A stretch of DNA of 63,999 nt, filler included, from Catajapyx aquilonaris (lineage: Eukaryota), in assembly GCA_000934665.2 (NCBI GenBank). It is 3 parts of 3 records of this genome, joined end to end, with 100 filler letters (N's around TTAATTAATTAA, not from the genome) between each part and the next. Parts side by side here need not be neighbours in the genome. Positions count along the whole stretch, not along the records: positions 1 to 21,613 come from JYFJ02006012.1; 2 more parts are not named here. One strand, written 5' to 3'. Below are positions 1-63,999 of this stretch, piece after piece. Both the position numbers and the translations under genes were made by a program. The stretch's first letter is position 1. The number at the start of each line of letters is the position of its first letter. A model generated the notes under the pieces. That model searched no databases. It worked only from the letters and a program-made list of their open reading frames with translations, and was not told the origin of the DNA.

Positions 1-2
1 CC

Positions 3-344
3 CAGATCGAGAAAGAGTGCCTCGGGTTGGTTTGGGGTAGTGAAAGGTTCGCAGAATATATCGTCGGAAGCTCATTCCTCCTAGAAACCGATCATAAGCC
101 CCTAGTTCCTCTCCTGACATCCAAACAACTCTCCTCACTCACTCCACATCTTCAAAGACTCCGTATCCGCCTTTTCCGATATGATTACGAAATTAATCAC
201 TCTCCAGGAAAAGATCTTGTCGAAACGGATGCCCTAAGCCGAGCACCTGTGCCTTGGGCACCACAGGCTGAAGAGTTAGAAGATGAAGTGGAAGCATTTG
301 TCCACATGACGCAAATTGAGTTACCAGCATCACCAGCGAGACTA
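3..344 (+). pseudogene. Ty3/gypsy pol fragment (RNase H domain), truncated
   Basis: Reads QIEKECLGLVWGSERFAEYIVGSSFLLETDHKPLVPLL...LQRLRIRLFRYDYEINHSPGKDLVETDALSRAP, carrying the E.E.L, TDHKPL and DALSR motifs of gypsy RNase H. Homology stops at the CACT terminus at 345. Confidence 0.93.
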
Positions 345-600
345 CACTCTAAATCACATGTGTACTTTATTAGTACACATAAATTGTGTATGTCAGGAAA
401 TACACACCTGTGTGGATCCTGAGAACACAATATTGTGTATGCAATGGTAACCGTACACATTATGTGTAGAGCTCAGTGCATGGATGAGGTACACAATACA
501 TGTGTAGCTAATTTCATACACATATATGCGTACAAATGTTAAAGTGTACACAATGACGAAGGTATATAACACTTCTCAGTACACATATTGTGTACGACTG
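345..600. mobile_element. CACTA/EnSpm (CMC) transposon terminus with palindromic subterminal repeats
   Basis: TA|CACTCTAAA begins exactly where gypsy homology ends. It is followed by repeated TACACA...TGTGTA inverted units (gtacacataaattgtgta, gtacacattatgtgta, gtacacatattgtgtac) and leads into an EnSpm-type accessory gene. Confidence 0.7.
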
Positions 601-1123
601 GTGCTGCCATCTTTATATGACCTCACTTTAACATATACACTTATTGCCGTGTTCTTCTTTATCATTGTTGTTTCTTCGCGCGATTAAGAGTACATTTATT
701 AAAAATATACAAATTAGCAATGCTGATGCAACAGACACTGACACTGTCATGTCGGGTATTCCCCGCCCAGCCCACGGACGAATCGAAGCGACGTGCCTGT
801 TGAAGGGAAGAAAGAAGAACAAAAAGCAAGACACCAGGAGATCAGACTGCAATCCAGAGGACCACAAGCATGCTGGCAGCAAGGCAGGAATAGTGGGTGA
901 GTGTATAGTGCGCGTCTTATACACTCAGTTGATGGCGATTATGTTTTAAAGTAGGCTACACATCATACCTAACCCACAAGAGAACACAGAACACAGTGAT
1001 GTTACAAGCCTGTTAGCATTTTTACTCTATTTACTGTCAATTTTGCCTATATGGTCATGCAATTTCCTATATGTGGCTGATGCAATAATAAACAATGAAG
1101 GTCAGGTCAAGGTGGCAATTTCC

Positions 1124-1181
<58 letters not shown>
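1124..1181. repeat. (AAT)n microsatellite
   Basis: Perfect AAT run. Confidence 0.98.
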
Positions 1182-1502
1182 TGTAAGAGTCAACATGAGT
1201 AGGGTTAGGGAATATTTTTAGATTACATGTTTTTTTCATCTTCAAACGACATATAGCAGCAATATCCACATACCAGCACAACCCACCAAAAGGGGGGGGG
1301 GGTCACCGACCTAAATACCACCTATTAGCCACCTGTAAATACCCCTCTATATTATAAGGTATATGGTATCTGGATATGGCTCATAATTATGTATTTACAC
1401 CAGCCTTTTAAGCACTTTTAGACACTTCGTTCTTGTAATGCATGACACTTAATGAAATCGAATTCCTTTTGGCACTAAAAATGTGTCAAAAAGGAGCTTA
1501 AA

Positions 1503-1672
1503 TCTGCCGTCAGATGTAAGAAGACCGTAACTCGAAAACCACTAAGGGCGAAAGTCGCATTCACGCCCTGCACTAATCCCCTATGAGCCAGGGTGGATTA
1601 GTGCACGGCACGCATGCGACTTTCGCCCTTACTGGTTTTTTGAGTTACGGTCTTCTTACAACTGACGGCAGA
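1503..1672. mobile_element. 170-bp fold-back MITE
   Basis: TCTGCCGTCAGATGTAAGAAGACCGTAACTC... pairs with ...GAGTTACGGTCTTCTTACAACTGACGGCAGA over nearly its whole length; flanked by AA on both sides. Confidence 0.85.
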
Positions 1673-1763
1673 AATGACATGTAGAAAATATAATTTACCT
1701 GGTGCTTTCACTTGATCACAACAGTAGGCTATACTGAAATCATTGTTTCATTTTGTCACTCAG

Positions 1764-4700
1764 ACAACAAGGTAGATCGAGCAGCCTTTCTGCTCCTGGA
1801 TGCGGAGACAGCAAAAGAACTGATCCCTCTTATAGGCGATCGTGTGAAACTTCTTAGGAAAGTAAAACAACTGAGACAGCAGGCAAGGCGTGGCATCAAG
1901 ATTTGTAATTAGTAACATGTAGCAGCAGCAGCTTAGGTTGGTGCACTGCTACTAATTGTTGTTGTTGTTGTTGTAATAATTATTCACTGTTTTTTGACAT
2001 ACCAGTAAGTCACCTATTTACTCACTGTACCTGGCATATGAATTGTTCCAATTGATTTATTGTGACATTGTCTGTAGCAGTTCCTGCTCGCTTCAGTAGG
2101 AAATTTAACTGTTCAGTAATGACAAACATTGTCAGAAATATTTCTAGTTTGAACATACAGTATTAGTTTGCTTTTGTTGCCACGTTCTGCTTTCTTGCTT
2201 TGTTCTTATATATTTTTTTAGGATTCCCTGGAGCAAGATAGAGTAAACCCAGACCCAAATGGCCAACCACACACATCCACTTCAAATGCGTCCACTTCAG
2301 CAGACACAACCAGATAATGAATCATTCTCCAGAAACAGCAGCAGTTGCTACGGTATGGTTTGTAGCGACTTCCGTTAACCTTTTGACGACCGAGTTTTTG
2401 AACCATTGCATTACCCGAGGGCCCGAGTTTTTTTTCCACTTCTCCGGAAATTTGATGAAGAGTGATATTATTGAATAATGATCCGCGGACTGCCCGGATT
2501 ACCCGGATTGCCTATAGTCACCTGATCAAAATGACCCTGTGACCCATTTTTGAGGGGGCAGAGGGGGTCAGAGGTCAAATTCCGGGGGGTAATCCCGGTA
2601 GTCCGAGGGTAATCTGGGGGTAGTATGAGAGAAGTCCGGGGGTAATCCGAGTGTAGTCCGGGTAGTCCAGCGGTAATCCAATTTTACCTCTCATCATATG
2701 ATGTCCGTAGTCGTCAAAAGGTTAATCAGAAAAGTATGCATGAAGGACTTGAACTGCATTGTTTATTGAAGGAGACTTGGTCTATGTGACCACCAAGACA
2801 GTTAGCTCTGCAGTTACGTCAAATTTCAAATTAGGTCAAAATCGTGTCACACTGCCAATTCCTAGCTTCTGCCCATTTGTCGAGTCAATGGGAGGGTGAG
2901 AAGTTGTGTCCATGCAAACGTAAGTGGCTGTCTGAACAGACCAGCATTATTGTATGTAATAGTGTAGACTTAATTGTTGCAGTATGATGTGAAGCAAATC
3001 CTGGGTACCACTCCAAGAGGGAAAGACATGTGTACCTTTTATGAAGGTAGTCCAGATGAAACAGATGATGCATCAGCGTCAAGATCACACAGGATGATGA
3101 TGATAAAAATGCTCGGAAAATATATCCTTGCTCATGCAATGAAGTCTGTATGTACACATGTAGTGATTTATTATATTTATAGAAACTTTCATATGTCAGT
3201 TATGTTCATGTTGTACAAGTGTTCTGTAAACACATATCTACTCGTAGTTTGGCTTTATATTTTCTTGCATTGCAACGGTGTTTTTTGTGTCAAAGGATTA
3301 ATGAGCTATCAGTGGAGGAAAAGATTGGGATGGCTAAAAGCATAATAGAGGCCTTCCCAAGGCTGCGAAATGAGCATACCGAAAAAGGATATGTAAGTAC
3401 GGCGTATTGTGGCACGAATTATCAATTTTTAATTAATAAATTCTTCATTTTCATGTTCTGGCGACCATTCTTATAGGAGGTGTTCTATGATCCAATTGGA
3501 CACAGTGGCCATTTAGAAGTATTTCTACGAACAAAACGTAGTCGTGACCCACTGATTCCCACAAGACCATACAATAGGAAAAAATGTAAAGTGACAGGTG
3601 TAAGCAATCCTGATAATGACATGGAAGAAGTTAGACAAGCAGAACTTTTCTGCCGCACCAACACCCCTAATACCGAAAACAGGTCAGTGCTGCGTCAGAA
3701 TATGACTTACACACGCCCATCGCGTCGCCACTGGATCATCAGTGACAGCCCTGCAGCTGCAGATATCTTAAAGAGATACCCTCGATTTGTGGACTTCAAT
3801 GAATTGGTATGTAGATTGGCAACTGTAGGAAAGAAGCATTCAGATTCTATTCCCATTACTGTCTTTCATAGATCAATGATGAATTTGAAAGCATCGTAGG
3901 AGACTTTGTGCCTCCCTCTGAGGCTTTACAAGTAATTCAGGAAAGCCTCCTGAAGCGTGGAAAGTTGCTTCACGATAACCTGAAAGCACTGCTCTATATA
4001 ATGAAGGTATCTATGCAGTCCTAATGTGAAAGTACCACTATATCTCCTATCATGAGACATCTTTTTGAAATGCATGTTACGAATAAAAATAATTTCTGCA
4101 GCAGAAACTACCAGGAAATGTGTGATGCTTCTGCCATATCTTCTTCGTGGTCCAATGAAAAGGAGAATCGATCCGGGGAAAGCTCTCAAGCAAATGTACT
4201 TGGAAATTGAGGTAATATGTTCATTGATATTGCTTAATGAAGTTGTGATTTCAATATTATAAGTTGGAGCTAAGTAAACTTGTAAGGGATGTTGCTCCGT
4301 CAGAGCATATCAACTTACTCATTACTATATATCTGAATGATTAGAAATTCTTGACCTGGATACAAAAATACAGGATAACAAAATTAATTTTTATAGTACT
4401 TATTGCCACTGGCTGGTATGAAATATGTGCTCATGTACCCGACAATTTTTTTGTTGTCACTGATTATTTGGATTATTTCTAGGATAGCCTGTCTTTAGAA
4501 CAAGCTGTGGAGAGGGCCCAAGATGCTGCTGGAATGCTTCAGCCAGGTCTGATATGCCTCCAGGGGCAGTACTTTGTTGTGGTTGATAAACAAGCCATTT
4601 TAATAGATACTGCAAGCACACTATTCGATGGACTGTGCTTCCTCTTGAAGTGTTTTTACACATTGAATTTGAAGTACCCATCTTCACTGTCCCATGTCTA

Positions 4701-4812
4701 CGCATTCATTGAAACTCTCATGGAGCTGAAAGGTGACAGTGTGACTAAGGCACCAGCAGCGGTACTGGATTTTCTGCAGGAACTAAAAGGGAGTGCTAAG
4801 GGTAAGGAGTGA
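1764..4812 (+). pseudogene. Multi-exon SAM-domain (SAMD3-like) accessory gene of an EnSpm/CMC transposon, probably decayed
   Basis: Exon-like segments bounded by splice signals at about 1764-1882, 2222-2352, 2983-3143, 3296-3392, 3477-3806, 3872-4006, 4102-4211 and 4483-4812. SAM-like DNKVDRAAFLLLDAETAKELIPLIGDRVKLL; central IIEAFPRL...GYEVFYD...SGHL and TRPSRRHWI...DILKRYPRF; C-terminal LLKCFYTLNLKYPSSLSHVYAFIE, typical of animal EnSpm ORF2. Two junctions are out of phase, suggesting frameshifts. Confidence 0.8.
2379..2721. mobile_element. piggyBac-type MITE within an intron
   Basis: TTAA|CCTTTTGACGAC ... GTCGTCAAAAGG|TTAA: 12-bp perfect TIR with TTAA TSDs at 2375-2378 and 2722-2725; internal CCGGG/GGGGTAATCC repeats. 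Confidence 0.92.
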
Positions 4813-5281
4813 CAACATCATGATTTTTTGGGGGAGAAATCCTGAATGTCCAAAGGAACTCTGCTAAGCCAATGCCTTAGATACAATTCCAAGAAAGGGG
4901 GGTACCAAGTCTGGGAAAATTGTAATCAATAGGTAAAGTTTAGATTAAAGGGTTGGAGGAGGGACGGTTCCTCCTATAGGTCCATGCTTTCTATCCCTTT
5001 TACTATCCTCTTTCACCATTTTTACCTTTTACCATTTTTTCTATCCTCTTTTACCATCACAGATCCATGATCCATGAGACTTACACCACATCAGCTCATC
5101 GCCTGATGATTGATGTACTGATACATGACACGATGATCGGACCTCCTTGGTGTAGGAAGTAGGGCTGGAGGAGGACGATTATTACAGATTGATTCAGTTG
5201 ATTGTTGACACTGACACTAACAGAGTAACACTGTCAAACTCAGAATAGTAACTCACTAACTAATTGGCGGCGAAAGCTGCC

Positions 5282-6250
5282 ATGGCGGCCCAAGAAGGTG
5301 GTGCAGCAGCACCTGAAAATGATACTGATCCCACGCTGGATAGCCCAGCAGAATCAATGGATGGCCCATCTAGACCATCCAAGAGAGATCGATCACCATC
5401 TGGGAGCGATACGGAGAACGGAGACCCTCCCTTCCAACAGATCGCCACTAAAAAGGTATGCCATATGGCTGCCAAACAGGCTCTCCCCAAAACACTAGAG
5501 CAAGGCGTGGCCCAGGAACGCCACAAGGGGGTAAGAACGGTAACGTTCAAGCCCAGAAACAAGGAGGACGGCTACGGGAGAATAAACCCGCACCTCCTTG
5601 CCAGATCGATTTGTCAATACGGCGTTAAGCCCCCTTCAGCTGTGGGTACTGAAGTCGGGCGACCTCCGGGTCAAAGTGGCCACGGAGGAAGAAGCGGAAA
5701 AACTCTCCCCAGTAAGGGAGGTTAGCGGGATCCCGTGCAGTGCAACCGCCAGCTCCCAGACGATGCGCTTCCGGGGCCTAATCAAGGTTCAGGGAGCGAG
5801 CACGGACAAAGCCATTTTAGAGGCCCTGGCAGAGACGGGCGCGGTGAAAGCAAAACGCTTCAGCCGTAATGTCGCCGGGACACAGATCCCGAGCAGCACG
5901 GTCCTGGTCACCTTCAAAGGCGCTCTGCCGGAGAAGGTGACTGTAGGGATCAACGACCGAAAGGTTACCCCCCTTTGTGGCCCCCCAATCCAGTGCTGGA
6001 ACTGCCAGGGGTTTCACCATGTGGCAAAAAATTGCAGCAACATGCGGCGCTGCAGACACTGTGGGGAGAACCACATGGCCAGCAGATGCAAGGCTGAAAC
6101 TCGCAAATGCGCGAACTGCGGCGGTGAGCATATGTCCTCCACAAGGGCTGCCCACGCCACCTAGTAGCCAAGGAAGCGAGACGCCTGAGAGAGGAGGAAG
6201 GGGCCAGTAATAAAGAGGCCAAAAGACAGGCCAAGGCCACATACAGGTAG
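5282..6250 (+). pseudogene. gag-like ORF1 of an I/Jockey/R1-group LINE with three CCHC zinc knuckles, frameshifted
   Basis: PIQCWNCQGFHHVAKNC, CRHCGENHMASRC and CANCGGEHMSSTR(x)C, preceded by LKSGDLRVKV and TVLVTFKGALPEKV. Split across ORFs 5264-5725 and 5598-6164; no APE-RT ORF2 follows. Confidence 0.85.
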
Positions 6251-6905
6251 GTCCTTGCCATGTGGTGTCCCCAGCTGGGAAAATTATTTCAGCTTGGGAA
6301 AATTATTATTGATCAACTGCGTTTTACTATAGGTGTAGGACGTTCCACCAAAACCCTGCACTCTTCACCCAAGATTCATCTGATTGTCTGGTCCATCAGT
6401 TTCACCATTACCTGTTACTGATAGAGCCTACTTCACTTCATCACCTCAGCAATTACCAGTACACAGTCTTAATGACATCACAGTTAAACTAGACTCACAT
6501 AGTAAGATCAATATTTTTATAAGTTATGAGGAGAGTCACATCCAGCCAGAATTTATTTTACTTTCTGCTTTATTATCTTGTTAAAATGGCTGCAGATACC
6601 AAATGACACCACCTACATAAACCACATATATTGGCAGAAAGCCTGGGGTTGCATATGTGGTTGTGCCTAAGTGAATTTATAAATCTTTTATTGATCCAGC
6701 CTATTTTAAAGATCATTGTCATGCTTCAGTGTCTGGTTCTGTCATTTTTCACCTTCCTTTTCTTTCTCTGTAATAAAACTTTTATGGATCTGAGTTCTTT
6801 GCAATGCCATTACAAATGTTGCTTCTTGCCTTTCCTTCCACTTCGTAGTTTTTCCAACACTTTTGCCACAATCTCCTGCTTATGCATGGGTGAGGGTATT
6901 GTTCC

Positions 6906-7600
6906 ATGTACATTTCTTACTTTCCCTTTGAAAACTTGCCCCTGAAGAGAAAAAACCGGGGATGGGGTCCACTCACCCCAAACCCCCTCAAAAGTGTGGC
7001 GCAGTCCATGCCCGGAAATCCCGGAAGCGTGGCAAGCCAGGTCATGACCCTGTTCAAAAGGGAGCTGTGGTGGCGTACGGTCCTGGACGATGAGGCCCGG
7101 AGCCTCATGACTGGGGACCCGTTGCACACGCTGCATCTGCACCCGGACCATTTTGTCCCGAACATAGACCTCCTTCCCAATGAAGATTGGAATGAGCTGG
7201 ACACTTTTGTGCGGGTGGCTAGCGTTGAGATGACTACTATCCTTTACAAGCAAAGACGGGCGTTGCTTGCGCGCACAATGAAGCGGAGACGGGAGCTTCT
7301 CTCCAGCCTCCCGAGGAAGGAGCAGGCCCGGGTCCGAGCGGAGATGGATCGGTACCGCCGGGATACGGCGGACCGGTATGTACACAACCAAAGGGGGCAC
7401 GACCCCGACTCCCAGGCCAAGTGTCGCTTCCCGAAGCGCCATATCCTTCTGCAAATGGAAGCTCTCGATTCCAAGAAGGGGTGGAAGGGGGGGCAGACCC
7501 GCCCCAAGGGCCCACCGCGACCACCCCATCCAGGACTCCCGACGAGGTGGTGATCCTGGACACCTCCACTGAAGAGGAGAACGCTTTTGGCACACCAGGT
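6906..7600 (+). CDS. Unidentified GC-rich coding remnant, probably of TE origin
   Basis: 215-aa ORF with a helical basic core (NEDWNELDTFVRVASVEMTTILYKQRRALLARTMKRRRELLSSL), apparently continuing by frameshift into PSRTPDEVVILDTSTEEE. No family recognised with certainty. Confidence 0.45.
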
Positions 7601-8089
7601 GGGCAGGGAAAAAGATGTGAAGTGATACCTGTGTTTTGATTTGAATGACCGGCGCATTACCAGAGAAGGAAAAGTAACGTTTTGTCAAACTGTCATTTAC
7701 CGCATTTGTTTGATGCACAATCCAGTGATAAGCATCTTTGTTTGTTTTTCTTGCCAAGAACGATCTGCCACATTTGTGAAGTGACGCCGTCTGTGGACTA
7801 TTGACGGCCGTCCAGTGTTTTGTTTGGGGCTAATCGTTTATCTTATTATTTGCAAGCCGAGTTGAAGTAGTCCAGTTTGAGAGGACTTGTGCGTAAGTTT
7901 AATTGGTTTCTCCGACTTCAACTTTCCTTGTTGTACATAGTGTACGTATATAACTCCCAGTGTTCTATTTCAAATTTTGATCATACCTGCGCAGTGACAT
8001 AGGTGGCGTGTGCAAAAGTCGACTTTTGGCCATCTAGAAAACGGCTGGGAATTTTGGGATGTTGAGGATTTTTGGCCAAGGTATATCGG

Positions 8090-11000
8090 GGGCAAGGAAT
8101 CCAACGGATGCCTACCCCACTGACAGGAGAGGCTGAGTTGAACACTGCCCTGCGGCCACCTGAGCTCCAGGAGGGTAAGCTGACCATCTCGTTCCCCATG
8201 CCCCTGGAGGTTCGGTGTCGTTGAGGGATGTAATCATGTCTACAAAGGGGACGTGTGGACGTATGTGAAGCAGTCCCTGACCCAACACCTGCGGAGGGGT
8301 CATGAACTGGAGCCCATCGAGGAGGTACTGTGCAGGTGGTGTGGGATGGAATTGAGACTGCGGCCATCCTACCACATCGAGCAATGTCCTGAGAAGCCTG
8401 AACAGATAGCACCCGGGGATATTACCTTGGGGAAATTCACTTGCGCAGAATGTGGAGAAATGCATCACACTAAGATAGGCATCCGGAACCATCTTCGGTG
8501 GCATGTGGAGGAGCAGTTGCGTGAAAAGAACGGAGCTCCTGAGAGAAGATGCGCCCGCCGGAAGCCAGACATGAGAAGGCGTTCCCCACTTGTTTTAGTC
8601 ATTTTTCTCATTTAATAGCGATAAGTCCTCGCATTTATCTTTTACTGGGTGCAGGCGTCCCCGGTCGACCTGGCGGAGGTGGAGGTGCTGGGGCCGGGCC
8701 CCTGTTGTAGTGGCCGGGACGGACGGGGTCGCCTGTGTTAGTTTCTGGGATTACCTGTCACGAATCGCGTGGATTCGTTAGTCTTTCTTGAATAAGTTTT
8801 AGTCTGGGGGCCTGCCCCCGGGTTTCGCGGTTTCTTTGGCGACTCGCCCCCCGGGGGCCGTCCCCTTTCCGGCCTTGTTACTTGCGTCATTGACGCTTTT
8901 GGTGGGACTGCCTGTTCTGTCCGTCATGTGTCGTCAACTTCTCGTTGAATGTAGACGTCTGTTAACGTTGTTTGTACGCCTAGTGCGTGATAGTACTTTT
9001 CTTTTCCGACGTTTTGTTTTGTGGTCGCCGAAGACCCCTCAGGTTCTCGGCTTGTGGGTTGTGGACCACCAATAGCATCCCGCTTAACGGGCTTCTCTTT
9101 TTCAGGGACATATTTGAATTCTCCCCTTCAGGGATAGACCGTTGCATTAATAATAGGGTTTTTTCTTTCTTCAGCATTTAGCACCATACGGCAGACTTAA
9201 GCCATTTGGCTCTTCAAGCATAAGGCATAGTGTCCTGTAGCGAGGATTAGGGCCTTGGATCGGCCTAGAGGTTGAAAGGCTACGTCGGGCCAACCTCTAT
9301 AAATATTTTCAACTGATTCCTCCACCCCCGCAGTCTGGTTGCGAAGTGGAGGGTGAGGTGGGAGTTATTAGCCCCCATCCAAGCGAAAGAAGCATAAATG
9401 ACTAGGCGTGGCCATTGGCCAGCAGGCGACGCCGGACCGGGTGGGAGAAGGAGGCGAGCTTTTAACCGATTTTAGTCCTGTCCCCCACCCCACACCCCCC
9501 CTCCCTGAGGCTGGTCCTCATTTTAACCTATGTGGTCCGTTACCCCAATTCCCACAGGCCGGTCCTGCTTTTATTCCCCCCTCCCCTTTCCTCCCCCCAG
9601 CATTCGACCTGGTAAGTCCCGTTTTTGCCAGGGTAGGATCGGTGCTGGTTCCTTCCTTTTTACAGCCATCAGTCGTTCCGATTTTAGCTGATTACTCGCT
9701 CCCTCCTATCCCCCCGGCCGACGTCATGGCCAGTCCGGTGGAATATGATGCCCCTTCACCGGCTGGCTTCGCCTTGTTTAATACCCAGACCAATGATACT
9801 GGCCACATCATCAACGATGACCAGCAGGACGATGCAGATGCAGAGATGGGTGGCCAGGAGAATGACCACATCGGACCGGATGACGAAGGGGACGAGCTGG
9901 GTGTTCCCAGTCATGATGAAATCCCAGATGGTCCACCATCTGAGGGTGACCCTGCGCCGGACGAGGGGAGAGAGCCACCACCATGGGAGGAGTGGTTGTC
10001 TCGACTGATGGACGCACTCCTATCCATATACATCTCCCCGCCCTGGCCAGAATCTATAACATGGAGCAGTCGGAGCAAGCGTGGGCCAAATTTGAGGAGC
10101 TCCTGGAGAGAGTGACTGGCACGGCCAGGGAGACCGGCCATATTCCTGAACCCACCGGGAACTCCGGACGAACGAAGAAGCCAATGGATGTGGAAGACTG
10201 CAGGGCCATCCAGAGCCTCTATAGACGGAACCGGCGGAGGGCGGTGCGGCTCATTCTGGAGGGCGAGGGGCAGAAGTGCCAAATTCCGAAGGCACAACTC
10301 GAAGCCTTTTTTGAAGCAGCATATGAAGCCCGAACCAGGGACCCAGTCTTTTATTCCCAAAGAGGTACTCGACCCCCACTCGAGATGACAGATTTCAACC
10401 CTGGGGAAGTGGTTGGAAAGTTGGGGGGAGCAGAAAGTACGGCTCCAGGTGAAGATATGCTGACCTACCAGCACTGGAGGCAGCTTGATCCAGAGGGAGT
10501 GCTGCTTACAGCCATATTTAACATCTGCCTGAGATACCGCCGCATTCCAGACAGCTGGAGGAGGTCAACCACGGTCCTTAGGACGACCTCGGTGAGAAGG
10601 GATTCCTCCCCCATGACGGAGTGATCGAGCATAACTTTGTCTTGCAAAGACGAATGGACGAGGCGCGGCGACACAGGCAGGACCTGTGCGTCGCGTGGCT
10701 GGATTTTTCGACGGCGTATACGGCAGTACCGCATGGAGCCCTGGTGGCGGCGCTGGACGCGGTGGGAGCTGGAGACGTCTTCTGTGAATTGATTGAGGAC
10801 TTCTGCCGGAACGGAACCACGCGGATCATGACCGCTGGCGGTCTTTCGTCCCCTGTCCCGACTTGTAATGGAATTAGACAGGGAGATCCACTTTCATGCT
10901 TGCTGTTCAACGTCGCTATTGATCAGCTGTTGTGGCAGGTCCAGCCCGATGGTAGAACGGGGACGCACAAGGTCCTAGCTTACGCTGATGACCTCACGCT

Positions 11001-12100
11001 CCTTGCTGCCATCCCGGAGGAGTTGCAATTGGCCATGGTGGAGGAACAGGCGAGGAGGATCTTCATCCATGTCAACGCTAAAAAACCGTGGTCATGCACT
11101 TTTCGGGGAAGACTCCTGTTGGGGTCAGGCCCACCCCCTTCCATCTGGGCGGAAGGGAGCTGACCGCACTGAAAGGGGGGGGGGGGAGTCAACAAAATTT
11201 TTGGGCAAGCCGGTTGGATACCACCTGATCCCTGATTACGCCGCGGTGGACAAAATTGTTGCAACGGGGGAGGCGATTTTGAGATCGAGTTTGGCGCCAT
11301 GGCAGCGACTGGACGCCTTAAAAACTTTCTTTTATCCCTCCCTCACATTCTCCTTTAGAACTGGCCAGATTCCAAAAACCAAATGTTCCCAGATCGACAA
11401 AGCCCTCCGCCCTCTCCTGAAGCAGACCCTCAACCTCCCTACCAGAGCGTCTAATGAATATCTTTATGGTAGTAGAGGGGCTTGGGGATGTGGCCTGCCC
11501 AGGGTTTCCGACAGTTGCGACGCCCTCATCATTGACACGGCTTTCAAACTACTGACCTCCCCTGACCAGGGTGTGGCCGAACTGGCAAAGGAGGACTTGC
11601 GTGCAACCGTGGGAGGAAGGCTGTGTCGGGAGGCCACTGAGAAGGACGTAGTGGAGTACCTGTCTGGATGCAATGATGGTGACTACCGCCTCCGCAGTAA
11701 CTCCTTCAAAAATATCTGGACTGCGGCCAGGGCGGCCTCCACTCGCCTCGGCATCTCCTGGACTGGTGTGGAGGGGGAGGGGGAGATTACTGTGGTGGTG
11801 GGGAAGGTGACCCTGCGCTCCAGGATGAGGAAGGTCCTGGCCAAAACCATCAGAACATCCATCCAGCGACAGCTTGACCAGCAGCTCCTCAGCAAGCCTG
11901 ACTAGGGGAAGGTGATGGAGTGTGTTGGCAAGTCGGCGGCCTCCAGTCACTTCCTGACTGGGGGAAAATATACAACATTTGCTGATTGGAGGTTCATTCA
12001 TCGGGCCCGGTTGAACCTGGTGCCGCTGGGAGATGCCAGACCGTGGGACCGGGACCATCGACAGAAGTGCCGGAGGTGCCCTGGGGTTGGGGAGACCAAG
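8090..12100 (+). mobile_element. Utopia/NeSL-clade (RLE-type) non-LTR retrotransposon, degenerate and 3'-truncated
   Basis: N-terminal zinc fingers (WTYVKQSLTQHLRRGH, CRWC..PSYH, FTCAECGEMHHTKIGIRNHLRWH); IQSLYRRNRRRAVR; RT motifs KGFLPHDGVIEHNF, VAWLDF...VPH, GIRQGDPLS.LLFN and LAYADDL; post-RT LAPWQRLDALKTF, ASNEYLYGS, AFKLLTSPD, FADWRFIHRARLNL and CRRC..ET. The endonuclease domain is lost. Confidence 0.88.
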
Positions 12101-13480
12101 ATTGTGCCTTAACTTCAACATTGGCTTCACAAGACCTCGTGTGGATGTTTGCTCAACATGTTTAAGATTACAAGAATGCATCAAGAGCAATACGTCGTCA
12201 GCAGAGGCGAAGGCAGAAGCCGCAGGCTGCAAATGAAGGTCCACAAAAGGCAGGCAAAGACGTTCCACACCCTCCTCCATGCTGAAGCAGGAAATTCTCG
12301 GGTATTGACCTTATCCTATGACTGCCAGAAAAATCCAGTACTGCCACGAGTACCTGACCAACAAGCGTATTACAGCCGGCAACTGTATCAGTACAATTTC
12401 AAGGTGGCAGCCCGGCAGACGCTTGGATCCGAAACATGTCGATATTTTTGCCTGGACAGAGGACCAGCAAGGGAAGGGGTCAGCAGTTATCGCTTCTGCT
12501 GTCAACCACAAACTCAATCAGCAGGATGTGACTGGAGTCCAGCGCATCCGTCTCTTTGCCGACGGATGTGGGGGACAGAACAAGAACATCAGCATGATCG
12601 GGATGGTAGCGAAGTTCCTCCATGATGCACCCCCTTCTGTCAAAGACGTAGGCATGGTGTTCCCGGTGAGAGGCCACTCGTATCTCCCAGCGGATCGAGT
12701 GTTTGGAGCCATCGAAAAGCGCATTACGAAAGAGGAGGTGATAGTCAAGCCAGAACAGTATCACGATACATACAAGCCTTCAGGAACAGTCCTGACACTT
12801 CCTGATGATTGGAAAGTTTACGAATGGAAGACAGCAGTGTCGAAATGTGTCAAGAGTCCTGGCGCACTGCACTTTCAGATCTCTCATTGCAAGAGAATTC
12901 TGTTCAAGTGCAAAGGTGCGGCTGTTGTAGTGAACGGAGAACACAATTTCATGACAGACATGGGTGTCTTCAAACCCATCCTGAAGAGGGGTAAAAGCTT
13001 TGCTGATTTGGTTCCTGAAAGGGCACCAGTGGGAGTGCCTGTCCACGAAGCAAAATTACATGATGTCGCTAAACTCTTACAAACCCATTTTGGCCCCAAC
13101 TGGGAGGAAAGGGATGATCTTGCTTACTACAAGAAAGTATTGTGTGCAGAGACTGTGGCAGACGACCCACAAGAGGAAAGAACAGAGTGCATGTGCAAGG
13201 AGTCTGAGGAACAAGAAGTAACCTTGTAGTAAGAGTCTCGATGGTAATAAAACCAAGGCGGAACTATACGAATGTTTAGCATTCTCATGTTTTCATAATA
13301 AGAACTATTCACAAGTTGCATCCATTATAATTTATTATTTCATGCTCCTCTGCATGGTTTTTGAGAACCCACAAGAAAATTGTATCAGCAAAACCGGCCA
13401 TGTCCTTATGCTGTGCAGCAAACATGGCCATATCCAGAGGGAGTGACGTCACAACGGCGTTTGATTTCCTCAATTGACTC
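12100..13480 (+). mobile_element. Sola1-like DNA transposon, 3' part (transposase pseudogene plus right end)
   Basis: FNIGFTRPRVDVCSTC, SYDCQKNPVLP...YYSRQLYQYNF, FAWTEDQQGKGS, IRLFADGCGGQNKN and FPVRGHSYLPADRVFGAIEK; stop at 13229. Candidate terminus ...TTTCCTCAATTGACTC (reverse complement 5'-GAG) at 13480. Confidence 0.8.
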
Positions 13481-14113
13481 ATGTGTATAGACAACCTCGA
13501 ACCCATGACATTAGCATTCGCAGTGTAGCAAGGTGTCATAGTTTTGGTGTGATATATTTTTCTGGTTTCACTTTATGACGGAGATGGCCGGGGTTACAAG
13601 TCAACCTGTTTTCAGATAACTGCTGCGCCCAGAACAAAAACAACGCTATTGTGCAGTTTTTGTACACGTGTGTGAAGGTAGGCAGGTTCGATCGCGTAAG
13701 GCATATAGGGACAGAAACGACGCAATGCCAAAGCTTTCTGACATTCTGGAACCTTCCGAACCTCCAGAGGCTGTACCTGCGGTGCCTAAGCGGCGGAAAC
13801 TTCATTTATCTCCATTTGTGTCTCCACCAACCAGCGGCTCCAGTGAAAGTGTCGGGACAGGTTGGGAACTCGTTGCCCAACCTTAGTCCTAAGAATGAGC
13901 AAGTTCTAAGTGTTCATAGTGATTCGGAGGATTCCGAGGGTCAGTGTTTATAGATAGCATAAGATTATATTCGCATGTAAAGAGCACTGTCCTGATATAT
14001 TGATCCATTTCAGTTGCATATCAGTTTATGTACAGCGTGCTATGCTATATGGGCAGTGGAAGCTATGCTTCTTTTTCCATTATTGATCCCATAATGCTTT
14101 CCCCCCCCCCCCN

Positions 14114-14153
14114 CAGCCCTGAAGAGGGGCTTTACCCCGAAACCGGTCGGCTG
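14114..14153 (+). ncRNA. Minimal type I hammerhead ribozyme (Penelope/retrozyme type)
   Basis: CAGCC-CUGAAGA-GGGG cuuua CCCC-GAAA-CCGG-UC^GGCUG: stem I CAGCC/GGCUG, core CUGANGA, stem II GGGG/CCCC, GAAA, palindromic ACCGGU stem III and a GUC cleavage triplet ending at 14148. Confidence 0.88.
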
Positions 14154-15139
14154 GTATCATATTAATCCAACTTGTGTCCACTTTCCCAGAAATTATTGTG
14201 GATCAATAACTGGAAGCTGCCTGGATTGTGGCCTCAGGGCTGTATTGTAATTACAGCTTGTGTTAAATATAGTTATGGTTGACTGGAAAACACGTAGCAT
14301 TCTTTCCACGTCAGGACCTAGGTCCTTCTTGCTTATTAGGGCAGTTACAACAGTTCAGTTGTCGTCACGCGGATGGGGACAACTCCAGGTTCGTACCCAG
14401 AACCAGTTGGTGGACAAGCCAAGCAACAGTGGGAGATAAGGTAATCATAGTAGTCATGTCGCATGCATGCCAGGCAGTTTCAATGGAGTGGTCTAGTAAC
14501 ATGACCTTTGCTTAAAGGCGTTTCCTCGGCTGTATGTTCTCTTGCCTAATCACCAAACCTAACCTAACCAACCCTTTTTACCATAATTTTGCATAATCTT
14601 TTTCATAATTGTGTCATTTTTGTTTACTTTATTTCCCAATAGCGGGTTACCTTTCCTTGCAGACATTTGGTCTTTTCTGATTGTTGGAATTTGTCTTTGT
14701 TTTCAGTCCCAGAGGGGCATCTTGTACTGTACTTGTGTAAGTCGCCTCTTACGAGCCCACAATGGGCGAAACAGCTGTCAGGCGCAGCATAATGAGAAAT
14801 ATAATATAATCTGCTGAATTAGTTGCCGTGCCCTGGGTTATTTCAACTAAGCTAACCTAATAACCTTTAAAACCTTTTAAATGTAAACCTACGTTTGTGA
14901 AGAACTTTAATGAAAAGTTCAATGCATTTTGTGTTGCAACATGTTCAAATGTTGTTGTTACCTTGGCCACTGTTATCATACAAGTTTAACAAAGTCATAT
15001 ATGTTATACCACAGAGCATGTACTTTGCTCAACATACCCAGCAATACATTCAGATGTGATACTATTTCATTGTACTTGCTCAAGACAAGTATAGCGATAG
15101 TCTATTATTTTCTCATTAATTTCTTGTGTGGATGTTTTC

Positions 15140-16020
15140 ATGAGACTGCATCTCCTACAACTTCTAGTGCAGAAGACAATCAGGTCTCTGGGTAGCTGAA
15201 GCGCAAGAGACACACATTTACTCTGCCTGACTTCACAACAGAATGATGTTCAGCCCATGTTGCAAGGAAGAGATATTACAGAAAAGCATCAGAAATCAAT
15301 GAGCTCTGATCTTAAGAACGAGATCATTAATTACTTGGAGTAGGTACGCTGTAGTACTGTAGTTACAGTTCAAGAAATTAATTCACTTCTTATTTCAGTG
15401 AAGGCAACCTCATTACTAGCGGATCAACAGCACAAATCAGATGGTTATATGACGACCTGGGTTTTGCACTGACTTGCACCCTGACTTGCTATGGGACAAG
15501 CTCAGTTCCAGTAAGAGGAAGTGTACAACAGTGAAAAATGCTTGTGTGATTATTATTATTGTTGTTGTTGTTGTTGTTGTTGTTACAACATGCCATGATA
15601 TTACTTTCTGTACATACATACATATATATATACATACATAGCACGGTACCTTATATCATTGACATCCGTCTTTGCAGACGATCTTTATACAGCGCTTATC
15701 CTGGATGCGCAACAAACAAAGAAACCGAAAGGTCAAGAATGCAGGTGATGACAGAAATAACATTCCAGATGACGCATTAAATCGCAATGTCTTACCCATT
15801 GTGGAGCCTGCAGACAACCTAACCAGCTGTGAAGATGCAACAGCTGAACTGAATGTAAGTTAAACACTGATGAATGGTTGTACATATTCTTGGTTAATTT
15901 TCTTGTATATTGCATCTGTTATTGCAGATGATGGCAGAGACAATGGAAGAAGGTGGCACATGCGATGAGAACCGATTGAAAATTTTGCTTCAGATAACCG
16001 CATGCACCATCTGCAATACA
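15140..16020 (+). pseudogene. Decayed second SAMD3-like/EnSpm accessory gene fragments
   Basis: Remnant peptides KRKRHTFTLPDF..DVQPML...MSSDLKNEIINYL and IQRLSWMRNKQRNRK...CEDATAELN|GTAAGT...TTGCAG|MMAET with splice signals and internal stops. Confidence 0.4.
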
Positions 16021-17229
16021 GTCAGTAATGTGATCAGACATGGACTGCCTCTTTTTCCTTAACTTGTAGGTGACAGGGCGTGCTTCGTCATTTTGTTTTT
16101 TGTGAACTAACCTAACCACACCGTACCGTTGCCCAGTAGAGCATGCCCTTCAATGACCCTGGATTGTGTGAATGACCTTCTTGCAAGTACATTTTTCCTA
16201 TAGTTGAGTTTCCAATGGAATTTTGTCACTTTTTCCACACTCTGTTGTGGTCAGCCATCTATGATGCAGTAATCAGTTGGGATTTACAGTTTGAAGCGGC
16301 CATTTTTTTATACAGTCAGTTATAATATACCATTTGAATTTTGGGAGCAAGCAATTTTAAGAGTAAATTTCTGCCTTTCTGATGATGTTTGAGCCCTATA
16401 ATTTTTCAGGCCTATTGTTACTTTGCGTTTGTGCGCTGCCAGGTCGCATCCCAGGTTTAGCTTGTAACCTAACCTAACCTAACCAACCACACCTGCGTGT
16501 GCAGGAACACACAAAATGTAAACGTGTGAAAAGTGACTTACCTGTGAAATAACATGTAAACTGGAAACGTGTGGAAAATGACTTATCTATGCAGTGACAT
16601 GTAACAGAATAGAAACAGTGCTAGAAGTGTCGCGTTGTTTGTCTCCTGTGGGAGTAACTAACTGCAACCTAACCTATCACACAACGAGAGTTCCATACTC
16701 CGCTTGTTAGCACTGGACCACTCAGCAGCCATGATGGAGGACAGACCTAAGCATTTCAAGGAAATAATCCTGCAGAATGAGGAAGCGGTGGCAGCGCACA
16801 TGGACCATCACCCAGGCCAATACCTAGTTCGACAATTGGCCAAGAAACAACCCGTAATCTTCAACGAGGGGTACTAATTTCAGGTGAACTCAGATGACAA
16901 GACAGATTTACCAGGCATTGAGACACCAGGGTTATTTTCAAACAGAGTGGCAACCAAAGGGGGACCCCATTAACGCGACCCTGGCAGCATTTAAAAGGCA
17001 AATATATTTGGCCAATAAGATAGATGACCACGAACGATCCATCGCAGCTGTGACCTAGCGAGACCTATACCATTTACGTACGCGTTATAGATCAGAATTT
17101 CACAAGCTTATGCGACTTAATCTCGCCCGTTGTGCAATATCCTTTTAAACACATGACACTTAGTCATCTGGATATTGCGCAGTTGATCAGTATGAAATCG
17201 ATGACAAAGGACAATTTTTCCTTATGCTG

Positions 17230-17624
17230 CAGAGTGCAGTTGCGAAAGAGGCGTTGCGCCACCCTTCGCACCTGCACTTATTGCACCATAATGTCGCAAG
17301 TTTTAACTATAATTCTGCGCGTTAAAGGCACCATTGGCCACTATAAAAAGGCTCGCCGTTTCCCATCTCCTCAGTCTCTCTCCAGGACGGACACCCGCGT
17401 ATCATCAGTATGTAAGTACCAGTTATTATCATTTTATATTTTAGTAACGGTATAGTGTAATATTATTAAACACTTATTATAATACGTAAGTGATGTATAG
17501 TGAAGTGACAAAATAAATGTCTTACTCTTCTGATATGTGTGTATTTCTTACTCTCTGGGGCTACTTATCGGAAAACTTTAACATCAGCTAGATACCTGGG
17601 CTAATCACATTTAAGTTGATGACA
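17230..17624 (+). mobile_element. 3' part of a 5' LTR (start not defined)
   Basis: Contains CCATTGG...TATAAAAA and AATAAA, ends in ...GTTGATGACA directly before a PBS, and is homologous to 32037-32265. Confidence 0.8.
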
Positions 17625-17642
17625 TGGTGCCGTGACCAGGAT
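17625..17642 (+). promoter_or_regulatory. Primer-binding site complementary to tRNA-His
   Basis: TGGTGCCGTGACCAGGAT is the reverse complement of ATCCTGGTCACGGCA-CCA, the 3' end of insect tRNA-His(GTG), and sits immediately after the LTR-terminal CA. Confidence 0.9.
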
Positions 17643-17742
17643 TTAATTGTGATTAACTTTAATGGTGATTAACGCATAAAACGTTTTCCGAGACCAGCCC
17701 TAGGCGGGAGAAGTTGTATACGCATAGTGTTAGTGTTAAATA

Positions 17743-18940
17743 TTGCTAGTTCGACACTGTGGTAATTTTATGTCAGACAGTGAGGGGGAGAGCGCATTAA
17801 AAACCACTGGAAGTATATTAGGACAGTATAAGGAGAAGGTGATAGTTTTGACATCCTTGTTAGAACGTGAGTGTGAATTATCCTCTCAGCTAATAGCAAC
17901 CATGACGGGCACGGACACAAAAGTTAGTGCAAGTACTAGTACCGCTGTTCAGGAGCAGGTAGTCCGGTTTAATAGTGGACTGTTAATGACAATCCCGTAT
18001 TTTGAGGGCCGTGCAGAGGGGGATGAGGCAGATAAAAGTGATGATGCGAAAGGGGTCATCATATTGTTGGACAACTGGAGGGGCAGGAAGAGGGTGCAGG
18101 CCGAAGAGGGCCAGACAGAGGGCGCTGTGGGATTGCGCCATACCGTCAGGAGGCTGGAAGAGGACACAGAGAGATGTGTCAAGGGATGCTGCAGTGGGCC
18201 AGGGGCGTCGCAGATCCTGGAGCCAGCGACGAGTGGTCTGGATGCCGGTAAGAATACCTGGAGGCCGAGGCAGAAAGGTCCAGAGGTAGAAGATACCAAG
18301 AGTTTGCTGTTGGCGAGTAATGAGAACGACGAAGATGACACTTTTAAAGGGACCATCCCGGGGAGGGATGATTTGATGGACCAGGGTCAGGTGAAGGCAG
18401 AGGAGAAGCAGACTGAGGGCAGTTTGCGCCACACCGACAGGGAGCTGGGGGAAATGCAGAGATCCAGGGGGTCTGCAGGTCCTGGGGTCAGCGACTGGCA
18501 GTCTGAAGGCAGGCGAGTACATCTGGAGGCCGAAGCAGAAGAGTTCTAAGAGACGTTCTCATGGTGGAGACAACCATATGAAGAGGAAGGCGAAAGTCCG
18601 GTGCCGAGAGGAGTGTGCCGAGTCGCTGCACCATCCAGTCGTGGGGCGATAAGATGCTGGGGAGAAACTACTGGAAAAGCACTGTGTCCACCAGGCTGAT
18701 CAGAAGAGTCTGGAGGAAGAGCAGAAGGGCCCAGAGACTGGTTGTGAAACAGATGCTGCTCTTGAGAAGACTGGTGGTCGTGCAGCAGCAACAGCAACTA
18801 TGGGAGACAAACTGCGACTGGCTCAAGATATAAACTACAGCTGGAGGAACTGGAGGAAAAGAAGAAAAGAAAAAAAAAATGGCTGGAAGTGGAGAGTTGT
18901 TGGAACGAGATAGTTCTCGTTCCGTTTAAGGGGGGAAGAT
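17743..18940 (+). mobile_element. Internally deleted LTR-retrotransposon body: gag-like ORF remnant and polypurine tract
   Basis: 268-aa ORF (..MTIPYFEG..) follows the PBS and contains a diverged internal repeat (QTEG..LRHT...GPG.S twice). PPT AAGGGGGGAAGAT at 18928-18940 is followed by TGT. No pol is present. Confidence 0.65.
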
Positions 18941-19175
18941 TGTAGTGTCCAGGCAACTGGCTGGTGATGGTTGCTTGGTCACTGAGTTATTTATGTTGTT
19001 GAGAGAACCAGCGTTGTTGAGGTTTCCTATCAGTTCTTGTTATAACGTCCTCCTGGACGGATGTGCTGTACCTGTTGTCTGAATAGAGTCCACAATGGTG
19101 GTTTTTGCCCTTTCCCCGGTGTGTTTCCTTGGATGGTTTTGTGGTGTCTCTCATGCCTCATCGTGAGGCACTACA
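18941..19175 (+). mobile_element. Candidate 3' LTR
   Basis: Starts TGTAGTG right after the PPT; CACTACA at 19169-19175 gives a 7-bp terminal inverted repeat. Confidence 0.5.
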
Positions 19176-19329
19176 ATATCAAGTTATTCCTCTCCATGTC
19201 ACATGTTTTAGCCAGGGCAATGCGAAGCTGCAATAAGTTATAGCCATAAATGAAATAGGTGCCATTCAAGAAATCTAAACCAAACGTCATCTTAACATGT
19301 GTTATTGAGATAACAATTATTTTCTCTTC

Positions 19330-20556
19330 TTAAGGAGAGTCACTAAACCTTGTGGAAGGAGGCAGAACAGAAGAAGAGTATCCGAAACACTAAACAGAGT
19401 TTTGCAAGATATCCAGGAAGATGCCTGTGTGTCAAGACAACAGTTGAATGAAAAGGCAAATAACAGCAGCACTAATGACTGTCACAGCATGAACGAAGGA
19501 GGTGCTGAAGCCAGGGAAGATGCTCTGATGAGTGAAGAAGTCATCAGCAATGATGTTGAGATGCAAGAGTGTGAACAGGTGGGTGATGATGAGTGTGTGG
19601 AAAATGTTCTAATCTCATCCAGCAGTGAGTGACAGTTCTCAGTGCATCACAAAGGGCGAGCCCCCTTTATCAGTAGAACTGCACCAGTGGGCCATTGAAC
19701 ATCACATTACTGCCACAGGTGTAACACGGCACTCCTGCACAGTTTGGTTAAATTCTGGGATTCAGATCATCTGCCATTAGATATGCCAGTTTTCAAGAAC
19801 AGCTGCAAGAGGCACATCACCGTGGGACTTCCATTTTGGAGGATTTGAATGTAAAGATGGTCTCCCAGTTTCCTTTGGAATACATGCATCTGGTCTGTCT
19901 GGGAGTTATGCGCAAGTTAGTTGATATGTTCCTGGCTTCAAAGTCATGAAGTGGAGTGTCAGTGGCCTCAGGCAATGCCGTGAGCGAATTTCTGGAGGGA
20001 TTTCATGCATGGACGCCGTCCGAGTTTGGGAGAAAACCAAGAGCCTTGAATGAGTGGCATAAATGGAAGGCCACAGAGTTTCGTCAGCTCTAGATATATA
20101 CCGGCCCACTTGTTTTTAAGAAGAATATGAAGAAGAGCCATTTCCGTCACTGCCCTGCATGTCGCAATGAGGATTCTGGCAAGCCCAACACTCTGCATGG
20201 AATTGAATGATTACGCTTCTGATCTGTTGGTGTATTTTGTGGAACATTTTGCTGACATGTATGGAAAGCATCACATTTCATACAACGTTCATGGTCTACT
20301 TCATGTGGCACATGATGTCAAGAATTATGGTCCCCTGGACTCATATTCTGCTTTCCCATTCGAAAACCATTTGCAAGTGATCAAGAGCATGCCCAGGAAA
20401 GCCCACAAGCCATTGCAGCAACTGTACAACAGAATATGTGAATACCAACAGGCCAACACATCATCTTACAGCTTTGATGATGAAGAAACAATAATGCAAT
20501 CATGTGACACAGTGAAATTGATCAAATCTCATCAAACATCGTCCCATCTCAAATAG
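19330..20556 (+). pseudogene. EnSpm/CMC transposase fragment (mainly C-terminal), degenerate
   Basis: ELHQWAIEH, DHLPLD, WKATEFRQ..YTGP and LHVAMRILAS...FVEHFADMYGKHHISYNVHGLLHVAHDVKNYGPLDSYSAFPFENHL...KPLQQLYNRICE. Confidence 0.88.
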
Positions 20557-20573
20557 CAAATTCCGAGCATGTC

Positions 20574-21515
20574 ATGAGGTGTCCAGTTCTGATTGGCCAA
20601 CAAGAGTTAACCTCACCACATGTATTTTTAAAGCACATTAAAAGCCATATTGCCAATGGCTGTGAGATTCAGTGCCCATTTCAGTATTGCTCGAAAAAAT
20701 TCAAAATATTATCATCATTTACGTCTCACATGTCACGAACTCATAGTGGATCCTCTCACCTGTCAAGTGATTTGTATGTAGTTCCTGCTAGTTCCTCCAG
20801 CAATGTGCCAGTATGCATACCACCATGTGAGGATGGTAGTGAAACCTTAATTACAGATGGTAGCAATAACAATTCAGATGTGGTGAGTGAATCCCAACTT
20901 TGCCAGAAACTGGCAGCACTATATTTACAGCTGCAGCATGTTCCTGCTTCGACGATTCAGACCATCATTGAAGAGGTTCACATTGCACAAAATTTGAACC
21001 AGGCACATATCTGTCGTGAACTTGCACAGTCTTTAAGTAAGCATAATGTAGCTGAGGAGATCTTAAATGTTTTTGCAACAGTTGGTCGCAGTGATATGTT
21101 GGCACAGATACATGCATCCAAGTCAGGTGATTTAAGCAGCATATTTAAGCGCAGAAAATACTACAAGATAAAATTCAACTTTGTGCCACCTTGTGCCATG
21201 CTATTTGGAATTGACTCGTGCAACAAGGTTCAGTTTTATCAATACATTCCGATCAAAGACACTCTTGCTGGTATGTTTAGGGATGAGTTTGTGAGAAAGC
21301 ACTTCATCCAGTCTGTGCAAAATACAGGGATGGCATCCTCCGTGATTTCACAGATGGTGCTGCGTTCAAAGAGAACACTTACTTTCAGACTAACCGGGAT
21401 TCCTTGCGCATCATGTTATATCAAGATGCCTTTGAAATAGTGAATCCCCTAGGATCTGCAAAATCCAAGCACGAAATTCTTGGCGTGTACTACACTCTTG
21501 GGAATTTGCCCCGGT
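20574..21515 (+). pseudogene. Second EnSpm/CMC transposase, N-terminal part with C2H2 fingers
   Basis: FLKHIKSH..CPFQYCSKKFKILSSFTSHMSRTH and YQYIPIKDTL; after a frameshift, LRIMLYQDAFEIVNPLGSAKSKHEILGVYYTLGNLP. Confidence 0.88.
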
Positions 21516-21613
21516 TGCATATTAACAAACTGTACATGGCTAGAGAGACAGGCGGCCTGGGCCCCGCCCTCCCTCGCTCCGATTGGTCCTGCGTCTGGCG
21601 CGCTTTTAAAAAC

Positions 21614-21713
21614 NNNNNNNNNNNNNNNNNNNNNNNNNNNNNNNNNNNNNNNNNNNNTTAATTAATTAANNNNNNNNNNNNNNNNNNNNNNNNNNNNNNN
21701 NNNNNNNNNNNNN
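21614..21713. other. Artificial contig linker (assembly gap)
   Basis: 44 N + TTAATTAATTAA (stops in all six frames) + 44 N = 100 bp. Confidence 0.97.
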
Positions 21714-21836
21714 CTCCACTCATAGTTGGGACTACCTTACACTATAGTTGTTTTATTTCTATCACCCCTAGAACATAGCCAGGACGGAAACTTTTGGCGC
21801 CTACCTCGTAAAAGCAAAAGCACTTACTGCACTAAT

Positions 21837-21885
21837 TTATTTTATATTATTTTTTATTTTTGGTATCCCGTGATAACCCTCACTG
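21837..21885 (-). mobile_element. 49-nt 5'-truncated SINE/LINE 3' tail
   Basis: Reverse complement reads GGGTTATCACGGGATACC plus an A-rich tail, matching the 3' end of SINE family B. Perfect 11-bp TSD ACTGCACTAAT at 21826-21836 and 21886-21896. Confidence 0.75.
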
Positions 21886-22900
21886 ACTGCACTAATAAAT
21901 GACATTGAATGTGAAAATTTACATATAGCATCGCAACTTCTCATACAGCACAGAAAAACCAGACTCAAGATATAACTCGAGCCGATAACCAGATATAAGC
22001 TTACGTGCATGTGCTGTAATAAGGCTTACATGACTTAACGGATTCACGGTCACCATCTGTTGCAGATGTCTGATTCATGTTGCAAAAAACTTGCTGTTTA
22101 GCCTGCAAAAATCACAGGAAAAGCTCAAGTTGTAATCATTAAAATTTACTAGCGAAAAGAATAGACACCTCATACACGTAACTGGTCGATATAATTTGTG
22201 CCATTTTGCTCTTATGCTCGCCAGATTGATATTATTAAAGGTTAAGCTGCTATTTTTAAAGAACATGACCATTGTGCATATGCAGATGTACGTATGCGAG
22301 TTTATACTCTTCCGTAAGGGGCGAGAAGTAGCAGTAGTTCCGTAAAGAAAGCGAGGCTGCAACTGGAAGCGGTTTCCTAGTACCCAAGGTGTCCGCCAGG
22401 TGGATCTAAATTTTTTAATACTAACAACGTCCGTGGGTCTCAGCAATAATCATATTAGCTGGCCAAAAACCAAATCATTCGGGGAATATGCTTTCTGAGC
22501 CAGCATTTTGTCACATACGGCAAGATTAGCGGATCCTCCATTTTTGTTGTTGTACCGGCTGCAGAAGTAGCTGGAAAGTAGAATTTCCTTCAACATTTGC
22601 AGCTGTCGTAGGGAGTTGACATTCATGCCATACTGCACTGGCGATACAGCAGTAGGCGTGCAGTAGCTGTGTTGTAATGCCCCTTTTAAGGGGCATGACA
22701 GCAGCTTACTGCACGGTACACCATGCTAAAGCTGGACGGCGCGAGCGCAACCAGTGCTGGCCCGCTTATGACCAAGCCACTTCTTGGTGCGATAGCTTAG
22801 GCGACGTACAGCGTGCTGGCCCGGTTACCGGTCAAGACAGGCCTGAATGCCATAGTGCAGTTAGAAACTCACGCCTCAATAACAAACACCTGTGGTTACT

Positions 22901-23186
22901 TAATCTGGGGGTTTAACGTCGGCCTAATTCTGCTGCTAAGACTAAACCCCGACGCCAGGGGGTGGTCCTCCTCCTGGAAATTTGGCCACTCTGGGGATCT
23001 TTAACGTGCACTCGCGCAATGTCACAAGCACACGGGACCGACGCGACGGCTTTACTTCCCCTCCGAAGGAAGGCGCACTCTCACTTTTCTACCACCCGGA
23101 GAAAAGTCACCGACCTCGGCCGGGTTCTAACCCGCAACTTTGGGACCAGTGGCGAGAGCGCTAACCACCAGTCCACCGGCGCCGGT
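22901..23186 (-). mobile_element. tRNA-derived SINE family A with a Deu/Nin-like central domain
   Basis: Minus strand shows an A-box-like TGGACTGGTGGTTAG, B-box-like GGGTTAGAACCC, central CCTTCGGAGGGGAAGTAAAGCCG...GCACGTTAAAGATCCCC and 3' GACGTTAAACCCC. TSD aacacctg(tg)gttact on both sides. Confidence 0.85.
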
Positions 23187-23660
23187 AACACCTGGTTACT
23201 GTCTAAACGTCTTGTACACCCAGTGAGAGAAACGTAGGCTAGTATCCAAATATCGGCGAAAATTACCAATTCATGATTTTTTGGAAAAGGTGCTACCAAT
23301 TTCATCAAATACACACCCATTCAAATCTCCAACATTCACCTAATCGCGTGTGACCTTGAACCCTAAAAAATTTCGCCTGCGACGGCCCTGCTCCCCGCCC
23401 TATACGGCCAACAGTTCTTCACATGTTACTACAGTGCGGAAAACGAAACGACGAAGTATTGTTGTGTGACGATGACGTCAGATAACAAAACATATGGTTC
23501 CATCGTTACAGCAGTATACGTAATTCTATTTGCTTCACGGATGGTTTATCGGAAAATGCAAATTAATGCGCAATAATTAGGAGAATAATGAGATTGGTTA
23601 GAGATTGCTGTGTCGGCACGTGGGTGCTCAAGGTGAACAAAAAAATCAGGCAATTTTTTA

Positions 23661-24262
23661 CAGGGTGTTTCATAGTCACGCACGGGTCAAGCGCGCGCGA
23701 GGGGGGTGGGAAAAAATCGTAGGTGGCGACTACCCAGCTCGGTTTTATAAAACAATTAGAAATACGGCAGTAATCAATTTATTTATTACGGCCTACGGCG
23801 TGACGACACATCCTTTCTGTATTCGAATTGACCCTCGCGGACTGGCACATGCAAGGCAAATGTTTTCGGTTGAACCTGGTTGAACGGGTTTTTAGCCTTG
23901 CGGGTTGCACTGAAAAAGGCGCTCTCATGCTACCCCGGCAGGGTACTGTACAACGTAGTGTACTACTGTACAGTGGACAGTGGTGTGTTCAGTACCCTGC
24001 CGGTGTCGCGTGAGAGCGCCTTTTTCAGTGCAACCCGCACGGCTAAAAACCCGTTCAACCAGGTTCAAACCACTGAATCTGCCAGTCCGCGCCAGTCAAT
24101 TCGAATACAGAAAGGATGTGACGTCACGCCGCACAGACGTAATAAATAAATTGATTACTGCCGTATTTCAAATTGTTTTGTAAAACCGACCGGGGTTGTC
24201 GCCACCTACGATTTTTCCCCACCCCCTCGCGCGCGCTTGACCCATGACTCTGAAACACCCTG
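23661..24262. mobile_element. Tc1/mariner-type fold-back MITE (~600 bp)
   Basis: TA|CAGGGTGTTTCA ... TGAAACACCCTG|TA, with arms pairing over roughly 270 bp with mismatches. Confidence 0.92.
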
Positions 24263-26200
24263 TATAGGACAGCAGTAAGCATGTTGCATGTGACAATGTC
24301 GCATCCAGATATATATTATTAATACAAATTAAGCAAATAGGAGAGCATTTTTCCACTATAGTCTTAGGCTTGTAGTACTCAGAGTCAGTATCATTGACAT
24401 ATTTAGCCCCGATTGGAATTCTTCCCTACTCTCCTTCTCCCAGATGTACTACTGTAGGCCTACTGTACAAACCATAGCAAAAGAGTTTCAAAACCAAAAT
24501 CTCTTCTGAGCCATTATGCATAATATGCCTACTTGACGGAGTATCACGTGTCAGTAAAATGTCACTATATGTACAGGTTCCGGATTTGCACGTGAAGACT
24601 GTGAACAGGGTGTGGGCCGCATTACTTCCTGGATGGAAAAAAGGTATGGTGATGACATGTCCGTGACTGGGCTATCAGAACCAGTGCATGCAACCGTGTT
24701 TGTCTCTCTCGTCGGATTTCTGAGTTATGTCGCCAATACAATCATATTCTGCATGAACGGTGATAATATGCAGTGATCCCTCTTTTTCTCTCACAACTTT
24801 ATTTTGATAACTGTTCACTGACCTGTATAAATGGCATGCAATATTGCGAAGCCATCGATGGCTCAAGTAGAAGCACCCTGTGATTTAGATACTGCAACAG
24901 TGGTAGGCCTAATAATATCAATGGAGAGGAAATAACATTGCGCTACGCAATCAAAAGATAGGACTGGTTGCAAAAGGCGATAATTGTTGCCTAGAAAATG
25001 AAGGGTCAAAAGTGGAGCACAGAGAGCCAATGATCAATGCGGGGGTTGAGTTGACTTTTTCAAAGTCGCTTTTAGAGAGAGCCAAGCGACATATTCTTTG
25101 GTGACCCTTTACGGATGCTCGTGTTTGGCCCTGAAAAGGGCAATGACAGGCAGTCCAGTGGAAAGAAGGGGTATTAGTCTACTGCATTCTTCATCTTCAA
25201 ATTTTCACATCTCGAGATATTTGTGAGTCTCTGTAAATGTGTAGCAGTTTTTATATTGATTATCAGCCTAAGATATCTTAATGCTAACTTAAGCTACATA
25301 AACTTATGGAATAACATAAGGTGCAATCATCGTTGCTGCGATGTCTTGAAGGGAAATAAATAACAAGTAATAGGCTACATAACATATAAGCCATTAAAGA
25401 GAAATAATTATAGCGACCTCTGTAAATCACAATCGTAGACCAGAGGAATTTGTTCCAAGATCCGCGGCACTGATGAAAATTTTCAGGCACCTATATATGA
25501 CCTGCACGACAGCAAGAAAATTGATTCTTCCCTATGATTTTTCTTATTCTACTGTCTTTTCACGTCCTGTTCTGTCCGCAGACCCCCCACCCCCTTTGCA
25601 GAGGAATTGGCTGAAGAATACGGAGGATTCATATCCTTTGCCTACTCATCCACTGCCTCTCTTTTTTCTGAAAGAGGCGAGAGGAGGAATAAGGGAGGGG
25701 AGAAAGAGGGGGAAGAGAGTTGAACGTCCTGCTCGGTTCCTTCTCTCGTCCCGAAGGAAAACCCTTGAGCTCCGTCAGTCAAAACAACGCCAGCAGCTCC
25801 GCTCCATGCAATAAGCTAACAAATTCCTCCCTTGTCGCTTTCCATTTCGCGGTGGGAGTCGACGAAGGCACTTCTACAATGCACACCATTCGTAATTCCA
25901 ACGGAGCACTCTGGTTGCAAAATGGGTGGAGAAAAAAGACGCAGCAGGGATTGAGTCAACAAAGATCGGCACAATTCGTTAGCAAAATGCGCCCACCTTC
26001 ACTATTATTAGCAAACTAAATACATCGAGTCCTCATTTTACCTAGTCAATTAGTACCAGAGGGCTAGTCGTAAGTCCGATTTCCCCGCTGTCGATAGCAA
26101 ACATGTTTACAGAATGACAGAGCATACAGGTCTTACAAAAAAAACGCATGAAAATTGTTACATGCTGGAGCGCAGGAGATACTTTCACAGCATAATAATT

Positions 26201-26886
26201 CAGGGTGTTCGAAAAAGGTGTTCCCAGTAAAGAACTAATGCAGTTCCGGAAGTATTCCATATATTTTATTCAAATTTCCCAGGAAGGTGGCACATATGAT
26301 CAAGTTTTTGTACAAAAAGTCACATCTCCACATGTCCACCCTGGCGTCGAAGACACAGCTTAAACCGTTCTTCAGCCGCTAGCCAGGAGTTAGACAGCAT
26401 TTCAGGAGTGATGGTGGAACTCACCTCCACAATCTTCTGCTTCAGCTCAGCTACACTCCGGCACTTTGAAGCATAGACTCTGTCCTTGGTGTAGCCCCAT
26501 GCAAAAAAGTCTGGAGGAGTCGGGTCCGGAGAATTTCGCGGCCACGGAATGGGTCCATCTCTGCCGCACCAGTTGTCGTTGAATGACAAATTAAGAAACT
26601 CACGTACCGGGATGGCCCAATGCGGTGGCGCTCCATCTTGCTGCAGGATGACATGCTGCAGGACCTGGAACGTAGCTGAGTTAAAGCAGAAGATTGTGGA
26701 GGTGAGTTCCACCAACACTCCTGAAATGCTGTCTAACACCTGGCTAGCGCGCCAGGGTGGAAGTGTGACTTTTTGTACAAAAACTTGGTCGTATGTGCCA
26801 CCTTCCCGGCAAATTTGAATAAAATATATGGAACCTCTCCGGAACTGCATTGGTTCTTTACTGGGAACAAATTTTCGAACACCTTG
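26201..26886 (-). mobile_element. DD41D (rosa-like) Tc1/mariner derivative made of two 3' ends
   Basis: CAGGGTGTTCGAAAA...TTTTCGAACACCTTG|TA. Minus strand encodes QQDGAPPHW...WCGRDGPIPWPRNSPDPTPPDFFAWG, with 41 residues between the second and third D. The C-terminal VAELKQKIVEVSST..PEMLSN.WLA also appears on the + strand. Confidence 0.92.
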
Positions 26887-26980
26887 TATAATTTCATTAC
26901 CGGTATAATATAATATTACTGTAACTTTTAAAGATTTTAACTTTTAAAAACTTTAAAAGATGGTAATGCTAATTAATATA

Positions 26981-27233
26981 CTAGGTGTTCCAGGTTCGTG
27001 GGTCACTTTTTGATAACTACTATCGGGTAATATCAGTTATTTTTGTAGTTTGTTGTACCCCTAACCATGTGCCCCATTCTATATCTACTGCTACATTTGA
27101 CCCATTGGGGGTTGAATATAGCAGGTGCTATAGAATGGAGCACATGGTTAGGGGCACAACAAGCTACAAAATAGTAACTGCTATCAGGCGATATCAGTTA
27201 TCAACAAGTGACCCACGAACCTGGAACACCATG
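26981..27233. mobile_element. TA-flanked fold-back MITE (~250 bp)
   Basis: GGTGTTCCAGGTTCGTGGGTCACTT...AAGTGACCCACGAACCTGGAACACC, pairing along its full length. Confidence 0.88.
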
Positions 27234-30200
27234 TATATTATACGATCGACTATGGATATGGTTATAGGGTTATGTTGCATTATCAGTAGCAGAAAATCGC
27301 GAAAAAATATAATATTATGGCCCAGCTGGATTCTATAAAAATCCACTCAAAAATTATCTTATTTCACGTGACGACTTTACCCTAAATAAGTGTGTTGCCA
27401 GGCATTATTAAACAAGGACGCCTTAGTGACTCGTTACTTCACACGATCTTACGTAATATCCGAAAGACTGGCCAGATGATCAACATTGATCAAAAGAAGC
27501 AAATTTCAAATTCTTGCATGTCCCTGGACCGACATATGCATGGACATGTGGCAAGGATGGTTTCAGCGTTATGTAATGAGTTATGTTGCCCCTACCCCTG
27601 CCCCTACCCCTGCCCCTACGCCTGCCAAATTCGATCTCCTACCTCCCTTCTTCGAGGGATTACTTACAATATGCATCTACAGTATAGATATGGTACTGGT
27701 ATGTAGGCATTATGGCAGTGTAGGTATGTTGAGCTGTTAGGTACAATATTACGACGTACTTACGACGGCCGTATATTACGACGAATGTACCAGATTCCTG
27801 TGACTTAGCCCCCTTTTTAAATTTGCGACTAAATTGGTTGTTTTTATTGATTGTAAGTTATTAAAATCCCCCCATGCTTCCCCTCCTAGTGTAATTTTTT
27901 GTGCATATTATAATTTATATGAATATTTCAAATTAAGTTCGAAGCACGTAAGTCAGGGTCCTTCAGTATTTTCTCCAGTATTCAGCATCGCGTGTAAATG
28001 TATAGTTTGGAGCCGGAAAAGGACATTCTCAACATATTTTCTACTTCAGATTACTTCTCATACAGTGAGACATCATAGCCGAGGAACCTCTGGGGCATCT
28101 TTAGAGGCTCTTTTTACAGGGGCTCACTCACAGTCAGTATTAATTTGAAGTTTGATATAATTAGATACGTATATTACGCAGTCCCCTTACAAAGTGTTGC
28201 AGGTTGTCTCAACGCTAAAGGAAATGGTATTTTGCACTTTTCAGTTGAAGCTAATAACTTCTATATAACGAGGTTCGAATACCAAATGACGTGCCTTCAT
28301 CTCATGGTGCCCACGCCCTCACACTAGCAGTTTGTTTGAAACATTGCGAAACACCATGTACATGTACTTGCTGCAGTTATGCCACATAATTGTTTTTTCA
28401 TTGTTTTCAAATACATTATTTCCTCCCATGACATTTGACAGTAAAATTCTTGTTCCTTTCCCCCATGCGAATGAAGTAAATAGTCATGAACACCGAAACA
28501 TACTGTACCGCGTTTTCCAAGGTTACTATGCCAAAAGGTAGCAGTGATACTGTTAAAATGATTTCCCAAGAATTTAATGGTAGTGTCATCATACCTACTG
28601 CCAAAATGACTTTCCGGATGGAATAGGCATTGCTTTAAATCAATTCCTGAGGGTTGATTAGAATGCATTACAATATTTGATGAAAGTCATAAAGTGACGC
28701 AATAATTATGTCTTAAAATATAATAATGGCTTTCTAAACTATCCCATGCACACAATGAAAAGTGTGCAGAGGGTTACGATTACTGGGGGTATCGATTCTC
28801 CAATCGCTTCACTGTACCGTTTCAGGCTAGCATGCAGTCCTTGGAGGGATGTCATTCCTATTTTTGGTCGACTCCGCACTTCCCAATAATTTAACCCGGA
28901 GCATGTTTCTGTGTGGACAAGGACAGTTGCTCACTTCTTCCGTAATCGCATAATTTTAAGCTGCAATATGCTTAGATAGAGCTGTTATGAATCAATAAAT
29001 ATAATTAATGAATTGCACTGAAATAATTAATGTGCTGGTGCCCAATTGCGTCCAATCTCTTGTGATGCCCCCCAATTTTTTGACACTATTTCCCCGCACT
29101 TCAGAAACCACTGAAAAAATCACGGAAAAAATTAAATGATAATTTTATAGTCCATTGCTATAGGGAACCCTATGTCTTCCACCCACGCCCCCAATAAAAT
29201 TCGGTATTATTTTGTAGTTTGTCACTTGGCCACTGCACTGGGGCCTTCATTTGTTGCCTGTAGTGATTTTTTTATTGTGATGGGTTTTTAGCAGGCGAAG
29301 TTTACAAAAATTATAGTTTGGTTCCATTCAATTATTCAGGAATCAGTTTTTCCCTAGTTATTCTCCTGCGTAGTAAAATTATGTTACATTATTGTTGAGT
29401 AGTAGCAATATTATATTAACCTGCAAATGTCCCCTGATGCTGCTGACAATGTACCTTATTGAACCTGAACATGGGTTTTTTCTTTGATTTTTTTATCCTG
29501 CGGAGAGTGAGGATGGTACCCCTATTCCAGCCTTCCTTGCTTCCTCTTGCCGGCCAATCCCCCTCCTTTTATGAGGGCAATCCTTCAGGGAACAATAGTG
29601 CAAGGCCAGCAAGTCGAAGATGCTCCAAGTGCAGATCCCCACACCGCCTTGTAAATAGCACATCGTTTCTGCAAGTCATGGAGGACCACTTGATGGCCAA
29701 ACGGGCATGAGAAGTTCTTTGACCGCCACAAAGTCTCTTCCGTCCATCCCAACACGTTTCCCTCTATCAGCTATCGCCATAACGTCAAACCACACTCACA
29801 AATCAGGACTATACACGCTTCGTTTTCAAAGGGCCTCTGCGGGCTAGGTGCAGTAGGAGACCAAAAAAAAGCCCAAAAGGTACAGGCTGCATAAAAAAGA
29901 ATGACAGCGTCGGCATGTTCCTGGTTTTTTCACCGCGTTGCTCAACCACGTTCTGTGTAATTTTAATGCGGAATGTTTGACATACCTGAATTGACATAAT
30001 GCTCTCTAATTTTGCCTAATAATGCATTATACTCTCCGCAAGTAAATTTGCGGGGGATGAATGAGACAAAAAACCACGTCAAAGAAAAATTCGATAATTA
30101 ATCTCCTTTATCTGTTCATAATTGATGAGCAAGGCATCTGTTTGCGTACCAATATCTCTCTGTATGGCAGAAGGCCAGATTATTCATGACAGCAACTGAA

Positions 30201-30299
30201 ATATACAGCAGGTCATTGATGACTACGCCTATACTGTAACAATAACATTGCTTTTTGCACACTTAAGTGATAAGTAATGCGGAAAGTATTGTCGCCCAG

Positions 30300-31077
30300 T
30301 AGTCAGGACGTTAAGGGACTAAACCGTGCATGTGGTTAAAAAAGCATGAAATTTGGTACGAATGTCCCTGAGACCATACTCTTCAAATCCAGATATGGTG
30401 CCACGGCCATTTCGTCCCCGGAGGCCCGTAATTGCGGGTTGGCTACCTTGAAGCGAGTGAAAAGTCTTTTTCTGAGCGAACTATGCTTCTCAGGCGGATA
30501 TGTGCCAAACAAAGGTTGTAGAGAAACATGTATTATACAACAAGTATAGAGTAGCCTACCTTTTCCACATAGAGTCCTTATTTTCGGAGCTACAGTGACT
30601 TGAACCCATAGTCATGGAATTAAGGGACGAAAAAAAGGGTCAACCCTGCACTTGGTGATAAAAGCATGAAATTGGGTACAAATGTCCTTCTACTCTTCAA
30701 ACTCAGATATGGCGCCACAGCCATTGCCCTGGAGGCCCGTAATTGCGGGTTGGCTTCCCTTCAGCGAGTGAAAAGCCCTTTTCAAGTCACTGTAGCTCCG
30801 AAAATACGGACCGTACGTGGAAAAGGTACTTTATACTTTTTTGTAGAACACATGTTTCTCTACAACATTTGTTGACACATATCCGCCTAAGAAGCATAAT
30901 TCGCTCAGAAAAACACTTTTCACTCGCTTCAGGGTAGCCAACCCGCCTCCGGGGCGAAAACGGGCGTGGCGCCATATCTGGATTTGAAGAGTATGGTCCC
31001 AAGGACATTTGTACCAAAGTTCATGGATTTTCACCAAATTCACGGTGACCCATTTTTCGTCCCTAACGTCATGACTA
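30300..31077. mobile_element. Long-TIR non-autonomous DNA transposon (Academ-like termini) with an extra internal terminus
   Basis: CAG|TAGTCAGGACGTTAAGGGAC ... GTCCCTAACGTCATGACTA|CAG: 3-bp TSD and ~300-bp TIRs, plus a third partial terminus at 30609-30780. The superfamily is inferred from termini only. Confidence 0.75.
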
Positions 31078-31186
31078 CAGCGAGGTCTATACGATTCACG
31101 TGCACGTCGTATAACAGTCACTTGGGACACCTGCACGAAGCTTGTGCGACTCAGTCCCACCTGTTACATGAGTATAAATTATTATA

Positions 31187-31753
31187 CAGGGTGCTCAAAA
31201 ACTCGCGGAAAGTCGCCAGGTAGCCTGATAGGACTCGCAAAACTAATATAGGGATGTGGAAGTAGTTTTGGGTTAACTTGCATAGTTTTTGCGTACGACG
31301 CCTTCAAGATTTCGGGAGTTTCATGACGTCACATCCGCCTTGAGGCCCCCATTGCGTCATCATACATGTTGTTGTGGCTGTTGCCATTGGCACTGATTAT
31401 TGTTGTGAATATTGTCAACTGTGATTGTTGAGAAATAAACAACGATTTCAATCTGGCAATTGAGGTGTCGACTGGCCACAGATACAAGCTGAAATCGTTG
31501 TTTATTTCTCAACAATCACAGTTGACAATATTCGCACCAATAATCAGTGCCAATGGCAACAGCCACAACAACATGTATGATGACGCAATGGGGGCCTCAA
31601 GGCGGATGTGACGTCATGAATCTCCCGAAATCTTGAAGGCGTCGTACGCAAAAACTGTGCAAGTTAGCCCAAAACTACTTCCGCATCCCTATATTAGTTT
31701 TGCGAGTCCTATCTGGCTACCTGGCGACTTTCCGCGAGTTTTTGAGCACCCTG
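31187..31753. mobile_element. Young Tc1/mariner-type fold-back MITE (567 bp)
   Basis: TA|CAGGGTGCTCAAAAACTCGCGG ... CCGCGAGTTTTTGAGCACCCTG|TA; arms of ~265 bp with only a few mismatches. Confidence 0.95.
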
Positions 31754-31796
31754 TATAAATTGTTTACGCCGCATAAAAGAATCTATAACTAGGAAT

Positions 31797-32022
31797 GGTT
31801 TTGAAACCAGCAGAGACCAGCAAACACCAGCATGCTGGTACCAGCAAAATATTGCTGGCTTTGCTGTCATGACTGCTGGTCTTTGCTGGTCCTTGGGATT
31901 TTACTTGATCCTTTGCTGGTCTCTGCTGGAAGTAGAGTAGCCATGAACCTTTCCTGCAGTGCCAGTTTCCAGCAGACCAGCATTGCTGGAACCAGCATAC
32001 CAGCATTGCTGGTTTCAAAACC
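31797..32022. mobile_element. Small element with inverted ends and a CCAGCA/TGCTGG repeat array
   Basis: GGTTTTGAAACCAGCA ... TGCTGGTTTCAAAACC, with more than ten CCAGCA/TGCTGG motifs in both orientations. Confidence 0.7.
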
Positions 32023-32036
32023 GGTGTCGAGGCAGA

Positions 32037-32265
32037 TGTGCAGTTGTGAAATATGCATTGCGCCATCGTTCACACCTGCACTTATTGCCTCATGTGTCGC
32101 AATATCCGCGCTTAGTTTTACGCGTAAAAAGGGCATATTGGCCACTATAAAAGGACTCGACGTTGCATCTCTCGCTGTCTCTTGGTTCTTACTCTCTGGG
32201 CCTGATTATCGGAAAACTTGAAGGTCAACTAGAAACCTGGGCTAATCACATTTAGGTTGATGACA
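32037..32265 (+). mobile_element. Partial solo LTR related to 17230-17624
   Basis: Shares CACCTGCACTTATTGC, ATTGGCCACTATAAAA, TTATCGGAAAACTT and CCTGGGCTAATCACATTTARGTTGATGACA. No PBS follows. Confidence 0.85.
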
Positions 32266-33707
32266 GTATAATAAAATGTATTAAAATACTGTCCTACAAA
32301 CAGTATTTTACGAAAGTTTGAAGTTCTGGTAAGAAATCCTAAGCGCATAAACTTGATACCAGCGGCAATGATAACTACAATGTGAACTAATGGTTGCGGG
32401 ATGCTCTGATTTTCAATTGGCTGCAGAAACTGTAAAAGTAGGTGATAAAATTTTCAGACTCTAGTAGAGTGTTACTTTCTACTGATTGAACCGCCATGAG
32501 CTCCATTAAAGAATTAATAGATCTACCTTTAAATCTTTTACGATGGACAAACGGAACGCAGGAGGAGTTCCTTTACTGAGGAATGGAGTGGAATGATAAA
32601 AAAGGGGGCATGCGTCTGTGGCGTTAGTTACTCTGCTATTTTTCCCTCCTCCTCCTCCTCCTCCTCCTCCTGCTTTTTCTCGAATTTTCCGGCAATTTTG
32701 GTAAAACGTCGGAAACAACGCATCCGCTAGAAAACTCTTAAGATCAGTCAGCCAGCCCCTCTATTAATCAATTTCGCTCCAATTTCTCCGGGGAATTTTT
32801 GCGGAGAGTGAGGGAATCATAATATTCCACCCTAAATATTTTGATATTTTAAAATACGAACGCGTTGCACTGTGAACGAGCCAAAAAAGGGAGGAAAGAT
32901 CAAATGTGTTTGGGTAAAATCATTCTGACTCATGTAATCACTAGTTATCATAATCGAAAATGAGGTAGGAAACTATGTGAACCTAACAGCTGTTGCCAAA
33001 CCCATGATTGTGGGCAATTTTTGTATTGAAGCTATCAGTGTGAGACGCTGTCACCGGTTAAAGAAGTAAGTTTGCTTTACAGCCTCCACATTCTTGAAGG
33101 GCCGGAAAGGTCGGAGTCCTCTGGACACATCTTTCCATTGTGCTGCGTTAGAGTTATAAAATTCCGCGAGTAAGACGAAAGAATGATGATGAGAAAATTC
33201 CTTATGAAGAGGGACAGGGCGGGCACAATTTAATGGCAACTTTCTGGGACAGTAACAAACATTGGACATCCTGAAACTCCTCTAATAAAAGAGAAACACT
33301 GTGACATCAGGCAGTTTTTTTAACGTTTCGTGCCACAATTATCTTTCTGACATCTCACTCTTCAATTACAGGTTTAAATTGAACATTTGTTGTACACTAG
33401 GAACAAGTGACGGAGATGCTTGTGCCGTTATAAGATTAATATTAATATTTCATCTTGTCACATACAATCGCAAATTGGAAAAAGGGGTAAGTCACAGTAT
33501 AATCAAACTTTTCAGGAAGAAACGAAATTTATCTACACCAGAACCATCTGCGTTAGAAAGGTAGAATTTACTGAGAAGACAACATAACCATCCCAAAGAT
33601 ATCTGTGAGATTTTTATTTGGGTAACTCAATTACAGGTGCAAAAGGAAAAAAGGTCTTAACTTTCTTTATATACAATTTTTTTGAATTATTCACCAGAAA
33701 ACTCATA

Positions 33708-34670
33708 TCGTATTACCTCTCATATTTCGGCACGCCGGTATAAAACGAGGTCGACCAGCATGCCGGTATAACACGGGGGTGGCCGGCATGTGGCAATAAC
33801 CGAGGTAGGTTTCCGTAATTTTGATCCTTAGCAAATTTTTTGGAATGCTTCTGGTACCATACTAAAATAATGTTACAATGAAAATGGGCGAGTGTACAGG
33901 TCGTGAGAATATGTCAGTTCTGTTGCACAGTGCATTTAAAAAATGTAGAGTGTATGACCTATTCCATCTTCAGCCTGCTTTGACAGGGGAACCCCCTGCT
34001 CTAACATACTGTTTAAATAGAGATTATTAGGGAGGTGTAGATGGCCGAGATGGTAACGTCTCGGCTTGCTGAGTGAAAGGCCCCAGGTTCGATCCCCGCC
34101 TGGGGAACTTTCCTTTCACCTGCGTCAGGAGGGTCTCTGACCTGCACCAAGGAGGTGTCTGGCAACCTAACCTCCTGGGGAACAGCACATGACCCATTTG
34201 TAGACACTATTGCACTTGCACCTATATGTTCCTTCCCCCCAAAAAATCCCTACCCTTACCCCATGTCATTTCATCCTTGCACCGGAGTTAGAAGAAAAAT
34301 AGAAAATTGAAGGAAAATGGTGGTATTCCACTCTCCTATAAGGGCCTATGGCCCTATCACGGGGTATATATAAAAATAAATATGAAAAAATAAATATAGA
34401 TTATTGCCAAACACTGCGATTGAAAACAATATAATTATGGTACGGGTACCCTATTTGGAAAACGTGCCTTTTTGATAGCCTTTACGTGAATTTCGATTTT
34501 CAGGCAAATGTCAAGTTCAGAAAGGATAATGTAACTTACGTGAAAACCTCGCCTTATACTGGCATACCTCGCCTTATACCGGCATGCCGGTATAGCCACC
34601 AGATCAAGAATTTAAAAAAACTGGTCGACCTCGCCTACACCGGCATGCCGCAATATGAGAGGTAATACGG
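33708..34670. mobile_element. Tc1/pogo-type non-autonomous element (CCGTA ends) interrupted by a SINE
   Basis: TA|TCGTATTACCTCTCATATT ... AATATGAGAGGTAATACGG|TA, with subterminal GCCGGTATA..CGAGG repeats. Confidence 0.85.
34030..34389 (+). mobile_element. tRNA-derived SINE family B, copy 1
   Basis: A box TGGCCGAGATGG, B box GGTTCGATCCC, 3' ATCACGGGGTA plus A-rich tail; TSD taaata(g/t)agattatt. Confidence 0.9.
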
Positions 34671-34845
34671 TAATGCAAACAAATATTTTGCAGCATATAC
34701 TTCACTATGCTGCATTACGTACTTTGCATTATTAATCGCCCTCTTATTCCTCTACATTCCATGCGAGAATGTCGTTGTAGAACTCGATTGGTTTTCAGGG
34801 TCGTACTGGAGTAGATGCTCTGTGATTGACACAAAACTCCATATA

Positions 34846-34976
34846 CAGGGTGACCATAAGGTCTGGACACATAGCTTAATGTAGTTTTGTACTGTTGGCT
34901 GACAATTGGTATCATGTCAACCATCAATACAATATTATTACCGATGTGTCCAGACCAGACCTTACGAGTCCCACTG
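34846..34976. mobile_element. 131-bp TA-flanked mariner-type MITE
   Basis: TA|CAGGGTGACCATAAGGTCTGGACACAT ... ATGTGTCCAGACCAGACCTTACGAGTCCCACTG|TA. Confidence 0.7.
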
Positions 34977-35087
34977 TAGTCGAACTGTTCGGCTGATTGT
35001 CACCTTTATTGTATGTTTTCATGATTGTGTCTTGGGGTAGAGAATTTTATGGTGCGAATAACTCATAATCGCCAAAATCGTGACTTA

Positions 35088-35319
35088 AGCCTGCTTCACA
35101 AATTCGGCGGATGGCTGAGCGGGCGGAAAGAGTGTGCTTGGGGCGCGGAACGTGAGCGGTGGAAATTCACAAATTCAGCGGTGGCGCTGCGCTGCGGGCC
35201 GTGGGGATCGCTCAAGTCCATCGAGTTGGACTTTGCGGGTGGCTGAGCGGGCGATTGGAGGAGCCAAGATGGCTGCCCATCCGCCCGCTCAGCCATCCGC
35301 CGAAGTTGTGAAGCAGGCT
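35088..35319. mobile_element. PIF/Harbinger-type MITE
   Basis: TTA|AGCCTGCTTCACAAATTCGGCGGATGGCTGAGCGGGCGGA ... TCCGCCCGCTCAGCCATCCGCCGAAGTTGTGAAGCAGGCT|TTA: ~40-bp TIR and 3-bp TTA TSD. Confidence 0.88.
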
Positions 35320-35945
35320 TTACCACCTTTTTCAAATTTGCGATTCATATACTTTTTTTTCCCAGAATGCTTTAGAAACCAAAGTAACTTTTCTTACCCT
35401 CCTGAATTTTTAAAATTTTTATGTTTTTAAATTCTGCTTGTCATATAGTGTTGAGAAAACATCGCCTCCGCAGGGTGAAAATACAGCCTAAAGGCGATGT
35501 TCCGAAAGCCACAACACAGCGTCCGGTCGGGAGGCGCTCGTCCCAGCTGCCCGGTCGCGGTCGCCTTTCACCGCCTCTGTAGCTGTCTCCGGTGCCACGA
35601 AGGAGAAGGGTCATCTCGCATGCTTTGAAGTCGAAGGCGATTATAATTATTAGGACAAACAAACACCATCAAACTTCTGGGTGATATATGATATGATCAA
35701 ACAAATACGAGTAGGTCTACTTGCATCTTGGATTATGAATTTGGATGGCCACAACTCTGGATTATGACAATTCCTAAGCAGGAGAAACAGGGTCAGGTGA
35801 ATAAGTTTTATCATTTTTATTTCTTTTCGAAAATATTTTCATTTTATAGCTCCGATTCTCATTATTCTTGAATCTATGTGGCTGATATATTAGAGCATAT
35901 TTATTTTAGGTTTACAAGAACTCCAACCTGCCATAGGCTACTGAT

Positions 35946-36157
35946 GGAGCAGGGTAGATTAACCAATGTGTGGCACAAGTGTTTTATCTCATCCCTAAAA
36001 ATTATTCAACTTGCCCCCTGGTTCACCTCAGCTCGTGCGATGTTTCAACTTGTGCCACACATTGATTAATCTACCCTGCTCCAAAGTTGAAACATCGCAC
36101 GAGCTAAGGTGAACCAGGGGGCAAGTTGAATAATTTCTACGGATGAGATAAAGCACT
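35946..36157. repeat. Interleaved inverted repeats (A-B-A'-B')
   Basis: A 35946-35979 pairs with A' 36049-36082; B 35978-36051 pairs with B' 36084-36157. Confidence 0.85.
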
Positions 36158-36742
36158 CAGATGAGTTAATCTATAAGTTCAATGACTAAATTTCTCTCTT
36201 AGCCAATAACAAGTCAGGCCCAAAGGCCGCGTTTGTGTTGGATTATGAGTTTTTAATACCTATACCCTAAGCCCGGGATATCCGTCCTAAAATGATCGCT
36301 AATAAAAATGTCCATGGTCCTCAGTTATGACCCCATTAAATCACCAAATATTGACTTAGTACGGAAATGTTGTGTCCTTCAGACCAGTATACTCCTGCCA
36401 TTTTGATACATGGGGACGAAAAAAACTGCTTCTCAGGTCCTCAAGAGAAGGAATTTGTAGCTATTCTGAATTGCAGTACTTTTTTAGTATTGGTTATCGT
36501 AGCCTACTGAAAATCTTTGTAAGCAGTGGTTTATCCTTATTGGACCCTCCTGTATATAAAAAAAACCTTTCGGAAAAAGTGATTAGTACAACCATAAGCA
36601 CTAAATCAAAGCGAAAGTGTCTTTTTTTCATAACCTTCACTTTTCTAGGGAGTTGGAAACACCCAGTAGGCATACTGTTTTCTCTACATTTGCCAGTGTA
36701 AATGACGTATTCATGGAGGTCTGATTTATATTCCCCCTGTTA

Positions 36743-37082
36743 GAAGGTGTGGTGGCCGAGATGGTAACGTCTCGGCTTGCTGAGTGAAAGGTCCCAGGTT
36801 AGATCCCCGCCTGGGAGTTTCCTTTCACCTGCGTCGGGAGGGTCTCTGACCTGCACCTTTGGAGGTGTCTGGCAACCTAACCTCCTAGGGAATTGCGCAT
36901 GGCCCAACCTTGAGACATTGCACTTGCACCAGTGTCCCATCCCCAAAAATCCCTATCCTGTCCCATTGTCCTGTTTCCTTGCACCGGAGATTGAAGAAAA
37001 AAAAACAAAATTGATGGTGGTGTACCACCCCCAAAAAGGCCCATCACGGGGTAAAATAAATAGTAAAATAATCATAATAAAA
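36743..37082 (+). mobile_element. tRNA-derived SINE family B, copy 2
   Basis: Colinear with copy 1; TSD tattccccct(g/a)tta. Confidence 0.9.
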
Positions 37083-37169
37083 TATTCCCCCTATTAAATA
37101 TTTGCTATCTTATAGTATCGCATACACTGCTTGTAGCTGCGCTGTAACTATGAGAGGTCACGAATAAGC

Positions 37170-37240
<71 letters not shown>
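37170..37240. repeat. (AAT)n microsatellite
   Basis: Perfect AAT run. Confidence 0.98.
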
Positions 37241-38161
37241 GGGCTGGGAGAAAATCCACCAGAGCCGGAACTTGTTTGTAATAGTACTCTTTCAGAATTG
37301 GAAAAGGAAACCTTTGAAGGTATATTCCCCTCTCTCTATCTCTCGTTTCCCTCCTCTTGACAAAGCGATTCTCGCATCGGGCGTCTGTTGGAAAAGGAAA
37401 TGGGTTTGTGGCCACCAGCATCCGTTTCCAGCCTCCGGGACGCTGAGGTGCAAATGCTAGGTGGAGAGAAAGCGAGGAGAGAGACGACGAGTCAGAGAGT
37501 GCTCGTGTAAAACGTATATGGTTAACCAAACGTTCATTTTCCGACGGGGTGTATTGCCGTGTAAATGACATGAGTCCTACACACGCACTGAAGGGAAAAT
37601 GTGTTTCCGTATTTACACTTTTTGGGAGGATCAGTGGTGTGTACGACATGGGGAGGTGTTTAATCCGGACGAATTTCTCTCTCACTTTCCCTGCAGGACA
37701 CATTTCCACTTTTCGTGTTAGGGATTGGATGGTCCATCTTTTCTCTCCCCTCGAGACCTGTAATCCATACTACTTAGGCATATACAATGCTTTGTTAAGC
37801 AATTTTCGAAATGCTGTAATTCAGATCTTTTTAACGCTGTACTGACAGTGAGGTTTAAAAAGTTTCGACGAACGCATCCTGGTGATGTACAGCCATTAGC
37901 ACTCTAGCAAGGAGAGGGTTTATAAAATTGACTTTTACTTCCTTCCAGAGGAATATTGGTTGTATAGCAGCAGGACACGTTTGGCAGAAAAACATCATTC
38001 CAATGAGATATAAACACAATCTAATAGACGCATTAAAAGATTATAAATATTTCGCCATAATGGAAAAATATATGCCATAATGGAAAAATTAGTGCGTGTC
38101 GTCTATAATACAGTTGTTAATGCAATTCATGAAGTGTAAGTTTTGGAGCAGTGAACTTTTT

Positions 38162-38431
38162 ATTACGTTACCCCGTGATAGCGCCAGGGGGGGGTGGAAT
38201 ACCACCATTTTCCATCAATTTTCTGTAATTTTCTTCAACTCCAGTGCAAGGATGAAAGGGCATGGGGTGAGGCTGGGGGTTTCTGGGGAGGAGACACAGG
38301 AGCAGGTGCCATGTCTAAACAAGGGTCACGTGCAGTCTCCCTGAAGGTTAGGTTGCCAGACGCCTCCAAGTCCTCCGGGACCTTCCGAACAGCAAGCCGA
38401 GACGATACCGTCTCGGCCACCGCGCCTTCCC
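38162..38431 (-). mobile_element. tRNA-derived SINE family B, copy 3 (diverged, internal deletion)
   Basis: Reverse complement reads GGTGGCCGAGACGGTATCGTCTCGGCTTGCTG...GGAGGCGTCTGGCAACCTAACC...ATCACGGGGTAA; flanks share agtgaactt. Confidence 0.85.
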
Positions 38432-39847
38432 TGAGTGAACTTATTTTGTGTCTTTGAAATTAATAGTCTCGAAAGATTTTCCTAATGACACAAGATCACT
38501 TAACAAATACAGTATGACCCTTCGGATTAACCAGGGGAATTTATTATCACTAAGCCCTAAAGTAAGTTATTCTGTATTTTCCGAGAGAGCTTATTGTATT
38601 ATTCATTTATGATGTGTGCTAAAGCTCTTAATGAAGTACTTTGTGCCGCAACATCTCGATACTACCTCGCAATGATCACAAAGCAGGATGGCTGCATTTG
38701 ACTGCTAGATTAAATTCGAGCTGCACCCTGCAGCATGTAAAACACGAGGTCCTTTGAAGTGGCAACGACGGTAGCTGGGGCCTAATAGAATTTACTGCCG
38801 CCCCCTCTCCCCCTTCCCCCTCCTGCCCTCTCTTCCCACCTACCTCCATCTAGTAGCCCTTGGCGCCAAGTGTGAAGAAAAGCCTAGCCAAACCTCTTCT
38901 CTCTAAAAAGAAGCGCAGTAATGGTTTATGAAGAAGGAAAAGATCCAGGCAAGTATTGGATAAAGATTTAGCCAGAGCGCCTGCTAACGCTGTCTCTACG
39001 ATGCCCCAGGATAATGTCTTGGCAATGATCATCCTTCTTGGCCTCGAAGAAGCTTCTTATCGTGTGCCGAGGCGATTCAACCTTTCCTCCAACATCCTTA
39101 CCCCATAATGACACCTCGCTAACTGAGTGTCTTAGTCAACTTTAGCGGACCTCTGAAAAATATTGCCACCAGTCATACAACACTTGCTCGATTTCTCAGG
39201 GGACCCAATGGAATTGGACATCAGGTTTTCCAATATGCAGATTTCTCAGGCAATGTTTTGTAATGACATGACATATTACGGGAATCAAGAACTAAGCACT
39301 AAACATGATGCGCGTTTTACCACCGTATAGCTTAACGCCATGTGATAATAATAATAATATATGTTACTTGGACCTTCTTTATTCTCATCAAGTCAAGTGT
39401 GTTTGAGGCGTCCCAAATCAAAGGTAGTCATGTTCATTGGATTTTAATGTACATGAAATAAGCAAAAACCGATTATTACTTAACTTTCACCTGCACAATC
39501 TTGAAACATTTTACTCCCATATGTTACCTTAGTTCAACGACACACTCCAATGCACGGTCTTATAATACTCAGGGTCCCCTACATGGTTGCCTCCCCCACC
39601 CTAACCAGGGTATTGTCTCCACGTAGTCCTTATGGGGCGTCCATATTGGACCTAGATTGCATGCTGGAGGATAGGAAATTGGCAAGCGTCCATTTTTTTT
39701 CAAGGACATTTTTTCACTGCATGCAGATCCAATCTGATTTAGGTCCAATATGTCGGAGAGACAATACCCTCTCTAGGTGGGGGAGGCACTCATGGAGGTT
39801 ACCCTGATAATACTCACTCAGATCTGGTCACTCCCTCTCTTATCGCG

Positions 39848-40063
39848 TTCAGGGGGTGGGCGGGGTGGTAATGTGGCTGCTGACCGCGATGGCGCTGAAC
39901 CTCTGCAGCGATTGCCGCGATGCATAGCGGGGCTCCTTTGCACTAAGAGATGACACAGTAGATTTCTACCAAGCCTTCTATTAATTGCATCTTTGCCCGC
40001 TGGGTTCGCAGCAATCGCTGCAGAGGTTCAGCGCCATCGTGGCGACCCCGTCCACCCCCGGAA
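39848..40063. repeat. Inverted repeat / hairpin element
   Basis: CGATGGCGCTGAACCTCTGCAGCGATTGC pairs with GCAATCGCTGCAGAGGTTCAGCGCCATCG; outer GGGGGTGG/CCACCCCC. Confidence 0.75.
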
Positions 40064-40210
40064 GGGGGATTTATATAGCATATATATTATCTTTGACATC
40101 CCTGGGGCCCAGTTAGACCTCTCTCCGGCCCTGCCTCGATCCATTGTTGCCGGCTCTGTGATTGGCCAGCAAGTAAAGCGTAAAGTGGGTTCTACCAGTT
40201 ATTAGCTCTT

Positions 40211-40633
40211 GGTTCTACACAGTCGATCCGACTCCGACTCCGACTCTCCGACTCGGAGGCATCGGACACCCAGTTCAGACAGGGGTCTGCTGTTCCATGT
40301 CCGATGTCCAAAGGTGGGGGGACACGTTTTTGTGGAGGGGGGTGGGGGACAAGTTGGTTTACTTAAAAAAGGTGGAGGTGGAGGTGGTGTGGGGTGCATC
40401 GAGTTCGACTAGAAGACCTCACTAGCCAATCAGAGAGCCGGGATGAGTCGGGCAGTCATTCACACAGTCAATCCGACGTCTTACCCCGCCCACTCTCCCG
40501 TCTCCGATCTGCCCAGGTGACTTGAGCTGGCCTCCTGGCTCCGACGTCGGATCTGACACGGAATGTCATTTACACAGTAGGTTCGATGGTCGAATCCGGT
40601 CGGAGTCGGAGTCGGATCGACTGTGTAGAGCCC
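40211..40633. mobile_element. MITE with (CCGACT)n-containing TIRs, possibly Harbinger-type
   Basis: TCTACACAGTCGATCCGACTCCGACTCCGAC ... GTCGGAGTCGGAGTCGGATCGACTGTGTAGA, with internal ACACAGT/CCGAC repeats. Confidence 0.8.
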
Positions 40634-42145
40634 ATTTAATAGTACGTCAGCGGTCAGCCTGTCCCAGACACTTTCCTTTCTGCTCTCACACCTGATGGAG
40701 GATACCGCACGGCCGCTTGAAGAGTTGCTATTAGCAACTCTTCAAGCGGCCGTGGGATACCGGGAGTTAGTTCTCCACCCTAAGCCTGGATCATGTTGTT
40801 TCCCCTTCGAACTTTTGTTCTCACAGAAGGAGAATAGAACCCCTGCCCTGAAGGAAAGCTTGGTCGCCAGCAATGGAGTAGGCCCATGAAATTTTGTGTC
40901 CAGGAACGATGACCAAGCAACGAGGGATCATGCAAGGCAGAGAAATTAAATAGTCTACTACAAGGGCAGGAGAATCCAGAGTAAACCAAGGAGCATATTT
41001 GCAGAGTGCTGAGAGTTGCATAGAGTCAGGATACTTTTGTCCTAACAGAGAGGCACATCGAAAATATGTCGAAAATCATCAACCGGACCCAAATAAAAAT
41101 GTTTCCCTTGTGTGGAGCGTCAGTCATATATAGGGTTCACGGTATTGTAGGGATTTGAGGCACTACCTTTGAGGTACTGTACAGTACAGAGTATGCCCCT
41201 CATTGTGAAAGAAATATGCTCTCTCTGCGCCTGGGTCTTAACAACAACACTGACTGAGTAAATAACATAAATTTCAAATATTTAAGGAAGACCTACAGAT
41301 GTCATTGAATGGCAGTGTTGTTTTTGTTGTTATTGTTATTATTGTTACATTTATTATTGTTGTTGCTGCTGCAGAGTAATATCATATCAGAAATTCCATA
41401 ACAATACGTCTGGCGATTGCCCTAAACTGCGGAAATGTTGGGCTGTCGAAAGGAATCACATGGTCTAAGGAATAAGCAAATTCAGAAAAGCTGTGCGCAT
41501 CAAGACCTTCACCAGGAGCCACTGATGTCTACCACTTCCCCGTCTATAAGGAATCAATATCCTGAGGGGTGCCGAGACATCCCTCATCTGACAGCAGCCA
41601 TCTCGCTCCTTGAATTCTTATCAAGTGGCGTAGGACAGGCATTTATCAGATCATCCCTTAATGACGCCATGGGGCAGAGGGGATGGCAAGTGTCAGAAAG
41701 AAGAGAGGGAAGGCGCAAAAAATCATATAGCGTCTAAAAAGGGGGGGGGGGAAAGGAAGTGTGCAAAAAAATGAAAGGAATTTTATGCGGACGATCCTTT
41801 TTTGGAGAGGATTCGCAGGCTGGTTTGAAGGAGAAAGCCTCCGAGCACGTCGTTGTTGCTCCAAATTTAATGCCATCAGGCTCGTTACGTGGTTATACGG
41901 TCCCGCAGTAAGATTCAAGAGGCGTAAAATGCTCGTGTTCTTCTGTAAACGGCTGTAAGGGAAATCTCTTCCGTGACTGTGTATGGGACGACTGCCGGGA
42001 GTTGCGATATTCTCGCTTTTAGAATGCATGACTCCTGGGATGGCCTATTTGGAATTATATCTCTCAATTATAATCTTTTCCACTCCTCACCTTCCAAGGG
42101 AACTAGTATGTGGGGATTAGCAGGGGGATTACAATATATTGCAAC

Positions 42146-42375
42146 CGAAGCAGGTTGGCATAGTGGATAAGGCGTCCGACTGCTAATCGGGAGGTCCTGG
42201 GTTCTAATCCCGGGGCCGGCAACCTTGACCGTGGTTTTCTGTGGTTTTCCACGGTCTTTCTGGGATAATTCCGGGGTGGCTTCCGTGTAATAGGCCACAG
42301 CCGCTTCCTTCCTTCCCTATCCTTGGAGGTTGAAAGGCAATGCTGGGCCAACCTCCTTAAATATCAATTATAAAG
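42146..42375 (+). mobile_element. tRNA-derived SINE family C
   Basis: A box TGGCATAGTGG, B-box-like GGTTCTAATCCC and body GTGGTTTTCC...GGCCACAGCCGCTTCCTTCC resembling insect SINE cores; TSD tatattgcaac on both sides. Confidence 0.88.
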
Positions 42376-43315
42376 TATATTGCAACTTGAAGAATCTTGC
42401 CAGAGCTCAGTGACAGACACCGGACGGGTGATGCTGGCTTTACATAAACACAGTACCAGATCAGGTTATGGGGCTGCAAATTGCTCACTGCTGTGCATAG
42501 AAAAACGAACAAAAGAGATTGGAGTGAATAGATTTCATAGAGGAATCGTCTATCGGAGTTATATTATATTGCAGTTTGTATTTCGTAGGGCTGCAAAGGA
42601 CTTACTCATTTGCAGCAGGGTGGCTCCATTTCAGATGAGGCAGTGAGTGTGAAAAGGTGTCAAGTCATAAGCATTGATTTTTTTGAAAAAAAAAACCACA
42701 TATGTGAAACCAACATCCAATTGAAATTTTATGGAGCAATCAATTTTACGAGATTCGATTTAGTTATCAGGATATTAATATTTCTTTTAAGGGGTACCAA
42801 TATAACATTCAAGGGAATATGCACTTTTTCCATTGTTTTCAATGAGTATATTTCCGGAACCGTTCTGAAAACCAATATGAAATTTTAAACTCATGCTTTC
42901 GGAATAATGCTCTGTTATGTAATGCATACATTTACCTTATTTAATGGTATAGTCACCTTCAAAAAGAATCTCAAATATTGCGTATTTTGGTCAAAATGCG
43001 CATATTTCGAAATTTAATAGACCGTTATGGCGATATAGTGAACGTGACAGTTGAGCTGATTATATTTTTTGATATACTCGGTGACCCCATAAAGCTTATT
43101 AAATAAACCCTTGCTAGCTCCGTGGGTAGTTGAGATATACTAGGTGAAAATATGGCAACAATGGAAAACATGCCCATTTCAACATTTTCTCAAAAACCCT
43201 ATTTTTTATTTTTTATTTTACATCGACAGACAAGTTATAAAATGATTTAGTGTCAAAACCCAGTAAGTGAAGTGGGGGAAGTGCACACACGGGGTAAGTG
43301 CATATATTGTGCCGC

Positions 43316-43415
43316 NNNNNNNNNNNNNNNNNNNNNNNNNNNNNNNNNNNNNNNNNNNNTTAATTAATTAANNNNNNNNNNNNNNNNNNNNNNNNNNNNN
43401 NNNNNNNNNNNNNNN
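43316..43415. other. Artificial contig linker (assembly gap)
   Basis: 44 N + TTAATTAATTAA + 44 N, identical to the first linker. Confidence 0.97.
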
Positions 43416-44005
43416 CAAGTGCATAAGTGCCAAGTCATTTTGAAGTCCACTTAACCTGTTTTCCGATTCCGAGGTTCAATTGTGGAAATTATTGAAGGCG
43501 CTGAGGCCTGAGTCGCCTCTTTCTCTCTGATGGGCACCAGCAGACAAACACCAACGAACTCGATGGACTGAGATGCTTCCTGAAGAGATGAAGTGTCACG
43601 TCCTTCCGTGCACTCACCTCACTCAACAATGAATCTTTAATGAATATTTACCGATGTTTAGAAATAAAATGAGTCCCTGTAAACAAGTTGAGGCTCGAGA
43701 AGGGAGATGGATCGCATGGCTCATTAGTGATGTGCCTGAGACATTCTCAATATAAATCAGGCTCGGCCTTCCACGACACCAGAACGGTACTGTGTGCTGT
43801 ATCATCACTTACTCAATACTATATGATAGGCTTCTTCTACTTATTAGATATTATTGTGTATATTATTGTGTAATTATTGTGCTGGTTCATTCCACCCTTC
43901 GAGATGCGAGTTCAATACAAAACATGAGAATATTTAAAAAGACATATGGACAATCGCAACTCCTCGCCAATAAAATTAATAATGAGAAGTTCGCCGATTA
44001 TTAAA

Positions 44006-44058
44006 TATTATTATTATTGTTGTTATTGTTATTGTTATTATTATTATTACTACTGCTG

Positions 44059-44123
<65 letters not shown>
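44006..44123. repeat. Compound (TTA/TTG)n(CTA)n microsatellite
   Basis: Directly visible; explains the poly-L and poly-Y ORFs. Confidence 0.97.
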
Positions 44124-44125
<2 letters not shown>

Positions 44126-45300
44126 AATTTATAACATTCCAAGGCATTGCCTATAACATACGTGTTTTTACACACGCAAATCAAAATTCACTCGTTTACA
44201 ATTCCAAGCTCCCATCAGCCTTCCCGTACAAAAAGGCGATAACTGCAGCACACTGCAGCTATCACAAAGCTCATTTCTCTCAAAGAGAGAAATGGCTCAG
44301 AGCGTAAACGCATCACACAAGATGTTGTCGCCCGTGACCACGTCACCCCGGACGGCCGCTCACCGACAAGCAGCCTTCCTAAGAGGCCGTGGTCTACTCG
44401 AAGCTCTCAAGAAAGGTATACTCCGGACCACCTGTACTAACTATAACCAAGAGCTAATGCTATAACTAACTCCCGAAGCCTCCGAAGGGCGATACATGCT
44501 CGCCAAGAAGCCAGCCGAGAGTCGTCCTCCAAGGAAGTCCATAGACGAGATCAGGACATTGATTCACAATGCTCATCTCATCAGTAAGTAACAGAAACAA
44601 CTGAAACAATTGGCCTCTTCCGAGTTTGAGATCTTGGTGCGAATGCGACAAGTAGATCATTAAGAAATCCCACTGGAGAACTTCCAAACAACGCTTGCTG
44701 GAGAGGAATTATATACGTTCCAGGCATATTATACCAGACAAAATCTGGCAAGTATAGGCTTCTTGTATAATAATTATAGAAAGATGAAGCCGTCTCAGCC
44801 GTCTTCATGTATTCCATCCAGGTGGATGGTGGTATATCCTGTCGCCTCGACGTGAGCCATCAACAAGCACCCCTGGGCCGTTGCATGGATGGTGACATGG
44901 GTCAACAACGACATACATGGAACAAGGAATTGGCCTGATGTGGAGGCGACACCTGGGGACGTGCTGCTCGCCAGTCGTTTACATTGTTTTTATGATTGTG
45001 TTATAATATGTATTTTACAAGGATGTATGTGCAGAGTGTATAATAATGCTGTGTTCATAATCTTATCATCTTTCATCATCATCCAACTCATCATATCCTT
45101 TGCGTGTACCTGACCAGTCACTTAGCTTTGCCATATTCGGTCTACAGTATAACGAGATGGCAAGGTGTTGTATGATACACCTTGTCACCGCTGGTTACCC
45201 CATCTTTGGGACAATGCAATTCCGTGAAGATTTGTATGATTTATTTCTTTATTTTTCTATACCCCGATGGGCTGGACAAGCCTTGGGGGATGTATGACTT

Positions 45301-45333
45301 ATTATCATCATCATCATCATCATCATCATTGAG

Positions 45334-45379
<46 letters not shown>
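45301..45379. repeat. Compound (TCA)n(TTG)n microsatellite
   Basis: Directly visible. Confidence 0.97.
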
Positions 45380-47079
45380 GAAAATTATTTAGCACAATTT
45401 TTGTGCACACTGGTGTCGTCGCGTCGCGTCGGTGGGTGCAACTGAATATGTCCCAATGTGTGATGGGTCAAGTTCCTGCAGCCCACCTGGCCGCGACAAA
45501 ATGGACCGGGTGAATTGTAATACTGCAATCAGACTGTAATATTACGTATCATGGTCTCCTTCATCTGTCCTCCTGCATCGATTTCCAAGAAGGACGAAGA
45601 ACAGTATATATATCATGGAAGAACCAACGAAGGGTAGGGGCTCCTATCATAAACTCTATGTGCGAAAAAGAGCCAAGACGACTAATATTATTGTAGGGTC
45701 CACCGACCCGGGGCCGCCCTAACATCTGCCCCCAGTTGCCAGGCACAACTCCGGCACCTCAGTTTCCTTCGAAACTATATAGTGGCCAACCGGCGCGGCG
45801 GCGGGTGACGCTAAATATTAAGACTTTCATTGAGCAAGAAGAAGGTCTGCTGGACTTTGTCTAAACAATGTCCAGGGTTCCAAAGAGTCCTACATACGCA
45901 CGACTCTTACATCACAAACTATAGCAGGCCTATACTAGTAGGAATGGCACGAAAGGCCGAAGACAAGTTTCCAAGTTGCCATAAAAATGACTGCTCCAAA
46001 CTATACATGCCAATAACTGCGTACATAAATGCGTACATGCCAATAACTGTCTTATTACTTGCCAAAACGAACTGCGGAAAAACAATAGGGCAACAAGTCC
46101 TACCCACCAACTCCCCAAACAAGGTGGCGGACTCACTTGTGCCACATTCCATCCAGTGCGAATAATGACCACAGCTCTCTCACCTGAGGCGCGTTGACCC
46201 TCGACCTCCATCCTGACCCGGGACCCTTCCATTCCGGATCAAGATGGGAGGTGATGGACCAAGGCTTCCTCCTCCAACCTCACCTCGACTGCTTCTGCAC
46301 TGGGATGGAACGCATTCACAATCAGTGCTGATGGGTCGTCATGAGAATGAGAGGTCTCTTATAATATATAGCAACAACAACAATTATTATTTCAAACAAC
46401 AGTGGAGCCAACAGCAGATGAATCCTCTACATAACAATAATTACATGCACCCCACCATATACCCTTATTTCCATCCGTGTTATACGTCTGATAAATATTT
46501 CCCAATACAACGTCAAGTTGTTCCTTTTTGCAAAATAATGTTGTTCACATAATGGACCGACCATTTCACAAGCAAATAACCCAAGTAAGCATTTCTCAAC
46601 ACTCTGTGCGACAATAATGCAGGTGTCATGTGGATTTATGCAAGTGCAAGCACCCGACGCTTACCCCACATTGATATAGTCGCCCGAAGGCGCCGCAAAG
46701 AACGGCAACACCCGAGATGCATTAGGAGCCAGCCCAGGGGACAGACAGATTGAGGGAAAGAATAATAATAGTAGGCCTACTAAACACAATAATGATCACA
46801 AAGTAGTGCTTGATTATTATGATCATGAAAAAAATACCCTGCATATTATAGAGACAACACCCCCAGCACATTGTGGATGATGGAGAGGACTACAATCTCT
46901 ACTTTGCGGCCTCGCTCATAATAAACTAAAGATTCCCTGCACCTCATGCCCCATTGGAGGGGAGGGGGGCAGTCATTTCATGGTGAAGACGAAGTATGCA
47001 GTTTATGTTTAGTCACTCGGGCGAAGGAAGTATTTTCCCTCCCCCCTTGAAAGTATAAAAACCAACAATATTTTTAGAG

Positions 47080-47327
47080 CAGTGGTTCCTAACCTGTGGG
47101 TCGCGAAGGGTTTTCTACATAAGGGGGGAAGGGTCGCCAAGGTCGTTTTTACGTTAACGGTCACTCAGCCGCGAATAAGTACTGTACGTATAATGCATTA
47201 TGAAGTTAAGGTGCGTTTACGTGTGAGCGATTTGACGAGCGAAATCGTCGCCGCGGCTGAAATTAACAATTGATTTTCGCCTCNTGGGGGGGGGGGGGGG
47301 GCGGCGGTCGCAGGTTGGGTACCACTG
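47080..47327. mobile_element. hAT (Charlie-like) MITE
   Basis: CAGTGGTTCCTAACCTG ... CAGGTTGGGTACCACTG; imperfect 8-bp TSD TTTTAGAG/TTTTATAA. Confidence 0.75.
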
Positions 47328-50300
47328 TTTTATAAAACTCTATAAAGGCTTGTTTTATGCCCCCCTCTAGAATTCTAGGGGATGCCTTGGTTTATTGGTT
47401 ACCCAGTACACATTGCAGCAAATATTTTCAGGTAGCCCCTACAACAGAGGCCTGTAATCGTGCTCGTGACTTGAATCTGTGTGGATTTGACAGGATTGTG
47501 CAGGTTCAAGCGAGACAATAATTATCCCAGAGGCCCAACCACATATACCCAGCAGTCTATTATATACGCCGACACATTGGAAAAGCGCGGTCGTCATGTT
47601 CCGGCTCGTATATAGGACGACAATGGCGGATCGCATTCGTCGATAGAAGCAGGCCTCAAGTCATGAGGCGATGAGCACATCCACACTACGGCGGAACCTA
47701 GGTACAGGCTGTTGATTCCTCCTGTAACGTACCGTACTAATGTTAATTGCCGTGTGAGAAAGAGGATTGGAGAATGACAATCGATTATTAATGCCGATTA
47801 ATTATTTCTAATTTTAAACACATTGCGAGTAAAAATTTTACTCGTCAAAGTATGTTAAAAAGTGTAAAGTCGGCCGACGTTTGTGGGCTCAGATAAATTC
47901 CGTATTTTTCCAGGAGCACAGAATGAAGTGCTTTCTGAGATATTTCGTATGCACAAGACGACGAAAAGACATTATTGATTGCATTCAAATTAGTTCGCTT
48001 TCTACTTATAAAATATTAATTCTATACATAGTGTATTCTATTTTACACGTGATTACTTGGGCTTCCCAAAAGCCAGCGAACATCACTCATCTAGCACACG
48101 CCGTGCGTGCGACTCTGTCGGAATGGACGACTTTCCGGCTCTATATATACCTTGCCATATCAAGCGGATAAGACCAGCGAAAAACCAACAAAACGATCAA
48201 CCCGACATACACCAACTACTGCTGGGAGGGGTCGTTTCAAGAAGTCACAATGCGGAGAAACTCATGACGTCTGAGTGGAAATAATAGGACGCGTTCAGTT
48301 TACTCGCGCCAACTTTGCCAGGACGAGATGGGAGCAAAGGAAGTAAGAACTGCAACAATGGCACCAGACAGCGTAAAGATGGAAGGTATACCTCGATAAT
48401 CTATTATGCAACTGACAATCATGATTGTGGGGGTATAGTGTTACCAGAATCGGTGACACAAAAATGGAACATTTTTTGGGAGATCTTCCTCATGATGCCG
48501 GAAAAGCATCCGTCACTGATGAACCTTCTGCGCGGACATGCCACATCCACAGCACTTTAAACCAATATGGTCCTTTAGGAATAAGTGCACCCATCTTTGA
48601 GGAGGTGCGTGATAGATGGTTGATCTACCTTATTTATAACTTAATCATTTATAATATTGTTACTAACACTGAACAAGAGTTATCAACACTATAGCCTATA
48701 TTATAGCTAAGTGTTTTCCATCTACGATACCACGCATCCCAGCCTTATATAATGGAGCAGAGTGCTATCCAGTAAACAGTAAAATAAAATCCTTCCCGCG
48801 CCAACAATTTAATATTCGGACACTTTAATAATTATACTGATGGTCGTTATTATTTCTACCTTCTTGATCCACCCCTGCATGCTGGAGAAAACAATCCGTT
48901 CCCATTCACTTTCAGGCTTCCGTCAGCACCTGCGCATAGAAGAAGTGATGCATTGATGGGGGGAGACACTTCCACACGAGATGATCACTTCTCCGAGCTA
49001 CGCATCAACAATGAACTGTTGCATGTGATCATTGTATTTAAAATTCTGTCTCTCGAGAAATGTCACCAAATAATTTGACGAAAGGACGAGACATGCTATT
49101 GTTCAGGTCGTTATTTTTTTGGGAAAGCCTCAGGGGGAAATGTGGAGGTCTATGCAGGACACCCTTTTTATTGAGTACGTATCAGGCATATGTAGTATAT
49201 ACCGTATAGCGTTTCATGATTAATTATTTCAACAGCATCCTATGCATACTATGCAGTATCAGCCAGTGGCCACTAATATTGTTGTCGCTGCCATCATTTC
49301 GGTCTGTCGACAGCACTACTGCCTTCAATCACTAAAAATGGAATCACTCCAGCTCTCTGAATGGATTATTCTCACCTAACCATGTTTCTTCATAGTTCAA
49401 ATTTAGGATTATTAATACAGTTAGTAGTTACATTGTCGTTTTTCTATAATTATATACATATACAGACGTACCGGGAAATTCGATGAAGGGATTGGAAGCA
49501 ATAGAAGGATAGGCATCATGTTACCTTATCCTTCCAACATGAATATGGGTCTTGAATATTGTCCTTATAATTTCCGGATTACAGGTGAAATACCCTGACC
49601 ATTGGCATCCTGCAGCTTACATCATCAAAGGCATATTCACAAGATAAGGAACCGATATTGACATCTGATGATGAACTTGCACTCCACTTGAACTTCATGA
49701 AACTGCATCACACACCTGTCATTTGCGCACCTTATTATCAGCTAGCAACAGAGGAGACGTAAGAGGCCAGCACGCGACGGCCTGGTTTACTTTCTGATAC
49801 CATTGTCGGCAGTATAATATTATTTTACTGTGCAAACTTGGTCCTCTAAGGTTCCGCCTTTTGTTGGAGACCTCTAACCTTCGATCCCCTCGCCTCCTGT
49901 CAACAGTGCATCTGAAGCCATCGTCCTTCACTGTCTTTTATGTTTTGTGCTCCATATAATGCGAGGTAATCGCATCAGCGATTCTTATAAACATTGATGA
50001 GACACACTAATGCGAAACAGAAAGAGTTCATTCAGTCTTTTGTTTGAGACTATATTCACATGAGCAGCCATCAGAAGCTTTTTGCTACATTTGTTTTGGT
50101 TGAGTAATACAGTCTGCTGGTATAGTTGGGCGCTTGGCCTATATAAGCTGAAGATGTGCTTTTCATCCGAGTTGAAAATGCGGATTATGACGCTTACGTC
50201 TGCTGACGTCAGACATCCAAATATTGCTGAATTAATTTAAATGAAGAATCAAGCCTAACAATAAGTGTCCCGCTTACTCCTGAGAGAGTCAGATGGTTTC

Positions 50301-51194
50301 CACTTGACCTTCCCGTGTCAAAATCACTATGTGAGAGACCGAGAGAATTATTGAGGATCGCATTTTGACTATTACTAGTCAACACCAAAACCTCTTTCTC
50401 AGGATGAGGTCAACGTGGCAGGAGCCATCCTGAGATCGTTGCATATAGCGCTGATATAGTATAGTGTATACGCCGCTGACGTCGAGAAGAGTGACGTTGC
50501 AGTTGAAACTATACGGAAGGCGTCAGTAAACGACAGCTTAATATTACAAGTGATGCTTAACTGTGCAGGGTATTCCAGCAAACTATTTTTATCTACTTAT
50601 TAGGACGGGGATCCACTTCCATCGTATTATATTAAGAAAAAAGTTCGGACTAATATTCATGTTACAAAAATATCACGCCCGTTGTTGTGTAGGCTACTAT
50701 ACTTCTCGATGCACGGAAACTAATTTGAATGACTTTACATGACACTGGAGCATTTGTACCCAAGTAGTTGTAGGTGCAGAGACTTGGGTCAAATTCGGGA
50801 GACATCGTTTATACAGTATATATTGTCAGTATCGGTCGCCAAATGACACGACTCGTCACTGCTGCAACAATGATGGTAAATATTATTTTCCAGTGGTTTA
50901 ATAGTTGGAAGTATACGTTCTGACAAGAATGAATCTACTCTAAATGACAAACGTTACTAGACTCTCTGTATATCATCTGATTCAATATTGTGTAACAGGT
51001 CCTGAGTTGCCATCGAATGATGTAAGAATAACAAAGCTCGAGACTCACACCATGCATTTTCCACTCCATACAGAAATAATATGGAACCACTGCACAGCGG
51101 ATTATTTTTCCCCCGTGGTCGCCATGAAAGAACACGGATGCTTTATAGGCTCAGTAAACGGCACCGTTTCATAATGTTGCTTAAGGGGGTATCG

Positions 51195-51195
<1 letters not shown>

Positions 51196-51237
<42 letters not shown>
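51196..51237. repeat. (TTA)n microsatellite
   Basis: Directly visible. Confidence 0.95.
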
Positions 51238-51238
<1 letters not shown>

Positions 51239-54200
51239 TACCACATGGGAGTCGCAACAATCATAGCAATGTTTTCAGAGCGAGGACTTGGGCTGACTGC
51301 TGCATCATCAGCATGACGTTTTTTTTTTTGCAAAGTCTACCACCACCACCACACATGGCCCAGTAAATCTGCTAAGTGGCTGGTTGCTTCCCTTGGACTT
51401 TGCAACTGGGTCACACTCAGGACTAGCACAATAACATTTACCTATTAGGATTGCTTTTCCGAAAATTGGGAGGTCACTATTATACCACCCATCATACTCC
51501 TGCCGAAATCCACTAGGAGACTCTTGCAAGTTGTGCCGAGACGCAGACCCACGAAGACATGTTTCTACGATGATGATGATAATAATACTAATAATAATAT
51601 GAGAACCTGATAGCTCTGATTGGCTGCAAGTGAAGCTATATCCAGAAGCAAATAAATACCACACTATACCCTAGCCAACACTGGTGTCATGCCAATGATT
51701 CACTTTAACAACTCTTTTGGCTCCGTGCAATCAGACCTAATGGTGATATTATAACAAAAGAATGAAGAATATTGCTCCCAAGTGACAAGAGCAACCCATA
51801 TTAGCTAGACTCGACCCAACGTGACTCCATCTTCAAGAAGACGAGCAATACCAATAAAGCACTTACCTTCTGAAGTGATGCTATTTTAACTCTATTTACA
51901 TGCCGGCCATGACTTCACTGGGACTTGGTCATGTCACGTGACACTGTCAGGCACCTGCAAAAACACTGCCGAGGCTTTTCTCAAACACGCCAGAAAAACA
52001 TATACCAACTCAGAAAATAGCTGGCCATTATTTCGATATCACGGGCTGGTGTAGCGACAAAGGAAATGGAAATAACGATAATAATAATTCAACGGTAACG
52101 TATGTAAGTTGAATCCTCTTCTGACAGAACAAAAACACACAAATGTGCTTTGCTTTTCCTTTCCTTTGCACCAAATACTTCTTTAGCTGCGCAAATTGGC
52201 TTTACAATAAAATGCATGAGAAGTACTGTATAATGATGCCTCGATATATGAATCCTTGCACCGTAGTCCGTGCTGGGGATTGTAACTGACATTGGTTATT
52301 TCGATGATTACAGAATAACATGATATATGATATAACATGATATACGGTATGAGGTACAAGAATAAGCCTGAAACCGAGCCTGAAGCACTGAGCAGCATAA
52401 GAACGCCATGCAAGTGTCCGTATATATATACGACAACAAGGGCTGTCACTCCATCCTGCCCTAAATATCTTTTGACTATACTGACACAAAACAGTGCGCC
52501 TTTCTTATTTTCCTAGCTGCTAAATAACCACATGGGAACACCACATGCAACATTATAAGCTCGCCTATTATTAGCAATTTTTTGAAAACCAATTCCATTA
52601 CACATCCGGAGGACCTGCAGTGTACCGCAGAATGATTCATAATATGAAATGTTGAGCAATGTAACTAGATCACCTCCTATATTATAGTCATGTTCACCCC
52701 AGCACTGACACAGTATTATGCTTATATACATATGCGATTCTGAATAGTGTGATCGTATGGTATAGCCGCAGAATATATTATTGCAGACAGCATTACACGC
52801 ACGTCTTAATGCTCATTGCGAGATATAGTGTATGCCTATCATATATCGTAATAATTATTATTATGCACTCCATGTCTATAGCAATAGTTCAATCTTTCAT
52901 GTTTTGAATCACTCGTATTATTAGAAGAGTAAAAAACGGAATATATTCATTCCTGCTGTGCCCGCCACACAGCATCACCACCTGCTTACAACTTACAACT
53001 CTTTGCCTTTATATTGAGACGCCTGCCAGAGAGACAGTGTAACAGACCCTTTTGACTGTATGCGATGCTTTCTTTATCGCTAGTGTGTTTGTAAAGCGAC
53101 GAGTCAGTGGGAATACAGAGCTAGAGCCGAAAGGTTCACTAGTTGGCAGTCCTTCATTCAAACTTTACCTGCTTCGATTCCGCTGCGCAAAGGACATTAC
53201 AGACGGAGGAAGTAATGCCTTCTAGCGAGGAGCAGACACCAGCATGCAAAATCAACCAAACACCATCACGGCTAATCACTCCACCAGTGATACTATTGCC
53301 ATGTGATGGCATCATCTTTGAGGTTATGGAAACTTGTTGGAGACAATAAGCTGCACTTGCTCTCACTGTCAGTATACGCGTGTATATACGCCTATAAGCA
53401 GACAGTTTCTAATTACGCAGAGCCGAAGCCGTAGCATGGAGTGAAAATCAATTATCCCGCTGCAATGGACACCTATAAGTCATATACGTAGAGCATCAGG
53501 AATAATTGGCACCTGGAGGAACGACGATCGTTTAATCTCTCTCCATGAAGAAGCTATACATAATAATTATACCCAATGCATCTTTATGGTATAGTCTATA
53601 TGTTACATCAAAGGGATATGGTTCGTTAGACTCACCTTCCACTCATCCATAAGCCTCCACTCTATACCGAGTCATATATGAACACAAGACCATGTGGCAT
53701 CGATCTCCAATAAGTATAATTATACCGTATTTGTTTCAAATAAATAATTGATGGATCACGCTTAAATCTTAATTGACCCTGCGACGGGACCTGACACAAT
53801 AATTGGCGTGGCCAATGATTGACTGCAGCAGTCGATAGCAGTGAGGAAGCGACACTATAATAAAAATGGCCCTTGAAAGGAATATAATTATATGCTATTT
53901 CATTTGAATATAAGTAGCACAAATAGTCAAATAAACGACTCTCACGTGGCAGTCGCGATTCTAAATACGAGTACGATTAGGGAATTCCGGTCGCGTGTTT
54001 TATAGACTATACTGCATTATGTAGGAAAGGCACTATGCAATATTTATGAGTAGGCCTACATGTTACATCAACATAATTTAATGGCGTGCATTTACCCCAC
54101 CTCACCATAATGGCTTTATTTTGTCATTCATCTATCCAATAACAGGCCTTTCGTTTCTTATATAGGATTCAGACATGATGGCATCATGTTTCCCATCAGT

Positions 54201-56632
54201 ATATTCTGATGGAGCTCTGGACCTCACTGCTTACTGTAGAGCAGGCCACTTTGTACACATTCCAGATTAAGTGAAATGCAATAACCAGACCATAACCAAG
54301 AACACGTACGACGCTGGCTCACTTTTAACTGCTGCTCACATGCACGTTGTTGCCAGCAATAATTACGGCGATTCTCCCCAAACCCGGTAGGCCTACATTT
54401 CCTGCTTCGATTTATCTACATTTCCTACATTTCTTACAACAATTTCCGGCTTCGATTTACGTATATCTATATAAGAGCCCCCTTCCTAATTATACCACGT
54501 TCATCTTTCCCCGGACTCACATTATTATATACACATAAGAAGGCGACTATTGCTCTGTGGGGCAGAATGGAAAGGATGAATGGTTAATCCTCTTTCCGAC
54601 GTCAAACATTGATTGATATCACAAATACCGTCTCTCCGAATGTCCGGTCCTCCAGAGAAGTATAAGAGTCGGAGGAAAGGACGAGTTGAATAGGAGGAGC
54701 AGCCTCGGCCGATCACAGCACTCTCAACAACTTCCCATCACATGTTGGAGTCTACATTTTCTTCCTTTGCTTGGCCAGAGTCTGATGAAAGCAAGTATAG
54801 GCCCAATGTATAGGGCTATCGATACCTGTATGTACTGTATACGTACTGTACAGTACAATCCCATCTACTTATTGTCTTTGCCATATATCCTGATATGGTG
54901 CCTTTAAAAATACGTGTTTTGCTTTTGCATGTGGCCCTTATAAATATGGCTTCTTTTGGCCGCCAGTTTATATCATCATCATCATCATCATCATCATCTT
55001 AAGAAGAGCATAATTATATAGTTGTGGGATAAGCAAGTGATCATCCAGGATAAATTTAATGCACTGACTTGCTAACGGCTCGGCTGAATAGTGACGACGC
55101 GACGGACGCCACTACGCACTCCTGCATCATTAACAGAATGAACATCGGCGGAGTGTCACGTAGTATATCGTCGCGGCGGAGTGTCACGTAGTATCGTCGC
55201 AACAAACCACGGATATATCGTAATCATTCTGTGAGTGTGGTGCTAAGTAAATTTCCGCATTGTTCATTGAGCTCTACGTATCATGCTGCACCTTGTGCAT
55301 CTGAGTAACTTACAACAAATTAACGCATGAAAGCTCAATTATTATTTGACAGAAACTTTGTAATACGTATACAGAAAGTATCACGTATTGGGAGTCTTTT
55401 TAGTTATCAGAACTTGCTCTCGAAGATGTTTGTTTTCGAGTCTTTTTATTTGCGCCGGAAAGTACATCAGTGAAAGTGTTAAACAACACATTGAATCATC
55501 CACTGCTATACGTGACATTCGGACATCCATTGGACAGACATGCTATTACATAAGTACACATAAGTTACATCTACATAACACCACACTATTGGGGCAATAG
55601 TTCCAATAACCCCCTCAGCACTTGGAACACCATAATTATGCAATATTCGCAAGAACATTTAAACGTATAGTGCATACAGTCATGCTCACGTGTGACTTAC
55701 GCATACACAGATATAGCCTACACATTGCATCTCTGGTCTCTGATTGACTGTATGTCGAAGCAATGCCCTCTGAAGACCTCATATAACTTACATACTGTAT
55801 AGAGCATATTATTACTTGGAAATCAGCCGCATCACCAGCCTTGCCGTTCTGAATCAAGAAAAGATCTGATGACGGGCGGTTAAAACCAAGCCAGTCGGCT
55901 ATTGGCACCGAAGAGACCTGGGTCCAATCGGATAGTAGGCCTACACTATATTATTTTTGAAGCTGCACATAGAGTTCTTAATAGGATACTGCGTCCGTAT
56001 AGGGACTCCGCGGGGAGGACCAGAGAGGAAGAAAGGAGGTCCTCAATGACCGCCTCTGAAGAATGCAAGGGCAAGAGACCGTCGTTCGTATAATACGCTA
56101 TACGGGGATAGGACACACATGACCTACAAGTTGGTACAAGACTTGGTACGCCCACGTAAGGAGTGATGGGCCTAACTGCTCTTTTCCAGACGCAGCTATA
56201 ACTGCTCTTGCTCTTTAGTATTAACAGCTATCACTAACAGCTCTATTGCTATTTTGAACCGCGATATTTTTGTACACTAGTACGTTGCAAAGTTGCGGAG
56301 TGATACCATTTATAGTACTGTAACATATTTTTGCGCAACAATTATTTATTATTGAGAAGTTGCAGAATTTGCATTAACTCAGTGGTAAGACTTAAACTTT
56401 TTGCTGTCACACCTCCCCTTGGGAAAAATCTTATGACCGACACCTCCCACGTTTCCGGCCTTATTGAGGACGGAAGTTACTAATACTTGATTGTTACATA
56501 TACATCCCTGGGCATTCCTATAGTATTCCTTGTACCGGAGAGCGAAGTAAAGAATACTTATTAGCACTCTTGATATTAGCCGTCGCTGATTTTTTTTTTC
56601 TTCGACGGCGGCGGCGTTATACCTGGGCAACC

Positions 56633-57431
56633 CCGGCGGGCCAGTTCAAACATCTGAACATGGAGACTGCTCAGTGTCCTTTCCATTGTTGCTGCTTTAT
56701 TTATACGCATCAGTAGCAAGGGATACGCAGCAGGGGAAAACGGGAAAATAATGATGTTAGAAGCAAGTAATTTTGGGGAAATGCTCCCTGCTGGACACAA
56801 AGAAAGGTTTTCGTCCACAGCACACGAAATATGTTCCACTCCTGAGGAGGGGGGTGTCAATTAAGATCTACAGGGGTGTGCTAATTGAAAGGGCGTCAAT
56901 CCGATAGTAGTCATGTTCCTCTTCCTCGCGCGAATATGACACGATGAATGACACGTACTGGTATATATGGGGAGGCCATTTTGAAAAATGGCGTCTTATG
57001 GGGTCAAATTACGAGACAGACGCGGTTCTGACATACAGGGCATGGCACGGACATGGTCTCCATTCGTCTTAGCTGTGGTAGAATTACGCTGAAATTATAC
57101 AAAAATCAAATAAAGAATCGGTCAGTTGACGCCCTTTCAATTAGCACACCCCTCTGATCTTAATAATTGTGGAATATATTTCGTGTGCTGTGGACGAAAA
57201 CCTTTCTTTGTGTCCAGCAGGGAGCATTTCCCCAAAATTACTTGCTTCTAACATCATTATTTTCCCGTTTTCCCCTGCTGCGTATCTCTTGCTACTGATG
57301 TATATTAAAAGCAGGCAGAAGAGGCCCTTCGCTGGGGTTGTCCGCGTCACTCACTCGATTAGTAAACAGTGGCAACAATGGAAAGGACACTGGGCAGTCT
57401 CCATGTTCAGATGTTTGAACTGGCCCGCCGG
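56633..57431. repeat. Inverted duplication (~270-310-bp arms, ~210-bp spacer)
   Basis: 56633-56905 is the reverse complement of ~57119-57431 with indels; the same peptide ISCAVDENLSLCPAGSISPKLLASNIIIFPFSPAAY appears in ORFs on opposite strands. Confidence 0.9.
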
Positions 57432-60400
57432 ACGGGGTTAGTAAAAATTACAAATCAACAATGATATCGCGATGAGAGACACGACTTATCTGGCATAGCA
57501 TATAATTATGTACACTAATTTGACGGAGACAGTAGTAACACTGAAAGGCTCGCTCGTATTATCAGGCAGCTGGAAATAAGTTTATAATAACAATTAATAA
57601 TAATAAATTCGATGGCACTCACTGTCAGTCCGGTTGCACTGAATCCCTACATCACTACATCTGAAGAGTCTATGTCACTGAAAAGTGAAATGCAAGTGGC
57701 ATGCCCGGTCTATCTACATAATATGGTACTTGTCATAGTCAAGGGCAACAACTGATTACGCTTGTTGGATTGAACAAAATGAATATTTTATCCAGTCCAA
57801 CGTCTTCCAACGGATGCGATGAAGATGGTGCAGGGCCTTCATATGAGGTGGGTCACCACTGTCCCTATATTAAAGTCCAACTTCTTACGCTCGTGTCCCC
57901 AAAAAAAGAGTATGCACAAATAGACTACATAATGAGGACTATTACACGGAAGAAATCGCAGTGTATAGCCGCACTTGAGCTGCAGGGCCTACCACAGGCT
58001 GTGCCAGCCCATATAATGTTCCTTAACCAGCAGTGTATAAGCCATTTCCCGTCAGAAAGAAACCTGGACGGCCTGTCCCACTACTCTGTCCACTATTTAG
58101 CTGCCAAGAACACTATTCCCATAAACAGGAGACGTAAACTAAAATCATGCGCTTACTCCATGTCAACACTCGGGAATTCCATTGGCACCAAACAGAATAA
58201 CTTCAAATTGTCGGTAAAATTCTGGTTGACATACGAAATTGGGCCCTCGAGCCTCTGGATTATTGGCAGTATATATAGGCCTATATAGTGTAGCGATGGA
58301 AACACACATTGTACCGGGACAAGACCATATAGGTCCCATAAAGTGCAACCATCTATTGAGACGAGTGATTTGTGAGCCATTTTGAGTGCTTGCTGCCATC
58401 ATGTGTATACAGGCCGGTTATCCTATAATTATATACCTTTGGTCGTGGTCGACACTTCAACCTCGCTCCGTTTCACTACAGAAAGCATAATAATAATAAT
58501 TATCCACTGTGATTATGGGGCCACGAAAGTAAGTTATACGCTCTTGGACACAAGAGTGAAGCATATGATAAGCATGAATGAAGCAACCAGACGCCATAGA
58601 GCCCGTTACCATAAAGCAATGAGCATCCCTGTGCCACCTTACTTGTCGCTCAGACGTCAAGAATCTTCCGGGCATCTTCATTACAATAACAATACGATTT
58701 CTGAAACTTTCGAAGCATATAATAATGTACAGTTCAGCACATTCACGTGTCTGAAAGGACGACAAAGTACACCGACCATGATGCCATGTCACCGTGTGGT
58801 ATCCTAGATGAAGAGCAGCAGAATGATGACAACGACCTAGAGAACAGTTTGGGAACCAAGTCTGAGGATGAACGACCTCGTCAAGATGCCGGAAGAGGAC
58901 TCTCCGATGGATCTCTGGACCTCTCTCTGCTGCATAACAGAGCCGGCGGAATATTCACACTATACTATACAAGAAATTCCAGGAAATATATATGTGATGC
59001 GTGCGTGGTTGTCCTAACAGCCGAAATTCACCCAAAAAAGACCACGACGACGCTCGCAAATCCTTTTTACTGCTATACTTATACGAGACATCACTTCAGC
59101 TCTTGTCAGCATTTTTTCCCATCACCACGACAAACTAGGCTCCGCATTTATGGCTCAATTCACCTTTCTTACCACCAAGTATTCCGTCACATAGGAATAA
59201 AAAATATCATTATTGCTACAGTATTATTATTATGGCAGAAAGTAGATGATCGAAAGAATTAAATTTGCAGTATCTTCCCCTACTTAAGAACGGGGAAATT
59301 TTCTTGCTGCTAGTCGAATATGCCTCCTGAGAACCAATACAAGTGTATAACTGGACAAGAATTACTAATTCAGGGAATATGCTGTCCTGCACCATTTTTT
59401 CCAGCCATTTCATTTTCTTTCGGCTGCGTGGATGCCACTGGCCCAACTAACCCAGTATGCAGTGTACATTTGGACCATCATCATTGTGTTTCAGTGTAAG
59501 CATTCCGAACCCAAACATAAAAGTATGACGCAGCACAAGACGAGCTGATGGAAACGGACGCCACATCGAAAGAGAGACAAGAGATGATGAAGCAGCACGA
59601 GCGCAGAGAAATTATGGTGATGAAGGAGGTCGGGATGTATATCCTCGGAGGACTACTCTGGATCATGCATTGTGGACGATGAGTCCCTGGAAGTGCATGG
59701 AAGCACAGTTGATCCAGGTTCAGTCAGCATATATGCCCAAGTCAGAGCGAATAAGAGGCAGTATACCTCACGCAAGACCTCACGACTCGCAGCAGGAGCA
59801 GCCATTGTTATACGAATGAGACAAGCGACAAGCGAGATTGGGCGATGGAGTGGTCATCACCAGCACATACTCGTACAGCCTCACACATCAGAGGTCCGTG
59901 AGTGGGTGTGGGTTTTCTCGGGGTCCTCCCTTTTCCTCCCACACTCCAAAGTCCTATCGCATATAGTCATAAATTCCTGGTTTGCATTAATGTAACTACT
60001 CATATAACAGTCGCATATTTACTGCATTTAGAGATATGTTTTGGGTGTTCCTATTGATACAGAATGCAATTGTGCAAAGGCCTAATATGTCTATTTGCAT
60101 GGCACGACTTTATTGCATATTCGAATGCTGTAACTTAACAGGCTAATGTATACAGGACAATGGGCACATACTTTCATACATGTGCTACTGAAGTAGAAGT
60201 ATGGCAACAAGTAGTATTATACGCCATAGGGTGTTTGCATTGTTTCATTGCAGCACGTGGAAGCAGTGTGCACCTCTGCTGACTGTCAGAGAAAGGACCT
60301 TGAGGAAACAAGTCATACAATACGGCGACATCCTCGTGTGCGGAAGTATGCGGCACTGTTCCTTGAAGAAGTGTAACGAGGTAAAGGAGAGATAGACACG

Positions 60401-60948
60401 TTTCCACCTGCATCCTGGCGTATTATCTCAGCGCAGACGAAGGGCCATTTTCGACGACTCATTTTCGTGGCAAGAACTGTTTCGCCAATTAACGGACCTG
60501 TCTATATACAGCTGATTGACTCATCATTTTACCACCTGAAGACCTGTGGTTGATGCTGACTTTCCTTTCCCTTCAATTCAGTATAACCTGAAACATACCA
60601 GTTTACAAGAGCATTCCGACGTATAAGGCATCTTTGAGATCACTAATGAAATTTATTATATTCCCTACTTCGACGCTGCTGTCTCCTGCGCCATCCAGAT
60701 CACAATAAGACTGTTGTGTGGACGCGATAAAAGTTCATAGACAAAATAATGTAGCGTGGCACAAGCCAGCAATCGGCACTGTTACATAGCGAAGGTGATT
60801 TTTTCCACTCCTACAACTCTAACCTTGCTAGAATGATGATAAAATTGTATAGTCTGGGTAAGCTAAGCCGTTACTTTTATAAGTTATTGCATGTATCATG
60901 CACCCTGTGATTTTAGGTATTTCCTCCAAGGTAAATATGAGATAATTT

Positions 60949-61016
60949 TATTATCATCATCATCATCATCATCATCATCACCACCACCACCACCACCACC
61001 AATACTACTACTACTA
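60949..61016. repeat. Compound (TCA)n(CCA)n(CTA)n microsatellite
   Basis: Directly visible. Confidence 0.95.
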
Positions 61017-63999
61017 CATTGGAGCAATAATAATATTGTTGCTGCCATCCTTACTCAGCAGACACACTCAAAATATACTTGTATAACATTCCACATTATT
61101 TTTACACATCTCGCAAACTATCGAGCGCCATTCAAAGTTAGTGATCCTACACACAGCAGATAATAATACGACTGCAAACTGATCTGCACTTGGAATAGTA
61201 GTTCCGCGCGTATCACTGGCTGTTCCTATTAATTCATTGACTATGTCCATGAGTATACATGCCACACATAGGCTATTGCAATGGTTGTGTGAAAGGACAA
61301 CACTGTCAGACCTGCCATGCTGCCACGCTATAAGTAGATATATTTCTTCGGTAAGATCCCGTAGGAAACAGTATATGCTCGTGACGTCACCTAAAACCAA
61401 TCACGGCCCCCACAACAAGCACAGCAAAATGAAACTAACGCGTAAGAATATAGGGACACACACCCTGTATATGATGTGTAGGCCTACATTTGCAAGGTGA
61501 TCATCGGGAGTTCAGAAGGTGTGTGTTTGCAGACACGAGTATAACGTGTAAATATTATATACGAGTCACAGGACGTTGTCGCCATATACCTTTTCCGCGA
61601 CCTTCAGATGCATCAATGAGAGTGCAACATCTGCGTATATATAGACTATAGTAGTATATATAGGAACAGATGAGAGGATATAGGAACAGACTATAGTATA
61701 TAGTATATAGACTATAGAGCATTGTAAATGGTCAGATGCTCCTATATCAGATGATGTAACGTACAGGAAACTGAATAAGAAATGATTCATTAATACATTC
61801 ATTAAAATGAGAAGACCACACAAATAAGATATAGGCGAAAGAAGATCATCCAAGTGATAAGAAAGCTAAAATGCTTGGCCCGTTGGCAAACTTTTGGGCA
61901 GCCCCCGAGGAGGAACCCGCCGCCGAGGAGGTACCCCCCGCCCAGAATGGAACCCGCCGCCCGCCGACACGAGGCAAATATGCAGCCCGGCGCGGCCTGC
62001 CCTATAGCAAATACCAATGGCGCCTCATTGTGTTCACGAATAATGCCTGCATTTTAAATTACATCTGGATTGTTTGAAAATTAAACGCTATGCATAACAT
62101 AATTATCATCTAGGTCATAGGAGATAATAATTCGCTGCAGCAAAATGTGACAAAATACTCCATTATCAAGGGCTGGTTCATGCGTCAATTACCTATATAC
62201 CTTCCCCCACATAATAACAATATTATAGGCTACATATAATATGCTCATTTGACAGCTTCAGACAAGCTTCAGAAAACTGAAGGATCACGATTCATGACCA
62301 ATAGGCCTGTAGTCCTATACCGTAGTACTGATTCCGGACTCAGGCTCAAATAGAACAAGTCCAGTCATCAGTCGTGCTATTCGATGACACATCGTGCTCC
62401 AAGTGGTATACGTGAACCTTCATGACTCGAGTCAGTCGAGAGTTGACATGCCCAGCTGAGACGGGATGAAGACATCAAGTTAATTTTACGCCGACGCAAT
62501 GCGGACCGTATAGCCCCAGGCAGTACGAGATTGGATAAGAAAAATGACGATCGCGCTTTCCATCGAGTGACTACTATATATACATTGCAAGACAGTGTTA
62601 ATGGACGCCAAATGCGTTTCATCGCAATGGTGATAGGTCACGTCCATTCTGCCAGAAATAAATCCCACGTGGCCCCTTATTTACTTAATAATTATTTTCC
62701 CAGAATTTATTACTCAACCTTTGCTCTTTGGTATGTCTCATAGAGCCTGTCTGACGACTGTTTTCAGTAGGTCAGGATGCCTATATGAAAAGGTTCTATG
62801 ATCCAAGATTCCAAGGTGATCTTATGACGACAGCAACTTCACATGTGCATTGTTCCCATTAGGCATATTACGACAGTGACAAAGAAGGATTAGAGGGGGT
62901 TAACATGTGCACCCCTCAAGAATCCCTTTTTGTCTGCGTAGTAATAAGTTAAAATCACTTTTCCAAATGCCAAGAACAATAAATTCAACCGTAAATTACT
63001 CCCGCGCTGTTGCAACACTATATATATATATGGTGAAGAGTATAGTAGAAAGACGCTACTTACTTATACAGCATAGCTACATACTACGTATAGGCTACAA
63101 CTGTACATCAGAATACCCTATACTTGCTGGAAAGTATAGTGTTAGTGAAAAATCCGGTAGCCTATTATGCAAGTTGGCAAACAGTTGGACCAATAAGTTA
63201 CGTAAGAGCAACGAAGACAATATTAGCACCTCGCAATCCAAGCAGCATTCCTGTTGTGCTGCAGTCAGGCCAAGAAGATGAACAAGTTCCACGTGATGAG
63301 GGGCCTGCATGAACAGATATGGTATATACTTCATCAGTGTGGGATCACATTGGTGTATACCTGCGCCAGCGAGAGTGTATTTTAGAGCACACGTCTCAAT
63401 ATAAAATATTTATAGGTCTCAATATTGTTGTATAAGATACTTCACATCAGATGTAAAGCGTTGGAACTCGAGACATCCTGGTTCTCCAGTGGACTTGTTA
63501 TAACACTTTGTAGGGTAGTGTTTTTTGGGCTACAGCTGGCTACAGCAACCACATTGTCTAACAATGCCTCATGATTGCAGCCAAGGACATAGTATTAGAA
63601 AGAGCATAAAACCGCCACCCATCTAATCTCCCATCTGTATATACACGTAGGCTACATAGCTCGTGAAATCAAGGAACACATGATAACATCCAAACACCGC
63701 ATCTAGCTCTGTACTGTACGGCAGTACATTCACAATCATTATAATTGTGATCTCAATCGCAAATTGCAATTATTGCGACAAAGTATGGTGGGCATGTGAA
63801 TTAAGGGAAAGCATAAATATGACAGACCTCCAATAATATATTCCCAATTTGGCACGCAACCAGTTTTGACAAAACGGACTCATTGACACAGCCAGATGAG
63901 TAAATTAAAATAATGTCAAAACCGGCTTGGCATAGGACTTGACGGTGAAGACATCACGGTATGAAAAGTAGGAATTGACCCACGCAGCTGTACAGTGTC

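Follow-up and report, generated by a model that had tools for sequence, protein, structure and literature searches.

The window analysed here is a stretch of 63,999 nt from the genome of Catajapyx aquilonaris (GCA_000934665.2), in which three contigs are joined by N spacers. Contig 1 (JYFJ02006012.1) occupies positions 1–21613 and is bounded by an N spacer; both of its ends are cut by the assembly, and repeats lie at both ends. Judged by domains, homology and motifs, these 21.6 kb hold what appear to be decayed, truncated fragments of at least seven mobile-element families, covering LTR elements, LINEs, DDE transposons and a ribozyme-bearing retroelement (Table 1).

Mobile-element remnants in contig 1

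Table 1. Features of contig 1 (window coordinates)
Feature	Position	Strand	Evidence and remarks
Ty3/gypsy-type RT-RNase H remnant	3–419	+	Pfam RT_RNaseH, E 1.8e-9, profile 50–105 of 105
Decayed remnant of a gene resembling P0072 (502-aa protein)	3240–4809	+	Two blocks, in the order of the relative
ORF1-like piece	5649–6140	+	Three CCHC-type zinc knuckles (by eye); type of a LINE ORF1 or of a nucleocapsid
Longest ORF of contig 1, 339 aa	6813–7829	-	Overlaps 219-aa plus-strand ORF (6894–7550)
Non-LTR retrotransposon (LINE) body	8184–12110	+	Frameshifted; RT at 10582–11160
DUF7869-type DDE transposase remnant A	12113–13226	+	Pfam DUF7869, E 1e-5 (12309–13226), profile 58–160 of 192
DUF7869-type transposase remnant B	13579–13950	+	Pfam DUF7869, E 0.0015, profile 63–94
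Putative type-I hammerhead ribozyme motif	14114–14153	+	Pattern match, sequence, structure descriptor
LTR, directly followed by PBS	17236–17643	+	TG...CA ends, TATA box, second copy in contig 2
Acidic ORF, 269 aa	17740–18546	+	Downstream of PBS; 87-bp internal direct repeat
DUF4218-like piece	20131–20553	+	Pfam DUF4218, E 0.0061, weak, below curated cut-off
Tnp2/EnSpm-like transposase, N-terminal third	20574–21511	+	C2H2 finger, one frameshift

The gypsy-type RNase H remnant, already assigned to the plus strand by the first-pass annotation and confirmed there by Pfam, is truncated at the 5′ end because the contig begins there, and is not followed by an integrase. The second LTR-type feature is a TG...CA LTR with the primer-binding site TGGTGCCGTGACCAGGATT directly behind it; a TGG-starting, tRNA-type site in this position is what the 5′ end of an LTR retrotransposon carries. 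The LTR is similar to a stretch of contig 2 (32032–32265) on the same strand, and since the match to this second copy stops exactly at 17624, the boundary between the LTR and the PBS, which starts with TGGTGCC..., is fixed at 17624/17625. The copy in contig 2 has the same ...GATGACA end and no PBS. The reverse complement of the PBS ends in ...CCA, as does the 3′ end of a tRNA, presumably one resembling tRNA-His. No second LTR was found in contig 1 by similarity comparison. The LTR and PBS of the block originally described as LTR/PBS/gag/PPT are thus borne out, but its gag and PPT are not: the 269-aa acidic ORF taken for gag has no Pfam match, E ≤ 10 included, and no credible match in the protein atlas (best score 0.89, unrelated bacterial clusters), and the PPT found no support.

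In the P0072-like remnant, residues 165–312 of P0072 map to 3240–3800 (tblastn, 1.2e-23), a block with one in-frame stop, and residues 409–488 map to 4492–4737 (1e-8). The ORF at 4483–4809 has 73 relatives at E ≤ 1e-3 (best 1.8e-12), and a weak match to DUF7498 (E 0.006) covers 3477–3896. This region had been called an EnSpm SAM gene; it does contain a gene remnant on the plus strand, but neither a SAM domain nor any other Pfam family is found in P0072 and seven other relatives.

The ORF1-like piece has a single relative, P0010 (E 2.1e-8), of which residues 101–269 align with its full length (tblastn, E 1.7e-14) with zero stops; its match to Pfam zf-CCHC is weak (E 0.082). What had been labelled a LINE ORF1 stands as a zinc-knuckle, ORF1-like piece, and a LINE ORF1 and a nucleocapsid both fit it. 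All ORFs of the LINE body (8184–8612, 9950–10621, 10582–11160 and 10979–11902) are on the plus strand, including the reverse transcriptase, which matches RVT_1 (E 1.2e-16, profile 54–188 of 205) as the earlier assignment had predicted. A zinc-finger region is N-terminal in this body, and a Cys-rich motif, which by eye reads as possibly of restriction-like-endonuclease type, closes the C-terminal part.

The plus-strand transposase expected at a site labelled Sola1-like is present in the form of two DUF7869 matches. Remnant A adjoins the end of the LINE, whereas remnant B is a second, diverged copy whose match begins again in the same profile region. Since the two show no DNA similarity at E < 1e-5, they do not represent a recent duplication. 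At the far end of the contig, where two EnSpm transposases had been annotated, the Tnp2/EnSpm-like N-terminus is placed on the plus strand by homology, with nine relatives (E 7e-25 to 3.5e-15). It corresponds to residues ∼50–390 of relatives of ∼870 aa, and 18 tblastn HSPs, all on the plus strand, have E values of 1e-35 to 1e-46; Transposase_21 is matched by two of five scanned relatives, weakly (E 0.005) and below the curated cut-off. The adjacent DUF4218-like piece, which we take to be of the type found as a C-terminal region in Tnp2/EnSpm transposases, has the same strand but is weak. An inverted-repeat search returned one palindromic MITE-like element and otherwise microsatellite matches only; terminal inverted repeats belonging to a large element were not found.

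The hammerhead motif is composed of a 5-bp helix I, CUGAAGA, a 4-bp helix II, GAAA, a 2-bp helix III capped by a palindromic loop, and a GUC site; just 5′ of the motif, the sequence has an N. With its type-I metazoan core and short palindromic helix III, it is a putative ribozyme. The hammerhead previously reported on this strand is supported by a structure descriptor, which was written after the site had been seen and matches once in the window and in 0 of 2000 shuffles, but Rfam reports none, either across the whole window at the gathering score or in contig 1 at E ≤ 5. The MFE fold of 14114–14162 differs from the hammerhead fold, and a stricter pattern (CTGATGA...GAAAC) matches contig 3 only, at chance level. 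As far as the cited sections describe them, the hammerheads of Penelope-like elements and retrozymes (PMC4209133, PMC7229834) share with this motif the core, the 4-bp helix II and the 2-bp helix III with palindromic loop, an architecture that in metazoan type-I hammerheads is said to act as a dimer (PMC4209133). Unlike those hammerheads (PMC4209133, same sections), the motif in contig 1 is a single copy with no tandem partner, no Penelope RT nearby and no Rfam match.

The longest ORF of the contig, on the minus strand, has no relative at E ≤ 1e-3 among 2326 candidates and no Pfam match below E 0.08; the plus-strand ORF that it overlaps reaches at best 0.85 in the protein atlas, without a credible match. 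The other long minus-strand ORFs lie opposite plus-strand coding pieces. When 24 long ORFs (14 plus, 10 minus) were compared with Pfam at E ≤ 10, weak zinc-finger-type matches appeared on the plus strand only, and the minus strand gave nothing usable. Six-frame Pfam scans of 13954–17229 and 420–3240, with stops read as X, returned zero matches on either strand.

The fragments are interrupted by one in-frame stop or by frameshifts. Most are present in ∼1–3 copies at ≥85% likeness, with read depths of 35–95 compared with ∼30 for single-copy sequence; contig 1 is mostly low copy rather than a repeated composite unit. The fusion of fragments that the first-pass annotation had proposed is verified at two junctions, at ∼12112 and ∼20560, which are crossed by exactly matching contigs from an independent assembly of public reads. 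The first, between the LINE and remnant A, is spanned by 12003–12964, and the second, between the DUF4218-like and Tnp2/EnSpm-like pieces, by 19470–20906. The runs listed for 3001–13000 are four DNA runs of one study and a fifth run with almost none of the sequence; no RNA run is among them. What is directly observed comprises the fragments with their family-level identity, the strand that they share, their decay and these two junctions.

Strand distribution and base composition

All 10 orientable features of contig 1, whether oriented by Pfam, homology, motif or the LTR–PBS order, are on the plus strand and none is on the minus strand. The 200 stop-to-stop ORFs of 50 aa or longer (96 plus, 104 minus) were all compared with Pfam, and matches at E ≤ 0.01 were obtained for 6 of 96 plus-strand ORFs versus 0 of 104 minus-strand ORFs. 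Homology adds three further plus-strand features (the Tnp2/EnSpm-like N-terminus, the P0072-like remnant and the ORF1-like zinc-knuckle piece), and the tblastn maps are on the plus strand only. LTR, LINE and DNA-transposon classes are all represented, as had been claimed, by RT_RNaseH and LTR–PBS, by RVT_1, and by the DUF7869 and Tnp2-like pieces, respectively. By class, two of the ten oriented features belong to LTR elements and four to five are DNA-transposon remnants. At least four repeats (1503–1672, ∼2511–2700, 8003–8108 and ∼20957–21613) have no assignable orientation.

The plus strand is purine-rich in 32 of 43 500-bp windows of contig 1, compared with 20 of 43 in contig 2 and 21 of 41 in contig 3. 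This asymmetry points to the polarity seen in the fragments without relying on homology. A/T homopolymer tails, poly(A) hexamers and ratchet-type splice motifs yielded no strand signal that could be used.

The first-pass annotation had counted at least nine unrelated fragments on one strand and had put the chance probability for nine at ∼0.004. The common strand holds, but 'unrelated' does not: DUF7869 and the EnSpm type each occur twice, the EnSpm-type pieces side by side, and the two LINE-type pieces are separated by only 2 kb. Because several fragments are kin or neighbours, the number of independent events is ∼7–10, and the two-sided probability (2 × 0.5^n, computed post hoc) becomes 0.016–0.002.

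Contigs 2 and 3 contain no transposon coding remnant, as judged by Pfam on 146 of 152 ORFs with a minimum length of 57 aa (six 57-aa ORFs omitted) and on 116 of 116 ORFs, respectively. Their sole matches are weak, to TMIE in contig 2 (E 0.0028, a non-transposon family) and to PRC2_EED_ins in contig 3 (E 0.00083, minus strand). Since neither contig has a transposon domain, they provide no local control for the strand bias.

Possible causes of the common strand

We tentatively favour, at somewhat less than even confidence, a reading in which contig 1 forms part of a strand-polarised graveyard of transposons whose orientation was selected by a transcription unit running through it, most probably a piRNA cluster transcribed from the minus strand. 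A long transcription unit through the locus would select the orientation of the fragments. If the precursor were read from the minus strand, every fragment would be antisense and could give rise to transposon-targeting piRNAs, and insertions facing the other way would disappear, through the termination signals that they introduce or because their sense piRNAs would be of no use. Transcription of contig 1, its direction, its small-RNA output and a selective cause are what we infer from this layout, which would fit a one-strand piRNA cluster. In general, such a cluster is defined by uniquely mapping small RNAs of 23–31 nt with a 5′-U bias that densely cover one genomic strand, and by a long precursor with a defined promoter. 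Poly(A) hexamers speak against this reading: with 14 on the plus strand and 21 on the minus strand, they are not depleted on either strand, the proposed precursor strand included, and their count does not favour read-through on the minus strand.

Selection by transcription would also operate if contig 1 lay inside a very long host intron or a non-coding or UTR transcription unit, from which sense insertions are purged without any role for small RNAs. An antisense bias of intronic transposons is established in mammals (cited sections of PMC3517506, PMC1794541 and PMC3088655), and the lower CpG observed/expected ratio of contig 1 (0.60, with ten 2-kb windows at 0.43–0.71, versus 0.76 and 0.81 in contigs 2 and 3) would be in keeping with a body that is methylated and transcribed. 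We nevertheless consider an intron rather unlikely: the ORF and six-frame Pfam scans revealed no host exon or non-transposon domain across the 21.6 kb, the ratchet-type splice motif AGGTRAGT occurs 0 times on the plus strand and once on the minus strand, and the undepleted poly(A) hexamers count against a purged unit of this kind as well. Moreover, those sections of the mammalian work show a bias rather than 10 of 10. There, co-orientation is attributed to selection against sense termination and splice signals, as proposed here for contig 1, but the bias is a statistical tendency, most pronounced for LTR elements and L1, whereas contig 1 has no visible host gene and its DNA-transposon remnants are polarised too.

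That ∼7 independent insertions into heterochromatic transposon debris share one strand by luck, with some help from selection by the reader, is unlikely in our view. At seven events, the probability is 0.016, and with 685 windows of this genome read, a few such contigs would be expected by chance; the kin pairs (DUF7869 and EnSpm-type) may reflect local duplication instead of separate insertions, and several repeats carry no orientation. Against this, the purine asymmetry extends beyond the annotated pieces, and the lack of DNA similarity between the DUF7869 pieces excludes a recent duplication for that pair. If chance or an intron does account for the common strand, contig 1 would be ordinary repeat debris. 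A structural process in place of selection, either capture and carriage within a large composite element or a series of template switches during repair or reverse transcription, appears very improbable. It would agree with the direct adjoining of pieces at both junctions and with EnSpm-associated pieces near both ends of the contig (∼3.2–4.8 and 20.1–21.5 kb), but the first of these bears the EnSpm label only in the first-pass annotation, and the eight relatives scanned lack any Pfam family. At the other end, the C-terminal-type piece comes before the N-terminal one, an order that is wrong for one element; in addition, the inverted-repeat search found no ends of a large element, and the low copy number does not agree with a repeated composite unit.

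Comparison with known small-RNA loci and implications

In published descriptions, one-strand piRNA clusters are arrays of antisense transposons that persist through selection and through the poly(A) signals carried by sense insertions (PMC10643416, in the sections cited throughout this comparison). Drosophila flamenco and flam-like clusters (van Lopik et al. 2023, PMC10643416) have in common with contig 1 that they are gene-poor and consist of truncated, decayed fragments, drawn from many families, that all point one way, and the logic that we propose for contig 1 is the same, with an antisense precursor and sense insertions disfavoured through their poly(A) signals. The flamenco-like identity suggested at the outset is accordingly matched in layout, that is, in decayed fragments of several classes on one strand, but not in Gypsy or LTR enrichment. 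LTR enrichment is the defining trait of flam-like clusters, in which Gypsy elements alone carry the strand bias (PMC10643416), whereas contig 1 is not Gypsy-dominated and lacks this enrichment. They were sought in 100-kb sliding windows, and the de novo proTRAC clusters exceed 35 kb, compared with 21.6 kb visible in contig 1 (PMC10643416). A position away from centromere and telomere is a further trait of such loci. For flam, Piwi-bound small RNAs, a promoter and expression in the soma are established (PMC10643416).

Outside Drosophila, the siRNA 'master loci' of mites, also arthropods, are compact transposon catalogues that feed small-RNA surveillance (Mondal et al. 2018, PMC6004056; PMC5805368, as far as the cited sections go). 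These loci yield 21-nt Dicer products from both strands equally (PMC6004056, same sections).

A possible but doubtful extension of the favoured minus-strand piRNA cluster is that many dispersed one-strand loci archive all transposon classes in antisense, from DNA transposons and LINEs to ribozyme-bearing retroelements and beyond Gypsy-type retroviruses, with contig 1 as one piece of this archive. If this were true, the flamenco principle would be a general, class-blind genome defence outside Drosophila. Should small RNAs confirm the cluster, one-strand piRNA loci outside Drosophila would police DNA transposons and LINEs in addition to retroviral elements, and the approach taken here would offer a sequence-only route to such loci in genomes for which there are no RNA data.

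Polarity of the transposon remnants in contig 1

The window consists of contig 1 (1–21613), contig 2 (21714–43315) and contig 3 (43416–63999), joined by N spacers containing TTAATTAATTAA, and the co-orientation described here refers to contig 1 alone. Every stop-to-stop ORF of ≥50 aa in this contig, 200 in total (96 plus, 104 minus), was searched against Pfam; six of the 96 plus-strand ORFs matched a family at E ≤ 0.01, compared with none of the 104 minus-strand ORFs. The two largest unannotated stretches, 13954–17229 and 420–3240, gave no Pfam match on either strand when translated in six frames with stops as X.

Domain matches, repeats and other features of the window
Feature	Position	Strand	Evidence or detail
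RT_RNaseH	3–419	+	Pfam E 1.8e-9
Palindromic MITE-like element	1503–1672	no orientation	inverted-repeat search
High-copy repeats	near 2511–2700	no orientation	
DUF7498, weak	3477–3896	+	Pfam E 0.006
High-copy repeat	8003–8108	no orientation	read-contig depth
RVT_1	10582–11160	+	Pfam E 1.2e-16
DUF7869 (first piece)	12309–13226	+	Pfam E 1e-5
DUF7869 (second piece)	13579–13950	+	Pfam E 0.0015
DUF4218, weak	20131–20553	+	Pfam E 0.006
High-copy repeat	~20957–21613	no orientation	read-contig depth
Inverted-repeat pair	26194–26893		arms 261 bp, 78%
Inverted-repeat pair	30299–31078		arms 316 bp, 81%
tRNA-Ser (GCT) gene or tRNA-derived repeat	42150–42221	+	contig 2, Rfam 36.9 bits
Inverted-repeat pair	56633–57431		arms 208 bp at 87% + 60 bp at 98%

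Homology searches placed further coding remnants. ORF 20508–21437 has nine relatives of ~870 aa each (E 7e-25 to 3.5e-15), with Transposase_21 (Tnp2) weakly matched in two of the five scanned; residues ~50–390 of all nine align by tblastn to 20574–21511 (+), with one frameshift, and nowhere else in the window. ORF 4483–4809 has 73 relatives at E ≤ 1e-3, including the 502-aa database protein P0072, which aligns as two ordered plus-strand blocks, 3240–3800 (with one in-frame stop) and 4492–4737. The label SAM, given to this gene in the first-pass annotation, finds no confirmation, since P0072 and seven further relatives carry no Pfam family. The zinc-knuckle ORF has a single relative, database protein P0010, placed at 5649–6140 (+). 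With 74 fetched proteins, all 71 tblastn matches fall on the plus strand; they cluster at only three places and are therefore not 71 independent observations.

All ten orientable features of contig 1 lie on the plus strand, as the first-pass annotation had claimed. Its count of at least nine unrelated fragments (p about 0.004 for nine) has to be revised, because the two DUF7869 pieces are kin (yet share no DNA similarity), the DUF4218-like piece adjoins the Tnp2-like piece and the two LINE-type pieces are 2 kb apart. This leaves 7 to 10 independent events, with a two-sided, post hoc p of 0.016 to 0.002. A homology-free measure agrees with this polarity: 32 of 43 500-bp windows are purine-rich on the plus strand in contig 1, versus 20/43 in contig 2 and 21/41 in contig 3. 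Pfam scans of ORFs in contigs 2 and 3 revealed no transposon domain, and these contigs are therefore of no use as an orientation control.

The longest ORF of contig 1 is on the minus strand (6813–7829, 339 aa). Since none of 2326 candidates proved to be a relative and no Pfam family matched, and the remaining long minus-strand ORFs lie opposite plus-strand pieces (the LINE, DUF7869 transposase, ORF1-like piece or ORF 17740–18546), we found no transposon remnant among the long minus-strand ORFs. The 339-aa frame is unexpectedly long at ~48% G+C; it overlaps a 219-aa plus-strand ORF, and three further frames are open across 7240–7640.

At least four repeats in contig 1 gave no strand assignment. 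The near-perfect palindrome (arms 1503–1579 and 1595–1672, 89–94% complementary, 15-nt loop) lies partly inside a very deep read-contig bin (~2000 versus ~30 for single copy) and resembles a foldback or MITE-like element of high copy number. Immediately upstream of the LINE zinc-finger region lies the ~105-bp block at 8003–8108; this short repeat is very abundant, seen in 22–27 contigs per run with a summed contig depth of ~28,000 at 8061 versus ~30 for single copy.

The LTR and the hammerhead motif

The contig 1 LTR is backed by a second copy on the same strand (+) in contig 2, at 32032–32265. The copies are 75–89% identical and their similarity stops exactly at 17624, directly 3' of which contig 1 carries TGGTGCCGTGACCAGGATT. 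This is a primer-binding site, and its complement has a tRNA-like 3' end. The contig 2 copy ends at the same ...GATGACA and, as no primer-binding site follows, is a solo or 3' LTR. An extra AT-rich stretch of ~165–190 bp (17380–17544) is present in the contig 1 copy and absent from the other. Downstream, ORF 17740–18546 had been called gag, an identity that could not be demonstrated (no Pfam match), and we found no evidence for the proposed PPT.

A hammerhead had also been annotated on the plus strand. Rfam reports none, but 14114–14153 (+) reads CAGCC-CUGAAGA-GGGG-CUUUA-CCCC-GAAAC-CG-GUC-GGCUG, in which the core is complete, helix I has 5 bp, helix II 4 bp and helix III 2 bp with a palindromic loop. 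A structure descriptor built post hoc on these elements matches a single site in the window, this one, and nothing in 2000 block shuffles. The motif has the architecture reported for dimer-acting metazoan type-I hammerheads (PMC4209133). A single N at 14113, preceded by a C-run, immediately adjoins the motif on its 5' side, and helix I may therefore exceed the counted 5 bp.

Assembly support, copy number and other repeats

Contigs independently built from public reads (three runs of one sample, probably that of the assembly itself) were compared over 1614–21613. Exact read-derived pieces bridge the LINE/DUF7869 junction near 12112 (12003–12964) and the DUF4218-like/Tnp2-like junction near 20560 (19470–20906); others cover 6911–8035, 14304–15541, 1644–2435 and 2535–3085. 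Single-copy depth is ~30, and most coding remnants lie in bins of 35–95 and are therefore few-copy at ≥85% likeness. Two pieces depart from this: the ORF1-like one, with bins near 155, and the Tnp2-like one, whose last part extends into the 20957–21613 bin (~700–1000). Depth reaches ~350 in the LTR bin, ~2000–3000 in the 1614–2947 bins and ~3300 in the bin containing 8003–8108 (~28,000 for the element itself).

The tRNA-Ser is the sole Rfam match at gathering score within the window. The three long inverted-repeat pairs of contigs 2 and 3 have short spacers and represent foldback or MITE-like elements or, possibly, hairpin-RNA loci. A ~350-bp repeat family in contig 2 has three copies (34033–34392, 36745–37084 and 38155–38369; 73–78% identity) in both orientations; non-coding repeats thus do occur in mixed orientation there.

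Origin of the shared strand

Contig 1 holds decayed, truncated fragments of many families that abut and share one orientation. A single strand is not predicted by random heterochromatic accumulation, but it is by selection relative to a transcription unit. Taking contig 1 alone, a strand shared by chance is rather unlikely but conceivable. A structural origin, with all fragments inside one composite element, is improbable: the order of the EnSpm-type pieces does not suit this, the inverted-repeat search found no terminal repeats and copy number is low over most of the contig.

The same polarity would arise in a long intron or another transcription unit, through a mechanism documented for introns of mammals (PMC3517506, PMC1794541, PMC3088655). 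Pfam ORF scans found no exon in contig 1 and no ratchet-type motif was seen; we consider this origin less likely than a small-RNA source locus. The lower CpG observed/expected ratio of contig 1 (0.60, with ten 2-kb windows at 0.43–0.71, versus 0.76 in contig 2 and 0.81 in contig 3; GpC ~1 in all three) is consistent with methylation, transcription or silencing of the domain and does not discriminate between the readings; the transposon-rich contig may have been methylated in the germ line.

We favour, with less than even confidence, the reading of contig 1 as a candidate one-strand small-RNA source locus that would be transcribed from the minus strand. Its layout is that of flamenco-type clusters as described in PMC10643416, where selection is proposed to favour antisense insertions and to disfavour sense poly(A) signals. 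Two results count against this reading: contig 1 is not Gypsy-dominated, which on LTR/Gypsy content sets it outside the flamenco-like clusters, and poly(A) hexamers (14 plus, 21 minus) show no depletion on the strand proposed for the precursor. In some arthropods, as the mite siRNA master loci of PMC6004056 show, catalogues of this sort supply Dicer pathways from both strands, and the small-RNA class of the candidate locus is therefore not to be presumed. Taken as a working model, contig 1 resembles flamenco-like clusters and adds another candidate to a known type of locus.
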